Shown piece by piece: positions 1 to 64,000 of a stretch of DNA of 64,000 nt. The notes beneath the pieces were generated by a model. The model searched no databases and was not told the DNA's origin. It saw only the letters and a program-made list of their open reading frames with translations. Every line of letters begins with the position of its first letter. Position 1 is the stretch's first letter. The translations under genes and the position numbers were made by a program. The stretch is from Planctomycetota bacterium (GTDB lineage: Bacteria; Planctomycetota; B15-G4; JADJEK01), in assembly GCA_044225365.1 (NCBI GenBank), contig JBGAIQ010000008.1, forward strand, positions 32,001-96,000. Reading direction: 5' to 3'.

Positions 1-12
1 AGTTCGCATCCG

Positions 13-3000
13 ATGCGCGAACGAGTGCCTGCCTCCATCGTCATGGCGTTCTTCTCCTTCCCCGTCGTCGTGGCGTGCACCGGCCTCGCGGGAGAGCGCG
101 TCGCCGCGGACGCACAGCCGCGACTCGGGAAGGATCCGGCGACATCCGGAGAAACGCTGCTCCTCCAGGATCCCGCGCTCGGACCGCAGAGCGTCGTGTT
201 CGTGTACGCGCAGGACCTCTGGGTCGCGCCGCGAGCGGGCGGCACGGCGCGCCGACTCACGAGCAGTCCAGGCACCGAGAGCCATCCGCGGATCTCGCCC
301 GACGGCAAACTCGTCGCGTTCACCGGTCAATACGAGGGCAACAGCGACGTCTATGTCATCCCGACGGAAGGCGGTGCGCCGCGCCGGCTCACCTGGCACC
401 CCGGAGTCGATCGAGTCGTCGATTGGAATCCGGACGGCAAGAGCGTCCTGTTCGCGAGCAGCCGTGAATCAGGCGCGCCGGTCGATCACCTGTTCCTCGT
501 CGACGTCGACGGCGGACCCGAGCGAGCGCTCCCCGTTCCGCGGGTGTACCACGCGACGTACGCCGCCGATGGCGCGCACATCGCCTACACCGTGATCGCG
601 GACGCGTTCCGCACCTGGAAGCGCTACCGCGGCGGCACCATGGGCCCGATCTGGATCCTCGATCTGAAGACGCTCGACGTCGAGGAAGTCCCGCACGAGC
701 GCGCGAGCGACACCTTCCCCTGCTTCGCCGGGGATTCGCTCTTCTTCGCATCCGATCGCGACCTCCACATGAACGTGTGGCGCTACGCCCGCGACACCAA
801 GAAGGTCACTCAGGTCACCCACTTCACCGATTACGACGTGCGCAACATGACCTCCGACGGGAGCTCGGTCGTCTTCGAGCAGGGCGGACGCCTCCACCTC
901 CTCGATCCGAAGTCGAACGCCGTGACGACACTCCACATCACGGTTCCGAACGACGGGCTCTACGCGGTCCCGCGCTGGGAGGACGCCAAGGGCTCGATCC
1001 GCAACGCCGAGATCGCACCGAATGGCAAGCGCGCGGTCTTCGAGGCGCGGGGCGAGATCGTCACCGTTCCGAAGGAGCACGGCGATACCCGCAATCTCAC
1101 GCAGTCCCCCGGAGTGCACGACCGCGATCCCGAATGGAGTCCCGACGGCAAGTCGATCGCATGGTTCTCCGACGCGAGCGGAGAATATCAGCTCCTGATC
1201 GCCGATCAGCTCGGGCGGGAGGCGCCGCGCGCGTTCCCGATTCCGGGCGGAGCCGGGTTCTACCGCAATCCGACGTGGAGCCCGGACAGCAAGAAGATCG
1301 CATTCCTCGACAAGGCGGGACGACTCGCATACCTCTCGCCCGAGAATGGCGCCCTCACGGAAATCGCGCGACTCGCGGGCAGCCTCGGCGAAGTGCAGAG
1401 CTCGATCGCCTGGTCGCCCGATTCGAAGTGGATCGCGTACGAGGCTCCGGACGCGAAGACGCTCTACGCGCGCATCGCGTTGTTCGACGTCGGAAGCGGC
1501 AAGAGCACCGTGCTCACGGACGCGTTCGGCGACTGCGGATCGCCCGTCTTCTCGCGCGACATGAAGCACCTGTTCTTCACCGCGTCGATCCAGTCCGGCC
1601 CGACGCAGTTCGGACTCAACATGAACGCCGGCGCTCACCGCGACGGCGAGAACTCGATCTACGTCGCCGTGCTCCAGAAGAGCGGCAAGAATCCGCTCTT
1701 CCCGAAGAGCGACGAAGGCGTTCCGAGCGAAGACGACAAGAAGGGAAAGGGCGACCCGAACGACGCCCCGAAAGATGGGTCGAAAGATGGCCCGAAGGAC
1801 GCGGTCAAGCCCGCCGACGGCGCGGCGCCCGAAGGGGCGAAGGAGCCCGCGAAGAAGGACGGAGAGAAAGACGCGAAGAAGAAGGACCTGCCCGCGCTCG
1901 ATCTCGACGGGCTCGATCAGCGCATCCTCGCGCTCCCGCTCCCTTCATCCCGCTACCGCAGGCTCGCGACGACGAAGGACAAGCTCCTCTTCATCGAGAG
2001 CGGCGACGGATCGGGCGGCAGCGACCTCAAGGCCTTCGACTTCGATTCGAAGAAGGCGGAGACGATCGTTGCGAAGGCCGGCTCCGTGAAGGTTTCGGCG
2101 GATGGCGAATCGCTCCTCGTCGGAGTCGCTGGTTCGTATCAGATCACGAACGCGTCGGGCAAGGACGGCAAGACTCTCGCGATCGAAGCGGTGAAGTTGA
2201 AGGTCGATCCCACCGCCGAGTGGCCCGAGATCCTGCGCGATGCGTGGCGGATCGAACGCGACTACTTCTACGATCCGAACATGCACGGCGTCGACTGGCC
2301 CGCGATGTGGGAGCGTTGGTCCGCGTTCCTCCCCCACGTGCGCCATCGCGACGATCTGAATCTCCTCATCTCCGAGATGATCGGTGAGCTGTGCTGCGGA
2401 CACGAGTACGTGTCGGGTGGCGAATCTCCGAGCGCGCCGGATGGAGTATCGGTCGGCCTCCTCGGTTGCGATGTGACGATCGATCAGGGTCGCTTCAAGA
2501 TCACGAAGATCTATCGCGGGCAGAACTGGAACGTCGGACTGCGCGCGCCACTCTGCGAGCCCGGCGTCGATGCTCACGTCGGTGACTACATCGTCCGCGT
2601 GAACGGCGTCGACCTCACCGCCGACCAGAACTTCTTCCGCGCGTTCGAGAACACCGCGAATCGACAAGTCGATCTCGAACTCTCCGCGAAGGCGGACGGC
2701 AGTGATCCCCGCAAGATGAAGGTCGTGCCGCTCGGCAACGAAGCGAGCCTGCGTCGCATGGCGTGGGTCGAGCAGAACCGCAAGCGGGTCGACGAACTCT
2801 CGGGTGGGAAACTCGCGTACGTCTACATGCCGAACACGGGCGATCAGGGCGAAGCCGCGTTCGATCGCGACTTCTACAGTCAGATCGACAAGGCCGGACT
2901 CGTGCTCGACGAACGCTTCAACGGCGGCGGCAAAGTAGCGGACTACGTCATCGACGTGCTCGAGCGCAAGCGCCGCTGCCTGTGGATGACGCGCGAAGCG

Positions 3001-3408
3001 TGGCTCGGTCAGACGCCGTACGGAATCATCGATGGTCCGAAGGTGATGATCATCAACGAGCGCGCGGGCTCGGGCGGCGACTGCATGCCGTGGATGTTCC
3101 AGAACGCAAAGATCGGCAAGCTCGTCGGAACGCGAACCTGGGGCGGGCTCGTCGGCATCTCGGCCTATCCGCCCCTCATGGATGGCGGCTCGGTGACGGC
3201 TGCGAGCTTCGGTGTGATGGACGTGAACGGCGACTGGGCCGTCGAGAACGAGGGCGTCACGCCCGACTTCCCGGTCGTCGAGTATCCGAAGGACATCGAG
3301 GCCGGTCGCGATCCCCAGCTCGAGAAGGCGGTCGAGGTCGCACTCGCGGAGCTGGCCTCGCTCCCCGCCCCGAAGGTCCACGGCTACAAGCCGCCGAAGA
3401 AGCGCTGA
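13..3408 (+). CDS. Tricorn protease homolog (peptidase S41; beta-propellers + PDZ + catalytic domain)
   Basis: PD40-like repeats (SPDGK, WSPDGK), RDYFYDPNMHGVDW, LDERFNGGG, catalytic AGSGGD, GTRTWGG, ENEGVTPD, DPQLEKAV. N-terminal signal with a possible lipobox (VVVAC). Start is close to the window edge. Confidence 0.93.
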   Translation: MRERVPASIVMAFFSFPVVVACTGLAGERVAADAQPRLGKDPATSGETLLLQDPALGPQSVVFVYAQDLWVAPRAGGTARRLTSSPGTESHPRISPDGKLVAFTGQYEGNSDVYVIPTEGGAPRRLTWHPGVDRVVDWNPDGKSVLFASSRESGAPVDHLFLVDVDGGPERALPVPRVYHATYAADGAHIAYTVIADAFRTWKRYRGGTMGPIWILDLKTLDVEEVPHERASDTFPCFAGDSLFFASDRDLHMNVWRYARDTKKVTQVTHFTDYDVRNMTSDGSSVVFEQGGRLHLLDPKSNAVTTLHITVPNDGLYAVPRWEDAKGSIRNAEIAPNGKRAVFEARGEIVTVPKEHGDTRNLTQSPGVHDRDPEWSPDGKSIAWFSDASGEYQLLIADQLGREAPRAFPIPGGAGFYRNPTWSPDSKKIAFLDKAGRLAYLSPENGALTEIARLAGSLGEVQSSIAWSPDSKWIAYEAPDAKTLYARIALFDVGSGKSTVLTDAFGDCGSPVFSRDMKHLFFTASIQSGPTQFGLNMNAGAHRDGENSIYVAVLQKSGKNPLFPKSDEGVPSEDDKKGKGDPNDAPKDGSKDGPKDAVKPADGAAPEGAKEPAKKDGEKDAKKKDLPALDLDGLDQRILALPLPSSRYRRLATTKDKLLFIESGDGSGGSDLKAFDFDSKKAETIVAKAGSVKVSADGESLLVGVAGSYQITNASGKDGKTLAIEAVKLKVDPTAEWPEILRDAWRIERDYFYDPNMHGVDWPAMWERWSAFLPHVRHRDDLNLLISEMIGELCCGHEYVSGGESPSAPDGVSVGLLGCDVTIDQGRFKITKIYRGQNWNVGLRAPLCEPGVDAHVGDYIVRVNGVDLTADQNFFRAFENTANRQVDLELSAKADGSDPRKMKVVPLGNEASLRRMAWVEQNRKRVDELSGGKLAYVYMPNTGDQGEAAFDRDFYSQIDKAGLVLDERFNGGGKVADYVIDVLERKRRCLWMTREAWLGQTPYGIIDGPKVMIINERAGSGGDCMPWMFQNAKIGKLVGTRTWGGLVGISAYPPLMDGGSVTAASFGVMDVNGDWAVENEGVTPDFPVVEYPKDIEAGRDPQLEKAVEVALAELASLPAPKVHGYKPPKKR

Positions 3409-3593
3409 TCGTCCGAGGGCGAAGTTCGTGCATTTTTCTCGCGAGACGAATCGCGAGATCGCCGGATGAAGCAGCGTGTCCCGTGAATACCGAGGTCGCT
3501 TCGTGTCGACGAAGCGATCTCGAGAGTTCGTACGAGACGGGAAAACCATTGCCCGGATCCAGCTCTTTGTAACGCCCGTACAAGGAGCTTTCC

Positions 3594-4478
3594 GTGTTCA
3601 ACGCCGCAACGATCCGTTTCGCTTCCATCGCGCTCGCAGTCGTCGCCCTTACTTCGGCCCCTGCGCATGCCGCGAACCCCAACAAACTCGCTCTCGACAA
3701 ATTCACCAAGGACTCGGCCGCGCTGCTGAAGACCTTCAAAGGTCAGTTGAAGCAGGAGCGCAAGCTGCTCGAGCTGGGATTCGTCAGCATCGACGCGAAG
3801 CTCGACAACTCGACGGCGACCACTGCCGACGCGACGCAGATGTTCAATCTGCTCGAAGGCCTTCAGTTCGACACCCGCGGTATGGTCGAGCAGTTCAATA
3901 TCGACGTCGCCGCCGCGCTCGGTTCCGCGATGATGCTGCTCCCCGACCAAGGCGTCGATGCAAAGCTGTGGCCCAAGGGATTCCGCATGGGTGACGGCGG
4001 GTACTCCGACAAGCTCCACGGCAAGGCGGACGCCGCGATCCGCAGCTACTACGCCGCAATCGACAAGCGCTGCCGCCTCATGATCGCGAAGTTCGAGACG
4101 AAGGTGCACCTCGGCATCTGCCTGCGCATCCAGCCTGCGGCCTACATCGTCGAATCCGCCACGGTCCCCGGTGGCGCCGGAATGGCGACCGCGCTCAATC
4201 CCCTCACGATCGACCTCGCGCTCACCGTCAGCAATCTGACGCTCGCCAACGACGGAACGATCCACCTCGGCGGCGGCGGCTTCTCGAACGACAACGCGAT
4301 TCGACTGTTCGTGAACAACCCGAATGGCTCGGGTCTCTTCAACACCTTCACGGTGGGAGCCTCGCATCGCTGGACGCAGACGCTCTCGAGCCGCCCGGAG
4401 GGAACGTTCCAGTTCGACATCGAGCATCAGCAGGGCAACTACGCCGGCGCCGGCATCGCGGCGATCAGCGTGCGCTGA
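3594..4478 (+). CDS. Secreted hypothetical protein (helical N-half, beta-rich C-half)
   Basis: AAGGAG RBS before GTG, signal peptide ending AHA, typical codon usage. Confidence 0.8.
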   Translation: MFNAATIRFASIALAVVALTSAPAHAANPNKLALDKFTKDSAALLKTFKGQLKQERKLLELGFVSIDAKLDNSTATTADATQMFNLLEGLQFDTRGMVEQFNIDVAAALGSAMMLLPDQGVDAKLWPKGFRMGDGGYSDKLHGKADAAIRSYYAAIDKRCRLMIAKFETKVHLGICLRIQPAAYIVESATVPGGAGMATALNPLTIDLALTVSNLTLANDGTIHLGGGGFSNDNAIRLFVNNPNGSGLFNTFTVGASHRWTQTLSSRPEGTFQFDIEHQQGNYAGAGIAAISVR

Positions 4479-4509
4479 GCCATCGGTTCGATTTCCGACG
4501 AACGAAGAA

Positions 4510-4546
4510 CGCCGCCGTCCCGCGAATCCTTCGCGAGACGGCGGCG
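4510..4546. terminator. Stem-loop between convergent genes (probable bidirectional terminator)
   Basis: CGCCGCCGTCCCGCGAA-TCC-TTCGCGAGACGGCGGCG, a 17-bp stem with one mismatch (G-U on the minus strand). No U-tract. Confidence 0.6.
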
Positions 4547-4585
4547 CCGTATTGGGCCCGCCGAATTCGGGCGGCGAGCGATCGA

Positions 4586-6262
4586 TCAGTTCGAAGCGAA
4601 CAACCGAATCTCGAGCCCGGGCGTCGTCGCGAATCCGTTCTTGCCGTCGGTGTCGACGATGAACGCCTGGAGGAAGAGTTCGAAACCGGCGAGCGTCGGC
4701 GTGTTCGGCAGCGCCCACGTCAATGACGTGAAGCCCCCGCCGGCCCCGGTGCCCAGCATCGAGCCGATCGGCAACACGGTGAATGCGAACGATCCCGCGA
4801 GATGGAACGGTAAGCCGGCCACCACGGTATCGGGCGGCGACGCCGCGACGTCGAGCGCAAGGATCGTCGGCGCGCCGCCGAGCGCATCGGCGATTCCGAA
4901 CGTGAACCCAGGATTGCCCAGCATCGGGGGCTCGAGCGCGACGAATCGCGGCGTGAATCCACCGCTGCCGGGTGAACCGAGGCCATACGACTGCGGAACC
5001 TTCGCGCTCTCGGAGTACAGCAGCGGACGATCGAAAGGCGCGACGCCGGCCGCCACCCGGGGGTCCGTGAGCGCGGAGAGGAACGCGACGAGATTGGCCT
5101 TCTGCGTCGGATTCAGATTGAGCGGGTGGATCACCGGATCCTGATTGAGGTGGAAGTCGCCACCGCGGTCGTAGAAGTTCACGACGTCGAGCAACGTCGC
5201 CATCTCGCCGTTGTGGAAGTAGGGACCGCGCAGCGCCACGTTGCGGAGGTTCGGCGTCTTGAACCGGCCATTGTCCCCGGGATTTCCGGTGATCGCGCCG
5301 CGCCCCAAGTCCTCGAAGATCGGGCGGACTCCGTTGTTGTGGAACGCCTGATCGGTCTGCAGCGGTCCGCCGTGACAAGGAACGCACGTCCCGGGTGTCG
5401 TGAAGAGATTGAATCCCGCGAGCTGCTGTGGAGTCAGCGCATTGGGGACGCCGGCGAGGAAGTTGTCGAACGGCGACTGATTCGAGACGAGCGAACGCTC
5501 GTAGGTCGCGATCGCCATCGCGATCCGCGACGGCGTGATCCCGGCGCTGCCGAAGGCTTCGGTGAAGAGGGCCGCGTAGGGCCGTCCGTTGATCCACAGC
5601 GAGAGCGCGGGCGGGATCACGGGGGCGAGCGCGAGAGGCGTCACGCTCGTGATCCGATTCGCGACATCGGTCCAGGTGCGGCTGACCGAACCCATCTCCA
5701 CGTCACTGACGGGCGGGCCGACGCTCTGCGACTCGAGTGCGGCGAGATTCTGCAACACCACGGCGCCCGTCAGCGGATCCGTGAACACGTTGTCCGCGCG
5801 ACCGTCCCAGAACAGTCGCGGCGCGTACGCGGCGTTGATCATCGACGGCGCCTTTCGCGGCGTCACCTGAGGTACGAGGTCGAACGGCGCCTCCTTCACG
5901 AGTGCGCCCGACGCACTGTTCTTCACGACGCCCGGCGAGCCGGTGACGTCGTCGGGAGTTCCGAACAGGGTGTCGAATCCGGGATGCGTGGCGAACGAGC
6001 TGTCCAGGATCGAGCGGGGATCCGAGCCGCCACGCGTCGGGATGTGGCACGTTCCACACGCGACGGTCCGATCGGCGGAGAGCTGCTCGTCCCAGAACAG
6101 GGTCTTTCCCAGGTTGATCTTCGCCGGCGTGATCGGGTTGCCAAGAGGCACGGGCGGAGGCGGGAGCGGTCCGGGCGGCGGCGGCGGCGGCGGCGGTGCC
6201 TGCGAGAAGGCGGTGGCGGATACGAGGGACCAAAGCAGCAGCGAGAGCGTGACACTGCGCAT
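4586..6262 (-). CDS. Di-heme cytochrome c peroxidase/MauG-family protein with the shared C-terminal domain
   Basis: Signal peptide MRSVTLSLLLW..AFS, poly-Pro linker, LGKTLFWD, two CxxCH (CGTCH, CVPCH), FWDGRA, FKTPNLRNV..GPYFHNG. Start placed at ATG 6262. Confidence 0.9.
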   Translation of the reverse strand: MRSVTLSLLLWSLVSATAFSQAPPPPPPPPGPLPPPPVPLGNPITPAKINLGKTLFWDEQLSADRTVACGTCHIPTRGGSDPRSILDSSFATHPGFDTLFGTPDDVTGSPGVVKNSASGALVKEAPFDLVPQVTPRKAPSMINAAYAPRLFWDGRADNVFTDPLTGAVVLQNLAALESQSVGPPVSDVEMGSVSRTWTDVANRITSVTPLALAPVIPPALSLWINGRPYAALFTEAFGSAGITPSRIAMAIATYERSLVSNQSPFDNFLAGVPNALTPQQLAGFNLFTTPGTCVPCHGGPLQTDQAFHNNGVRPIFEDLGRGAITGNPGDNGRFKTPNLRNVALRGPYFHNGEMATLLDVVNFYDRGGDFHLNQDPVIHPLNLNPTQKANLVAFLSALTDPRVAAGVAPFDRPLLYSESAKVPQSYGLGSPGSGGFTPRFVALEPPMLGNPGFTFGIADALGGAPTILALDVAASPPDTVVAGLPFHLAGSFAFTVLPIGSMLGTGAGGGFTSLTWALPNTPTLAGFELFLQAFIVDTDGKNGFATTPGLEIRLFASN

Positions 6263-6405
6263 GCCTGTCTCCGAGAGCGTTCGAGATGGGAGTCGTGCGA
6301 TGCGAGACCCGTCGTCGGTTTCGTCATCGCTCGGCAGTTCGTGCCGATGGCGGACTTGAAACCGCGAGGCCACGCGGGAGTGGCGTGGAAGATCGCCGGA
6401 TTCCC

Positions 6406-6441
6406 GGGAATTTCGAAGGGAATTCCGAGGGGAATTCAGAA
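6406..6441. repeat. Three tandem imperfect 12-bp repeats (GGGAATTyvGAr)
   Basis: GGGAATTTCGAA / GGGAATTCCGAG / GGGAATTCAGAA in the intergenic region upstream of the peroxidase. Confidence 0.75.
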
Positions 6442-6468
6442 GTCCCGGATCGCGAACTCGCATTCTCC

Positions 6469-7515
6469 TCAGTCGACGAGCCCGCGGATCGCCGTGAAGC
6501 GCTCGAGTTCGATGCGGGGAGTCCAATGGTCCTTCGCAGTCGGTTCCTCGCGGCAGAGATCGGTCGTCAGGTACTTCTTGTTCGAGTCCGGGAAGACCGT
6601 GGCGACGACCGCCTCACCGCCCATCGATTCGTTCACCTTCGCCGCACCGAGGAAGTTTGCGCCCGACGAGATGCCGACGGCGAGGCCGAGCCGCTTCGAG
6701 AGCTGCTGCGCCATCTGGATCGAGTCGCCGTCGTCGGCGTCGACGATCGAGTCGAGCTCCGCGAGATTCACGATCGACGGAACGAATTCGTCGGAGATGC
6801 CTTGGATGCGGTGATGGCCCACGCAATGACCCACCCGCAGGGTTGGCGAGTTCGCGGGCTCGAGAGGATGGACGCGCACCTTCCTTCCGCACCGCCGCAG
6901 ATACCTCCCCACTCCCATCACGGTTCCACCGGTGCCGACCCCCGCCACGAAGGCGTCGGCCGCGACCGAGAACGCGTCGAGCTGCGCCGCGATCTCGGGC
7001 CCGGTCGAGGTTGCGTGAGCCTCCACGTTCGCGGGGTTGTCGAATTGTCGCGGGAGGAACACGCGCTCGTTCTCCTTGGCCCACTTCTCGGCGAGTGCGA
7101 TCGCGCCGACGAAGCCTCCCTGTTCCGCGGAGACGGGGATCACGGTCGCGCCGAGGCTCTTCAGGAGGAGCACTCGCTCCTGACTCATCCAGTTCGGCAT
7201 CCAGATCCGAACGTCGCAACCGATCGCCCGCCCGAGCGCCGCGAACGCGATTCCCGTGTTCCCGCTCGAGACCTCCGCGATGGTGGTTCCACGATGCAAC
7301 TCACCGCGGAGGAGCGCCCGGTGCAGGATGAATGCCGCCATCCGGTCCTTCGTGCTCCCCGTCATGTTCTCCTGCTCGTACTTCGCGAAGACTCGCCGCG
7401 GACGACCATCGATTCGGTAGTCGATCCGCAGCAGCGGCGTGGAGCCGATGAGCGGCAGCACGCCATCGAGCAGTTCAGTCGCTCGCGATGCGCGGAGTTC
7501 TTCGAGCTTGGACAT
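6469..7515 (-). CDS. cysK: PLP-dependent cysteine synthase family protein
   Basis: IGSTPL, KYE..N.TGSTKDR (PLP lysine), SSGNTG, QFDNPAN, GVGTGGT, HRIQGI, GISSGAN, FPDS..KY. Confidence 0.88.
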   Translation of the reverse strand: MSKLEELRASRATELLDGVLPLIGSTPLLRIDYRIDGRPRRVFAKYEQENMTGSTKDRMAAFILHRALLRGELHRGTTIAEVSSGNTGIAFAALGRAIGCDVRIWMPNWMSQERVLLLKSLGATVIPVSAEQGGFVGAIALAEKWAKENERVFLPRQFDNPANVEAHATSTGPEIAAQLDAFSVAADAFVAGVGTGGTVMGVGRYLRRCGRKVRVHPLEPANSPTLRVGHCVGHHRIQGISDEFVPSIVNLAELDSIVDADDGDSIQMAQQLSKRLGLAVGISSGANFLGAAKVNESMGGEAVVATVFPDSNKKYLTTDLCREEPTAKDHWTPRIELERFTAIRGLVD

Positions 7516-7621
7516 GCCGCATCTCCCGCGGCGCGCGGTAAGAACGGCGCGCGGGTTTCCCCGCGCGATCGCTGACGGCGCCGCCAGCGCCTCGCGACGC
7601 AAACGCGAAACCGAAAGGTCG

Positions 7622-10408
7622 TCAGTCCTTCGCGGCGTTCCGCGCGAGGAGGCGCGACAGCATGGAGAGGCATCGCCTTCCGGACGCGACCTTGACCGAG
7701 GTGATGGGATTCCGACGGTAGCGCCCTAGCCGCTCGAGATGCATGTCGACGAGCGCGTCGTCGAGTCCATCGAGCACCGAATACCCCGGCTCGCCCGCGT
7801 GCAGTCGCCGCAGGAGCCTCAGGAAACCCACGCGCTTCCAGTCTTCCATGCGAGCGGTCACGGACCGCTTCGGATCGAGGATGCGCATGAGGCTCGCTTC
7901 ACGAGGATCGAGCCGCATCTCGACGTCCTCGACGCGCACGCCGACGCAATGCTCGCCATCGAGGATGGGCTCGAGGAGTGCGCGCTCGCCCTTTCCGTCG
8001 ATCGTCGTCCTGTCCTCGGCTCGGTCGCTCACGAATCGGGCTTTCGATCCGTGGGAGGCGAACTCGACCTGGATCGATCCGACGGCGTAGTCGCGCGGCT
8101 CCCCCACGACGACGAACCGCCCATCCTCGAACTCGTAGCGCCGGGTCACAGTGCCTTCGATCGCGTCCTTCCCGTCGGACCCGTCGCGACGGCTCGCGCG
8201 AGCGGCGACCAGTTCGTTCGTGCCGAGGATCGCGCGCGCCATCGCCACGCTGTGATACTTGTACGCCGACCGGAAGAACGATGCGCTGCGCACCGGACCC
8301 AAGGCACGGCGTCGGGCGAATTCGAAGACGGCGTCGTACCACGGCAGCGTGATGCAATCCTCCGGCACGCTCGCGCTCCCGAAGCGATCGATGAGGTCGA
8401 GGTACCGCACGTGCTTCCACAGGAGGACCGGCGTATCGATGAGGAGCGCCTTCTTCCCGACATCGAATCGCGTGAGAGCGGTGAGAACGCTCGGAACCGC
8501 GCCTTTCCCCACCGCCACGTAGAACAGGTCGGTGTCCTCGACGTCGGATGCTTCGAGATCGAGCAAACGCTTCGTCTCGAAGAAATGACCGTCGACCTCG
8601 ATCGGACGCTCGCTCCGCCCGAGCACGGCGCGGATCTCGTAGTGCTCCGCCGCGGCGAGGAACGCCGGGATCGCCGTTTCGACGACTCGTTTGCCGGCAC
8701 CGACGATCGTCACTCTCGTTTTCTTCGACGCGCTCGATTCCGTCGCCACGGCGGCGGACGGCTCTCGCCGTGGCTGCGCTGCGATTCCGAACACATCGCT
8801 CTTCAGATGATCGGCGAGACGGATGGACAGCGCGACGATCGTGAACGTGGGATTCGCGCAGCCGCTCGTGGGGAACACGGACCCGCCGGCGAGGAACACG
8901 TTCTGCACGCCGTGGACACGGCAGTTCGGATCGACCACCGAGGTCTTGGGATCGCGACCCATGCGGGTAGTCCCGAGATGGTGCGAGGCGTCCTGATCGA
9001 TCGGCCATTGCGGTTCCGTCTCGAGATCGCCATCGAGCGAACCCACTCCGGTGCGGACGAATTCGTCGCGCAGCACGCGATGGAGTTCGATCAACGAACG
9101 CTTGTCCTGCTCGCTCACCTGGTGGCGGACGAGCGGCAACGGATTCCCGAATCGATCGCGCTCGTTCGCGCCGCTCGCGAGCAGGACCCGATTCTCCGGC
9201 CGCGGCTCCATCTCCATGAAGTTGCGCAGTCGCACGCGTTTCACGCGCGGCTTGCTGCGCGCGACGACTCGATACCACAGGTACCACAGCACCGATCGCA
9301 GATCGAAGAGGATCACGAACGGCAGCGAGAGCCACGCGAGCGCGCTCTTCTTCTCGTTCTGCAGCGCCGAATCGTCGCCCGTTTCGGAATAGTCGCGCAG
9401 TTCGACGAGCCCTTTGCGCTGCATCCGGTCCTTCCAGTTGCGGAAGAAGAACGCGCTGCGCAGCGGCTCGAAACGCACGTACGAGTTGAGGACTCGTCGA
9501 GATCGCTGCTCGGGCTCGGAGAGCCGCAAGCCGGCATATCCCGCGTAACCCTCGGTCATGCACCCGAAGAAGTACGGCAGGGAGTCGACTGGGTCCTTCA
9601 GAGTGAGGATGCCGTAGTAGTTCTTCGGATGGTTCATCAGGTAGCGGCCAACCTGATCGTGCGCGTTGCCGAGACCATCGTCCCCGAAGTCCTTCGAGAG
9701 CAGGAGGAGCCGCGCGTTCTCGATGCCGCCGGTCGCAAGCACGAAGACCCGTCCGCGAATCTCGCGGCTTTCACCCCCCTGCGATACGACGCGCACGGAA
9801 TGCGCCCGCGACGCATCTCCCGCGACCTTCGTGATCGAGGTCACCGTGGTGACGAGATGGAGATCGACGTCCGGTCGGTCGTAGAGTGCCCGCTGCTCGC
9901 GTCCGAAATCCTGAGGATCGGAACACGCGAGGAAGACCTTCTCGTCGAGGCCACGCCAATCCGGTGCGATCCGACTCGCGGCCCGCAACGTCGCGAATCC
10001 CATCGGTCCGAAGCGGGAGAGCGCCGCGAATCGATAGCGCCTCGCCCGCTCGTAGTACGGCAGCAGCGCGTCGCGTGGAATCGGCCATCCCGAGTTGGGG
10101 ACGAACTCGCGCACTTCCATGTCGATCGGATCGAGCGGACTCGAGAGCCCGGCCCACGTCGTCGACGCCCCGCCCACGACCCGCTCCCGCGAGTAGTCCT
10201 TGATGGCGATCCCCTCGGAGATCACGCGCTTCAGCGCATCGGCGTCCTTCGTCGTCTCGAAATCGCCGCTCTCGACGACCGCGATCCGAAGACCGGACGA
10301 CGCGAGTTCACGCGCCACGGTCGCGCCCGCAGGCCCGGATCCGATGACGACCACGTCGTACTCGAAAGGCACGCTCGTGCCGTCGCTCTTGGAATCGAAG
10401 ACGACCAA
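7622..10408 (-). CDS. GMC-family FAD oxidoreductase fused to a C-terminal Rossmann (Gfo/Idh/MocA-like) domain
   Basis: DVVVIGSGPAG, VGGASTTWAG, LATGGIENARLLL, VGRYLMNHP, HHLGTTRM, GSVFPTSGCANPTFTI; second dinucleotide motif VTIVGAGKRV. Start uncertain. Confidence 0.85.
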   Translation of the reverse strand: MVVFDSKSDGTSVPFEYDVVVIGSGPAGATVARELASSGLRIAVVESGDFETTKDADALKRVISEGIAIKDYSRERVVGGASTTWAGLSSPLDPIDMEVREFVPNSGWPIPRDALLPYYERARRYRFAALSRFGPMGFATLRAASRIAPDWRGLDEKVFLACSDPQDFGREQRALYDRPDVDLHLVTTVTSITKVAGDASRAHSVRVVSQGGESREIRGRVFVLATGGIENARLLLLSKDFGDDGLGNAHDQVGRYLMNHPKNYYGILTLKDPVDSLPYFFGCMTEGYAGYAGLRLSEPEQRSRRVLNSYVRFEPLRSAFFFRNWKDRMQRKGLVELRDYSETGDDSALQNEKKSALAWLSLPFVILFDLRSVLWYLWYRVVARSKPRVKRVRLRNFMEMEPRPENRVLLASGANERDRFGNPLPLVRHQVSEQDKRSLIELHRVLRDEFVRTGVGSLDGDLETEPQWPIDQDASHHLGTTRMGRDPKTSVVDPNCRVHGVQNVFLAGGSVFPTSGCANPTFTIVALSIRLADHLKSDVFGIAAQPRREPSAAVATESSASKKTRVTIVGAGKRVVETAIPAFLAAAEHYEIRAVLGRSERPIEVDGHFFETKRLLDLEASDVEDTDLFYVAVGKGAVPSVLTALTRFDVGKKALLIDTPVLLWKHVRYLDLIDRFGSASVPEDCITLPWYDAVFEFARRRALGPVRSASFFRSAYKYHSVAMARAILGTNELVAARASRRDGSDGKDAIEGTVTRRYEFEDGRFVVVGEPRDYAVGSIQVEFASHGSKARFVSDRAEDRTTIDGKGERALLEPILDGEHCVGVRVEDVEMRLDPREASLMRILDPKRSVTARMEDWKRVGFLRLLRRLHAGEPGYSVLDGLDDALVDMHLERLGRYRRNPITSVKVASGRRCLSMLSRLLARNAAKD

Positions 10409-10420
10409 ATCGCCGATCCG

Positions 10421-10774
10421 TCAGTTCGGGGAACGAAACACGAAGTACACCGCCCCGAAGATGCAGAGCGACGCCCACAGATAATCGAGCTTCAGGGGCT
10501 GTTTCATGTAGAGCACTGCGAAGGGAATGAACACCGTCAACGTGATCGCTTCTTGCAGGATCTTGAGCTGGGAGATGCTGAAGTTGGTCGCCCCGATCCG
10601 ATTCGCCGGAACCTGGATCATGTACTCGAAGAACGCGATCCCCCACGAGACGAGTGCGGCGACGATCCACGGCTTCGTCCGCAGGTCCTTCAGGTGCGCA
10701 TACCACGCAAACGTCATGAAGACGTTCGACAGGACGAGGAGGCCCGCGGTCTGGAGCAGGATCTTGAAGTTCAT
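10421..10774 (-). CDS. DMT-superfamily small membrane protein (DUF486 type)
   Basis: LSNVFMTFAWYAHLK, SWGIAFFEY..QVPANRIG, QLKILQEAITL. Confidence 0.9.
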   Translation of the reverse strand: MNFKILLQTAGLLVLSNVFMTFAWYAHLKDLRTKPWIVAALVSWGIAFFEYMIQVPANRIGATNFSISQLKILQEAITLTVFIPFAVLYMKQPLKLDYLWASLCIFGAVYFVFRSPN

Positions 10775-10877
10775 TTCGCACGCTTCTCGCCGCCCATGCG
10801 CGCCTCGAATCCGTGAGGGAACGCAGGGTCTTCGAGCACGATAGCGAGAACGCGTCTCGTCCCGAAGAGCGACGTCG

Positions 10878-13202
10878 TCACGGCATCCGGCGACGCGCTC
10901 GCGTGTCCGCGATCGATCGCCAGGCGACGAGAGCGCGCGCCGCATCGTTCGCGGACAGCGGCATCGATTTCAACCGGGAGCAGGCGAGGGCGGTCTCGCG
11001 ATCGAAGAGATCGAGGAGTCCGTCCTGCCGCAGTGCGAGGGCTGCGCGTCCGATCCCCGCGGCGATCATCAACCGATCGACCGGATCGGCGACGCCATTC
11101 CGTTCCACGACGACCTCCCCGTCCCGATCGTAGGCCACTTTGGCGGCGAACTCCCCGTTCTCGTACCGCGCATCGGTGAGCAGGTACGCAAGGGCGTCCT
11201 GCATGCCGATTCGCGCCGCTCCCCCGCCCGGGCCCTCACTCTCCCGGTAGAGCGCTTCGAAAGTGATGCCCGCGGTCACCCAAGGGCTCGCGACGTAGGA
11301 CCCGGCACCGTCGTCCCGCACGTCACGGCGATCGATCTTGAACACACCGCGCGGACTCTGCGTCGCGAGGAGGTCCTTCACGAGATGCTCTCGTGCCGCA
11401 CGATGCGGTTCCGATCCGAAACGCAGGGCAAGGTCGGAGAGGGCGACGAGGAACCAGGCGTAGTCCCGTTCGTGCGTGAAGAGACTCGCCTCGCGCGCGA
11501 CGGCGAGCAGACCCGCGTCGAATCGCTCCACGGTCGAATCGAGATCGAGATCGTTCGCGAGCAGCGAGCCGAGCGCGAGCCCACCCGCGAAGACGTGGCC
11601 CGGCTCGAATTCGTAGGTGCGATGGTCGTCGCCGTGGAGGTAGGGCACGCCATCGGGCAGTCCGCCGTCGCCCGTCCCGGCGTCGGCGACATCGCATGCG
11701 ATGAAGTGCCGCAGCATGTCCGCTCCGACGATCGCGTGTCGGGCGTCTCCGCGATCGGACAAGCTCTCGAGCTGGAACGCGAGCTGCGGGTCGTACTCGA
11801 GATTCGCGAAACCGCGGCCGAGCCGATAGTCGCCGTAGTCGCGATGTCCGTGCATTCGCAGGACCGCGGAATCGACGCATTGCAGCAGCTTGGGGAGGGG
11901 ATCGGACCCATCGCGCTCGGCCGGCGCGAGACACGTCCAATGCGGGAGCGCTTCCGTGAGGATCGCGGCGTCGCCGGTGCGGAGCGCGGGCAGGGGCTCG
12001 CGAACCAGGCTGGCGCGACCCTCCGAACGTTCGTTCGAGAAGAAGAAGCCGAGCGACGCATCGAGCACGAGAGGCGCCGCTTCACTGACATACGCCTCGC
12101 TGCGCAGGATCGCGAAGCGCAGGCAGCCGTTCCCCCGCACACCGATTCCGCGCGGGTCGAGCGGCCGCAGGCGCGACGCGACTGCCGCGACTTCGAGTCG
12201 CGACACGTCGAAGGCGACGCCGCACCGCGCCGTCGAGTCGAGGGTCGTCTCCGCGGCGTCCTTGCCCTCACGAGCTCCGACCACGCGCTGACCGTCGAGC
12301 GCCAAGGCTTCGATCCCGTCGCTCGCTCCGAGGATCGCCTCCTTCGTATCTCCGGGCACGAATCTCGCGTGCAGCGGCGACGTTGCGGCGAACGGGATCT
12401 CGAAGGCGATGTCGCTGAATCGCGCGAGCGCCGTCGGGGTGATCTTGATCCGCAGATCGATGACGGGAACCCCCGCTCGTAACGTGAAGCGCAGGCGGTA
12501 GGCGAGCGCGCCCGGAGATAGCAGACCCGCGACGTCGACGACGGCCCGCAACGGCGTCCTCTGGACGACCTTCACCGAACGCGGCGAGGCGTCGGACGTC
12601 GACTCCCCATGCAGGCCGTGGGCGAGGACCCTCACATGCGCACTCTCCGCCCCTGCCCCCGCGCTGGCTCGCCGGAGGACGACGCCGTCCCGCACGATCG
12701 AACCCAAGAGATCGACTCCCTGTCGCGGGAAGTCGATCGAAATACCCGCGGTCTCCACCCGGACCGCCGATTCGCCGTCGCGCACGTCGAGGCGTGCGAG
12801 CGGATCCCGGGGTGTGCCTTCGACGAGTCGGAGGAGGGCGCCTCGGCCGGCGAGCTCCCGAGGAAGCTGCGCATCGATCCGCAGGGCCCGCGCGCTCCCG
12901 TCGTCGTAGAGCCCCACTCCCTCGCAATCACTGACGAGGACCGCCCCCGCCATCGTCTGCAAGCGGAACTCCTGCCCGGGCTTCACGGCGCCCCGGCGCA
13001 CGAAGCACACGCCGGAGGCGAAGCCCCCGCACACCGCGGGTGTCGAGCGATGCGACGGATCCGCGTCGAGACGCACGAGAGCGGATTCGGTCGCTTTCGC
13101 CAGCGATGGATGCGGCCCCAACCCCAAGGGGAGCACGAGGGCGAGGCCGAGGAGGACAGAACGGACGCCGAGTCGAGGGATTCGGATTCGAAGGATCTTC
13201 AT
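10878..13202 (-). CDS. Secreted hypothetical protein, possibly YetA/exo-rhamnogalacturonan-lyase-like (beta domains + alpha/alpha barrel)
   Basis: Signal peptide; SGVCF..GAV resembles the GVPFPxG start of this family; G.RDYGD..NLEYD; helical C-half. Family assignment is tentative. Confidence 0.6.
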   Translation of the reverse strand: MKILRIRIPRLGVRSVLLGLALVLPLGLGPHPSLAKATESALVRLDADPSHRSTPAVCGGFASGVCFVRRGAVKPGQEFRLQTMAGAVLVSDCEGVGLYDDGSARALRIDAQLPRELAGRGALLRLVEGTPRDPLARLDVRDGESAVRVETAGISIDFPRQGVDLLGSIVRDGVVLRRASAGAGAESAHVRVLAHGLHGESTSDASPRSVKVVQRTPLRAVVDVAGLLSPGALAYRLRFTLRAGVPVIDLRIKITPTALARFSDIAFEIPFAATSPLHARFVPGDTKEAILGASDGIEALALDGQRVVGAREGKDAAETTLDSTARCGVAFDVSRLEVAAVASRLRPLDPRGIGVRGNGCLRFAILRSEAYVSEAAPLVLDASLGFFFSNERSEGRASLVREPLPALRTGDAAILTEALPHWTCLAPAERDGSDPLPKLLQCVDSAVLRMHGHRDYGDYRLGRGFANLEYDPQLAFQLESLSDRGDARHAIVGADMLRHFIACDVADAGTGDGGLPDGVPYLHGDDHRTYEFEPGHVFAGGLALGSLLANDLDLDSTVERFDAGLLAVAREASLFTHERDYAWFLVALSDLALRFGSEPHRAAREHLVKDLLATQSPRGVFKIDRRDVRDDGAGSYVASPWVTAGITFEALYRESEGPGGGAARIGMQDALAYLLTDARYENGEFAAKVAYDRDGEVVVERNGVADPVDRLMIAAGIGRAALALRQDGLLDLFDRETALACSRLKSMPLSANDAARALVAWRSIADTRARRRMP

Positions 13203-13427
13203 GCCGCATGAACGCGCCGGCGACTCTTGGGTGACAGGATTTCGGTTCGGCCACGATCGTGCCGATGCAAGGCTCACGACTCGCACGGCAACCCTGTTTG
13301 CAAGGCGCGGAACCTGCGGTAGACTCCTTCGAGGTCGTCGTGGCTGCCCTTGGCTCGTTCGCGGCCGCAACGAAACGAATCAGGAGTTCGCCGCACCGCG
13401 GCGACACGTCACTCGGAGAGACTCAAC

Positions 13428-13568
13428 ATGGCAAGCTTCTGGCGCTTCCTGATGGAGAACAAGGTCTGGTGGATCACCCCGACCGTTCTCGTCATCGTCC
13501 TGCTCGTCGCGCTCATCTTCTTCACGGGCGGCAACCAGATCGCGCCGTTCGTCTACAGCCTGTTCTGA
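13428..13568 (+). CDS. Small membrane protein, DUF5989 family
   Basis: GGAG RBS; FWRFLMENKVWWITP..IAPFVYSLF matches the family pattern. Confidence 0.85.
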   Translation: MASFWRFLMENKVWWITPTVLVIVLLVALIFFTGGNQIAPFVYSLF

Positions 13569-13612
13569 GCCCTGATCCGCGCAAACGGAGCGGGCGGGGC
13601 GAAGTGAGTTCC

Positions 13613-13765
13613 ATGGCCCAGAGCAAGACCCCGACCTACTTCACATTCCTCAGGCGCCATCCTCTGTGGTGGCTCCTGCCCCCGATCTTGCTGTACGGCG
13701 CCGTCCTCGCTCTCGTGTTCTTCGGAAGCAACGGTGGCATCGCCGGCTTCGTCTACAAGGTCTGA
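13613..13765 (+). CDS. Second, divergent DUF5989-like small membrane protein
   Basis: FTFLRRHPLWWLLP..TM..IAGFVYKV parallels the upstream gene. Confidence 0.65.
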   Translation: MAQSKTPTYFTFLRRHPLWWLLPPILLYGAVLALVFFGSNGGIAGFVYKV

Positions 13766-14438
13766 CGTCGACGCTCCGATCGCTTTCTTCGGCGGCTCGT
13801 TCAATCCGGTGCATCGCGGGCACCTCTACGTCGCACGGCGCGCACTCGCACACTTTCGATACGCGGCGATCCACTTCCTCCCTGCGCGCTGCCCACCGCA
13901 CAAGTCGCCAACGGACCTCCTCCCCGAAGAACTGCGACTCGAGCTCCTGCGACTCGCGACGCGTCGCGAGAAGCGGTTCGTCGTCGACGACTTCGAGATC
14001 CGCCACCCCGAATATCGGTACACCTTCGACACGCTGTGCGCGCTCGAGAAGATCCATCCGACCCGGATCCCGCTGCACTTCCTGATCGGGGGCGATTCGC
14101 TCCGCGATCTGCCGAAGTGGTATCGGTCGCGCGAACTCGTCGAGCGGTTCGTCTTCGTCACGGTTCCCCGCGATCCCGCGCTGACGATCGACGATCTGCT
14201 TGCGCCCGCACGCGCCGTATTCGATGCGGCGTCGGTCGCCCGGCTGCGGGCGAACGTGCTTCCGGTCTCGCCCTTCGTCGCGCAGTCGACGACGATCCGG
14301 GCGGGCCTCACGCGGGACGAAGTGCGGCGTCTGCTGCCGCGAGCCGTCGCATCACGGCTGGAAGAGCTTCAGCTCCTCCGGACGCGCGGCTCGGACCATG
14401 ACCGACCGGGCGTCGACGACCACCACGCCCGCGAATAG
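13734..14438 (+). CDS. nadD: Nicotinate-nucleotide adenylyltransferase
   Basis: FGGSFNPVHRGH (HxGH), PPHK, YTFDTL, FLIGGDSL..LPKW, STTIR. Confidence 0.9.
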   Translation: MASPASSTRSDVDAPIAFFGGSFNPVHRGHLYVARRALAHFRYAAIHFLPARCPPHKSPTDLLPEELRLELLRLATRREKRFVVDDFEIRHPEYRYTFDTLCALEKIHPTRIPLHFLIGGDSLRDLPKWYRSRELVERFVFVTVPRDPALTIDDLLAPARAVFDAASVARLRANVLPVSPFVAQSTTIRAGLTRDEVRRLLPRAVASRLEELQLLRTRGSDHDRPGVDDHHARE

Positions 14439-16034
14439 ATCGCCGAGGCGTTGGCGGCGTCGCGAGAGTGCCGCGAACAGCACGCCGATGAAACCCGTGA
14501 GCGGAAACAGGTCGACGAACAACATCACGTTTCGCGTCATCACGGCGCCGACCGATGGCGGATCGCCGTCGAGCGACATCACCTGCAGTTGGAACAGCTT
14601 CTTTCCGATGCTGCGACCGAAGACGCACTCGAAGAACGCGCTCACCATCGTCCCGACCAGGATGAAGATCATCACGGTCTCGAAGACGATCGCCTCGAGG
14701 ATCCTCGCGCCCGACGACAGCGGCTGCGTGAACGAGTCCTTCCCCCGCTCCAGCAATTCGAGCTCGGGCAGGTCGAGCGCGAGGCGCAGGACGATCCAGG
14801 TGAGCACGAGCGCCACGAGGCCATCGACGATGAACGCGAGCGCGCGACGCAGGAACGCGGCGGGACGATAGACGAACACTCGCTTCAGGATGGGCGGACG
14901 CCGCCCGACGAATCCGAAGAACATGTAGAGGAGCAGATGAGCGAGCAAGGGCCACTCGAATCGCCGATCGCGCGTATTCCAGGCCGCGAGGAGGAGCGGG
15001 ACGTCGGCGTCGCTCTCGTCGAGCGGGATTTCACGCGCGGAACGCGACGTGGCGACGAGCAGCGATGGGCGTTGATCGACGGCGATCTTCGGCATCACTC
15101 CGCATATGTGCTCGCCGCGCAGCAGTTCGATCGAGGTCGTTCGCGTCCATTCGAGACGCGGTGCATCGCCCGGGACGATGCTCACTCGGGCGATCTTCGC
15201 CCGCGGCGCCGAACCCGGTTCGGCCTCTTCCTGCACGGCGAGCAGGCCCATCGCCGAGCGCACGAAATAGGGTCGCCCACGCGGAGCGACGAGCGGGAGC
15301 GGCGCTGCGTAGCGGATCTGCGCCGGCGAATTCCCGGGCAGGAGTCCGAGGTACAGCGTCTTGTCGTCGCGCAGCGCCACGACGAAATGATCCGAGTCCT
15401 CGGCGAGGATCGCCGCGCGCGCCGGCCCGACGCGGCCCCCCATCCCTCCGAAGCCGCCGGGCTTGGTCAACGGTGAGATCGAGATCCCCACGCCATCGAA
15501 TTCCGCGAGCGAGATCTCGCCCGTTCGCTCGCTGCCGAGGATCAACATGCGGTAGTCGTTTCCGCTCGCGTCCTCCGGCAGGAACGACTTCGGGTACGGA
15601 ACGAACTGATCGATCTCGGCCACGCTTCCGAGCTCGCGGCCCGGCTCATGCACTCGATTGAGACCGCGCGCATCGAGGATGTAGATCCGTCGGACGAGCT
15701 CGGCCGCGGCGATCGCGTCGACTTCCAGGACGTCGCCCCCTCCCGGCAACCCATCGATCCCGAGGCCGACGAAGAAACACTCCGCGGCGGACGCGGGCGC
15801 GGCGACTTCGCTGTCGTCCCCGGCCTCTCCCGGCGGGCGGCCGGAAACCGCCGAGTGGAAGGGCGCGCTCGGATCGCTCGCGCTGAGGATCGCCACGCCA
15901 CCGCTGTTCGGCACCGGGCGAGTCCGCTCGACCGGCAAGACCGTGGCCGGCGGTGCAGGTGCATTCAGGGTCCCGTACGCGAGCACGAAGAAGTCGGCCG
16001 CGAACAGGATCAGGATCAGCGCGTTCTTGGAAAT
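14352..16034 (-). CDS. Membrane protein with a large extracytoplasmic domain and a C-terminal RDD domain
   Basis: RRALAFIVD, GRSIGKKLFQLQV, RN..LFVD, QRLGDLFAGVVVV. First canonical start is GTG 15986; an in-frame ATT at 16034 follows GAGGA. Confidence 0.8.
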   Translation of the reverse strand: MSKNALILILFAADFFVLAYGTLNAPAPPATVLPVERTRPVPNSGGVAILSASDPSAPFHSAVSGRPPGEAGDDSEVAAPASAAECFFVGLGIDGLPGGGDVLEVDAIAAAELVRRIYILDARGLNRVHEPGRELGSVAEIDQFVPYPKSFLPEDASGNDYRMLILGSERTGEISLAEFDGVGISISPLTKPGGFGGMGGRVGPARAAILAEDSDHFVVALRDDKTLYLGLLPGNSPAQIRYAAPLPLVAPRGRPYFVRSAMGLLAVQEEAEPGSAPRAKIARVSIVPGDAPRLEWTRTTSIELLRGEHICGVMPKIAVDQRPSLLVATSRSAREIPLDESDADVPLLLAAWNTRDRRFEWPLLAHLLLYMFFGFVGRRPPILKRVFVYRPAAFLRRALAFIVDGLVALVLTWIVLRLALDLPELELLERGKDSFTQPLSSGARILEAIVFETVMIFILVGTMVSAFFECVFGRSIGKKLFQLQVMSLDGDPPSVGAVMTRNVMLFVDLFPLTGFIGVLFAALSRRRQRLGDLFAGVVVVDARSVMVRAARPEELKLFQP

Positions 16035-16059
16035 GTCGGTCCTCGATCGGGCGAGCGGT

Positions 16060-17640
16060 TCACTTGCCGAAGTAGAGACCGGCGCGCTCGTCGACGGTGG
16101 GCTTCGGCGAGGGCTGGATGCCGTACTTCTCGAGGAGGATGCCCTGCGCCGCGAGCAGCCCCGCCTTCGCCACTTCGTAGCCGAAGAGAGCGCGCGTCTC
16201 CGCGTCGATCGCGGTGCGGAACGAGGCCTGCGCGTCGCGCACGTCGAAGGTCGTCGCGTTGCCGACGTTCTTGCGCGCGAGCTGCTGCGCGAAACGCTGG
16301 CCGGCGAGCTGGACGGCCTCGTGAGCTGCCTCGATCTCCTGCCGACTGTTCGTCACTTCGCGGACGCCGCTGCGCACGTCCTGGATCACCTGATCCTCGG
16401 CGTTCTTGTAGTCGATGAGCGCCTGGATCTTCTGCAGCCGAGCGATCGCGAGGTTGTAGCGCGCCGTCCGGTTGCCGATCGGCACCTCGAGCGAGATGCC
16501 CGCCGCAAACGAGTTGTAATCGTCGCGGAACCCGAGCACCTCGTGATCCTCGCCCGTGAGACGATTGAAGCGGAACGAAGCGGTGAGATCGAGCTGCGGC
16601 AAGAGTCCGTTCTCGGCGACGACGACCGAGATGTCGTTGTTCTTGAGCAGTTCGCGCCGCTGGATCAACTCGGGACGGCGCTCCAGCGCCACGAGAGCGG
16701 CATCGCGCCATGCCGGCGGATCGATGAAATCCGCGGACACCTCGGTGAGCGGGACGAGCTTCACCGCCCACATCTCACGATCCTGGAAGTCGAAGATGAG
16801 CCGCTTCAACGCGTCCGCGGAGCGGCCGATTTCGTTCTTCGCGACACTCAGGTCGGACAACCGCTGCGCGAGCTCACTCTTGGCCTCGAGCACGTCGATG
16901 TTCGTCATCGATCCGGCCTTGGCCTTCTTGGTGTTGATCTCGACCAGCGCGTTGCTCTGTTCGACCAGCAATTGGCGCGTCTGGAAATCGCGCAGTGAGA
17001 AGTAGTGGTTCCAGTAGGCGACGACCGTCTCGTTCGCGCGCAGCAGGCGGCTCTCCTCGAGCCCGGCCGCCGTCGCCTGCAGACTGTTGCGCGCCGAGAG
17101 CAGGCGCGACTTCGTCACCGTCGTCCCGGCGCCCCGAAGCAAGGGCTGCGTGATCGACGCGCCAACGTCGCTGCGATAGCTCGGATCGAGCGAGAGCGGC
17201 CCCGGGTTCGGCCTGATGGTGTGGGAGCGGTTGATGTTGAGGTCGACCGAGTAGGTCGCGCCATTCACCAAGGTGCCGCGAAAGCCCGTGCTCGCGCTCC
17301 AGTCGTCGCTGACGATCGGCTGGATGTCGAGCCGCGATTTCCCCGGGGTGATCGTGCCGTCGGGATTCAGCGTGCCGGGGCTCGTGAGCACCTGGACGCT
17401 CGGGCTGTGGTCGCGCTGATAGTTCGCCGACAGGAAGAAGATCGTGTCGAAGGCGCCCATCTCGCGACCGACGTTGCCCTTCGCGATCTGCACGTCGATC
17501 TCGCCGCTGCGCAGCACGAGCGCGTTCTGCTCGGCGAGTTGGATGCACTGTTCGAGCGTGATCGGCATGATCCGCTCGTTGCCGTCGGTCGTGTCGTCTT
17601 GCAGCAATGCAAGCGCCACCATGATCGCCTGGACGCTCAT
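16060..17640 (-). CDS. TolC/outer-membrane efflux family protein
   Basis: ITLEQCIQLAEQN, ITQPLLRGAG, ALERRPEL, LLPQLDL, LEVPIGNR, two-repeat OEP pattern. Confidence 0.9.
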   Translation of the reverse strand: MSVQAIMVALALLQDDTTDGNERIMPITLEQCIQLAEQNALVLRSGEIDVQIAKGNVGREMGAFDTIFFLSANYQRDHSPSVQVLTSPGTLNPDGTITPGKSRLDIQPIVSDDWSASTGFRGTLVNGATYSVDLNINRSHTIRPNPGPLSLDPSYRSDVGASITQPLLRGAGTTVTKSRLLSARNSLQATAAGLEESRLLRANETVVAYWNHYFSLRDFQTRQLLVEQSNALVEINTKKAKAGSMTNIDVLEAKSELAQRLSDLSVAKNEIGRSADALKRLIFDFQDREMWAVKLVPLTEVSADFIDPPAWRDAALVALERRPELIQRRELLKNNDISVVVAENGLLPQLDLTASFRFNRLTGEDHEVLGFRDDYNSFAAGISLEVPIGNRTARYNLAIARLQKIQALIDYKNAEDQVIQDVRSGVREVTNSRQEIEAAHEAVQLAGQRFAQQLARKNVGNATTFDVRDAQASFRTAIDAETRALFGYEVAKAGLLAAQGILLEKYGIQPSPKPTVDERAGLYFGK

Positions 17641-18458
17641 CCTCGATCGGTCCTTTCCAACTCGATGCCCAGCAGCTTCAAGATCTCTTTCAGGCCCTGG
17701 CGAAACACTTCACCGCGTTCGGCCGTCGCCACCGCGACGAGCGACTTGCGATGCTCCGCGGTGAAGACATCCGCCCGAGCAAGGGCGAGCGCCTTCAATT
17801 CGGTCAGCGCGTTCCAGCGAACGAATTCCGACTTGTCCTTCAGGTTCGTGAGCAGCAGGTCTCGGATCTTCGTGACCCGCTCCGACTCGTCAAGGATCCG
17901 GTCGAGCGCGGCGAACGCCGTCAGGACCTGTCGCTTGGCCAGGAAGTCGCGATCTCCGGAGGCGATGCGCTCGATAGCAACGTAGCGGCTCCCGTCGCGG
18001 AAGCTCTTCAGAAACAGGATGTAGTCCGATCCCGCGAGGAACTCCCCGTGCCCCGCGAGCACCACGATCTCCTCGTCGTCGGCGAGCGCGGCCTTGGTAT
18101 CGGTCGGCGGCGGGAGGATCATCAAGGTCCGCTTGAATCGCGCGACGACCGTCGCGTTCGGCAACTCGAAGAGCGAGACCGGCGTCGCCTCGACGATGCG
18201 CTCGGCATTCGCGAGCGGACGCAGATCTCCGAACGACGAGAACTCGAACCGCGGTGGCTTGCTCCCAACGCCTGCAGCGGGCGCTGGGACGGGCGGATCG
18301 CTCGCCGGTTCGACGGACGGTGACGGCGCGGCCTCGGGAGTCGCTTCGTCCTCTTGTTTCGTGTGGGTCTTGGATCGCTCGTCGCGCGGTGGCGTGGACG
18401 CACAAGCGGCGAAGGCGTGCGCCACGACGACGAAGGAGATGAATCGGAGCACGGTCAT
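17637..18458 (-). CDS. Hypothetical lipoprotein with a C-terminal HEAT-like helical repeat
   Basis: Lipobox FAAC, Pro-rich linker, LKDKSEFVRWNAL; ATGA overlap with the TolC gene. Confidence 0.75.
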   Translation of the reverse strand: MTVLRFISFVVVAHAFAACASTPPRDERSKTHTKQEDEATPEAAPSPSVEPASDPPVPAPAAGVGSKPPRFEFSSFGDLRPLANAERIVEATPVSLFELPNATVVARFKRTLMILPPPTDTKAALADDEEIVVLAGHGEFLAGSDYILFLKSFRDGSRYVAIERIASGDRDFLAKRQVLTAFAALDRILDESERVTKIRDLLLTNLKDKSEFVRWNALTELKALALARADVFTAEHRKSLVAVATAERGEVFRQGLKEILKLLGIELERTDRG

Positions 18459-18563
18459 TCCGTCGCCGATTCTACGTCGGGGTCCGGCTTTGCGAAGTGA
18501 AACCCGAATTCTCGAACTCTCGAACGAATGAACGATTGAGTTCGGGGCGCAGCGATCCACGAA

Positions 18564-20321
18564 TCAGTGATTGCGCCACTCGACGGACAACGTGAGCACG
18601 GCGAGCGCCGTCGTGTAGACGTCTCCTCCGCCCTCCTGGATCCAGTCGAAGCGATACCCGTCGGTCGAATAGTGACCGTCGTTGTGACGCGAGGGCACGA
18701 GCACTTCCGAGGTCGCCTTCTGCCAGCGCGTCCATGCCTCGCCGCCGCGAGCCCGCAGGTCGGACGCGGCGAAGAAGATCTTCGTCGGCTCCCGATACTC
18801 CGGCCGCTTCAAATGGTCGATGAGGACGCTCGGAGTCGCCGGCTCCACGCTTCCTCGCGCCTTCCCGAACTGCGATTCGAGCGCTGTCGCCGCCGCCTGC
18901 GGACCGACCATCGCTACGGCCGTGATCCCACGCCGCGTCTGCGACGGATCGGCGAGCGCCACCAGGAAGCCACGGGCACGCTGCGCTTCCTCCGCGAGAT
19001 CGAATACGGGCCGCACGCCCGCCGCGCGCGCGGTCTCGAATGCGAACGCGACCCACGGCGCGGTCGTCGCATCGGCCGCCTGGACCGTTCCGGGTTCGCG
19101 CTTCTTCGAGAGATCGGAGAGGCGCAGCAGGGCTTCGCGGAGCAGGACGTCGTCGGCGTGATCGTTCTCGACGAGCGCGTGCTCGGCGAGCGCCGCGGTG
19201 GCGAGTGCGTGGTTGAACAGCGTGTATTCGAAATCGCGCTCGCCGCGACCGGAGACTCGACCGAGCGTCGAATCGCGGGCGACCGACTTGCGCAGATACT
19301 CGACCGCTCGTCCCACGACGAACCGGTATTCACTTCCCGGGATGCTGCGCGGATTGGACAAGAGGCTCAACGTGACGAGGCCGGTGGTACCGACTCGCAC
19401 GGCCGCGTCGCCGCCGTTGCGCGAGGGATCGAAACTCCCGTCGTCCTCCTGCGCCTCTTTGAGCCAGCGCAGAGTCGAAAGGATCTCCTTGTCACGACCG
19501 TCGGGCGCCGCGAATCGATCCTTCATGAGGAAGCGCGACAACTGGAAACGGTTCTCCGCCGCGACGGCGTCGCGCAGACTCTCGCTCTCCCCCGCGCCGG
19601 GATCGCGATCGCGATTCACAGCGAGCCCACCCTCGGCGCCGCGCCCTTGGGATCCGCCGGGTCCTTGCGGCGAGATCACGTCGGGAACTTCCGGAGCTTT
19701 CGCGCGGGGCCCGACGAGCAAGTTGCTCCCATCGGGCGATTCCACCACGTGGTGGCTCGGTGAGTTCGCGACCTCGACGGGAACCGTCGGATCGTCGCGA
19801 CGCGATTTCGGTTCGTCCTTCACGCCCTCGGGCGGCAAGGGCAGCGTACCGGGAGTGGTCGGCGCGCTCGTGCCGCGGCGACTCGACAGGACTCCGAACA
19901 TCGCGATGGCGAGCAGGATGGCCGCCGCGGCCGCGACCTTCAGCGTCGTGGAGTTCTGGAAGCGGTAGCCGATCCAGACGAGTTCCGCCTCGATGCGTTC
20001 ACGCCAACTGAACCGCAGGTAGCGCTCGGAATCGACGACATCGCCCTGCGCGATCTCGACCTCGAACCGGCGCGCGAGCTTGTCCTTGAACGAGGACGAC
20101 GTCGGCGGGACTCTCGCCGCGCGAAGCAGATCGACGACGTAGACGTTTCCCTTGGATTCGAGGGCGCAGCGCGAGCAACGCTCGACGTGACGACGACACG
20201 CCGCGACTTCCTCCGCGGACGCCTTGCCGAGGAGAGCATGCACGGCGAGCGATCGGAACTCCGCGCAGTTGCCCAAATTCATCGGGTTCATCGGGCTCGA
20301 TGGAGGATTCTTGGAGCTCAT
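18564..20321 (-). CDS. Putative zinc-binding anti-sigma factor with a TM helix and a prenyltransferase/squalene-cyclase-like barrel
   Basis: HVERCSRC (HxxxCxxC), TM VAAAAAILLAIAMFGVL, LRWLKEAQEDDGSF (QxxDGS), GGDVYTTALAVLTL; ATGA overlap with the ECF sigma. Confidence 0.8.
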   Translation of the reverse strand: MSSKNPPSSPMNPMNLGNCAEFRSLAVHALLGKASAEEVAACRRHVERCSRCALESKGNVYVVDLLRAARVPPTSSSFKDKLARRFEVEIAQGDVVDSERYLRFSWRERIEAELVWIGYRFQNSTTLKVAAAAAILLAIAMFGVLSSRRGTSAPTTPGTLPLPPEGVKDEPKSRRDDPTVPVEVANSPSHHVVESPDGSNLLVGPRAKAPEVPDVISPQGPGGSQGRGAEGGLAVNRDRDPGAGESESLRDAVAAENRFQLSRFLMKDRFAAPDGRDKEILSTLRWLKEAQEDDGSFDPSRNGGDAAVRVGTTGLVTLSLLSNPRSIPGSEYRFVVGRAVEYLRKSVARDSTLGRVSGRGERDFEYTLFNHALATAALAEHALVENDHADDVLLREALLRLSDLSKKREPGTVQAADATTAPWVAFAFETARAAGVRPVFDLAEEAQRARGFLVALADPSQTRRGITAVAMVGPQAAATALESQFGKARGSVEPATPSVLIDHLKRPEYREPTKIFFAASDLRARGGEAWTRWQKATSEVLVPSRHNDGHYSTDGYRFDWIQEGGGDVYTTALAVLTLSVEWRNH

Positions 20322-20914
20322 TCGGTCTTCGCTTCCGGCACACCCATTCGATCGCGCAGATGCTGCACCGCGGCATGGACCCGCGATTTCACCGTGCCGA
20401 CCGGAATGCCCATGATCTTCGAGATCTCCTCGTAACGCAGACCCTGCCTCACCGCGAGTTCGAGCACGGTCTGTTGACCTTCGGACAACTTCGAGAGCGC
20501 GAGCTTCAGTTTACGCTCGTCCTCGCCCTGAATCGCTACCTCCTGCGGAGATCGATCGTCCGAGGACAGATCGGCCAGCGGCGACGCGATCTTGGAGTCC
20601 GATTCCTCCGCGCCGAGGGGATCGAGCGACAGCTCCTGCGGACGCGACTTGCGCCCGCGGTACACGTCGATCCAGTAGTTGCGCGCGATCCGGAACACGA
20701 AGGTCGCTGCCGAAGCATCCGGGGAGTAATGTTCTCGCGCCCGATAGATCCGCAGGAACACTTCCTGCGCGCAATCCTCCGCGAGCTCTCTCTGCCCGCA
20801 CATGGAGTAGAAGAAGCCGATCAAGCGGCGCTCGAAACTGTCGACCAGCTCGGCGAAGGCGGCGGTATCGCCCACCTTCAAACGGAGCAGGATGTCGACA
20901 TCTCGATCGCTCAT
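20318..20914 (-). CDS. ECF-type RNA polymerase sigma-70 factor
   Basis: GDTAAFAELV, AEDCAQEVFLRIY, FRIARNYWID, GLRYEEISKIMGIPVGTVKSRVH. Confidence 0.95.
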   Translation of the reverse strand: MSDRDVDILLRLKVGDTAAFAELVDSFERRLIGFFYSMCGQRELAEDCAQEVFLRIYRAREHYSPDASAATFVFRIARNYWIDVYRGRKSRPQELSLDPLGAEESDSKIASPLADLSSDDRSPQEVAIQGEDERKLKLALSKLSEGQQTVLELAVRQGLRYEEISKIMGIPVGTVKSRVHAAVQHLRDRMGVPEAKTE

Positions 20915-20957
20915 ACCCGCCCGGCTCCTGCCTCACCTGGCGCGATGCGACGCGGAC

Positions 20958-20982
20958 AACGCACGACCTCGCCCGCGGTTCG
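20958..20982 (-). promoter_or_regulatory. Possible ECF-type (autoregulatory) promoter
   Basis: Minus strand CGAACC-N15-CGTT, about 44 nt upstream of the sigma ATG. Confidence 0.35.
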
Positions 20983-21019
20983 ATCGGACTTCGAAATCAC
21001 CTCGCGATCGCAAAGCGCG

Positions 21020-21610
21020 TCACGGCGAACTCGCGAGCTGCCGCACCATCGAATCGAGATCCTCTCGGGTCGCGATCCCGTAGGGCGTCTCCCAGAACGA
21101 CCCGGAGGTCAGTTGGTCCCGAGTCGGCAGATCGAGCGGAGTCCCACCCTCCTTCAATTCGTCCGAGATCAGCTTGGAACCACGACTTGCGCCGGCTGTC
21201 GGCTCGAACTTCCAGTCCATCTCGACGATTGCGCGGCGCTTCCGATTGCGCTGCTGCTCGGCATTGAAGACGACGGTCTCGAGAAACGCCTCGTCCCGCA
21301 CGTCGGTGAAACGCACCCGCAGGACTCCTCCCGTCGGGACTTCGCCCTCGGCGGCGATCTTGAAGCGTCGGGTCCTCTCGAGGAGTTGTTCGACGTAGAG
21401 CCGCGTCGGGTACGACCACTCGGCGACCGCGGCGCTAGGACTCGCGTTCTCGACCGGCTCGACGCGGATGCTGACGCGCTGATCCGGCGGAAGCGGCGCG
21501 AGCGGGGGCGGGAAGTCGGGGTCTGGCTGGATCGAGCACGCCCCGGATCCGATCGAAACGGCGATCCAGGCGGCGAACGTCACGAAACGGATGGGCGAGA
21601 TCGAGTGCAT
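21020..21610 (-). CDS. Hypothetical lipoprotein (possibly LptE/CsgG-like fold)
   Basis: Lipobox SGAC, Pro-rich tether, VSIRVEPVEN..LLERTRRFKI pattern. Confidence 0.65.
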   Translation of the reverse strand: MHSISPIRFVTFAAWIAVSIGSGACSIQPDPDFPPPLAPLPPDQRVSIRVEPVENASPSAAVAEWSYPTRLYVEQLLERTRRFKIAAEGEVPTGGVLRVRFTDVRDEAFLETVVFNAEQQRNRKRRAIVEMDWKFEPTAGASRGSKLISDELKEGGTPLDLPTRDQLTSGSFWETPYGIATREDLDSMVRQLASSP

Positions 21611-21628
21611 GGCGTCAGGATGACGACT

Positions 21629-22090
21629 TCATCCGGGGAAAAGAAGCGCAAACCCAAGATCGGCGGCGGACCCAGAGAGCGTCAGAGTGCGCGATTCCTC
21701 ACCGGTCACCGCGATGTCGATCGCGAGCGCCGCGGACGCGAGCACCGCGGGATAGCGGTCGGCCCATTCGACGATCGCGACGTGACGCGCCGAGAGTTGC
21801 TCTTCGAGTCCATCGCGAGCGAACTCGTCGGCATCGCGAACGAAGTACGCGTCGTAGTGATCGAGCACGAGGCGACCGCCCTCGTAGCGATGGTGGATCG
21901 TGAAGCTCGGACTGCGCACCTGCCGCGCTGGGATCCCGAGGCCGCGCGCGAGACCGCGCACGAAGCAGGTCTTGCCGGCGCCGAGCGGACCGCGGAGCAG
22001 GATCAGTTCGCCGCCGCGCAGCATCGCTCCGAGCTTCGACGCGAAATCCTCGGTCGCCGCGGCCGATCTGGATTCGAACGTCCACGTCAC
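21629..22090 (-). CDS. tsaE: tRNA threonylcarbamoyladenosine biosynthesis ATPase
   Basis: [34 protein letters not shown]. Confidence 0.95.
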
Positions 22091-23070
22091 GACCGCGTTC
22101 CCTCCGGCCCCGAATCGAAGCGATGGACGAAGCCGCCGCGTGGAAGCTCGCGAATCTCCGATCCCCCGCCGTCGGTCGCGCGGCGAACGAGCGTCACTCC
22201 GCCCGATCGTTCGTTCACCTCACCGATTCGCACGAGACGATCGCGCAGTTCGGGCTCGAGCATCGCCCGCGCGTGCGCTCCTTGCGAGAGCGCGACGAGC
22301 AGTTCGTAGTCCTCGCCGTCGTTGAGGGCGTGATCGAGACAGGAGCGTCCGTCGCGCGAGGCGAGAGCGACCGCATCCGGCGTGATCGGAATCTTGTCGG
22401 CGTCGATCCGTGCGCCCACGAAGCTCGCGTCGCAGAGGTGATGCAGGTCCTTGCCGAGGCCATCGGAGAGATCGATCATCGCGGAAGCGCCGGCGCGCGC
22501 GAGGGCGATGCCTTCGTCGATGCGCGGTTCGAACTCGTGGTGATGCGACAGGATCGATCCGCCGAGCGCACCGGTCACGTAGAGGCCATCGCCAGGCCTC
22601 GCGCCGCTGCGCCGTACGCCGCCCGGCGTAACGGGTCGCCCGATCAAGGTGAACCCGATCACGAGACCCTGCGGGCTCTTCTTCGTGTCGCCTCCCGCGA
22701 GCGGACACGCGTAGCGCCTCGCCACTTCGAAGATCCCGTCGAGCAAGCGCTCCGCGTCGCTCCGCGAGAATCCGTTGGGCAACGCCACGACGAGGAACGC
22801 CGCAATCGGCGAAGCCGCCATCGCCGCGAGGTCGGAGAGGTTCTTCTTCAGCGCCTTCTTCCCTGCCTTGGCATAGCCGCATTCCGAAACGACGAAGTCG
22901 ATGCCGTCGAGCAGGAGGTCGGTCGTGACGACGATCTCGTCGGCGCCCCTCATGTCGAGGACCGCTGCATCGTCGCCGATCCCGAGCGCGATCTTCGAGC
23001 CCGCGTTCGCACTCGATCCGCGCCCGAGCAACGCGATGAACTCCGCTTCGGTGAAAGGCGATTCGTGCAT
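22087..23070 (-). CDS. thiL: Thiamine-monophosphate kinase
   Basis: [41 protein letters not shown]. Confidence 0.95.
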
Positions 23071-23127
23071 ATCGAAGAGACTAGCGGATGCGATCGTCCT
23101 GAAGGAGGGAGCGGGTGTCGCGAGGCA

Positions 23128-24441
23128 TCAAGCTTCTGCCCGCTTCTTGAACAACTCGATCGCGACCGCGAGGTCCCAGGACTCGACCTCGCGCACCGAG
23201 CGGCCTGAGCTCGTCACCTGCCCGCGCAAGCGGTCGGCGCAGGTGCTCGCGCCGAGCGTGAGGATCGACAAGACATCGCCCGCGGTGAAGCCCTGTGGCC
23301 GAAGGTCCGTGAGGACACGAAGCGTGGCCTCGATCGCGGCGAGCCCGATGTGGACGCGATGGCGATTGCCGATGGCGTCGCGTGCTGCGAACGCGATCCG
23401 GCGCGATTCCTCGAGCGTGGTCGGCGGGACCTCGAGGACCTGGAATCGGCTCGCGAGCCCGGGTTCCTGGGTGCGGAAATCGTTCCACGCGTCCGGAGTG
23501 GCGGTCGTGATGCACCGCAGGTCTTCGGCGTCGAGCGTCGCGCGCAATGCGTCGACGTACGAGAGGGGAGATCCCATCCCGTCGGGATCGCCGAGCAGGC
23601 GCACGTCCTCGAGGACGAGGACCACCTTCCGCGCCCGACGCAGTTCTGCGAGGATCGTCGCGAACACACGCGCCCCGAGGGGGCCCGCTTTGTAATACGC
23701 CTGGATCCTCCCGAGCTCGATCTTCACGAGGCGCGCGTCGAAGAGCCCCGGCATCGAAGCCTTGCCCACCCATTCGCCCAGCATCTCGATGAGAGTCGTC
23801 TTGCCGACTCCGGGGTGACCGACGAGCGCGACGTTCGGATGATGCCGCCGCGAGAGCAAGATCGTGAGTCGCTCGAGCAGCTCGAATCGCCCGACTCGTT
23901 CCCATGTCCCCTCGGTGTGCCGCACGTCCGACAGATCCACGAGCCAGTCGCGCGATTCCCGCCGCGTGATGAAGCTACTGAGTCGCTCCACCGGGGGCGG
24001 GCTGCTCTCGATGCGGGCCGCAAGAGCGATGGGGATCGACGAAACGTCGAGGCCGGTGCGGTTCAGGAGGGCGAGCGCCGTCGACTCCGGGACTTCGAGG
24101 ATGCCCTTCAAGAGATGAAGGGTGCCGATGGAAAGGGTCCCGATGGAATCCTGTCGCAAGGAACTCGCCGACTCGAGCGCGATATCGAGCGCACGCATCG
24201 CTGCATGGTTGAGGCCCTTCACCGTGTCTCTCTTCGGCTCCTCCCGCCGTGGGAGCAACGAGCGAAGGAGATCGTGATCGATTCCCGCCGCCAGCAGGAG
24301 CTCCGCGCCCTCGCTCCCGACGGAGCGAGTGATCCCGAGCAGGATGTGCACGGAATCGACGAAGTCGTGCCCGAGGTCGTTCGCCTCGTGCCGCGCGTAG
24401 AACATCACCTTGCGGGCTTCGTCGGTGAACCGATCGAACAT
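23128..24441 (-). CDS. Clp-N domain + single degenerate AAA+ module (truncated ClpC-like)
   Basis: MFDRFTDEAR..HILLGI (Clp-N), Walker A GHPGVGKTT, altered Walker B LVLED, ASRFQ; no second AAA domain. Confidence 0.8.
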   Translation of the reverse strand: MFDRFTDEARKVMFYARHEANDLGHDFVDSVHILLGITRSVGSEGAELLLAAGIDHDLLRSLLPRREEPKRDTVKGLNHAAMRALDIALESASSLRQDSIGTLSIGTLHLLKGILEVPESTALALLNRTGLDVSSIPIALAARIESSPPPVERLSSFITRRESRDWLVDLSDVRHTEGTWERVGRFELLERLTILLSRRHHPNVALVGHPGVGKTTLIEMLGEWVGKASMPGLFDARLVKIELGRIQAYYKAGPLGARVFATILAELRRARKVVLVLEDVRLLGDPDGMGSPLSYVDALRATLDAEDLRCITTATPDAWNDFRTQEPGLASRFQVLEVPPTTLEESRRIAFAARDAIGNRHRVHIGLAAIEATLRVLTDLRPQGFTAGDVLSILTLGASTCADRLRGQVTSSGRSVREVESWDLAVAIELFKKRAEA

Positions 24442-24487
24442 GTCTCGAACCTAAACCCCCGCTCGCTCCCGCTCGTTTCGGGCGCGG

Positions 24488-24496
24488 ATTCTATCA
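24488..24496 (-). promoter_or_regulatory. Possible extended -10 element (TGnTAGAAT) for the Clp-like gene
   Basis: Minus strand TGATAGAAT overlapping the thiE-like stop codon, about 47 nt upstream of ATG 24441. Confidence 0.35.
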
Positions 24497-25132
24497 CGAT
24501 CCTCGTTGGCGCTGCTGAAGAGCCGCGAGGACCTCCACCCGGATGGCGGCGATGTCCGTGATCGCGCGCCGCACGGCCACGCCGTCCGCGCCCGCCGCGA
24601 TCGCCGCCGCGGCATTCGTCGCATCGATGCCGCCGAGCGCGACGACCGGGCACGCGAGGCTCGCGCGCACCTCGCGGAAGCGCTGCGCACCGAGAGGCGG
24701 CAACGGCCACTGATCCTTGGGAGTCGTCGCGAATGGGGAGAGCGTCACGTAGTCGGCGTGCGCGATCGCGTCGTGGTCGCGCGGGTCGCTCGTATCGTGC
24801 GCGGAGAAACCGAGGAGCAGTCGATGCCCGCAGCGCGCTCGCACGCTCTCGATGCGCTCGTCGCGAAATCCGAGATGCACGGCGTCGGCGCGGCACGCGA
24901 TCGCGAGCTCGACGTCCCCCGCCACGATGAGTCCCGCGCCGTGATGATCGCAGAGTTTGCGAAGCGTCTCCGCGGCGACTCGGCGCTCTGAATCGGAACG
25001 CTGACGCTCGCGTAGCCATACCGCGGTCGCACCATGGGAGAGGGCTTGCCGCGCGCTCGTCAGGATCGCATCGAGGACGCCGCTCCCCGCTGTCACCACG
25101 ACGCATCGAAGATCGAGCTGGCCTGGAACCAT
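24494..25132 (-). CDS. thiE: Thiamine-phosphate synthase/TenI family protein (divergent active site)
   Basis: VWLRER, AVHLG, GFSAH, DYVTLSP..T.K, VVALGGI, AGADGVAV. Confidence 0.75.
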   Translation of the reverse strand: MVPGQLDLRCVVVTAGSGVLDAILTSARQALSHGATAVWLRERQRSDSERRVAAETLRKLCDHHGAGLIVAGDVELAIACRADAVHLGFRDERIESVRARCGHRLLLGFSAHDTSDPRDHDAIAHADYVTLSPFATTPKDQWPLPPLGAQRFREVRASLACPVVALGGIDATNAAAAIAAGADGVAVRRAITDIAAIRVEVLAALQQRQRGS

Positions 25133-25161
25133 GAGTCGCCTCGCTCGAAAGGAGGAGCCGG

Positions 25162-27345
25162 CTACAGCTCGTGGCCGCCGTGAGGGAACGGATCCTGATC
25201 CGGATCGTGATCGTCTTCGATCCGCGGCGGCTGCTCGAGGTGCGGCTTGCCGTGGCCGTTGATCGTGATCGCGGCACCATCGAGGAAGACGCCGTCGCGC
25301 CCCAAGTCGTTGGAGATCGCCGCGAGGTCGGCCTCGGCTTCGAGCATGATCGCCGTCGGCGACAAGCGCTCGCACGCGATGCCGTGTTGCGCGAGGCTGC
25401 GCAGCACTCGATCCATGATCTCGCGGTTGCGGCCGCGGAGGATCGTGACCTTCCGGGCGGTGACGAAGCGGACGCGACCCGCCCACTCCTTGATCGAGTA
25501 GACGACGTTCTGCGGGATCGCGCCGCGGGCGCTCTCCGACAGTACGCGAAGGATCTCCGCGACGTCGACGCCCTCGGCGACGGCCTTCTCGATCGAGGGC
25601 TCGGTCACCTTGTAACGGTAGACCGAATCGCTCGACACTCGCTCGGCGAAGCGATCGAGTCGCGTGATGAGGTCGTAGGTATCGCCCTTGTCGAGGAAGA
25701 GCAGGATCTCGAAGTCGGGATTGACGATGAGCGGTCGCTCGTTGCCGACGACGTCGTCGGCGGACACCGTCTGCCCGAGCGCACGCGCTCCGAGCGGAGT
25801 GAGCCGCAGGGTAGAGACCGTGTCACCGCAGAATCCGAGATCGACGAGTCCGAGGAGGTAGAGCCGCTCGCGCTGCCACTGCGACAATGAATGCGCGAGA
25901 CCTGCCGCATCGCGCATCACCGCCGTCGGCGCGTATTGGTAGCGATTTTGGAAGGCATCGCGGACGTGATCCTCCTCGAGCGACGCCAGATAGCTGTTGC
26001 GCGCCCGATACGGGATCTCGTTGACGTCGTGCATCTCGCCGACCGTGAGTTCGGCGAGCAGCTTCAAGGCGCGTTCTCGAAGGCGCGGCGCGTGGAAGTT
26101 CTCGCCGTCCTTCAACGGATCCTTGAACGCGAAGTCGAGCAGGACACGCAGCTTCTTCTCGAGGGCCTCGTTCTCCCACATGCGGCCCTTGACGGTGATG
26201 TGGAGCGATCGATCGTCGCGCCGTTGCACCAGGCGCTGCGAGATGCAGAAGTCGTAGATGTACTGGAAGGGGTCGAACCCGTTGAACTCGGCCTTGCGCG
26301 AGAGGATGAATTCGTCGGCGACCTTCTTCGTCACCGTGCGATAGATCTGCCCGTTCAAGGTGAGGCGGATGCGGCTGTGCGCGACGTACGACAGGAAGTT
26401 CGAGATGTCGGAGATCAGGTCGACGCCGCAGGTCTTGATGTCGGAGAGACCCTCGCCGACACACGTCAATCGCTGACGCGCGACGCGAGCGACTTCGTCG
26501 AAGATCACGAGCGTGTCGTCGAAGTGATTGATGCCGTACTCACCGAGCGCGAGGTGGCGCAGCGTCCCTAGGAACGAACCCTCGAACGTCTTCTTGAAGC
26601 GCCGCCGATCCCAGCGCGGAGCCTTGCCGCGGATGCGATCGAAGTTGGTCTTCGAGACGAATCCCCCGGCTTCGGCCACCGCGACCCGCAGCGCTTCCTT
26701 CATCTCGGGATCGAGCGCATCGATGCGCTGCGCGACGGCGGACTCGCACGACAACGCCTCGATCAATGCGTCGAGGTCGGTGGTCGTCTTGCCGTTGACC
26801 CCGGTGGGAAGCGCCGCGCGAGCGGTCGCATGCTCGGACTCGGGCATCCGCCGCAGATAGGTCCCGAGATGGAACAGATCGCGGAGCGGGCATTCCTCGT
26901 CCCAGAGGAAGGTCTGGAGGACCTCGCCGATCTCGTGCGGGATGGCAAAGGCGATCTCGCCGTTGCCGTCGGGTCCGCGCTCGCCGAGTTGGAAGACGAA
27001 GCCGCGCTTCTGCAGCGCGTTGAGAGCGGCCTCGACCTCGTACTGGCTCATGTAGTCGAAGAGCCGCGAGGAGAGCACCTGATCGCGATTCGCCGTGTAG
27101 GCCCGGTCGCGCAGCAGGAACTTCAGGAGGTCGACGAGCTTCTTGCTGAGGAACTTCAGGCGCTTGCGGACCGAGTCTTCCTCGGTCATACGCTGGACGA
27201 GGGCGAGCACGAGCTCGTCGGAGGTCCGCGGCGCCGGGACCTGTCCGTCCCAGAACGAGTAGAACTCCGCGAGGTCCGACCGTGGACGTTCACGCAGCAG
27301 GCGTTCCAGCGACGGAGCGCGTTTTCCTCGCAGGTCGGTGCTCAT
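25162..27345 (-). CDS. XPB-associated protein with a Helicase_C_3/clutch domain (p52/Tfb2-like architecture)
   Basis: LIVNPDFEIL..LDRFAE..YRYKVT..SIEKAVAEG....EILRVL..IPQNVVYSIKEW; N-terminal winged-helix-like segments (LQKRGFVF, LGLVD..LTPLG); ATGA overlap with XPB. Confidence 0.82.
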   Translation of the reverse strand: MSTDLRGKRAPSLERLLRERPRSDLAEFYSFWDGQVPAPRTSDELVLALVQRMTEEDSVRKRLKFLSKKLVDLLKFLLRDRAYTANRDQVLSSRLFDYMSQYEVEAALNALQKRGFVFQLGERGPDGNGEIAFAIPHEIGEVLQTFLWDEECPLRDLFHLGTYLRRMPESEHATARAALPTGVNGKTTTDLDALIEALSCESAVAQRIDALDPEMKEALRVAVAEAGGFVSKTNFDRIRGKAPRWDRRRFKKTFEGSFLGTLRHLALGEYGINHFDDTLVIFDEVARVARQRLTCVGEGLSDIKTCGVDLISDISNFLSYVAHSRIRLTLNGQIYRTVTKKVADEFILSRKAEFNGFDPFQYIYDFCISQRLVQRRDDRSLHITVKGRMWENEALEKKLRVLLDFAFKDPLKDGENFHAPRLRERALKLLAELTVGEMHDVNEIPYRARNSYLASLEEDHVRDAFQNRYQYAPTAVMRDAAGLAHSLSQWQRERLYLLGLVDLGFCGDTVSTLRLTPLGARALGQTVSADDVVGNERPLIVNPDFEILLFLDKGDTYDLITRLDRFAERVSSDSVYRYKVTEPSIEKAVAEGVDVAEILRVLSESARGAIPQNVVYSIKEWAGRVRFVTARKVTILRGRNREIMDRVLRSLAQHGIACERLSPTAIMLEAEADLAAISNDLGRDGVFLDGAAITINGHGKPHLEQPPRIEDDHDPDQDPFPHGGHEL

Positions 27346-29051
27346 CCGGTCGCTTCAGCCCTCGTGCTCTCGTCGACGTCTCGGATCTCGTACGAATACC
27401 CCTGCTCCGTCAGGAACAGTTGGCGATGCGTTGCGAACTCCGACTCCTTCGAATCTCTCGTGACTACGCTGTAGAACCACGCCGGCTGCCCATGGGACTT
27501 CGGTCGCAGGATGCGCCCGAGTCGTTGGGCCTCCTCTTGGCGCGAGCCAAAAGTGCCGGAGATCTGTATCGCCACCGATGCATCCGGTAGGTCGATTGCA
27601 AAGTTGCCCACTTTACTGATCAGGAGCACAGGAATCAGCCCCTCTCGAAAACTTCGATAGAGGCGCTCCCGTTCCTTGTTGGGAGTCTTCCCCGTGATCA
27701 GGGGCGCGTCCAAGTGTTTCGAGAACTCTTCGAGCTGGTCGAGGTACTGCCCGATGATCAGGGTTGGCTCGCCCTTGTGGCGCTCGAGGACCTCGTGGAT
27801 CACCGGCTCCTTCGATGGATTCTCCGAGGCCAGTCGGAATTGGCTGCGCGCCGAGCTGCTCTGGTAGTTCGCCTTCATGTCGTCCGGAATCGGAACTCGC
27901 AATTCGATGCAGCAGGCCTGCGCGATCCACCCCTGCCGCTCGAGGACCTTCCAAGGAACATCGAACTTCTTCGGACCGATGAGCGAGAAGACTTCATCCT
28001 CCTTGTGGTCCTCGCGGACCAGGGTCGCGGTGAGACCGAGGCGCCGAGTCGCCTGGATCTCTGCGGTCACACGGAACACGGGAGCGGGCAGCAGGTGCAC
28101 CTCGTCGTAGATGACGAGGCCCCATTTGTTCGCCGAGAACAGGTCGAAGTGGACGAACGGATCCGTCTTCTTCCGGCGATAGGTGAGGATCTGGTAGGTG
28201 GCGATCGTGATCGGCTTCACCTCCTTCGTCTCGCCCGTGTATTCGCCGATGTCGTCCTCCGAGATCTCGGACTTGTCGAGGATCTCGTTCCGCCACTGCC
28301 GCACCGCGACGACATTCGTCGTGAGCACGAGCGTTCGCGCCTGAACCAATTCCATCGCCGTGAGGCCGACGATCGTCTTCCCCGCGCCGCACGGCAGGAC
28401 CACGACTCCCGAACCGCCCCGCTCGGACCCGCCCGCGTAGAACGCCGCCGCGGCGTCGCGCTGATAGGGACGCGGACGAAACGGCGAGCCCGAACGCGTG
28501 ACTTCGCGCAGCACGATCCGATGCTCGGCGCCGGTCGCGTAGCCCGCGAGATCCTCGACGGGATAACCGATGCGAATGAGGGCCTGCTTGATCTCGCCAC
28601 GGAATTCCGGCGCGACACGGAAGCGATCGCCCTCGAGCGCCTCGCCCAGGAACTTCTTCACCGTGGGATTCTTCACGAGCAATCGGACGAGCGCGGGATC
28701 GACGCCGGTGAGCACGATCCCGCTCTCCGTCCGCTCGAGACGCAGCAGGCCGTAGCGCCGCAGGTTGTCCCGGATGTCCTTCTCGACGTTCGCCGGAACC
28801 GGATATCGAGAGTGACTCTTCAGGAATCCGAGGATGTCGGGTGCGCCGAGTCCCGCGGCCGCCGCGTTCCAGATCGAGAGCGGCGTGATGCGATAGGTGT
28901 GGAAGAACTCCGGTGATTTCTCGAGCTCCGCGAAGCGAGCGAGGAAATCGCGCGCTTCGGCAAAACCCGGCGTGTTCACCTCGAGCAGAACGGTCCGATC
29001 GCCTTGCACCGTGAGCGGACGCGGCGAAGTGTCCTGATTCACCACGTTCAT
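27342..29051 (-). CDS. xpb: XPB/Ssl2/ERCC3-like DNA repair helicase
   Basis: PLTVQGDRTVLL, FAELEKSPE..HTYRITPLS.WNA, RPYQ, GVVVLPCGAGKT, DEVH, LGLTAT, QEEAQRLGRILR. Confidence 0.95.
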   Translation of the reverse strand: MNVVNQDTSPRPLTVQGDRTVLLEVNTPGFAEARDFLARFAELEKSPEFFHTYRITPLSIWNAAAAGLGAPDILGFLKSHSRYPVPANVEKDIRDNLRRYGLLRLERTESGIVLTGVDPALVRLLVKNPTVKKFLGEALEGDRFRVAPEFRGEIKQALIRIGYPVEDLAGYATGAEHRIVLREVTRSGSPFRPRPYQRDAAAAFYAGGSERGGSGVVVLPCGAGKTIVGLTAMELVQARTLVLTTNVVAVRQWRNEILDKSEISEDDIGEYTGETKEVKPITIATYQILTYRRKKTDPFVHFDLFSANKWGLVIYDEVHLLPAPVFRVTAEIQATRRLGLTATLVREDHKEDEVFSLIGPKKFDVPWKVLERQGWIAQACCIELRVPIPDDMKANYQSSSARSQFRLASENPSKEPVIHEVLERHKGEPTLIIGQYLDQLEEFSKHLDAPLITGKTPNKERERLYRSFREGLIPVLLISKVGNFAIDLPDASVAIQISGTFGSRQEEAQRLGRILRPKSHGQPAWFYSVVTRDSKESEFATHRQLFLTEQGYSYEIRDVDESTRAEATG

Positions 29052-32000
29052 CCGGCCGCCTCCTGGCTCTTTGCTGCGCGCTTCCTTCCGCTCGAGAACG
29101 CCGCGGCGAGTCGCTCGCCGGTCGCCGACTTCTCGATCCGCGAGACTTCTTCGGGTGTCCCGACGGCGACGACGCGCCCGCCGCGCGGACCGCCCTCGGG
29201 CCCGAGGTCGATCACGTAGTCCGCATCGCGGATGAGCTCGAGATTGTGCTCGATGACGAGCAGCGTGTGGCCGAGCGCGAGCAACTTGTCGAAGACCGCG
29301 ATCAGCTTGGCGACGTCATCGATGTGCAATCCGGTCGTCGGCTCGTCGAGCAGGAACAACGTCGGATCGCGATGCCGCTGACCCAGGACCGATGCGAGCT
29401 TCACGCGCTGCGCTTCGCCGCCCGACAGCGTGTGCAGGGGCTGACCGAGGCGCAGATATCCGAGTCCGACGCCGGAGAGCAATCGCAACACGGATTCGAC
29501 CGCCGGCACACCCGCGAAGTGCGAGAGCGCGGCATCGATCTCCAGCTCGAGCACGTCGGCGACGGAGAGTCCGTTCCAACGCACTTCGAGCGTCGCTCGA
29601 TCGAAGCGTCGGCCCCCGCACGCCTCGCAACGCACGAAGACGTCCGAGAGGAAGTGCATCTCGATCTGCACTTCTCCACGCCCTTCGCAGGCCTCGCATC
29701 GCCCGCCGCGCACGTTCGTCGAGAATCGGGCAGGCGAGAATCCGCGGGCCCTGGCTTCGGGTGTCGCTGCGAACAACTGGCGAATCGAATCGAAGATACC
29801 CGTGTACGTGGCGGGGCTCGCGCCGGGCGACACCGCGAGCGGCGTCTGATCGACGAGTTCGACGGCCTCGATCGTCTTCGGGATCTCCACGCTCGCGCCG
29901 CCGAGTTCGATTTGTCCGCGCAACGCCGGCTCGTCGTCGAGATTCGCCCGCAGCAACGGCTCGATCACGTCGAGGACGAGCGTCGACTTGCCGGAACCGG
30001 AGACGCCGGTGACGCACGTCAATGCACGCGTCGGGATCGACACCTCGACATCCTTCAGGTTGTTCTTCTTCGCACCGCGGACGACGATCCGATCGCGATC
30101 GCTCACCGGCCTTCGCGTCGCGCGAGCGACCTTCTTGTCGCCTCGGAGGTACGCGCCGGTCAACGATGCCGGATCCGCCGCGACGGCGGCGGCATCGCCG
30201 AACGCGACGATCCGACCGCCATGATGTCCCGCCCCCGGGCCGATCTCGATCGTGTGATCCGCCGCCCGGATCACGTCGAGATCGTGCTCGACGACGAGGA
30301 TCGTATTGCCGAGATCGCGCAGTTCGAACAACGTCTTCAAGAGGCGCGCAGTATCGCGCGAATGCAGACCGATCGTCGGTTCGTCGAGCACGTAGAGCAC
30401 GCCGACGAGCCGATTGCCGAGCTGCGTCGCGAGTCGCAGGCGCTGACTCTCGCCGCCCGAGAGCGTTCCGGCCGCGCGTCCGAGATGGAGATAATCGAGC
30501 CCGATCTCCTGCATCACCTTCACGCGATGGCGAATCTCGATCAGCAAGTCCTTGGCGATCGCGGCGGACTCGCCCGCGAGTTCGACCTTCGCGAAGAACT
30601 CGACGGCCTCTGCGATCGAGAGCTTCATGATCTCGGGAAGCGAGCGTCCCATCAGCGTGAATCCGCGAGCGAGCGGATTGAGCCGATCCCCACGACACGC
30701 GGAGCACAGACCGGGCGCGACGATGTCGGCGAGCAGCGACTTCCACATCCCGTCTTCACTGCCCGAGCGGTACTTCTGCTCGAAGAAGCGCAACAGGCCG
30801 CCCCATTCGGCGGTGAAGTCGTATTCCTTGCGGCCGCTGCGCCGGCGCTTCACGTAGTGGACCTGGAGCGGCTCCTTCTCCCCGTAGAAGAGCGCCTGAT
30901 GCATCGCCGCGGGCAGCTTGCGCAATGGCGTCGTCATCGTCACGCCATGGCGCTTGTAGAGCGCGGCGATGATCGGGCGCACCGAGAAGAAGTCGTCCGC
31001 GAGCACGTTTCCGAGCTGCCCATGCAGCGCGCCGTCGAACAGCGAGAATTGAGGGCGCGTCACGAGGAGATCGAGATTGCAGCGTTCGGATTCGCCGAGT
31101 CCGTCGCACTCCGGGCACGAGCCCACGCGCGAGTTGAACGAGAAGAGCCTCGGATGCGGTTCCTCGCGTAGCTCGATCCCGTGCGCCCGACAGAGCGCGA
31201 TGCGAGAGTAGATCGCGCGCTCCCCGTCCTCGGGAACGACGATCGCGATGCCGTCTCCGATCGAATACGCCTGCTCGACCGACTCCGCGATGCGGCCCGC
31301 GGTTCCCTTGCGCACGGCGATGCGATCGATCACGAGGTCGAGCGTGCGGCACTTCCCGAGCACTTCGGGGTCCACGGCTTCGCCGCCGTCCTCGCCGCGT
31401 TGCTCGAGGCGATATTCGACTCCGTCGACGAGGAAGCGGGAGAACCCCCGCTTCACCCACTCCTGCTGTGCCGCCGCATCGAAGCGCACAGGGTCGGCGA
31501 CGAGGTGACTGCGTTGCCCGCTCGCCGCACTGCCATCGCTGCGCTCGAAGAGCGGCGCGGCGAGCCGGATCCGCTTCCCGTCGAACGCGGACGCGATCGC
31601 GCGACCGGCTTCCGACGGAGCATGGCGGACGAGTTCGATGCCGCACGTCGGACAGTGAGGGATCGCGACGCGGGCGAAGAGCACGCGAAGGTAGTCGTAG
31701 AGTTCGGTCGACGTGGCGACCGTCGATCGCGGATTCTTGGCCGCGACCTTGCGATCGATCGCGATCGCGGGCGCGAGGCCTTCGATCCGGTCGACGGGCG
31801 CTCGGTCCTGGCGGGCGAGGAAGCGGCGCGCATAGGTCGACATCGATTCGACGAAGCGACGCTGGGCCTCGGCGAAGATCGTGTCGAAGGCGAGCGACGT
31901 CTTGCCCGAACCGGACGGTCCCGTGACGACGGTCAACTTGCCGAAGGGCACCTCGACGTCGACGCCCTGCAGGTTGTTCTTCCGCGCTCCGAAGAGTCGC

Positions 32001-34915
32001 AGCGGCGCGCCGGCGCCCGCCGCGATCGCGGTCGTCGGACGCCGTCCCGAGAGTTTCGCCGGTTCGAGATACTCCGCGAGCATCCGGCCCGTCCACGAGA
32101 CCTTCTTCACCTTCGGCGCGAGGATCGCCTTGGGTGTGCCCTCGAAGACGATCTTGCCGCCGCCCTTCCCGCCTTCGGGGCCGAGATCGACGATCCAGTC
32201 CGCCACTTTCACGACGTCGAGGTTGTGCTCGACGACGACCACGGTGTTGCCGCGATCGACGAGATCCTGCATGGCGGAGATCAACCGTGCGATGTCGGAG
32301 AAATGCAGCCCGGTCGTCGGCTCGTCGAGCACGTACAGGGTCTTGCCCGTCGCCGGGCGCGCGAGTTCGGTCGCGAGCTTCAGACGTTGCGCCTCGCCGC
32401 CCGACAGCGTCGTCGCGGTCTGCCCCAGTTCCACGTAGCCGAGACCGACCTTCGCCATCGTCTCGAGGAATCGCTTCAGCTTCGGATGGGCGTCGAAGAA
32501 GACGAGCGCTTCGTCGACGGTCATGTCGAGCACGTCCTTGATCGACTTGTCCTGGTAGCGGATCTCGAGCGTCTCGCGGTTGTAGCGGCGTCCTTCGCAC
32601 GCGTCGCAGACCACCTCGACGTCGGCGAGGAGCTGCATCTCGACGACCTTCACGCCCGCGCCCTCGCACTCCTCGCAGCGACCTCCCGGCTTGTTGAACG
32701 AGAAGCGACCCTTCGGGTATCCGCGGGCCTTCGATTCGGGCAGCAATGCGAAGAGATCGCGAATGGGATCGAAGGCGCCGGTGTACGTCGCGGGATTGCT
32801 GCGCGGCGTGCGACCGATCGGCGACTGATCGATCTCGATGACCTTGTCGATGTGCTGCACGCCCTCGATCGAGTCGTATTCTCCCGGCGCGTCGAGCGCG
32901 CCGTGCAGCTCGCGGGCGAGTGCTCGCTTCAACACGAGATCGACGAGCGTCGACTTGCCCGAGCCCGACACGCCCGTCACCGCGACGAGGCAGCCGAGCG
33001 GGAGCTTCAGATCCACGCCCTTCAGGTTGTGCTGCCGCGCTCCGCGCACGGTGAGGAACGGACCCGTCGCCGGCCGCGGCTTGGTGAGGGCGATCGAGAG
33101 TTCGCCGCGCAGGTACTTCGCCGTTTCCGAGACGGGATGCTGCAGGACGTCGGCCGGCAGACCGGCGGCGACGATGTGGCCGCCTTCGCTGCCCGCGCCC
33201 GGACCCACGTCGACGAGATAGTCCGACGCCAGCATCGTGTCGCGGTCGTGCTCGACCACGAGCACCGTGTTGCCGCGGTCGCGCAGATCGAGCAGGGTCT
33301 CGATGAGGCGATGGTTGTCTCTTTGATGCAGACCGATCGACGGCTCGTCGAGCACGTAGAGCACGCCTTGCAGATTGCTGCCGACCTGCGTCGCGAGGCG
33401 CACCCGCTGCGCTTCGCCACCCGAGAGCGTCGAGGCGCCGCGATCGATCGGCAAGTAGCCGAGTCCGACGTCGACGAGGAACTTCAGACGCGAACGCAGT
33501 TCGCGCAGGATCTCATGGCCGATCTGGGCTTCGACTCCCTTCAATTCCGTGGCGAGGAAGAACGCAGCCAGATCGTCGACGGCGAGTCCCGACAGCTCCG
33601 CGATGTTCTTGCCTTGGAAGCGCACGGCGAGCGCTTCCTTGCGCAAGCGCGCTCCGTTGCAGCCCACGCAGACGTTCTGCGTCATGTAGCGTTCGAGGAA
33701 GTCCGGGTTCCCCATCTCCCACCACTTCTGCATGGTCGGGATGATGCCGGGGATCGCCTTGAAGTCCTCGCGCTTCACGCGCGTGCCCGTCTTCTTGTGC
33801 TCGTACTCGAACGCGAGGTGCAACTTCTCGGTCCCCGATCCGAAGAGCATCACGTGCTGCTGCGCCTTCGTCAGGGTCTTCCACGGCTGATCGAGCGTGA
33901 ACCCGTAGTGCTTGCCGACCTGCTCCAGCGAATCGAGACCGAGGTTGCTGAATGGCAGCACGCCGTTGCTGCCGATTTGCCCGATCGCGCCCTCGCGGAT
34001 CGAGAGCTTCGGATCGCGAACGACCAGGGCCGGGTCGAAGCGACGCTCGATTCCGAGCCCTTCGCACTTGGCGCAGGCGCCGTACGGGGAGTTGAACGAG
34101 AAGAGCCGCGGCTCGAGCTCCGGGAGGTTCACGCCGCAGTCGACGCAGGCGAGCGCGGCGGAGAACTCGTGATGCGCTTCGTCGACGAGGATCGCGACGT
34201 GTCCGGATCCGAGCTCGATCGCCTGGCCGATCGCCTCCGAGAGTCGCACGGCGCCGCGTTCCGGGCCGGCCTGCAGTGCGAAGCGATCGACCACCACCTC
34301 GATCGTGTGCTTCTTCATCCGCTCGAGCGTGATCGGTTCGTCGAGACGCTTCATCTCGCCGTCGACGCGGGCGCGGGCGAAGCCCTTCAGTCGCAAGGCC
34401 GCGAGTTCCTTGCGGTATTCGCCCTTGCGCCCGCGAACGACGGGCGCGAGCACGATCACCGTCGACTTCGCCTTCTTCCCCGCGAGTTCGAGCACGCGGT
34501 CGGCGATCTGATCCTTGGTGAAGGCGGACAGCGCCTTCCCGCACTCGGGACAACTCGGAGTGCCGAGGCGCGAGAGAAGGAGGCGGAGATGATCGTAGAT
34601 CTCGGTGATCGTGCCGACGGTGCTGCGCGGATTGCGGTTCGTCGTCTTCTGATCGATCGAGACCGTGGGCGAGAGGCCGTCGACGCGATCGACGTGCGGT
34701 TTGTCGAGGTTGCCGAGGAACTGCCGGGCGTAGGCCGAGAGAGATTCGACGAACCGGCGCTGACCTTCCTGGAAGATCGTGTCGAACGCGAGCGACGACT
34801 TCCCCGAGCCGGAGACTCCGGTGATGGTCGTGAGCGAACCTCGCGGGATCCGAATGTCGAATCCCTTCAGGTTGTGCTCGCGCGCACCCTGGACGACGAT
34901 CTCCTGGAGTGTCAT
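29048..34915 (-). CDS. uvrA: Double-length excinuclease ABC subunit A (two complete UvrA modules)
   Basis: Four Walker A (GVSGSGKS, GVSGSGKST, GPSGSGKT, GVSGSGKST), four LSGGE signatures, four LDEP Walker B motifs, repeated zinc fingers and LFSFNS motifs; 1955 aa. Confidence 0.96.
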   Translation of the reverse strand: MTLQEIVVQGAREHNLKGFDIRIPRGSLTTITGVSGSGKSSLAFDTIFQEGQRRFVESLSAYARQFLGNLDKPHVDRVDGLSPTVSIDQKTTNRNPRSTVGTITEIYDHLRLLLSRLGTPSCPECGKALSAFTKDQIADRVLELAGKKAKSTVIVLAPVVRGRKGEYRKELAALRLKGFARARVDGEMKRLDEPITLERMKKHTIEVVVDRFALQAGPERGAVRLSEAIGQAIELGSGHVAILVDEAHHEFSAALACVDCGVNLPELEPRLFSFNSPYGACAKCEGLGIERRFDPALVVRDPKLSIREGAIGQIGSNGVLPFSNLGLDSLEQVGKHYGFTLDQPWKTLTKAQQHVMLFGSGTEKLHLAFEYEHKKTGTRVKREDFKAIPGIIPTMQKWWEMGNPDFLERYMTQNVCVGCNGARLRKEALAVRFQGKNIAELSGLAVDDLAAFFLATELKGVEAQIGHEILRELRSRLKFLVDVGLGYLPIDRGASTLSGGEAQRVRLATQVGSNLQGVLYVLDEPSIGLHQRDNHRLIETLLDLRDRGNTVLVVEHDRDTMLASDYLVDVGPGAGSEGGHIVAAGLPADVLQHPVSETAKYLRGELSIALTKPRPATGPFLTVRGARQHNLKGVDLKLPLGCLVAVTGVSGSGKSTLVDLVLKRALARELHGALDAPGEYDSIEGVQHIDKVIEIDQSPIGRTPRSNPATYTGAFDPIRDLFALLPESKARGYPKGRFSFNKPGGRCEECEGAGVKVVEMQLLADVEVVCDACEGRRYNRETLEIRYQDKSIKDVLDMTVDEALVFFDAHPKLKRFLETMAKVGLGYVELGQTATTLSGGEAQRLKLATELARPATGKTLYVLDEPTTGLHFSDIARLISAMQDLVDRGNTVVVVEHNLDVVKVADWIVDLGPEGGKGGGKIVFEGTPKAILAPKVKKVSWTGRMLAEYLEPAKLSGRRPTTAIAAGAGAPLRLFGARKNNLQGVDVEVPFGKLTVVTGPSGSGKTSLAFDTIFAEAQRRFVESMSTYARRFLARQDRAPVDRIEGLAPAIAIDRKVAAKNPRSTVATSTELYDYLRVLFARVAIPHCPTCGIELVRHAPSEAGRAIASAFDGKRIRLAAPLFERSDGSAASGQRSHLVADPVRFDAAAQQEWVKRGFSRFLVDGVEYRLEQRGEDGGEAVDPEVLGKCRTLDLVIDRIAVRKGTAGRIAESVEQAYSIGDGIAIVVPEDGERAIYSRIALCRAHGIELREEPHPRLFSFNSRVGSCPECDGLGESERCNLDLLVTRPQFSLFDGALHGQLGNVLADDFFSVRPIIAALYKRHGVTMTTPLRKLPAAMHQALFYGEKEPLQVHYVKRRRSGRKEYDFTAEWGGLLRFFEQKYRSGSEDGMWKSLLADIVAPGLCSACRGDRLNPLARGFTLMGRSLPEIMKLSIAEAVEFFAKVELAGESAAIAKDLLIEIRHRVKVMQEIGLDYLHLGRAAGTLSGGESQRLRLATQLGNRLVGVLYVLDEPTIGLHSRDTARLLKTLFELRDLGNTILVVEHDLDVIRAADHTIEIGPGAGHHGGRIVAFGDAAAVAADPASLTGAYLRGDKKVARATRRPVSDRDRIVVRGAKKNNLKDVEVSIPTRALTCVTGVSGSGKSTLVLDVIEPLLRANLDDEPALRGQIELGGASVEIPKTIEAVELVDQTPLAVSPGASPATYTGIFDSIRQLFAATPEARARGFSPARFSTNVRGGRCEACEGRGEVQIEMHFLSDVFVRCEACGGRRFDRATLEVRWNGLSVADVLELEIDAALSHFAGVPAVESVLRLLSGVGLGYLRLGQPLHTLSGGEAQRVKLASVLGQRHRDPTLFLLDEPTTGLHIDDVAKLIAVFDKLLALGHTLLVIEHNLELIRDADYVIDLGPEGGPRGGRVVAVGTPEEVSRIEKSATGERLAAAFSSGRKRAAKSQEAAG

Positions 34916-34950
34916 CGCTCTTGCTTTTCGGGTTGGTCGGGAAGCCGTCG

Positions 34951-34980
34951 AGTCTAAACCGCACTCGCGCGACCGAACAA
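34951..34980 (-). promoter_or_regulatory. Possible sigma70-type promoter of uvrA
   Basis: Minus strand TTGTTC-N18-TAGACT, about 36 nt upstream of the ATG. Confidence 0.35.
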
Positions 34981-35102
34981 TCGGGCAATTGGGAAATTCA
35001 GCCTTCGCTCGTCGTCGCCGATCGCGCGACCCTCGAGTCTCGAGGACTCGTTATCTTGTTGGTCGTCGAACGACCCCTTTCACGAAGACACCCGGAGCTC
35101 CG

Positions 35103-36122
35103 ATGCGGCTGCTCGCCCTCGCACTGTTCGCCACGACAGCGTTCGTCCTCGTCCCGACCGGAGTCTTCGAAGCCGCCGGTGGGAGCGCGAAGTCGACGAC
35201 CGATGCGCTCGCCACGAGCGTGCGTGCCTGGCTCGACTCGCTCGAGACCAAATCGCGCGAGCGCGCGAAGTTCGCGTTCGAGGACGAGGAGCGCAAGAAC
35301 TGGCACTACATCCCGCGCGAGCGCCGCGGTCTGCCGTTGAAGGCGATGAACCCACAGGAACGCGCGGCGACCGACGTCCTGCTCCACGCGGTGTTGCCGC
35401 CGCGCGGATTCGACGCCGTGAAGCGGATCATGGCCCTCGAGGACGTCCTCCACGACATCGAGAAGAGCGACGTGCGAGATCGCGAGAAGTACTTCGTCTC
35501 GGTGTTCGGCGAGCCCGACGACAAGAAACCGTTCGGCGTGCGGTACGAAGGACATCACGTCGCGATCGATCTCACGGCAGTCGGCGGCAAGCGCACGTTC
35601 ACGCCGTTCTTCCTCGGCACCAATCCCGCCGAAGTCCGATCCGGACCGAAGAAGGGCGAGCGCGTCCTCGGCGAGATCAGCGATCGTGGTTACCAGATCC
35701 TGAAGTCGCTGAACGCCGACCAATTGAAGGCCGCTCGGATCTCCGACACGGTGCCCCCGGACGTGAAATTCGCTCCGGGCACGGCCGTGGAGACCTCGCC
35801 GCGACCCGGCCTCGGCCTCGATCTCCTCAATCCGGGTCAGTTCATCCTTGTCAACGTATTGCTCCAAACCATCGGCGAGCTCGCGATCGTGGACGACCGG
35901 GCGCCGCGATTCGATCCTCATTTCGACAAGAGCTCGCTCGCGTTCGCGGGAACCCTCGAGCCAGGCACTCCGCTCTACTTCCGTTTCACCCTCGACGACG
36001 ACATCGTGCTCGAATACGTGAACATCCAGAACGATGCGAACCACGTGCATTTCCTGGTGCGTTCGAAGAGCAGCGATTTCGGGGCGAATCTCCTCACCGA
36101 GCACCTGAAGAGCGAACACTGA
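35103..36122 (+). CDS. DUF3500 domain protein, secreted
   Basis: ERKNWHYIP..R.GL, YFVSVFGEP, EGHHV, TPFFLGTNP, EY.N..NDANHVH..R...DFG. Confidence 0.88.
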   Translation: MRLLALALFATTAFVLVPTGVFEAAGGSAKSTTDALATSVRAWLDSLETKSRERAKFAFEDEERKNWHYIPRERRGLPLKAMNPQERAATDVLLHAVLPPRGFDAVKRIMALEDVLHDIEKSDVRDREKYFVSVFGEPDDKKPFGVRYEGHHVAIDLTAVGGKRTFTPFFLGTNPAEVRSGPKKGERVLGEISDRGYQILKSLNADQLKAARISDTVPPDVKFAPGTAVETSPRPGLGLDLLNPGQFILVNVLLQTIGELAIVDDRAPRFDPHFDKSSLAFAGTLEPGTPLYFRFTLDDDIVLEYVNIQNDANHVHFLVRSKSSDFGANLLTEHLKSEH

Positions 36123-36269
36123 TCCGCGAATCGATTCGCATCGTCACCAACCGCGCCCCATTGCCTTTCGTAGTTCCTTCCGTAATCGAAGTTGTTCCGT
36201 CCTGCCTTGCGCGTTGGTGTTACCCTGAAAGCGCTGCTGCTCTCGCTCGCGCCCCCCCTGCCCAACCCG

Positions 36270-36295
36270 GGAACCGCGCAATGCGTGAGCACGTA
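36270..36295 (+). promoter_or_regulatory. Possible ECF-type promoter
   Basis: GGAACC-N16-CGTA upstream of the Kelch gene. Confidence 0.4.
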
Positions 36296-36370
36296 CCCCA
36301 AGTGCGTCGCCTCGAGCCCAGCCCCCACTCTCGAACGCGATGCCTCCGACCAGGAAGAGAATCTCGAATC

Positions 36371-37729
36371 ATGAAGACGCCCCTCTCCCGACTCCCCGTC
36401 CTCGTTGCAGTGGCAACCGCGCTCGCGGGTGCAACCCTCTGCGTCCCATCGGCCCTTGCCGGTTCGTCCTGGCAGCCCGTCACCTCGGCGACCGCCCTCA
36501 GCGCGCACTCGGCGAGCGCTTCGGCCTACGACGAGGTCAGCGGCAAGATGATCCTCTTCGGTGGCTACGACGACACGAGCTACCTCAACGACACGTGGGC
36601 GTTCGACGGCCTCACGTGGACCAAGCTGAACACCACGGGATCGCCGTCCCCCCGAGCGGCCTCGCGCATGGCGTACGACTCCGTCGCGAAGAAGCTCGTG
36701 CTCTTCGGCGGTTTCAACGGCAGCGCCTACCTCGGGGACACCTGGATCTTCGACGGTGCGAACAACACCTGGACCCAGGCGAGCCCGGGCGTATCGCCGA
36801 AGGCCGTCACCGCGCCGATGATGTTCACCGATCCCGTGAACGGCCATGCGGTGGTCTACGGCGGCTACGACGGCCACTTCTACCAGTTGACCACCTACCG
36901 CTGGACGGGAACGACCTGGCAGAACCTGAATCCCGCGACGTCGCCGTGGGCGCGCTCCGCCGGAGCGGTCGCGCTGAATCCCGTGACGCACAAGGTCGTG
37001 CTCTTCGGCGGCCTCGGCAGCGTCAACCCCTGGAACACTTGGGAATGGAACGGCACCAATTGGGCGCAGCTCAATCCGGCCCAACAACCCGATCTCCGCT
37101 ACGACTCCGCGGCGGCGTACGACCCGCACTTCGGCGGCGTGGTGCTCTTCGGCGGTGGCTCGGGCGGTCAGCAGATCGACGACACCTGGCTGTGGAACGG
37201 CACGAACTGGACGCCGATCACCACGAACTCGACGCCCGGGCCGCGCGAGAGCTTCGGCATGGCGTTCGTCCCGGCTCTCAACCACATCGTGATCGCGGGC
37301 GGTGAGGACTCGTCGCAGATCTTCAGCGACACTTGGACCTTCCTCGATCCCGGCACGTTCACGACGATCGGCAACGGAACGGGCGGCGCACTCGGACCGC
37401 CGCACGTCTTCGCGAGCGGCGATCTGACGCCGGGCAGTCTGCTCGGCGCGAAGTTCGACTTCATCAACACGCAGCCGAACGCCCCGGGCGTGATCTTCCT
37501 CGGCACCACGCAGGTGTCCTTGCCCTTCGACGGCGGCTTCCTCTACACATTGCCGATCCAGTTCGCGCTCCCGATCGCGACCAACGCGCAAGGCAAGCTC
37601 TCGCTGACCGCGCCGATCCCGGTCGGCGTCCCGTCGGGAGCGAGCTTCATCCTGCAGGGCTGGTTCCAGGACAACACGTCGATCTTCCACGTCGGCAGCA
37701 CGAACGGCATCCTGGCCACCGTGCCCTGA
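36371..37729 (+). CDS. Secreted Kelch-repeat beta-propeller with the shared C-terminal domain
   Basis: Signal peptide; six (M/A)AYD..LFGG..DTW.(W/F)DG..W repeats. Confidence 0.9.
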   Translation: MKTPLSRLPVLVAVATALAGATLCVPSALAGSSWQPVTSATALSAHSASASAYDEVSGKMILFGGYDDTSYLNDTWAFDGLTWTKLNTTGSPSPRAASRMAYDSVAKKLVLFGGFNGSAYLGDTWIFDGANNTWTQASPGVSPKAVTAPMMFTDPVNGHAVVYGGYDGHFYQLTTYRWTGTTWQNLNPATSPWARSAGAVALNPVTHKVVLFGGLGSVNPWNTWEWNGTNWAQLNPAQQPDLRYDSAAAYDPHFGGVVLFGGGSGGQQIDDTWLWNGTNWTPITTNSTPGPRESFGMAFVPALNHIVIAGGEDSSQIFSDTWTFLDPGTFTTIGNGTGGALGPPHVFASGDLTPGSLLGAKFDFINTQPNAPGVIFLGTTQVSLPFDGGFLYTLPIQFALPIATNAQGKLSLTAPIPVGVPSGASFILQGWFQDNTSIFHVGSTNGILATVP

Positions 37730-37833
37730 CGAGACCCGCATCGCATTCCGTCCCTCGCGGACGGATCCCATGCCTCGCGCGAGCTCGTCATCGCGCGAGG
37801 CGCTCGTCGTTCTCGCGATGCGTGTTACGCCGG

Positions 37834-37859
37834 GGAACTCCCGCGCTACACGTTTCGTC
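37834..37859 (+). promoter_or_regulatory. Possible ECF-type promoter
   Basis: GGAACT-N16-CGTC, about 36 nt upstream of ATG 37896. Confidence 0.4.
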
Positions 37860-37895
37860 CGAAGCGAATCCCTCGCCGTTTGGAAGGAGTGACGA

Positions 37896-39191
37896 ATGGA
37901 ACCGCGACGCAGGCCGAGTTGCCCGTGGCAATTCATCGGTCGGAGCATTGGCCGAAACATAGGTCGAAGGGCCGCACGCGCCGGCCTCCTCGCCGGCCTC
38001 GTTGCGTCGAGCGCCTACGGCGGCAAACACGGGTTCGCGGACAAGCCACACGGTGGTGCGACGGATCCGCGTATCGAGGTGCTCGCATCCACGGGCGCAC
38101 CGGGAATCGCGCTGCAGCCGACGGACGCGGACTACGCCCCCTGCGGCGCCTACCTCTACGAAGCGGCGGACGCGTCGTCGGGACACATGACCGTCGCTCC
38201 GCTCCCGACGCTTCCGGAAACCCTCCCGCTGTCCCACGACCCGACGCTCCACAATGCGTGGATCGCGTTGCGGTTCCCGTTCAAGATCTCGAGCGACAAG
38301 GTTCGCAACACGATCTTCCAGTCGACGTCGCTCGGCATCCCGAACTCGTTCCTCCAATCGACGATCTCGGTCGTCGACGAGAACGGCGCGCACGTGCCAG
38401 TCACCGCGACCGTCGGCGGGGTCGACGCGTTCGGACTGAATCGGTTCGCCGATGCCGGATTTCCACAACTGATGGACGGGCCGAAGAACGTCCTCGCGGG
38501 CAAGGACACATTGCTCCTCATCGCCGAGGAGGGCGACAACGACCTCTCGACCGCAGCGAATTTCGGACCTGACCCGCTGGTCCCCGCGCTCTCGCTGATC
38601 CACGAGATCCACATCGCGATCGAGAGCCTTGGGGGCATCACGATGCATGCCGAGTTCGAGGTCCGGATCGGCAATCTCGGCACCGCGAACCTGTCGGTCG
38701 TCGGCGTCGAAGCGACTCATCCGAAGTCGCCGGCCGAATTCGACGACGACGGGAACCTGGTCGTCGAATCCAACTCCGACTTCCGGATCCGCTTCAACCA
38801 TCCGATCGATCCTGCCTCCGCGGGGATCTCCAAAGCGGTCGCCAAATCTCTGGGTATCCCTTGGCAAAAGAACCTCGCCATCACGACGAGCCCCTGCTCG
38901 GCGACGAGCGCATTCCCTAGCGGCGACCCGATCGCGCCCAACCTCCTTTTCACGGAGCTGACGACGCAGGAGACGCTGGCCTTCGACATTCGGCCGGTCA
39001 ATCCGAACAACCTCGCGGAGTACGTGATCTCGCCGCTCAAGAAGTTGAAGCCGGGGGTGTACGAGGTGCGGGCTCTCGGGATCGACACACATACGGTCGT
39101 GACGAACCAGATCAGCGTGTCCTCCGCGCCGACGACGCAGTACGGCGACATCCTCGCCACGGACGCCTTCTTGTCCTTCGCCGTGAAGTGA
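37896..39191 (+). CDS. Secreted hypothetical protein with a probable Ig-like C-terminal domain
   Basis: GGAAGGAG RBS, Arg-rich signal-like N-terminus, [22 protein letters not shown] Ig-like pattern. Confidence 0.72.
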
Positions 39192-39285
39192 GACGATCGC
39201 GGGATCGAGCTGTGCGACTCCGCAGTTGTCTTTCGGGGTCGATTTCCGTTCTAATGGCACGGTCACCGGACCTGCGGACGGAATC

Positions 39286-40116
39286 GTGCGCGCGAACAAG
39301 AGCCTCCTCGACCTGAAGACCCTCGTCGTGACCGAGCGACCCCTCAAGAAGGTCGTCGTGGTCATGCCGGCCTACAACGCCGAGGGCACCCTCGAGCGGA
39401 CCTTCAAGGACATCCCGCGCGACGTCGTCCACGAGATCATCCTGGTCGACGACGTCTCTCGCGACGGAACCGTCGACGTCGCGCGCGGTCTCGGGATCAC
39501 GACGATCCGCCACGAGAACAACCGCGGCTACGGCGGCAATCAGAAGACGTGCTATCGCGCCGCTCTCGAGGCGGGCGCCGACATCGTCATCATGCTGCAC
39601 CCGGACTACCAGTACGACGCGCGGGTCATCCCCGCGATGGTGCAGTTCCTCCGACTCTCGATCTGCGACGCCGTGCTCGGCTCCCGGATCCGCACCCGCC
39701 GCGAAGCGCTGGCCTGCGGAATGCCGTGGTGGAAGTACGTCGCGAATCGCCTCCTCACGCTCTTCGAGAATCTCGCGATGGGAGTGAACCTCGGCGACGC
39801 GCACACGGGCCTTCGTGCCTACACCCGAGAAGTGCTCGAGACGATCCCGTTCGAGGAGAACTCGGACGACTTCGTGTTCGATTCGCAGTTCCTCTCGCAG
39901 CTCGTCTATTTCCGCTTCCGCATCGGCGACGTGCCGGTCCCGACTCGTTACTTCAAACAGGCGTCGTCGATCGATTTCACGCGCAGTTGCCGCTACGGCC
40001 TGCTCACGCTGTGGTCGATGCTCGAACTGAATCTCGCTCGGATCGGGCTCGTCGATCTCGCACGTTATCGCGACAGGAAGTCGAAGCTCCCCCCGGCCAC
40101 TCCGACGAACCCGTGA
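39286..40116 (+). CDS. Glycosyltransferase family 2 (polyprenol-phosphate glycosyl synthase-like)
   Basis: [40 protein letters not shown]. Start uncertain (39226/39286/39328). Confidence 0.9.
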
Positions 40117-41669
40117 AACGGATCGCGGCGGCGGCCGTCCTGTTCTACGTCTTCCTGCTCGTCGCGAAGCTCGTCGCCGCGGCGAGGCTCTCGCTGTTCG
40201 GCGATGAAGCGTTCTACTTCGAATGCGCACGGCGCCTCGCGCTCGCCTACAGCGACCATCCCTTCATGACCGCGCTCTTCGTCCGCGGCGGGATCGAGAT
40301 CTTCGGACCCACGACGTTCGCGACGCGCTTCCTGTTCATCGTGGTCGGAGCGGCGATGCCGTTCCTCGTCTACGCGCTCGGTCGCCCGCACGTCTCAACG
40401 CGCGACGCATTCCTCGGCGCGTGCCTCTCGCTCCTCGTGCCCGCGACGGCGTGGTTCGGAGTGCTCGCGATTCCCGATGCGCCGCTCATGCTCTTCGTCG
40501 GGCTGTCCCTCCTCGCGTTCGATCGAGCGGTTCGCAGTGGCAGTCCGGGATGGTTCGCCCTCGCCGGGATCGCGACGGCACTCGGCCTCGCGACGCATCT
40601 TCGCTTCGTCTTCGTCCCGTTCGCGTTCTTCGTGTTCCTGCTCGCGACACCTCTGGGGCGCGCGCAGTGGAAACGACTCGGGCTCTATCTCTACACGCTC
40701 GTCGCTCTACCCGGCTTCCTCCCCGTGCTGCTCTTGAACATCGCGGAGGACTTCCGCCCATTGAAGTTCCAAGGCGAGGAGCGGCACGAAGGCGGCGCGC
40801 AGCTCGACGGGATCCTGAAGCACGTCCCCGCGCAGATGGCCGCCTGCACTCCCCTGCTCTACGTCGCGCTCATCGCGACGCTGATCGTCGTCACGCGGCG
40901 AGCGTTCGCTTCGCGACCGCAGAAGGAGTCGACTCCCGCGCTCTTCGCGCTCGTCTCCCTCGTGCACCTCGGCGTGTTCTTCGCGACGAGTCCGATCGCC
41001 GACACCTCGCACGCCTCGATCCACTGGCCGGCGCCCGGGTATCTCCCTTTGCTTCCATTCGTGCCGGGAGTGCTTCGGGAGTTCTGTTCGCGCGGCGCGG
41101 TCGTGGTCCGCCGCGCACTCACGCGATTCGCACTGGCGTTCGCCGGAATCGTGTTGATGCTCGCATTCCTCGAACTCATGGCGCATCCGTTCGAGATCGA
41201 AGCCTTGAAGAAGCCGTTCACCGGCTACGAAGTCGCCGCGGCCTCGGTCGAGAAGGAACTCTTGGCGAACCCATCGCACTACGGCGCGCCTCCTCTCGTC
41301 GTCGCGGATCACTACATCCTCGGCGGCAATCTCGAACAGCAGTTGCTCGAAAAGGGCATCGCGATCGATCTCTTCGTCCTCGATCATGCGAAGAACCGCG
41401 AGCACGGGCGAGCGCTGCAGTACGAGCTCTGGCGCATGGACGAGCCTTCGCTCGCAAGGCTTCGCGCGGGACGGACCGCCCTCGTCATCGCCGAGAAGAA
41501 CCAGTCCTCCGGCGGCAAGACGCGCCCGCAGAGCTGGGGTCGCTGGGAGCCCCACATCGCAGGCCTCTTCGAGACGCTCACGCCGCTCGATCGCGTCGTG
41601 AAGGAATCGGGCGGGAAGGAGCCTCGCGACTTCCGCCTCTATCGCGGCGACTCCGTCAAGGGTCGGTGA
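40113..41669 (+). CDS. GT-C membrane glycosyltransferase (ArnT/PMT_2, GT39/83-like)
   Basis: [17 protein letters not shown], multiple TM helices, IPDAP, HWPAPGY; GTGA overlap with the GT2 gene. Confidence 0.88.
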
Positions 41670-41830
41670 GCTCCCGTCAGCCGCGACATGGCGTCGCACA
41701 CCCGCACGCCGGGCGATCATGAGGTATCATTCCCGGTTGCCTGCCGGGTGAACCCGGATAGAACGCGCGACTGGGAGATCCGCCCAGCGCTAGAGATCGA
41801 ATCCCCGACCGTTCGAGCCGCCCTACACCG

Positions 41831-44161
41831 ATGCGAAAACGAATCTTCCTCCCGGCGAGCCCCCTCGTCGTCGTGGCCCTTGCCGTCTCGCTGCAAGCTC
41901 GCACCCAGCAGCCCGCGACCGCGAGCAGCGTCCCGACGGAGGTGCAGCTCCCTGGAACGCAGCCGGGAGAGATCGATCCGCTCGCCACCGCGCAGTCGTG
42001 CCAGGTGTGCCATGCGAACTACGACAAGGACGTGGAGCCGTTCCATGACTGGTCGGGAAGCATGATGGCGCACGCGGCGCGCGATCCGGTGTTCTGGGCC
42101 ACGCTCGCCGTCGCGCAGCAGGACTATCCCGGAGCCGGCGACTTCTGCATCCGTTGCCACACTCCGAATGGTTGGCTCGACGGCCGCTCGACGCCCAACA
42201 ACGGATCGGCCCTGAATGCGACGGCCGACAGCGACGGCGTCACCTGTGCGGCCTGTCACAAGCTCACGAATCCCGACCAGTCCGAATGGGTCGGCATGCA
42301 GAACGCGCCGTACCTCGCGCACGACAAGAAGACTCCGAAGACGGGCTTCTACGGCAGCGGGATGTACGTCATGTGGCCCGGCTACGACCTGCTCGGTCCC
42401 TTCCTCGACTCCCCGGCCTACCATCTCGCGCAACAGTCCCAATACCATCGTTCGGCGCAGCTCTGCGGCACGTGCCACGACGTCTCGAATCCCGTGACGG
42501 GCGACCTCGCCCCGAACAACGGCGCATTCACGCCCCTGCTACCCGGCACCTTCAACGGCCAACCCGGCGGCGCGGTGTCGACGAAGGCCGCGTTCAACAA
42601 CTACCCGCACGCGTACGGCGTCGTCGAGCGCACCTACAGCGAACATCAATCGTCCGGCTTCAAGGATCTCCGCGTCTCCGACTTCGACCAGTTGCCGCAG
42701 GAGATGCGACAAGGCTCGATCCGCGATGCCTACGAGGCGGCGATGAAGTCGACGAAGACGGGCGACTACGAGGACGGCACGCCTCGCACCTACACCTGCC
42801 AGTCCTGCCACATGCCGCCAACGCAGGGATTCGCCGATGCGCTCGGCGTCGGTCCGAAGCGCCTGGACATCGCACGCCACTCGCTCGTGGGCGGGAACTA
42901 CTGGACGCCACTCGCGATCGCGAACCTCGACAGTCAGAACAAGCTGACCTTTGGCGGTGGCCTCGCCAGCGATCAGCTCGAAGGGCTCAGCGATGGCGCC
43001 GTGCGCGCGAAGCACAATCTCGAGCGCGCCGCTGCTCTCTCGGTCTCTGGCAATCAGCTCGAGGTCACGAACCTGACCGGCCACAAGTTGATCTCGGGTT
43101 ATCCCGAGGGTCGCCGCATGTGGCTGCACACCCGCTGGTACGACGTCAACGGCAACCTGCTGCGCGAAGACGGAGCCTACGGTGATCTCGCCGTCACGGT
43201 GAACGGGCAAGCGACGACGGTTCGCACGATCCTCGATCTCTTCGATCCGAACACCCGGATCTACGAAGCGCAGCCGGGCATCTCTCAAGCGTTCGCCGCG
43301 AAGCTCCTCGCGCTCGGCAAGAGCCCGACCCTGCCCGTGGCTTTCGACCGAGTGACGGGCAACGTGACGGCGACGCTCGCCGACGTCGGCAACGGCGCGC
43401 CAGGGACCGCGCACCCGACTTTCCACTTCGCGCTCAACGACACGATCCTCTCCGACAATCGGATCCCGCCCTATGCGTTCTCGCGGAAAGAAGCGTCGAA
43501 GCGCAATGCGCTCCCGGTTCCCGCGAGCCAGTACGGCGATCCACCGGCCGACGGAACCTATCGCTGCTACGACGACATCCCGCTGCATCCGCCGACGAAT
43601 GCCGCGTTCGCGAAGATCGATCTCCTCTATCAGCCGACGAGTTGGGAGTACATCCAGTTCCTTCTGCAGTCCAACACGGGACAGGATGCGTTCCTCGCGA
43701 ACACCGGCAGCGATCTCTACACGGCATGGCGACAGACGGGGATGGCGGAGCCGCACGTGATGGCGTCCGCGACCTGGTCGAGCGCGACCTTCCCGTGGGC
43801 CGATCTCGGCAACGCGGTCGTCGGCAAGGACGGCGCGCCCCGCGCCTACGGCTACGGCTCGCTCGCGCCGCGCACTCCGCTCGCGATCGACCTCGAGAAC
43901 GGCGCGCCGAACGCGCCGGCGTTCCTCGTCATCGGCCTGTCCGCCGCGAATCACTCGTTCTACAGCGGAACGCTGGTGCCCGCGCCCGATCTCGTGCTGC
44001 CGCTTCCACCGCTCGATGCGACGGGCAAGCTGCATCTCGTCGGCAAGTGGCCCGCGGCCGTGCCCTCGCAGTTCGCGATGTACGCACAGTTCGTCCTCGC
44101 CGATGACGCGGCGCAGGGCGGTGTGGCGCTCTCCAACGCGCTGCGCGCTACGTCCCCCTGA
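41831..44161 (+). CDS. Secreted pentaheme c-type cytochrome with the shared C-terminal domain
   Basis: Five CxxCH (CQVCH, CIRCH, CAACH, CGTCH, CQSCH), W.GSMMAHAARDP.F, N.TGHKL..GYPEGRRMW, DNRIPP. Confidence 0.9.
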   Translation: MRKRIFLPASPLVVVALAVSLQARTQQPATASSVPTEVQLPGTQPGEIDPLATAQSCQVCHANYDKDVEPFHDWSGSMMAHAARDPVFWATLAVAQQDYPGAGDFCIRCHTPNGWLDGRSTPNNGSALNATADSDGVTCAACHKLTNPDQSEWVGMQNAPYLAHDKKTPKTGFYGSGMYVMWPGYDLLGPFLDSPAYHLAQQSQYHRSAQLCGTCHDVSNPVTGDLAPNNGAFTPLLPGTFNGQPGGAVSTKAAFNNYPHAYGVVERTYSEHQSSGFKDLRVSDFDQLPQEMRQGSIRDAYEAAMKSTKTGDYEDGTPRTYTCQSCHMPPTQGFADALGVGPKRLDIARHSLVGGNYWTPLAIANLDSQNKLTFGGGLASDQLEGLSDGAVRAKHNLERAAALSVSGNQLEVTNLTGHKLISGYPEGRRMWLHTRWYDVNGNLLREDGAYGDLAVTVNGQATTVRTILDLFDPNTRIYEAQPGISQAFAAKLLALGKSPTLPVAFDRVTGNVTATLADVGNGAPGTAHPTFHFALNDTILSDNRIPPYAFSRKEASKRNALPVPASQYGDPPADGTYRCYDDIPLHPPTNAAFAKIDLLYQPTSWEYIQFLLQSNTGQDAFLANTGSDLYTAWRQTGMAEPHVMASATWSSATFPWADLGNAVVGKDGAPRAYGYGSLAPRTPLAIDLENGAPNAPAFLVIGLSAANHSFYSGTLVPAPDLVLPLPPLDATGKLHLVGKWPAAVPSQFAMYAQFVLADDAAQGGVALSNALRATSP

Positions 44162-44945
44162 TCTCCGACTCGGGCGACACGCGCCCCACTCTCATCGCGA
44201 TCGGGAATCGCACGGCGACCATCGAACGTTCGCCGCCGGCGAGACTCGCGAGATGTTGGGCGAACTCTTCGAACACGCCGCGGCGCCCCGCTCGCTCGAG
44301 TGCCCGCACCGCGGACCAGGTGTCGACGTAGGACAGGAAGTCGGCGACCGTCTGGGTCCGCTCGATCCGGAAGGGCGGCGCCGCGATCTCGGCGAACGGG
44401 AACTCGAGGTCACCGTAGCCCCGATCGACGTGCCGACGTTCCGGAGGCCAGTATCCGGCGAGCTCTACGTCGTAGAACTCCCGCAGCAGATCATCGAGCG
44501 CCGGGTCGCCGAGCGCCGAGCGCGGGTAGGTGATGAGCGCGACGAGTGCGCCCGCGCGGGCGACGCGGCGGATCTCGGTGAACCAGGCATCGCGGTCGAA
44601 CCAGTGAGCGGCCTGGGCGGAGACGACGAGGTCGACGGAGTCGGCGGGAAGCGCACTGTGCTCGACGCGACCCACCTCGTATCGAACGTTCGGCGCGCGC
44701 TTCGCGCGGGCGATCTGCTCGGCGCTCGCATCCGTGCCGATCACGCGGGTGAACCACTCCGAGAGCAGGAGGGTCATCTGTCCGGATCCGCATCCGCAGT
44801 CCCAGGCGAGATCCCGCCGCTCGCTCTGCGCGACGATCCACGACACCAGCTCTCGAGGGTAGACGGGGCGGAACTCGGCGTAGCCCTTGGCGTGGCAAGA
44901 GAAGTGATCCTGGAACCCGGGGTCGTCGGAAGCCATGCTCGCCAT
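44148..44945 (-). CDS. Class I SAM-dependent methyltransferase
   Basis: FQDHFS..A..YAEFRP.YP, WDCGCGSGQ, DAS.EQI, AQAAHWFD. Alternative start at 44936. Confidence 0.9.
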   Translation of the reverse strand: MASMASDDPGFQDHFSCHAKGYAEFRPVYPRELVSWIVAQSERRDLAWDCGCGSGQMTLLLSEWFTRVIGTDASAEQIARAKRAPNVRYEVGRVEHSALPADSVDLVVSAQAAHWFDRDAWFTEIRRVARAGALVALITYPRSALGDPALDDLLREFYDVELAGYWPPERRHVDRGYGDLEFPFAEIAAPPFRIERTQTVADFLSYVDTWSAVRALERAGRRGVFEEFAQHLASLAGGERSMVAVRFPIAMRVGRVSPESEIRGT

Positions 44946-45103
44946 CGCGGACCATCGTAGGCGCGACGCGAAATCTTTTCTCTCCGCCTTCTCGGGGGAT
45001 GGAAGCGATTGCGCCGAGGGCAAGGTTTCGACCCGTGCCCCCCGTTCGGCGCGAACCCCGCTTGGAGAACGAGATACGGAAGTCCAAGCCGCGTTCCACG
45101 CTC

Positions 45104-45119
45104 CGGCACGGCGGTCGCA
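45104..45119 (+). promoter_or_regulatory. sigma54-type -24/-12 promoter of the flagellar operon
   Basis: CGGCACGGCGGTCGCA: GG-N10-GC with GGCAC core, about 57 nt before the flgF ATG (RBS AGGAG). Confidence 0.55.
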
Positions 45120-45175
45120 TTCGAGCGCTCGGCCACCCTGAGGCGAACGACGCTCGCGGTGACCAGGAGTGTTCG

Positions 45176-45883
45176 ATGAACGTCGGAATGCTGAATGCCG
45201 CCTCCGCCCTCGAGCTCATCTCGAAGATGCAGGACGCGCACGCCGAGAACCTCGCCAATGCGGCGACGACCGGCTTCAAGAAGCGACTGTCGTCCGCGGA
45301 GGTCTTCTCCAACGCCCTTCGCCAGGCTTCGGGTCTCATCGTGCCGAAGTCGAGCGAGTCGCTCGACTTCACCGAAGGCCAGATCCGCGACACCGGTGAA
45401 CCGCTCGACGTCGCCATCCATGGCAAGGGTTTCTTCGCGATCGAGACGCCTGAGGGTGAACGCTACACGCGAGCGGGCGCCTTCAATCAGACGGCGGACG
45501 GGTTCCTCGTCGACCTCCAGGGGAACAAGGTTGCGGGCGAGACGGGACCGATCCAGCTCGACCCCGCGCGCGGCAAGGCGACGATCGATCAGAAGGGCCA
45601 GATCTTCCAGGAGTCCGAATCCGTCGGAACCTTGAAGATCGTCGAGTTCAAGGACGCGCATCAGCTCGTGGCGGAGAGCGCCGGCCTCTTCCGAGCGCCG
45701 CGCGGCGTGGCGCCGGAGAAGCCGAAGGACTCGACGGTGCATCAGGCCAGTCTCGAGGCGTCCAACGTCGACGTCGTCGACGAACTCGTCCAGATGATCA
45801 ACGGCTTTCGCTCGTTCGAAGCCGCGCAACGCACGCTCAACGGAATCGACCGGGTGAAGAACCAGTCGGTCAGCTCGCGCTGA
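45176..45883 (+). CDS. flgF: Flagellar basal-body rod protein FlgF
   Basis: NLANAATTGFK, TGEPLDVAI.G.GFF, YTRAGAF, LEASNVDVVDELV.MI...RSFE; first of two rod paralogues. Confidence 0.88.
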   Translation: MNVGMLNAASALELISKMQDAHAENLANAATTGFKKRLSSAEVFSNALRQASGLIVPKSSESLDFTEGQIRDTGEPLDVAIHGKGFFAIETPEGERYTRAGAFNQTADGFLVDLQGNKVAGETGPIQLDPARGKATIDQKGQIFQESESVGTLKIVEFKDAHQLVAESAGLFRAPRGVAPEKPKDSTVHQASLEASNVDVVDELVQMINGFRSFEAAQRTLNGIDRVKNQSVSSR

Positions 45884-45954
45884 TCGCGCGATTCGTTCCG
45901 CTTCCTTCGATTCGTCCGAAGAGTCCACCTACTCGCTTTCGGGAGTGATGAGTC

Positions 45955-46743
45955 ATGATGAGGGCCTTGTACACGGCCGCGACCGGGATGAAGGGACAGC
46001 AGACCACGGTCGACGTCCTCGCGAACAACATCGCGAACGTCAACACGAGCGGCTTCAAGCGCAGCCGCGTCAACTTCCAGGACCTGCTGTACGTCAACCT
46101 GAAGCCGGCCGGCGACGCATCGCAGGGCGTCGCGTCGCCCACCGGATTCGAGATCGGCTCCGGCGTGCGCTCGGTCTCCACGACTCGCATCTTCAATCAA
46201 GGAGCGTCGGAGGGCACGGATCGACAGCTCGACGTGGCCATCCAGGGTGACGGCTTCTTCCAGGTGACGCTGCCGGACGGGACGAACGCCTATACCCGCG
46301 ACGGCGCGTTCAACATGGACAGCCAGCAGAACCTCGTGACGAGCGAGGGCTACTTCCTCTCACCGAAGCTCACGCTTCCGCCCAACGTGAAGACGATCGG
46401 AATCAGCCCCGAAGGCGTCGTCACGGTGACGACGGCCGACGACCCGTCGACGCAGACCCAGGTCGGCCAGCTCCAGCTCGCGATGTTCCCGAATCCGAGC
46501 GGACTCGAAGCGATCGGCAGCAACCTGCTGCGCCAGACTCCCGCCTCGGGCGCGGCGACGCTCGTGAATGGCGGTCAGTCCGGCTCCGGCACGCTCGCCC
46601 AGGGCTACCTCGAGCGCAGCAACGTCGACGTCGTCAACGAACTCGTGAACCTCATCGTCGCACAGCGCGCCTACGAAGTGAACTCGCGCGCGATCCGCAC
46701 CAGCGACGAGATGCTGTCGCAGGTCAACAACCTCATCCGGTGA
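45955..46743 (+). CDS. flgG: Flagellar distal rod protein FlgG
   Basis: MMRALYTAATGM, ANNIANVNTSGFK, FQDLLY, YTRDGAF, LERSNVDVV.EL..LI.AQRAYE.NSR. Confidence 0.96.
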   Translation: MMRALYTAATGMKGQQTTVDVLANNIANVNTSGFKRSRVNFQDLLYVNLKPAGDASQGVASPTGFEIGSGVRSVSTTRIFNQGASEGTDRQLDVAIQGDGFFQVTLPDGTNAYTRDGAFNMDSQQNLVTSEGYFLSPKLTLPPNVKTIGISPEGVVTVTTADDPSTQTQVGQLQLAMFPNPSGLEAIGSNLLRQTPASGAATLVNGGQSGSGTLAQGYLERSNVDVVNELVNLIVAQRAYEVNSRAIRTSDEMLSQVNNLIR

Positions 46744-47678
46744 TCGCGATGCTCTCCATCCTCCTCGCTCACGCCTGTCTCCACCTCGCTCTCGCGACGG
46801 ACGGTGCGTCGTCGATCCGACTCCCCGACGAGGCGACGACGCCAGGCAACCGCATCCGCCTGCGCGACCTACTCTCGGACAGCGAGGAGAAGAAGCTCGA
46901 CGTCGACCTCCTCAATCTCGACCTGGGCCGCGCGCCGTCGCCCGGCTTCGGCCGCTCGATCGATCGCCGCTTGATCGAATCGCTCGCACCGAATCTCAAG
47001 TTCGATGGCGCAACGGCGACGATCGTCCGCTCGGAGACCGTGACGATCGACTCCAAGGACATCGAGAAGGCCGCGCGCGAACTCCTCGACAAGAGCTCCC
47101 TCATTCACGAGGGAACGACGGTCGAACTCACCTTGCCCGCGCGTTCCGTCGAAGTCGCGAAGGGCCGCGACTCGCGCAAGCTCGTCCCGAAGCTCCGTGG
47201 CGCGCCCACCTGCCGTGGACCGGTATCGATCCAGATCGACATCGAAGTCGACGGTCAGCTCGTCCGCACGGCGCAGGTCGGATACATGCTCCGCACGAAA
47301 GACAAGATCGCCGTTCTGAAGTGCGATCTGCCGCGCGGACAAGAACTCACCGAGAATCACTTCGAACTGGTGATGCTCGACACCACGAATGTGGCGTCCG
47401 CTCAAGTCGATCCGACGCTCGTCATCGGCCAGATGGCGAAGCACGACCTGAAGGCTGGCGCTCCATTGCGCGTCGAGGACTTCGCGCCGGACGCGATCAT
47501 CCGTCGCGGCGACAACGTCCGCATCCTGTATCGCTGCGGCGGGCTCGAGCTCGAGAGTCGCGGCACCGCGAAGTCCGCGGGTGCGCTCGGCGAGTCGATC
47601 CGCGTCGAGAACGCCGATTCGAAGAAGACGATCACGGCCCGCGTCGCGGGTCCCGGGCTCGTCGTGATCCAAGGCTGA
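46740..47678 (+). CDS. flgA: Flagellar P-ring formation chaperone
   Basis: Signal peptide, SAF-like segment, IIRRGDNV..G.A..AG.LGESIRVEN.DSKK.I.ARV; position in the operon. Confidence 0.88.
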   Translation: MIAMLSILLAHACLHLALATDGASSIRLPDEATTPGNRIRLRDLLSDSEEKKLDVDLLNLDLGRAPSPGFGRSIDRRLIESLAPNLKFDGATATIVRSETVTIDSKDIEKAARELLDKSSLIHEGTTVELTLPARSVEVAKGRDSRKLVPKLRGAPTCRGPVSIQIDIEVDGQLVRTAQVGYMLRTKDKIAVLKCDLPRGQELTENHFELVMLDTTNVASAQVDPTLVIGQMAKHDLKAGAPLRVEDFAPDAIIRRGDNVRILYRCGGLELESRGTAKSAGALGESIRVENADSKKTITARVAGPGLVVIQG

Positions 47679-47744
47679 CCCGTCATGGATCTCCGCACCG
47701 TTCGCTCCAAGAACTCCCCCGCTGAAACCGGAAACGAGACCGTG

Positions 47745-48419
47745 ATGCAAGGCAGATCGCACACCATCCAGAACGCCAGGACGACCGCGCTCCTCGCCGG
47801 CGCCTTCCTCGTGCTCGCGTCCACCGCGCGCGCCGACTCCTTGTGGCAGCGCGGAAAGGCGAACCCCGTTTCGCTGGTCTCCGACAACCGCGCGCGACGA
47901 ATCGGTGACATCGTCACGATCGTGATCGACGAGAAGCAGAAGGTGAAGAACGGCGAGAACATGAAGACGCAGAAGACGTCGAGCGCCGACGGATCGCTCG
48001 TCTTCACTCCTGCGGAGAAGCTCGTCCACGAGGCGAATCAGCTCGAGGGGATCGACGACGCCGAGAATCCGCTCGACTCGCTCCTCCCGATCTCGCTGAC
48101 GTCGCAGCGCGACTTCGAGGGCAAGGCGGACTTCAACAAGGAAGGGTCGTTCACGACCCGCATCACCTCGGTCGTCATCGACGTCCAACCGAACGGCAAC
48201 CTCGTCGTCGAGGGCAAGCGCCGCGTCGTCATCGACGGCGAAGAGAAGTGGATGACGATCACCGGGCTCGTGCGCAGCTTCGACGTGAGCTCGGACAACA
48301 ACGTCGCCTCGGCGCTCGTCGCCAACGCGCAGGTCCAGTACAGCTCCGACGGTCCCCTCGCGAAGAACACTTCACGCGGCTGGCTCGATCGCTTCATCGA
48401 TTTCATCTGGCCGTTCTGA
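47745..48419 (+). CDS. flgH: Flagellar L-ring protein
   Basis: DSLW, DNRARRIGDIVTI.IDE, V.DVQPNGNLVVEG, G.VR..D....N.V.S, GWL.RF....WPF. Confidence 0.93.
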   Translation: MQGRSHTIQNARTTALLAGAFLVLASTARADSLWQRGKANPVSLVSDNRARRIGDIVTIVIDEKQKVKNGENMKTQKTSSADGSLVFTPAEKLVHEANQLEGIDDAENPLDSLLPISLTSQRDFEGKADFNKEGSFTTRITSVVIDVQPNGNLVVEGKRRVVIDGEEKWMTITGLVRSFDVSSDNNVASALVANAQVQYSSDGPLAKNTSRGWLDRFIDFIWPF

Positions 48420-48428
48420 GGGATCGCG

Positions 48429-49571
48429 ATGCTGCTCCTCCTCCCCATCCTCACCGCGTTCCTCGCGCAGGTCCCCGCCCCGCCCGCGGACGCGGCCCGC
48501 GCGCCTTCCGGTCTCGTTCGAGACGTCGTTCCCGGCCCCGGCCTGACCCGGATCGGCGACGTCACGCACATCAAGGGCATGCGGAACAACGACCTCTTCG
48601 GCACGGGCATCGTCGTCGGTCTCAACAACACCGGAGACTCGTCGAAGGTCACGCGCCGGGCGGTAGCGAACCTGCTCGCGAAGCAGAACATCCAGGTCTC
48701 GCCACAGGACGTCAAGGACGGGGCCGCGGCCCTCGTCATGGTGACGGCAAAGCTCCCGCCGTTCATGAAGGAAGGCGACACGATCGACATCACCGTCTCG
48801 ACGCTCGGCGACGCACAGAGTCTGTTCGGCGGCACACTGCTCCCCACTCAACTCGCAGGCGTCGATGGCAACGTCTGGGCGAACGCACAGGGTGCGGTCA
48901 CGGTCGGCGGGTTCTCGGCCTCTGGCAGTTCCGCGAGCGTCAACCAGAACCATCCGACCGTCGGCCTGATCCGCAACGGAGCCACGGTCGAAGAAGAGCT
49001 TCCGGCACACATCGTCGAGAACGGCACCTTCGAGCTTCGCCTCGCCGATCCCGATTTCGAGACCGCGCGCCGCATCGCCGACTCGATCAACGAACTCGCG
49101 AAGGACTCCGCTTCGACGGTGGATCCCGCCGCCGTCACGGTGAAGATCCCGTCGCAACTCAGCACCAAGGAACAGACGGGTTTCATCGCCGCCGTCAACG
49201 AACTGCTCGTTCGCCCGCACAGTCGAGCGCGCATCATCGTGAACGAGAAGAGCGGAACGATCGTCGCGGGAGAGAGCGTGCGCATCGGTCGCTGCGCGAT
49301 CGCCCACGGCAACCTGACCGTCACCATCTCCGAATCCCCTGCCGTCTCGCAACCCGGCCCGCTCTCCAATGGCACGACGACCACCGTGCCGCGAACCGAC
49401 CTCAAGACCGAGTCGGAGGCGAGCGGTCTCTCCGTGATGCCCGAGACCACGACGATCGGCGAACTCGCGTCCGCGCTCAACGCGCTCGGCGCAACTCCGC
49501 GCGATCTGATCTCGATCCTCCAGGCGATGTCGTCGGCCGGTGCCCTGCACGCCGAATTGGAGGTCCGATGA
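48429..49571 (+). CDS. flgI: Flagellar P-ring protein
   Basis: RIGDV..G.R.N.L.G.GIVVGL..TGD, AALVMVTA.LPPF, GDA.SL.GGTL, ARIIVNEKSGTIV, LNALGATPRDLISILQ. Confidence 0.96.
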   Translation: MLLLLPILTAFLAQVPAPPADAARAPSGLVRDVVPGPGLTRIGDVTHIKGMRNNDLFGTGIVVGLNNTGDSSKVTRRAVANLLAKQNIQVSPQDVKDGAAALVMVTAKLPPFMKEGDTIDITVSTLGDAQSLFGGTLLPTQLAGVDGNVWANAQGAVTVGGFSASGSSASVNQNHPTVGLIRNGATVEEELPAHIVENGTFELRLADPDFETARRIADSINELAKDSASTVDPAAVTVKIPSQLSTKEQTGFIAAVNELLVRPHSRARIIVNEKSGTIVAGESVRIGRCAIAHGNLTVTISESPAVSQPGPLSNGTTTTVPRTDLKTESEASGLSVMPETTTIGELASALNALGATPRDLISILQAMSSAGALHAELEVR

Positions 49572-50188
49572 ACGTCGACACGATCTCTCGCGCCGCATCG
49601 CCCGCGGACGGTCGGCCCGATGCCGGCACGGCCGTCTCGCAGTCGTCGCGACGTCCGCAAGCCGTCCCGGCGAGCGTGTTCGACTCGATCAACTCCGCGA
49701 AGCTCGACGGCGCGATGAACCGCGCGCACGGCGTGCCGACGTGGAAGAAGCCCCTCGACGAGAAGCTCGTCTCCGCGGCACGCTCCCTCGCGGATGCGAA
49801 GGTCGATATCGAAGGAAAGAAGGTCTCCGCCGCGACGAAGAAGCAGCACGAAGTGAAGGAGGCTGCGAACCGCCCCGACATCCAGAAGGTCGCGACGGAC
49901 TTCTCGAGCCTTCTCGTGCAGCAACTCGTTCGCGAGATGTTCGAGACCGTGAAGGAAGGCGAGGGACCGTTCGGCGAAGGACCTGGCAACGACATCTCGC
50001 GAGGCATCGCCGAGACCTCGTTCTCGCAATCACTCGCGGAGAGCGGCATGGCGTCGCTGAAGGACGCGATCGCACGCGCGATCGGCGAACACGCTCCTCC
50101 GGCCGCTGACACCCCGACTGCGCCCGCACCCTCCGACTTCGCCCCGCTCGTGACGCCGCAAATTTCCACGAAGGAGACCTCGCGATGA
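49568..50188 (+). CDS. flgJ: FlgJ-like rod-binding protein without a muramidase domain
   Basis: KVATDFSSLLVQQLVREMFETV....FG rod-binding pattern; ATGA overlaps with flgI and flgN. Confidence 0.72.
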   Translation: MNVDTISRAASPADGRPDAGTAVSQSSRRPQAVPASVFDSINSAKLDGAMNRAHGVPTWKKPLDEKLVSAARSLADAKVDIEGKKVSAATKKQHEVKEAANRPDIQKVATDFSSLLVQQLVREMFETVKEGEGPFGEGPGNDISRGIAETSFSQSLAESGMASLKDAIARAIGEHAPPAADTPTAPAPSDFAPLVTPQISTKETSR

Positions 50189-50673
50189 AACCGCTCACCC
50201 GTTGCTGCGACGAGCTGCGGCGCCGCCTCCTCGCGGCCATCGAGGTCGAGAGTTCCCTCGCCGGCAAGCTACGCGAGCACGAACACGCCTTGATGCATGG
50301 CGAAGTCGAGCGGATCCTCTCGCTCAACGCCGAACTCGACACCTATCTCGGCACGCTGCGCGAAGTCGCCGTCTCGCTCCAGGAGTCCGCGATCCAACTC
50401 GCCGAACTCCTGAACCTCCCGAGCCGGACGCCGCTGAAGGAATCCCTCGTGCGGCTTCCGCCTCACGAACGCGACGAACTCATCGCGCTGCGACAACGAC
50501 TCCTGCTCTCGCGGCGGGCGGCGCAGAACGCTTCCGACAAGAACGCGCAGATCGCTCGCGCCTCGCTCGACGCGATCCAAGGCATGCGCGAACTGCTGGG
50601 ACAGCCGCTGAGCGAAGCCGGCGCCGTTGCCGAACCCGCGGGGATCTCGGGCCGCCTGGACGCGGAAGCGTGA
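50185..50673 (+). CDS. flgN: Flagellar export chaperone FlgN
   Basis: All-helical, 162 aa, EHALMHGEVE pattern, immediately before flgK. Confidence 0.7.
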   Translation: MKPLTRCCDELRRRLLAAIEVESSLAGKLREHEHALMHGEVERILSLNAELDTYLGTLREVAVSLQESAIQLAELLNLPSRTPLKESLVRLPPHERDELIALRQRLLLSRRAAQNASDKNAQIARASLDAIQGMRELLGQPLSEAGAVAEPAGISGRLDAEA

Positions 50674-50683
50674 GGAGCTAGCG

Positions 50684-53005
50684 ATGGCCCTTGGAATGTC
50701 GATCGGCATCCGTGCTCTCCTCTCGGCCAAGACCGTGATGGAGATCATTGGACACAACCTCGCGAACCAGAACACGCCGGGATACTCGCGTCAGGTGGGC
50801 CTCTTGCTCACGACCGATCCCGTGAATGGACCGAAGAACATCCCGCTCGGTACCGGCGTCGTCGTCGACGACATCTATTCCGTGCGCAACGAGTCCCTCC
50901 TCTCGCGCATTCGCTCCGAGAGAGCAACCTCGGGGCGTGCCGAGACCGAATCGGGAATGCTCGAGCAGATGGAGTCGATCCTCGGCGACCTGACCGACAA
51001 CAGCATCGCGACGAAGATGCAGGCCCTCTTCGATTCGGCCGACGCGGCTGCCGCGAAGCCCGAGGACCAGGTGCTTCGTCAGAACCTGCTGTCGTCCGTC
51101 TCCGAACTCTCGCTCAACTTCCGCCTCCGGACCGCCGGAATCCAGGATCAACGAACGACGAGTCTCCTCGCCGCGCAGTCGCTCGTCACCGACGCCAACG
51201 CCAAGCTCCAGCGCGTTGCCGAGCTCAACACCAAGATCTCGAGTCAGGTGGCGATCGGAGTCACTCCGAACGACCTCCTCGATCAGCGCACGGTCCTGCT
51301 CGAAGGCCTCGCCGAATCGCTCGGCGCGAGTTCGCTCCCGCTGAAGGACGGAACGGTCGCGGTCTCCGTCAACGGCGTGACGCTCGTCTCCGGTTCCACG
51401 TCGGCGAACATCAAGAGCTCGATGGACGGTGCCGGCAAGATCCACCTGACGTCGGGCAAGGGCGGACTCGAGATCGACGCCTCGCACGGCAAGATCGGCG
51501 CCCTCGTTCAGATGACCGCGAGCTACATGCCGGATCGCATCGCCGATCTCGACAAGATGGCGCGCTCGCTCATCCTCAACATGAATCGCATCCACTCGCG
51601 CGGCGTCGCGTCGAGCGGTCCGTTCTCGCAGTTGAAATCGAACTACGAGGTGACGCTCGCGAACGGCCAGAATCCGCTGGCCGAGAAGCTCAAGGATCTC
51701 GGCCTTCCCTTCGACATGAAGAAGGGCACGCTCTCGATCGCGGTGACCGACAAGGCGACGGGCAACGTGACCCGCTCCGACGTCGCGGTCGATCCGTCGA
51801 CGATGACGCTCCAGGACTTCATCGACTCGATCGACGCCGTTCCCCACATGAGCGCGTTCGTCGATGGCGCCGGCAAGCTCACCCTGAAAGCGGGCTCCGG
51901 CTACGGCTTCGACTTCTCGCAGCGCCTCGATCCGATTCCGGTCGAAGGCGGCACCTTCGGCGCCAAGAACGCGGTCGTGGTCGGCGACGACTTCCCCGCT
52001 GCCCTCAGCAATGGCTCGACGATGCAGATCGCCGTCGACGGCGGCGCACCGCAAACCGTCACGTTCAACTCGGCGAACTTCGCGAACATCGCAGCGGCGA
52101 CGCCCGAAGAGGTCGCGGCGGAGATCAACTCGCAGGTACCCGGCGCGACGGCGAGCGTCGTCGACGGCAAACTCGTGGTGGCCTCGAACACCGAAGGTGC
52201 GAGTTCCTCGATCCAGATCACCGATGGCACGGGATCACCGGCCTCGGCGATGGGACTCGCGCTCGCGGGCACGGGAACGGATACCGGCGTGGCGGTCGAG
52301 ATCACCGGCTCGAGCGCGACGGCGGGCCCCGACACCTTCACCTTCAAGCCGACCGGCGACGGGCAGATCGGTGTCACTCCGAATCTCGGCCTCGAGGTCT
52401 ACAACTCGAAGGGCACGCTCATCACGACCCTGCCGATCGGCGACGGCTACGAGCCGGGCTCGCCGCTCGAGATCGTCCCGGGTGTGAACGTGAAGCTCGG
52501 CCCGGGCACGATCCAGGGCAGCTCCGGTCAGTTCTTCGAGCTCGAGGTTCCCGGCGACACCGACACCGCCGACGTCCTCCCCGCCTTCGGTCTCAACGCA
52601 CTGCTCGAGGGCAAGGACTCCTCGACGATCGAGCTCGCAACGCAACTGAAGGACAACCCGTCGCTCGTCGCGGGCGCTGCGTTCGGAGGCCCCGGCGACG
52701 GCGGCACGTTCCTCCAACTCGCGGGACTCGCGACGCAACCGCTCGACGAACTCGACGGCGCCTCGGTCCTTCACTCCTACAACTCGTTCGCCGCGGAGGT
52801 CGGGTCCACTTCGGCGGGCGCGAAGGAGTCGGTGAAGTCGAGCGCGCTCGTCCTGCTCACGCTCGAGAGTCAGCGCTCCAACGAGTCGGGAGTCAATCCG
52901 GACGAGGAACTCCTGAATCTGACCCGCTACCAGAATGCCTATCAGAGCGCGGGCAAGTACCTCTCGATCATGACCGAACTGAATCAGGTCCTGCTCCAAC
53001 TCTGA
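50684..53005 (+). CDS. flgK: Flagellar hook-associated protein 1 with a large central insertion
   Basis: GHNLANQNTPGYSRQ, GTGV, NDLLDQR, SGVNPDEELLNL..YQNAYQ. Confidence 0.94.
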   Translation: MALGMSIGIRALLSAKTVMEIIGHNLANQNTPGYSRQVGLLLTTDPVNGPKNIPLGTGVVVDDIYSVRNESLLSRIRSERATSGRAETESGMLEQMESILGDLTDNSIATKMQALFDSADAAAAKPEDQVLRQNLLSSVSELSLNFRLRTAGIQDQRTTSLLAAQSLVTDANAKLQRVAELNTKISSQVAIGVTPNDLLDQRTVLLEGLAESLGASSLPLKDGTVAVSVNGVTLVSGSTSANIKSSMDGAGKIHLTSGKGGLEIDASHGKIGALVQMTASYMPDRIADLDKMARSLILNMNRIHSRGVASSGPFSQLKSNYEVTLANGQNPLAEKLKDLGLPFDMKKGTLSIAVTDKATGNVTRSDVAVDPSTMTLQDFIDSIDAVPHMSAFVDGAGKLTLKAGSGYGFDFSQRLDPIPVEGGTFGAKNAVVVGDDFPAALSNGSTMQIAVDGGAPQTVTFNSANFANIAAATPEEVAAEINSQVPGATASVVDGKLVVASNTEGASSSIQITDGTGSPASAMGLALAGTGTDTGVAVEITGSSATAGPDTFTFKPTGDGQIGVTPNLGLEVYNSKGTLITTLPIGDGYEPGSPLEIVPGVNVKLGPGTIQGSSGQFFELEVPGDTDTADVLPAFGLNALLEGKDSSTIELATQLKDNPSLVAGAAFGGPGDGGTFLQLAGLATQPLDELDGASVLHSYNSFAAEVGSTSAGAKESVKSSALVLLTLESQRSNESGVNPDEELLNLTRYQNAYQSAGKYLSIMTELNQVLLQL

Positions 53006-53022
53006 CCCCGTAAGGACCGAAC

Positions 53023-54489
53023 ATGCCGTTTCGCATCACGCCGCAGTCGATCTACGCGCGATCGTTGTACGACATGACGAACAGCTTCGGCCGTCTCGCC
53101 GATGCCGAGGTCGCGATCTCCAGCACGAAGCGCATCCGAGTTTTCTCCGACGACGCGTCGGGTGCATCGCGCGCTCTCGATCTTCGAACCGTCATCCAGC
53201 GAACGATCCAATCGCGAAGTTCGATCGACGACGGACAGCGCGCCGCCGATACGCAGGCCGAAGTCCTCAACTCCGCCTCCGACCTGATCGCGCAGGCCCG
53301 AGCTCTCGGCGAGAGTGGTGCGTCCGACGGCAAGACCGACAGCGACCTGAAGTCCCTCGCAACCGAGGTCGACTCGATCCTCGATCAGCTCGTCGCGAGC
53401 GCGAACCAACGGGTCGAAGGCCGGTACCTGTTCGCAGGCAGCAAGACCGAGACCAAGCCTTTCAATGTCACCCGCTCGTTCGGCAAGGTGACCGCGGTCT
53501 CGTACGCGGGCGACGACATCGTCCGCCGCGTCCGACTCGGTCCCGGCGAGGAGAAGGAGATCGAGCTCTCCGGCTCCCAGGCCTTCCTCCACAATTCGCG
53601 CGAGACCACGGTCCTCGTCGGCGGCACCGGACTCGCCGGAACGCCGGTCGCGCAAGACACGATGATCGGGAACGCGACGATCCTGATCGCCCACACCTCG
53701 AGCGTGTTCGGCGACGGTCTGCTCGCCGGCGGTGACAGCGTCTCCGGGCTCAAGCTCGGGACGAGTACGGCCCTCGACACGATCGTCGGCGCGGCGGGCC
53801 AGCACAAGATCACGATCGCTTCCGACGGGAGCGGTGGACGAACGATCCGACTCGACGACGGCGACCCGGTCGCGTTCACCGGCACGGAGACGGATCTCGC
53901 GCTCACGAGCGAAGGCAGCGACACCGTGCATGTCGACCTCACTTCACTGTCGAGCACGTTCACGGGGAGCATCGATCTCACCGGCAACGGAACGATCCAG
54001 GTGAAGGGCGGCCCGAGTCAGGCGCTGACGTTCCAGAGCGATTTCGTGCTGCAGGACAAGAACGGCCGCGTGGTCCATCTCGACACCACGCACTTGGTGC
54101 ACGGCGGCGAGACCTTCGCCGTCTTCCCCGGAACGGAATCGATCTTCGATGCGATGATCGGACTCCGCGACGAACTCGAAGGCGCCACCGGGCTCGATCC
54201 CGATCAGCAGGTCGCGCGCATCCAGGCGCGACTCGCCGCCATCGACGGAGCGCACTCCGGCGTGCTCGCGGGACTCTCGACGCTCGGAGCGCGCAGCGCA
54301 TCGTTCCAGCGCGTCTCGGGATCGCTCGACTTCTTCGAACTGCAGCTCGAGGACAAGCGCGGGGAACTCGAGGACACCGACGTCTTCAAGGCATCGATCC
54401 AGCTCACCGAATCCCAGAGCGCCTACAGCGCCGCGCTCCAAGCGACCGCCAAGATCTCGGGCGGGCCGACGCTCCTGAACTACCTCTGA
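53023..54489 (+). CDS. flgL: Flagellar hook-associated protein 3
   Basis: FRIT, ISSTKRI...SDD, AN....GRYLFAG, LGAR, ELEDTD, AY.AALQ..TLLNYL. Confidence 0.93.
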   Translation: MPFRITPQSIYARSLYDMTNSFGRLADAEVAISSTKRIRVFSDDASGASRALDLRTVIQRTIQSRSSIDDGQRAADTQAEVLNSASDLIAQARALGESGASDGKTDSDLKSLATEVDSILDQLVASANQRVEGRYLFAGSKTETKPFNVTRSFGKVTAVSYAGDDIVRRVRLGPGEEKEIELSGSQAFLHNSRETTVLVGGTGLAGTPVAQDTMIGNATILIAHTSSVFGDGLLAGGDSVSGLKLGTSTALDTIVGAAGQHKITIASDGSGGRTIRLDDGDPVAFTGTETDLALTSEGSDTVHVDLTSLSSTFTGSIDLTGNGTIQVKGGPSQALTFQSDFVLQDKNGRVVHLDTTHLVHGGETFAVFPGTESIFDAMIGLRDELEGATGLDPDQQVARIQARLAAIDGAHSGVLAGLSTLGARSASFQRVSGSLDFFELQLEDKRGELEDTDVFKASIQLTESQSAYSAALQATAKISGGPTLLNYL

Positions 54490-54570
54490 TCGCGCTTCGC
54501 GCGGTCCGCTCGATGGCAACGCGGTAAGGAAACGGCCGCGCGAGCCCCGCCACGTCACGACCGATCGAAC

Positions 54571-54586
54571 CGGCATCGAACTTGCC
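54571..54586 (+). promoter_or_regulatory. sigma54-type -24/-12 promoter
   Basis: CGGCATCGAACTTGCC: GG-N10-GC with GGCA and TTGC, downstream of flgL and about 190 nt before ATG 54776. Confidence 0.55.
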
Positions 54587-54775
54587 TCATCCTCGTTCGA
54601 TGCGTTCGAGCCATCGCGATTCGGCAACCTCGCCCACTCCACCGCACGCCTGCGCGATCCTGCGCAGCGCGCGTCGGAGGATGTCGCGGCGCCGATTCAC
54701 GGCCGAAGCGCTGAATCGCTCCAGTTCGACCTTCCCCAATGCATCGATGTCCGAACGGACATCGAGGAGTCCCTC

Positions 54776-55747
54776 ATGAAGTCGTTCCTGCTCGCCACGC
54801 TCGGACTCGGTCTTTCCCTCGGTGTCGCCTCGGCGCGAGCGGGCGTCGTCTTCAGCTACCCGCCGAGTCCCTCCGGCGGGATCGTCAGCTCGTCCTGGGT
54901 CGACCCGGACGGAAGCGACTCCGACATGTATGCCTACGACGACTTCACGCTCGCCGCGACCGCCGCGATCACCGAGGTACGCTGGCGCGGCGGCTACGGC
55001 CTCAATGCGCCGTTCGGAAACGTGTTCGATTTCACGATCCACTTCTACGAGTCGATCGCCGGCGGTTCCCAACCGCACGTCACGAACCCCGAGTTGCCCG
55101 AGATCTACCTCGCGTACTACCACGTCGGGAACAACGCCGGCGAGACGCCGGCCGGCGTGTTCGGCGGCTCGATGATGTACGACTACCACTACTCGCTCCC
55201 GATGCCCTTCGTCGCGCAGGCGGGCGTGAAGTACTGGATCAAGATCGAGGCCTCGCAACCCGGCTATCCCGACTGGGGCACTTCGGTCGGCACCGGCGGC
55301 AACGGTTACCACTTCCGCTACAGCACCGGCCTCGCGATGTTCCAGAACGTCCCCTCCGACACCTGCTTCACCCTGATCTCGGCATGGCAGGACCTCGGTT
55401 CCGGCAAGCCTGGAGTGAACGGCGTGCCGAAGCTCATCGGCTCGGGCAGCCTCTCGTCGAACTTCACCGGGTCCTTGACGCTCACCAACGCGAAGTCGAA
55501 GGCGCAGGCGATCGGCGTCGTCGGTCTCTCCGCGATCAACGCTCCGTTCCTCGGCGGCCTGATCGTCCCCGCGCCGGACATCCTCTTCACCGTGACGACG
55601 ACGAACAGCGGAACCTTCGCGCTCCCGTACACCATGCCCGCAAACGTGCCGGCCGGCGTCGCCATTTACATGCAGTATTTCATCACGGACCCCGCTGCGA
55701 CGTTCGGCCGCTCGGCGAGCAACGCCGTCGTCGGCACCACGTATTGA
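54776..55747 (+). CDS. Secreted beta-sandwich protein with the shared C-terminal domain
   Basis: GAGGAG RBS, signal peptide ending ARA, AYDDFTL....ITEVRWRG..F.I.FY..G.KYWI.I. Confidence 0.85.
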   Translation: MKSFLLATLGLGLSLGVASARAGVVFSYPPSPSGGIVSSSWVDPDGSDSDMYAYDDFTLAATAAITEVRWRGGYGLNAPFGNVFDFTIHFYESIAGGSQPHVTNPELPEIYLAYYHVGNNAGETPAGVFGGSMMYDYHYSLPMPFVAQAGVKYWIKIEASQPGYPDWGTSVGTGGNGYHFRYSTGLAMFQNVPSDTCFTLISAWQDLGSGKPGVNGVPKLIGSGSLSSNFTGSLTLTNAKSKAQAIGVVGLSAINAPFLGGLIVPAPDILFTVTTTNSGTFALPYTMPANVPAGVAIYMQYFITDPAATFGRSASNAVVGTTY

Positions 55748-55776
55748 GCCCGCGTCGTCACCCGGACTCGGGATGC

Positions 55777-55819
55777 AACACTCGGGGGGAGCGACGGGAT
55801 GCCGCTCCCCCCGAGTGTT
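55777..55819. terminator. Perfect 17-bp inverted repeat between convergent genes
   Basis: AACACTCGGGGGGAGCG-N9-CGCTCCCCCCGAGTGTT. Confidence 0.75.
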
Positions 55820-55865
55820 CGTTATGGCGCCCCCGATCTGAGAAGCCGGGGGTGTGGAGATTCGG

Positions 55866-56873
55866 TCAGGAGTGACCGCCGCAGTAGTAGCACGGAGGCG
55901 GCGTCTGACCCTCGGGGGAGTTCGGGTCGACGTCGTCGGGCTGCGGTTCGTTCTCGGGAACGCCATGGAGTTCGACGAGGTTCGCGGCCGGGAACAGATT
56001 CGAGGAGACCGGGATGAACGCATCGACGAAGATCCCGGGCGTCACGAGCGTGAAGTCGACGGGGTTGTTGTCGTGCGTGAACACGGTCGAGTTCGAGACG
56101 AAGACCGACACGCCGAGCATGTCGAAGCCCGACACGCCGACGCCGCCGACCATGCCGTAGAGGCGGATCGTTCCCTGCGCGTTCTTCTTCTGGATCTTGA
56201 TCGCGTCGAAGCCGCCGGTCGTGTTCGCCGCGCCATCGATGCTCACCCACTGCCCGACGTTGATCGAGGACAGATTCGAGAAGCCGTTGAGCGTGGTCGT
56301 CGGGAGGACGTCGAACGTGACGGCGCCGACCGAGATCGAGTTCGTCGTGACGTTGCTGACGGGAGCGATCACCGCCGCCGTCGCGCCCGCGCCCGAGCTC
56401 AACTTCAGCGGAGCGGAGAGGAACGGGACGACCGTGACCTGCGTCGCACCCGAGAGTCGATAGTGCGTCGCCGTCGTCGCATCGGCGAGCACGGCCTGGA
56501 GCGTGAACGAGGTGCCCACGGGCAGCGAGTCCAGCGAGTGCGGCGGGAGGTAGATCGTCGTGCTACCGCTCGCTCCGACCGAACCCTGGAGCATGAAGTA
56601 AGGCAGATCGAGGCGCACGTGCAGGGTGCCGAGGCCGACGACCTGGATACCCGGGTCGAACACGCCGGCGAGGAGCATGTACGACGCGTTCGGCTTGCCC
56701 GCGATGTCGAGGATGTTCGGGTCGAGTTGACCGAGGCTCGCGGTCAGCGGGAAGGCGCCGACGCTGTTCTGATCGACGACGAGCGACGCCGACGGCGTGT
56801 TGATGGCTTGACCGAAGGCAGCCGACGTGACGAGGAGACTGGCAGCGAGGATTCGCAGAGAGACTTTGCGCAT
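55866..56873 (-). CDS. Secreted protein: N-terminal copy of the shared domain + two DUF5666-like OB modules
   Basis: Signal peptide ending AFG, two repeats (G.V..V....F.V.G..V.V...T.F..L..G..V.V.G), C-terminal CYYCGGH. Confidence 0.8.
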   Translation of the reverse strand: MRKVSLRILAASLLVTSAAFGQAINTPSASLVVDQNSVGAFPLTASLGQLDPNILDIAGKPNASYMLLAGVFDPGIQVVGLGTLHVRLDLPYFMLQGSVGASGSTTIYLPPHSLDSLPVGTSFTLQAVLADATTATHYRLSGATQVTVVPFLSAPLKLSSGAGATAAVIAPVSNVTTNSISVGAVTFDVLPTTTLNGFSNLSSINVGQWVSIDGAANTTGGFDAIKIQKKNAQGTIRLYGMVGGVGVSGFDMLGVSVFVSNSTVFTHDNNPVDFTLVTPGIFVDAFIPVSSNLFPAANLVELHGVPENEPQPDDVDPNSPEGQTPPPCYYCGGHS

Positions 56874-57139
56874 GTGCGTTTCCGTTTCGGAAGGATGGGA
56901 AGGGAAGAACGAACGAGTGCCCGGAAAAACACACGCTGTGCCAGAGATGATCCGATGTCGACCGGCGACGCAAATCGTGATCGAAGAGTAGTTTCCTGAA
57001 TCGCGTGCGATGCCTCCGCGACGCGGGCTCCGGTTTCGAGCCTCGTGTCATCTCGATTCCAGCGTCCGTGATCGCGAAGTCGGGATCGTTCGTCGCGAAC
57101 GCTGGAAAATCCGCTTCTGCTCAGCGACCATGGCGCCCG

Positions 57140-60010
57140 ATGGAAGGTCCTGTGAACGACTCCGAGAGCGACGCCGTCTTCGAGCTGGTCCAGCGCTGCG
57201 TGGACGCTTTCGAGAGCGGCGGCATGCCTGCCGTCGACGCGCTGCTCGTCCACCATCCCGATTCCGCGACCAAGGCGCGACGCCGCATCGAGACCCTGCT
57301 CGAAGCAGGCCTCATCGATGCACCGGAAGGCGGCGCGGCGGCGATCCCGGAGCGACTCGGCGAGTTCCGTCTCATCGAGAAGCTCGGCGGAGGCGGCATG
57401 GGTGTCGTCTACCTCGCAGAGCAGGAAGGCCTCGCGCGACGCGTGGCTCTGAAGCTGATTCGCCCCGAGCACCTCTACTTCCCGGGCGCGAAGCAGCGCT
57501 TCCGTCGCGAGGTCGAAGCCGTTGCGCGTCTCTCGCATCCCGGCATCGTGCAGGTCTTCACCGTCGGCGAGGTGAAGGGCCTGCCCTATTTCGCGATGGA
57601 GCACGTCGTCGGCGCGAGCCTGGCCGAACTCGTCGCCTTGCTCTCGACTCGCAATCGAGTCCATCTCCGCGGGCGCGATCTCCTCGAGGCGACGGCCGCG
57701 ATCGCGGAGGTCGCACCCGACCTGCGCGGCAACGATGCGATGCAGATCGCGAACTCCAGTTGGACGGATGCTTGCACGTTCGTCCTGCGCAAGGTCGCCG
57801 AAGCGCTTCAGCACGCCCACGACCGTGGCGTCCTGCATCGCGACCTGAAGCCGAGCAACGTCATGCTCACGCCGGATGGACGGGTCCTCCTGCTCGACTT
57901 CGGACTCGCCGCGACCGAGGGCTCGACCCAGATCACCCAGACCGGAACGCAGTTCGGATCGATCGCGTACATGGCGCCCGAGCAACTTCTCGGCAAGCGC
58001 ACGCTCGACACCAGGACCGACGTCTACGGGCTCGGGGTCACCTACTACGAACTGCTCACCTTGCGCGTACCGTTCCTCGCCGACACCGCCGAAGTGACGA
58101 TGCGGCTGATCCTCGACGGCAATCCTCCGGCCATCCGGGCCTACAACGCACTCGTCCCCCGCGATGTCGAAACGGTGTGCTTGAAGGCGATCTCGCGCGA
58201 GCCCGGCGCTCGCTACGCCTCCGCCGCCGAATTCATGGCGGACCTCACGAACATCCTCGAGAAGCGTCCGATCGTGGCGCGCCGCCCGGGGCTCTTCGTC
58301 CGCACCCTGCGCTTCACCCAGCGTCATCCCGCGACGGCCGCCGCGGTCGTGCTCGGGTTCTCGACGTTCTTCGTCGCCCCCGGCGTCATCGCATGGCGCG
58401 AACATTCCGCGCGCGAGCGACTCGACCGCGTGCTCGCCGCCGAGCGCACCGCGCGTGAACGCGCCGAAGCCAACTACGCTCGCGCCCGGCATATCGTCGG
58501 CGTCGTCCAGGAACGCCTCGGCGATCGACGCCTCGACGACGTTCCCGAGATCGATGCGGTCGTACGGACCACCCTCGAGGACGTGCTTCCGATGTTCGAG
58601 GAGTTCCTGCGCGAACGCGGGGACGACGAGACTCTGCGCGCGGACGCCGCCGAGGCCGCCGAGCGCGTCGCCGAGATCGACCTACGTCTCGATCGGTTCG
58701 ATGCCGCGAAACAGGCGATCGATCGCGGACTCCTTCTCGCCGAGGAGACCCTGAGGAAGGCGCCTTCCGACCTCGCGGCACGCCGTCGCCTCGCCGGAAT
58801 GCTCGTCATCGCGAGCAACGTCGCGGACGCTCGCGGCAACAGCGATGAGGTGGAACGCCTCCTCACCCATTCGATCGAGGTGGCCAGTGTGACAAGCGGC
58901 GATCCCGCTCTCGATCTCGTCACGGTCAAGGCGCGCGCGTCGCTCGCCGCGGTGTGGAGCAATCGCGGCGAATACGATCGCGCGAAGAGCAAGGCGGAAG
59001 AGGCGCGCGATGGCTTTCAACGACTCCGCCTCGCGAACGCGAACGATCTCGAGAGCGTCGCCGGTCTCGCGAGCATCGAACAGACCCTGGGATTCATCGA
59101 GTCCTATCGGAAGGCGCACGACGACGCCGAACGCCATTTCGATGTCGCCCTCGAGGTGTTCGCCCAACTGCGCGCGCAGAACCGTTTCACCACCGACGAT
59201 TCCGTGGCGCAGACCATGGTCCGCCAAGGATTGGCCGGCGTGTACTCGCAGACGCAGCGCGCCGAAAAGGCGCTCGCCACGCAGCGCGACGCCGTCGCCG
59301 AATTCAAGGCGCTCGCCGATCGCTTTCCCGAGCGTCGCGACTTGAAACGGCATCTCGCCGTCGCATCGATCACCATCGGAAAGTACGAACTCGATCACGC
59401 CGACTGGGCGAACTCGATCAGCGACTCGACCCGCGCCCGCGATGAACTCGCCGCCCTCCTCGCCGCCGATCCCAAGGTCCCGGACGACTGGGGCAATCTC
59501 GCGACGGCCGAGATGAACGTCGCCGCGGGACACCTCGGGACGAGGAATCTCGCGCCGCATCGCGAAGCGCTTCAGCGCGCGATCGTCGCCGCCGAGAAGG
59601 CCGTCGAACTCGAGCCCACGCAAATCGATTGGAGGGATCGACTGCGCGACATCGTGGCCCGGCTCGGACTCGCCAACATCGCGCTCTACGACGTGGAGAA
59701 CGGCGCGGAATGCGCGGAACGCCTCGCGGACTTCGATCGCAAGGATCCGAGTCTCCTGCGCCGATCGGCGTCCCTCCTCGGTCGCTGCGCCCAGTTCGCG
59801 CTGAAACAACCGAAGGTCGACGCGAAGACCCGCAGCGAGAACTCGCAGGCCTACGTCCATCGCACGCTCGACCGCCTGGAAGAAGCCGTGAAGAACGGCT
59901 TCCACGACGCCGCAGAGCTCGGCAAGGCCGACGAACTGGCCCTCGCGCGGAAGGACCCTCGTTTCGCGGCGCTGTTGGAATCCCTGAAGCCGCCCGCGGA
60001 CGTTCGCTGA
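57140..60010 (+). CDS. Hanks-type Ser/Thr protein kinase with a TM helix and a TPR-like C-terminal region
   Basis: LGGGGMGVVY, VALK, RFRRE, HRDLKPSNV, DFGLA, YMAPEQ, DVYGLG. Alternative GTG start at 57152. Confidence 0.94.
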   Translation: MEGPVNDSESDAVFELVQRCVDAFESGGMPAVDALLVHHPDSATKARRRIETLLEAGLIDAPEGGAAAIPERLGEFRLIEKLGGGGMGVVYLAEQEGLARRVALKLIRPEHLYFPGAKQRFRREVEAVARLSHPGIVQVFTVGEVKGLPYFAMEHVVGASLAELVALLSTRNRVHLRGRDLLEATAAIAEVAPDLRGNDAMQIANSSWTDACTFVLRKVAEALQHAHDRGVLHRDLKPSNVMLTPDGRVLLLDFGLAATEGSTQITQTGTQFGSIAYMAPEQLLGKRTLDTRTDVYGLGVTYYELLTLRVPFLADTAEVTMRLILDGNPPAIRAYNALVPRDVETVCLKAISREPGARYASAAEFMADLTNILEKRPIVARRPGLFVRTLRFTQRHPATAAAVVLGFSTFFVAPGVIAWREHSARERLDRVLAAERTARERAEANYARARHIVGVVQERLGDRRLDDVPEIDAVVRTTLEDVLPMFEEFLRERGDDETLRADAAEAAERVAEIDLRLDRFDAAKQAIDRGLLLAEETLRKAPSDLAARRRLAGMLVIASNVADARGNSDEVERLLTHSIEVASVTSGDPALDLVTVKARASLAAVWSNRGEYDRAKSKAEEARDGFQRLRLANANDLESVAGLASIEQTLGFIESYRKAHDDAERHFDVALEVFAQLRAQNRFTTDDSVAQTMVRQGLAGVYSQTQRAEKALATQRDAVAEFKALADRFPERRDLKRHLAVASITIGKYELDHADWANSISDSTRARDELAALLAADPKVPDDWGNLATAEMNVAAGHLGTRNLAPHREALQRAIVAAEKAVELEPTQIDWRDRLRDIVARLGLANIALYDVENGAECAERLADFDRKDPSLLRRSASLLGRCAQFALKQPKVDAKTRSENSQAYVHRTLDRLEEAVKNGFHDAAELGKADELALARKDPRFAALLESLKPPADVR

Positions 60011-60050
60011 TCCGGTCGCGATTCGCGGGGAAGCGAGGCGCTTTCGCAGG

Positions 60051-60186
60051 GGTCGACGGCGGTCGACCCGGATTCAAGATAGGAGGCCGCGCTGGAGCGC
60101 GGCGGTCCAAGGACACGTCGGAAGGTCGACGGCGGACGACCCGGCTTCAAGATAGGAGGCCGCGCTGGAGCGCGGCGGTCCAAGGA
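60051..60186. repeat. Two tandem 63-bp repeats (period 73) with an internal palindrome, REP-like
   Basis: 60051-60113 vs 60124-60186, 61/63 identical; each contains GCCGCGCT-GG-AGCGCGGC. Confidence 0.9.
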
Positions 60187-60197
60187 TATGTTGGTAC

Positions 60198-61940
60198 CTA
60201 CGGGCCGATGCAGAGGACTTCGCGCAGGGAACGGTGGAACAGGCGGCCGTTCGCGTAGGAGATCGAGTTGAGCGACCAGGTGTCGCCCACGGGGCCGAGA
60301 TCCGACACCGAGAGCAGCGCGTGCTCGTCGAGGACTTTTGCCGCGCCGTCGATCACGTAGGTCAGGCCGAGCGTCGTCGTGAAGTAGATGTGATCGTTGA
60401 CCGCGGTCGGGCTGCCCCAGAACGCGGGGATCTCGAAGCCGTCGGTCCGCGAGCGGTCTTCCTTCACCGGATCGATTCCGCGAGAGTTCAGCGTGGCGGT
60501 GCGCTGCGCCTCGCCGTAGAGGAAGCGATCCGGTTTCCCGATCTCGCGTACGACCGACACGGGCAACTCGAGATACTCGACCTTGCCCGTCTCGATCGCA
60601 ACGCGACCGAGGCAGTGCGATGGACCCGCCTTGCCGTTCTTGCCCGGCCGCGTCGCGTTCGGAGCCGCATTGCGCCCGTGTGCCGTGCTGCACAGGAAGT
60701 AGTGGTATCCCGCGACCACGATGTTGGAGTGCCAGGCGGGATGCACGACGATGACGTCGTTCTTCGCATCGAACGCCATGCGCGGCGCGGGGTCGACGAG
60801 GTCGCGGAGGTTCACGTTGGGCAGATACTCGTAGCGACCCTTCTGCCGGTCGAATCGCCGCAGATCGACGCCATGCACGAGGGACTGCACCTTCTCGAGC
60901 TTGCCGTTGCGGGAATCGAACACGAGGTGACTCTCGATCGGATTCAGCTCGAACCAGTACGCATGGCGTGCGTCCCAGTGCTGCACGTAGAGCGCCTGCC
61001 AGGTCGGCGCGCCGAGCGTGCCCGGCTGAACCAGCGCTTCCCCGTTCGCATCGGTGCCCGCGATCCAACGCCACAACGTCTTTCCGGCGTCCTTCGCTCG
61101 CAAGCTCGTGAGGCCGATGCCGACGGGTGCCTCCGGGACGCCGTGCCATCCCCCGCGCCCATGCAGGATCGCTGGAACACCCTGGTCGGTGAACCCGAAG
61201 ACGGGCGTGTCGTAGGTCGTCGTCCCGTCCTCCGCGATCCACACCGTCGCACCCGTCTTCTTGTCGAGGGCACGCAGGTAGTTCCAGCCCTGCTTGCTGC
61301 CGTCTTTGCGCCGTGGATCGGATGGGTCGAGCGGCTCCACGTTCAAGATCCAGTCGCCGTAGGCGATCGGCTCGTACTGTTTGTTGAACGGAAACCCATC
61401 GGCCTCCGACCACGGCGTGAACGCGTGTTCCCAGACGAGGGTGCCGTCGTGCGTATAACACGCGACGTCGCCGCTCGCGTTGTAGAACCAGACGTGCTCG
61501 CCGTCGGTCAACGGCGTCGGTGTACTCGAATCCGAGTACGCGTAGAGATTGGGGCTCGGAACGCTTCCTCGCAGGACGCGCGACCAGAGGATCGCGCCCG
61601 TCTTCTCGTCGAGCGCGAATCCCACGACGTCCTTGGACATCTTCGCGGCATCGTCGCTCGGCGCTCCTGGTTCCGGTCGATACGGAGCGAGCGTTGTGAG
61701 GAAGACTCTCCCGCCGCCGATCGCGATGCCGCTCTGCCCACCTTCGGGCAAGGGCGTGCGCCACGCGATGTGCTCACCTCGAGTCACGCTCCACGAATCG
61801 GGCGGCGCCGGCACGCCGCGCACCTGCCAGTTCCCATCCGGGCCCGCGGCACCAGGCCACGCCGCGCTCGTCGTCGGATCCGAAGCGATCCGAAGGAGCG
61901 CGAGAAGGATCGAACTCGAAACGAGATGAATGAGCATCAT
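60198..61940 (-). CDS. PQQ-binding-like (BamB-like) beta-propeller protein, secreted
   Basis: WPGAAGP.G, IAWRTPLP..GQS, ALDEKTGAILW, PTPLTDG..V, WGSP, SIS.ANGRLFHRS...LCI. Confidence 0.85.
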   Translation of the reverse strand: MMLIHLVSSSILLALLRIASDPTTSAAWPGAAGPDGNWQVRGVPAPPDSWSVTRGEHIAWRTPLPEGGQSGIAIGGGRVFLTTLAPYRPEPGAPSDDAAKMSKDVVGFALDEKTGAILWSRVLRGSVPSPNLYAYSDSSTPTPLTDGEHVWFYNASGDVACYTHDGTLVWEHAFTPWSEADGFPFNKQYEPIAYGDWILNVEPLDPSDPRRKDGSKQGWNYLRALDKKTGATVWIAEDGTTTYDTPVFGFTDQGVPAILHGRGGWHGVPEAPVGIGLTSLRAKDAGKTLWRWIAGTDANGEALVQPGTLGAPTWQALYVQHWDARHAYWFELNPIESHLVFDSRNGKLEKVQSLVHGVDLRRFDRQKGRYEYLPNVNLRDLVDPAPRMAFDAKNDVIVVHPAWHSNIVVAGYHYFLCSTAHGRNAAPNATRPGKNGKAGPSHCLGRVAIETGKVEYLELPVSVVREIGKPDRFLYGEAQRTATLNSRGIDPVKEDRSRTDGFEIPAFWGSPTAVNDHIYFTTTLGLTYVIDGAAKVLDEHALLSVSDLGPVGDTWSLNSISYANGRLFHRSLREVLCIGP

Positions 61941-62121
61941 GCGCACGCGAGGCTACGAGGACGGCGCAGGGCTTTCGAGAGCCTTGCCATCGATTCACGA
62001 GAAGTTCGGACTGCGGCTTTTTGTGATTGATTTCGGCGCTTCAAGTCGCCGATCGAAACGGATTAGATTGTTGGATCACAACCAGGATCTCGCGCAGCTC
62101 GTAGGGCGCGCAGGACGAAAG

Positions 62122-62976
62122 ATGACGACGGCCCATCCCAGCACAGCGCTCACTCCTGAGAACACGTTCGCGTTCGGTCTGAAGGATGTCGATGAGCTGC
62201 CCTTCCCCCACGTCATGCGACGACCGTTCTTCCAGCCCGAGTTGTTCGCGCGGTTGAAGGAGCAGTTCCCCGGGAATTCCTACTTCGAGAACAAGGATCG
62301 AGTCGGCGGTCGCACCGACCGCGATCTCTATTCGGGCGACGCGGGCTACCAGGAGTTCCTCGATTCGGCGCCGGCATGGCGTCAGGTGCACGATTTCTTC
62401 GACTCGCCGGCCTTCGTCCAGTTCGGGCTCGGGCTGTTCGGAAAGTGGCTGAAGCCGCTCGGATCCGAAGTCGATCCGTCGCGCGCCCACCACGTCAACT
62501 ACATCGAGCCGCGCGAGAACCTCGCGCGCAAGCGCTCGAAACTCACGAAGCTGCTCCGCCGGGTCCCACTCGCCAGCCGACTCGTCGACCCGCGGCACGA
62601 CGTGCAGGTCAACGATCTCTTCGTGCGCCTCGATTTCGAGCAATGCGATGTCGGCTACACCAAGAAGGTGCATTGCGACTTGCCGAATCGCCTGTTCTCC
62701 ATGATCGTGTACTTCGACGACGCCGATGCGATCGGAATGGTCGGCGGCGATCTGCAGATCCACGAACATCGGGAGCGGAAGTCCCCGCTCGGCTACGAAC
62801 GATACCCCCACGACGAGAACACCCGAGTGGTGCACACCGTGAAGTCGCAGGCGAATTCCGGCCTCGTCTTCCTGTGCTGCAACAATTCGTATCACAGCGT
62901 GACGCCGATCACGGCGCTGAAGAGCTACCGCCGGTACATCTACGTGAGCATCTCGAGCGTCGCCGACGCCTGGTGA
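62122..62976 (+). CDS. 2OG-Fe(II) oxygenase
   Basis: PFPH, HCD (HxD), YF..GGDL, N.GLVF....SYHSV, distal Arg. Confidence 0.82.
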   Translation: MTTAHPSTALTPENTFAFGLKDVDELPFPHVMRRPFFQPELFARLKEQFPGNSYFENKDRVGGRTDRDLYSGDAGYQEFLDSAPAWRQVHDFFDSPAFVQFGLGLFGKWLKPLGSEVDPSRAHHVNYIEPRENLARKRSKLTKLLRRVPLASRLVDPRHDVQVNDLFVRLDFEQCDVGYTKKVHCDLPNRLFSMIVYFDDADAIGMVGGDLQIHEHRERKSPLGYERYPHDENTRVVHTVKSQANSGLVFLCCNNSYHSVTPITALKSYRRYIYVSISSVADAW

Positions 62977-62992
62977 CTTCGACGGTACGGGA

Positions 62993-63955
62993 CTACGGCG
63001 ATCTCGCTCGCCCGATCTCTTCGTTCGCGAGACTCTCCACGTGTTCGCGCACGGTCCGGACGTCGAATGCGCGGGTGAAGATCTCGAGATACTCCCGCAG
63101 CCGCTTCAGCTTCGTCTCACCGTCGACGTTCATCCCCGGGAAGAACGCGAGGGCATGAAGATCGTCGCGACCGAGGAAATCGAGCGGATGGAGCAGCAGG
63201 CAGGGCTTCACCGCGAACACGCGACACGCCGCGATCGCCCATCGAAAGTACGTTCGCGCGAGCCATGGCGAGAACGTCGACAGATACAGCAGGTAGCTCG
63301 CGTGGATCGGCAGTCGCAGGAGAGGGAACGTGGTGACCGGGAGTTCGAGGAGTTCGCCAGCGGCGAGCTTCCAGCGATACGCACCGAGCGGTAGGAAACC
63401 GTTCGCCGCGCCGCCGAAGAGTTCCTTGCGCTGCGCGCGCTCCTGCGAGGACAGACTGGACTTGAAGAAGTAGTACATCCTCGCGAGCGGACCGATGAAC
63501 GTCGGAAACGTCGACGTGTCGTAGAGGTAGTCCCGCTGCTTCAGGATGCGCAAGGTCGCGGGACTGAACGAGAAGCCGGGGCCGCGGAAGCCGCGCGGTC
63601 GCACGCCCGTCGCCGCGACGATGCTCTCCTCCGCGCTCACCAGCTCCCGTTCCATCTCCTCGTCCGAGTAGAGATGGAGCCACGGTTCATGGCGGAAGGA
63701 ATGGGATCCGATCTCGTGTCCGGCCAGCGCGAGTCGTCTCAACGCGGCGTGGTTCTTCTCGAGCGCGGCGTCCTGCCCCACCACGAAGATCGTGGCCTTC
63801 AAATCCAGCGCCGCCAGGAAGTCGACGACACGCGGCACCAAGGTGTCGAGATAACTCGGGTACGTCTCCCAACCGGGATCGCCATGCGTGCGCATGTACG
63901 ACCACTGGTTGTCGAGATCGAGGGAGACGCTCGCGATCGGGCGTTTCGACGTCAC
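62993..63955 (-). CDS. Polysaccharide deacetylase (CE4/NodB-like)
   Basis: SLDLDN, ATIFVVG, GHEIGSHS..H, GFRGPG, YDTS, ELPVT, LHPLDF. Confidence 0.9.
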   Translation of the reverse strand: MTSKRPIASVSLDLDNQWSYMRTHGDPGWETYPSYLDTLVPRVVDFLAALDLKATIFVVGQDAALEKNHAALRRLALAGHEIGSHSFRHEPWLHLYSDEEMERELVSAEESIVAATGVRPRGFRGPGFSFSPATLRILKQRDYLYDTSTFPTFIGPLARMYYFFKSSLSSQERAQRKELFGGAANGFLPLGAYRWKLAAGELLELPVTTFPLLRLPIHASYLLYLSTFSPWLARTYFRWAIAACRVFAVKPCLLLHPLDFLGRDDLHALAFFPGMNVDGETKLKRLREYLEIFTRAFDVRTVREHVESLANEEIGRARSP

Positions 63956-64000
63956 GCAGGGCCTCCCGCCAGGACGCTCGCAGCGACGGAATCGGCGAGC
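63952..64000 (-). CDS. 3' end of a gene truncated by the window edge (..LADSVAASVLAGGPA*)
   Basis: Open frame ending in a GTGA overlap with the deacetylase start. Confidence 0.5.
   Translation of the reverse strand, partial: LADSVAASVLAGGPA

Follow-up and report, generated by a model that had tools for sequence, protein, structure and literature searches.

A predicted Ig-like terminal domain of unrelated exported proteins in Planctomycetota, a putative handle for docking at the cell envelope

We found that five unrelated exported proteins, all encoded in a 64-kb stretch of planctomycete DNA (the window, by which we mean the whole of that stretch), have in common a domain of about 120 residues. 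A profile search of the 6.5-Mb genome revealed 180 ORFs that carry the domain, one copy each and none with two, which amounts to about one gene in 30, or 3–4% of the proteome. Two cargo families have orthologues in which known anchors stand where this domain does, and we put at roughly one in two the probability that the domain is a common docking or anchoring handle at the cell envelope.

The shared domain had been proposed in a reading of the window made from its sequence only, and it proved real in a search with an independent profile, built from 97 copies from the rest of the genome, free of window sequence, and scored against 56,090 genome ORFs. An exported di-haem cytochrome c peroxidase/MauG-like protein (4586..6265, − strand; 559 amino acids from the Met at 6265; PF03150, E 9.6e-38, residues 47–272) ends in the first copy (4586..4990, −; residues 426–551 of 559, leaving 8 residues before the stop; E 5.5e-12, profile positions 1–115), in which the alignment shows an insertion that the other copies lack. 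The second copy (37355..37729, +; residues 333–447 of 452; E 3.5e-16) closes an exported Kelch beta-propeller protein of 452 amino acids (36371..37729, +; PF24681, E 3.9e-35, besides further Kelch families). The third (43790..44161, +; residues 659–772 of 776; E 1.8e-24) belongs to an exported multihaem c-type cytochrome of 776 amino acids with a weak likeness to MtrC/OmcA (41831..44161, +; PF22113, E 4.4e-6; PF14522, E 1.1e-5), and the fourth (55379..55747, +; residues 207–318 of 323; E 3.1e-26) to an exported DUF7901 protein of 323 amino acids (54776..55747, +; PF25470, E 1.2e-8). Signal-peptide-like N termini were readable in all five window proteins, and the independent profile found no further copies in the window.

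The fifth copy differs from these. It lies directly after the signal peptide of an exported DUF5666 protein of 335 amino acids (55866..56873, −; PF18914, E 4.7e-10, residues 171–227), and its match is divergent and partial (56439..56765, −; envelope residues 37–145, profile positions 35–113). Scored alone, it gave 18.0 bits, an E-value of 1.7e-7 for one sequence and of about 0.01 against all ORFs; the independent profile did not report it when scored against the 56,090 genome ORFs. No orthologue of the DUF5666 protein was found at E ≤ 1e-10 in 30 relatives. The motif described earlier, Q-x4-D-x9-[ST]-[NPG]-[AG], is present as quoted in all five proteins, and in the four C-terminal copies, whose chains stop 6 to 9 residues past it, the alignment also contains the Gly-rich opening, which is missing from the partial match of the DUF5666 copy. 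Thus, of the claim of five copies, four stand firmly; for the fifth, the protein and the motif are there and the match is weak, so that the segment is probably a member of the family, judging from its sequence.

Tens to hundreds of profile matches in the genome had been set beforehand as a test of the sequence-only reading, the matches being expected to sit mostly at the C terminus and nearly always behind signal peptides. The 180 ORFs agree with this: in 140 of them at most 5 residues separate the domain from the stop, and in 29 more 6–15 do (169 in all), and 151 have a signal-peptide-like start, as called by a crude rule. The 8 copies with an N-terminal or internal position include four strong ones (E 1.4e-32 to 1.7e-20), which lie directly behind the signal peptide, and two of the four precede the usual FG-GAP cargo (L042 and L043, in the order signal peptide, domain, FG-GAP). 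In public data at least 21,948 cluster representatives carry the domain, all of them labelled 'hypothetical'; the best 150 contain without exception a single copy, which in 146 lies no more than 6 residues from the C terminus. A single copy near the stop, both in the genome and among the public representatives, fits a sorting or anchor tag.

The cargo is diverse. Among 108 carriers scanned, 35 have FG-GAP/VCBS propellers, and 29 match no Pfam family; the others include M23, S8 and M10 peptidases, a beta-lactamase, a metallo-beta-lactamase fold, PQQ dehydrogenase, a PETase-like hydrolase and nuclease/phosphatase, as well as multihaem cytochromes, Kelch, WD40, PD40, SBBP, beta-helix, CHRD and LTD proteins. 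Also found were an HAF repeat, ScyF-like NHL and TIGR03118-like proteins, families that NCBIfam ties to PEP-CTERM. Several cargo families (M23, beta-lactamase, di-haem peroxidase, PQQ dehydrogenase, TolB-like) are classically periplasmic, which weighs against a surface anchor; the carriers may lie at the surface or in the periplasm.

The domain has no match to a characterised family, as the sequence-only reading had supposed. Neither Pfam nor NCBIfam supplied a name for it in the window proteins, the other carriers scanned or the domain copies; in a Pfam scan of 102 copies at E ≤ 1 no family was matched by more than one copy, a profile search of PDB sequences returned antibody light chains only (E ≥ 0.0019), and no description of it came up in the literature searched. 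An AF2 model of the DUF7901 copy, one of the five in the window, is all-beta with 11 strands (pLDDT 96.6). Foldseek found nothing at E ≤ 0.001 with this model, and the best structural matches are Ig/macroglobulin-like (7s62, Z 8.5; CD109, Z 8.3; C5, Z 8.2), with 98–103 residues aligned at about 3.0 Å and 12–16% identity, a range of Z that, according to the tool, unrelated sandwiches commonly reach. The shared segment is best explained as an autonomous Ig-like beta-sandwich of about 120 residues with much Gly, Pro and Leu. Two cysteine positions, at profile columns 7 and 58/59, are filled together in 75 copies, singly in 8 and not at all in 97, and about 40% of the copies thus appear to be braced by a covarying pair. 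Co-occurring cysteines, together with the signal-peptide-like starts, make the domain look extracytoplasmic.

Across Planctomycetota the domain is all-or-none by lineage. It was present in all 30 genomes from the class and in 54 of the 251 in the phylum sample, with many copies per genome wherever it occurs, and this sharply bimodal pattern (54 carrier versus 197 non-carrier genomes) suits phylogenetic profiling. One family without the domain (5 of 5 genomes) has instead 75–223 first-look GC-type dockerin candidates per genome, whereas domain-carrying genomes have at most one weak dockerin match.

Orthologues of the cargo reveal what else can stand in place of the domain. For the DUF7901 cargo, 50 of the best 120 homologues end in the domain; the remainder include proteins with a T9SS type A domain in that place (P0187, 33.1 bits, and P0189, 25.7 bits; cut-off 23), with a GC-type dockerin (P0267, 29.6 bits, cut-off 29, and three more below the cut-off) and, in P0224, with a PEP-CTERM-like tail. 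The cargo part has a weak likeness to NCBIfam 'choice-of-anchor R': NF041539 was matched by 22 of 70 DUF7901 homologues lacking the domain (E 1.6e-4 to 1e-2, none reaching the cut-off of the family). For the cytochrome cargo, 8,000 candidates were scored, and 5,939 of them are homologues at E ≤ 1e-10. Of the best 120, 39 end in the domain, 12 more in divergent relatives (hhalign 95.7% and 95.2%), 11, as judged by eye, in a Cys-Gly, hydrophobic and Arg-rich tail and about four in dockerin-type tails (PF00404 precomputed for P0337 and P0379); 19 lack a tail. The new observation is, then, that one terminal slot is filled by a T9SS-type tail, a GC-type dockerin, a transmembrane/Arg-rich tail or this domain, which is in this sense interchangeable with known anchors.

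From these data we infer docking at a shared receptor. The lineage would have fused the domain, once per protein and nearly always last, to some 180 unrelated proteins; these would be exported by Sec first, would then pass the outer membrane, probably via a general route for folded proteins, the genome having 13 secretin genes, and the domain would then bind a receptor of the envelope or surface, keeping the cargo on the cell. The four strong N-terminal copies speak for such a module, which would tolerate either position as a C-terminal secretion signal should not. The earlier proposal of an export or attachment tag is partly supported: slot equivalence favours sorting or anchoring, and the 8 copies that are not C-terminal disfavour a strictly C-terminal export signal.

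Against docking weighs that no receptor or machinery turned up: genes adjoining carriers are enriched for a Ser/Thr kinase family alone and for no envelope protein, secretin counts do not, by eye, separate carriers from non-carriers, and neither does exosortase (numbers below). The same slot is also filled in orthologues by ordinary Ig-like modules (PKD, TIG, Calx-beta, MG2-like), and the slot therefore does not prove anchoring. The domain might be just such an accessory module without a dedicated partner, namely a stabilizing cap, a spacer or a binder of some external ligand, be it a glycan, a particle or a mineral surface, and domain shuffling would have spread it in these lineages. Its generic Ig/macroglobulin-like fold (best VIA Z 8.5, no Foldseek match at E ≤ 0.001), its occurrence at either protein end and the empty-handed searches for machinery are all consistent with this. 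We nevertheless consider it rather unlikely, because the domain is never tandem and almost never internal, unlike PKD, Big and FN3 spacers, because the cargo includes non-enzymatic and redox proteins besides hydrolases, and because 180 copies per genome form a lineage-exclusive expansion that mirrors that of the GC-type dockerin. The composition of the domain also argues against it: aromatic residues make up 7.4% and charged residues 5.9% (15.0% in the cargo), and a soluble glycan-binding module with so few of either would have an unusual surface.

Alternatively, the domain could be the secretion signal of a dedicated outer-membrane translocation system, recognized in the manner of the T9SS CTD by a translocon or shuttle and then cleaved, the cargo perhaps being joined covalently to a glycolipid of the surface. 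The extreme C-terminal position of 94% of the copies, one per protein, on diverse cargo and in hundreds per genome, the all-or-none phyletic pattern, the Ig-like fold and the T9SS type A domain in the slot of DUF7901 orthologues would all suit this explanation, which we judge unlikely. Besides the 8 of 180 copies that are N-terminal or internal, no conserved linker or cleavage motif was found ahead of the domain, and the chain ends 2–15 residues, mostly 3–5 (3–6), after the last strand in residues that are not conserved. The T9SS parts SprA (TIGR04189), PorV and PorU (NF033710, NF033707) had no match in the 94%-complete genome, though 0 of 14 control genomes reached the family cut-offs either, and the CTD model TIGR04183 had none in the genome, with controls silent or below cut-off. 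The gene neighbourhoods of carriers yielded no candidate translocon. Finally, binding of the domains to one another, within or between paralogues, to knit the cargo into a surface coat or lattice is very improbable: the near absence of charge, the Gly, Pro and Leu richness and the great number of carriers per cell would allow it, but no repeat or lattice-forming signature was seen and nothing positive points to self-association.

If the domain is an anchor or sorting handle, as we prefer to read it, it would mark out which proteins a large and mostly uncultured section of Planctomycetota has at its surface, improve the annotation of thousands of metagenomic proteins and point to an undescribed receptor or export machine. 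The cultured Engelhardtia mirabilis encodes a carrier, which would bring the shape-shifting Saltatorellus clade within this reach and provides a cultured carrier for experiments. More tentatively, the domain may possibly be the address label of an undescribed sorting system of Saltatorellus-type and other uncultured Planctomycetota, in which the uncharged sandwich would be recognized by an outer-membrane receptor, a translocon or a sortase-like enzyme dedicated to it, and some 180 proteins per cell would thereby be displayed; it would then be an independently evolved counterpart of the T9SS, with the GC-type dockerin as the alternative solution in sister lineages.

Among known systems, the best structural likeness is to the macroglobulin (MG)/Ig-like domains of alpha-2-macroglobulin, complement and adhesins, which occur as internal arrays, whereas this domain is a single terminal module. 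Kinship with the MG2-like tails of the cytochrome orthologues is not indicated (hhalign 0.5%), and no curated model of a named accessory module (carbohydrate-binding, PKD, Big, TIG, FN3, CARDB, PPC, MG2) matched. For type 11 secretion (Slam), whose cargo carries an 8-stranded C-terminal beta-barrel, the outer-membrane partner Slam/DUF560 (PF04575) matched neither the genome nor any control genome. PEP-CTERM/exosortase, MYXO-CTERM and GlyGly-CTERM are likewise lineage-restricted C-terminal tags on many exported proteins, and tails of the PEP-CTERM type occupy the same slot in orthologues. The domain, however, has neither the transmembrane helix nor the basic tail of that tripartite signal, there being no terminal Arg/Lys cluster, and exosortase is equally common in carrier (22 of 54) and non-carrier (86 of 197) genomes; the sequence-only reading was right to set this type aside, and the models of the T9SS CTD, which it also set aside, gave no match.

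The T9SS CTD (type A, TIGR04183/PF18962, Bacteroidota) is similar in being a folded terminal Ig-like sandwich, present once per protein on unrelated Sec cargo, tens to hundreds of times per genome and only in certain lineages; the sandwich is a feature that the model of this domain shares, but it is generic. T9SS CTD structures do not figure among the structural matches listed, which does not count against such a likeness. The CTD is strictly C-terminal and has about 100 residues, whereas this domain is not always C-terminal and is longer, with 11 strands, often a cysteine pair and almost no charge. None of the 102 copies matched PF18962 at E ≤ 1, hhalign against three CTD-type tails gave 0.4%, and NCBIfam found no CTD in the five window proteins or 68 other carriers (E ≤ 1e-4), although the same T9SS model detects P0187 and P0189 above cut-off, so the library search works.

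Dockerins, too, are terminal modules on many unrelated exported proteins, mostly C-terminal with other positions tolerated, and both cargo families tested have orthologues with a dockerin in the place of this domain. They are calcium-loop (EF-hand-like) repeats of about 60–70 residues, in contrast to a beta-sandwich of 120; no carrier or domain copy scanned matched PF00404 or NF041540, and we know of no cohesin-like receptor here. The GC-type dockerin (NCBIfam NF041540, 'GC-type dockerin domain-anchored protein') is expanded in the dockerin-rich family above as this domain is here, and the two expansions are mutually exclusive in the genomes sampled. Dockerins and the T9SS CTD keep their cargo in the way proposed here for this domain, which is related to neither.

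We found the five proteins singled out in the window by the sequence-only reading to be real ORFs, each with a signal-peptide-like N-terminus, and the motif strings quoted for them were all present in the sequences; Q and D are invariant in the alignment of the five segments. Pfam identified the cargo as a di-haem peroxidase/MauG-like protein (PF03150, E 9.6e-38), a Kelch propeller, a multihaem cytochrome (weak MtrC-like matches), DUF7901 and DUF5666, and neither Pfam nor NCBIfam reported a family over the common ~120 residues. To avoid circularity, a profile was built from 97 domain copies taken from the rest of the genome and scored against 56,090 genome ORFs. With this independent profile, the proposed common domain was recovered for the four C-terminal copies (E 3.1e-26, 1.8e-24, 3.5e-16 and 5.5e-12); for the N-terminal copy on the DUF5666 protein the match was weak and partial, scoring no more than 18.0 bits and spanning profile positions 35-113. 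The DUF5666 protein had no orthologue at E <= 1e-10 among 30 related genomes. Judged from its sequence, this copy is probably a divergent, partial member of the family.

An iterated profile search of every stop-to-stop ORF of the 6.53-Mb assembly converged at 180 ORFs, most of them with the domain at the C-terminus, in line with what had been anticipated from the five proteins. In 140 of the 180, no more than 5 residues separated the end of the domain match from the stop; the distance was 6-15 residues in 29 and 16-40 in 3. N-terminal or internal copies were seen in 8, and two copies in none. A crude rule found a signal-peptide-like start in 151/180, several of the others being cut by contig ends or having a start that the rule missed. 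In two of the proteins with an N-terminal copy (L042 and L043) the order is signal peptide, domain, FG-GAP propeller; the domain therefore also works at the opposite end of its usual cargo. Pfam scans covered 108 carriers (5 + 75 + 28): FG-GAP/VCBS propellers accounted for 35, and 29 had no family at the thresholds used. Enzymatic cargo included M23, S8 and M10 peptidases, a beta-lactamase, a metallo-beta-lactamase fold, a PQQ dehydrogenase, a PETase-like hydrolase and a nuclease/phosphatase, and further cargo comprised two multihaem cytochromes, Kelch, WD40, PD40, SBBP/DUF7948, beta-helix, CHRD, LTD, NHL, TIG and several DUFs. HAF repeats (three carriers), ScyF-like NHL and TIGR03118-like cargo, all families tied by NCBIfam to PEP-CTERM, were also present.

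At E <= 1 no Pfam family matched more than one of 102 domain copies, NCBIfam gave no match over the domain in 68 carriers, and a profile search of PDB sequences returned antibody light chains only (E >= 0.0019). An AF2 model made for the DUF7901 copy has high confidence (pLDDT 96.6, pTM 0.88) and is all-beta, with 11 strands. Foldseek gave zero matches to this model at E <= 0.001, and macroglobulin and Ig-like domains headed an exhaustive structural alignment at Z 8.0-8.5, scores that the aligner rates as usual for common sandwich folds. These results do not support placing the domain in the T9SS CTD, dockerin or PEP-CTERM families, or in any Ig-like family that has a name. The cysteines found at profile columns 7 and 58/59 are covariant: 75 copies have the pair, 8 a single one and 97 none, the cysteine-free set including all five window copies. 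Such covariation fits a disulfide and an oxidizing compartment. Asp, Glu, Lys and Arg together make up 5.9% of the domain versus 15.0% of the cargo to which it is attached, and Gly, Leu and Pro are enriched in the domain. Neither a low-complexity linker nor a conserved cleavage motif was seen in the stretch ahead of the domain, and the final 3-6 residues are unconserved. Homodimer prediction for two copies with A2, the alignment of domain copies used as query, gave no verdict for or against a dimer (score 0.00, in runs made without controls).

The domain is widespread in public data. Among 1.84 billion cluster representatives, 21,948 matched the profile at E <= 1e-3 and 8,882 at E <= 1e-10; all of the best 150 were single-copy, and 146 of these ended within 6 residues of the C-terminus. 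Two divergent subfamilies on cytochrome orthologues (P0298, P0299, P0315, P0360, P0363, P0377 and P0399; P0323, P0368, P0371, P0373 and P0388) were missed by the profile at E <= 1e-4 and linked to the family by hhalign at ~95% probability, so that the superfamily exceeds the representatives counted. All 30 neighbours in the ESM Atlas were unnamed clusters, mostly from Planctomycetota. A related-locus search with one protein as query gave a single locus, in a MAG labelled Phycisphaeraceae, and a homologue search with A2 gave 13 matches among longer proteins, with uninformative names. One named homologue, the hypothetical protein P0247 of Engelhardtia mirabilis, has the domain at E 1.6e-29, which makes a cultured member of the Saltatorellus clade a carrier.

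Within Planctomycetota, all 31 genomes of the order carried the domain, at counts ranging from 11 to at least 147. The order is the only one of its class, and among class genomes at least 85% complete 30/30 were carriers. When the phylum was sampled evenly, 54/251 genomes were carriers, and families were all-or-none: 5/5, 7/7, 7/7 and 5/5 genomes in f1, f3, f9 and f15 versus 0/13, 0/14, 0/8 and 0/9 in f8, f16, f25 and f28. A single match in genome G258, on a short contig, may be contamination. Two high-GC genomes of family f57 (G192 and G221), otherwise without the domain family, each gave a weaker match, at E about 1e-12, in the middle of a single protein of 1,037 or 1,235 aa (L060:8978-12091 and L061:8971-12678, both on the minus strand); these segments could be an older, non-terminal relative. 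Low-copy genomes were therefore rejected as a means of finding machinery next to the domain, since the segments in f57 are internal rather than terminal tags.

Searches of the carrier genome for T9SS parts (TIGR04183, TIGR04189, NF033710 and NF033707) gave no match, with controls silent or below cut-off, and Slam/DUF560 (PF04575) likewise gave none, with controls silent. Exosortase (PF09721) was rejected as a partner or replaced system: it occurs in 108/251 genomes, 22/54 carriers against 86/197 non-carriers, and is thus unrelated to the domain. The genome has 13 secretin genes (PF00263), for example L075-L080 on contigs C103, C73, C95, C41, C76 and C51, and channels for folded proteins are therefore plentiful. 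Secretins were found in 249/251 genomes, at 9 to at least 13 copies in genomes of the same family, 3-10 in other carriers and 0-12 in non-carriers; most other Planctomycetota sampled have 4-8. As judged by eye, copy number did not separate carriers from non-carriers and was discarded as a correlate. A crude screen for C-terminal beta-signals of outer-membrane barrels returned MBOAT, HEAT/TPR and VWA proteins; 13 of its 16 candidates were scanned, with no match to an outer-membrane barrel family.

Envelope machinery was not enriched among the neighbours of carriers, and one family alone stood out, a Ser/Thr kinase family of 34 members whose C-terminal regions are long (most members are about 800-1,050 aa, and six are shorter gene calls). 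Thirteen of the 34 have a carrier no more than two genes away, compared with a background of 12% (binomial p about 9e-5), and the member in the window (57005-60010, +), with 33 paralogues genome-wide, adjoins the DUF5666 gene. A 9-member family of about 200-aa proteins showed the same tendency (4/9). The kinase adjacency suggests regulation, not export, and carriers may be under kinase-linked control. Elsewhere in the genome (C97:27588-31344, -), the gene of a 434-aa carrier shares 4 bases with the start of the gene for a 347-aa membrane protein, and an MBOAT O-acyltransferase comes immediately after; these genes could form a polysaccharide-acylation operon with a tagged component. Of the five MBOAT paralogues a second (C31:10268-11782) lies between two carriers, and overall the adjacency is not significant (2/5, p 0.11).

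The window also contains a flagellar block (44999-54486, +) with two FlgE/F/G-type rod/hook proteins, FlgA, FlgH, FlgI, FlgN, FlgK and a flagellin-N-domain protein, probably FlgL; domain carriers lie on both of its flanks. Flagellar L- and P-rings imply an outer membrane, and the L- and P-ring genes fit an envelope that has one. The block resembles Saltatorellus-clade flagellar clusters as described in matched passages of a preprint (10.1101/817700). Between the Kelch and cytochrome carriers are a family 2 glycosyltransferase and a PMT_2/ArnT-like glycosyltransferase (39226-41666, +); ahead of them is a 431-aa protein (37896-39188) to which Pfam assigns no family. A 1,955-aa UvrA-type protein (29051-34915, -), with two UvrA interaction, two UvrA DNA-binding and ABC ATPase domains, has roughly double the length normal for UvrA and resembles a tandem UvrA fusion. 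A 1,131-aa tricorn-type protease (13-3405, +; PD40, Tricorn C1, PDZ and S41) has a signal-peptide-like start and two paralogues in the genome.

We then compared what orthologues carry in the C-terminal slot, using the cargo parts of the DUF7901 protein and the cytochrome. Among the best 120 homologues of the DUF7901 cargo, 50 end in the domain. In two others the last module is a T9SS type A sorting domain, at 33.1 bits in P0187 and 25.7 bits in P0189 against a cut-off of 23, with P0170 slightly under cut-off; P0267 ends in a GC-type dockerin (29.6; cut-off 29), with P0254, P0264 and P0228 under cut-off; roughly a dozen more show, by eye, dockerin-like Asp/Asn loops at the end, and P0224 has a PEP-CTERM-like tail. 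In others, PKD domains or the cargo itself come last. The DUF7901 cargo bears a weak likeness, under cut-off, to NCBIfam 'choice-of-anchor R' (NF041539). Among the best 120 of 5,939 homologues of the cytochrome cargo, 39 end in the domain, 12 in the two divergent subfamilies (hhalign 95.7% and 95.2% to the domain family), and 19 have no tail. By eye, 11 carry Cys-Gly, a hydrophobic stretch and an Arg-rich tail after acidic double-disulfide repeats, an ending on which NCBIfam made no call and which we take to resemble MYXO-CTERM. About four have dockerin-type tails (PF00404 precomputed for P0337 and P0379), and others TIG, Calx-beta or cysteine-rich tails. A further 13 end in an MG2-like Ig domain unrelated to the domain (hhalign 0.5%).

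A shared sorting or anchoring role is the best explanation, because the domain is deployed terminally and singly on unrelated exported cargo, in hundreds per genome and all-or-none by lineage, and because it is interchangeable with T9SS tails, dockerins and membrane-anchor tails. Within this role, we favour a position-tolerant docking module with a putative receptor (probability about 0.5). A serious rival, though an unlikely one, is that the domain is an accessory or ligand-binding Ig module with no partner: ordinary Ig-like domains such as the MG2-like one occupy the same slot, and our search gave no partner. Slightly less probable still is a cleaved C-terminal secretion signal, to which we prefer the docking module because strong copies also stand directly behind the signal peptide.

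Full-text literature searches gave no description of the domain, and the matched passages of two Saltatorellus-clade papers (PMC11032199 and preprint 10.1101/817700) do not mention it; 'C-terminal', 'secret' and 'FG-GAP' do not occur in the preprint. The family is undescribed in libraries and searchable literature. New here are a census of the entire genome, the bimodal phyletic pattern, the covariation of the cysteines and the low charge of the domain, its N-terminal variants, the negative exosortase/secretin profiling, the cultured carrier, the slot equivalence in two cargo families and a parallel expansion of GC-type dockerins. The last was seen in family f44, where all five genomes have the GC-type dockerin NF041540 (75-223 first-look candidates per genome) and none has the domain; these genomes (G069, G094, G164, G194 and G236) are of 2.9-3.6 Mb in 1-20 contigs and 98-100% complete. 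Carrier genomes have at most one weak GC-type dockerin match. Separate planctomycete lineages have therefore multiplied different terminal modules, the dockerin in one and the domain in others, on similar sets of exported proteins.
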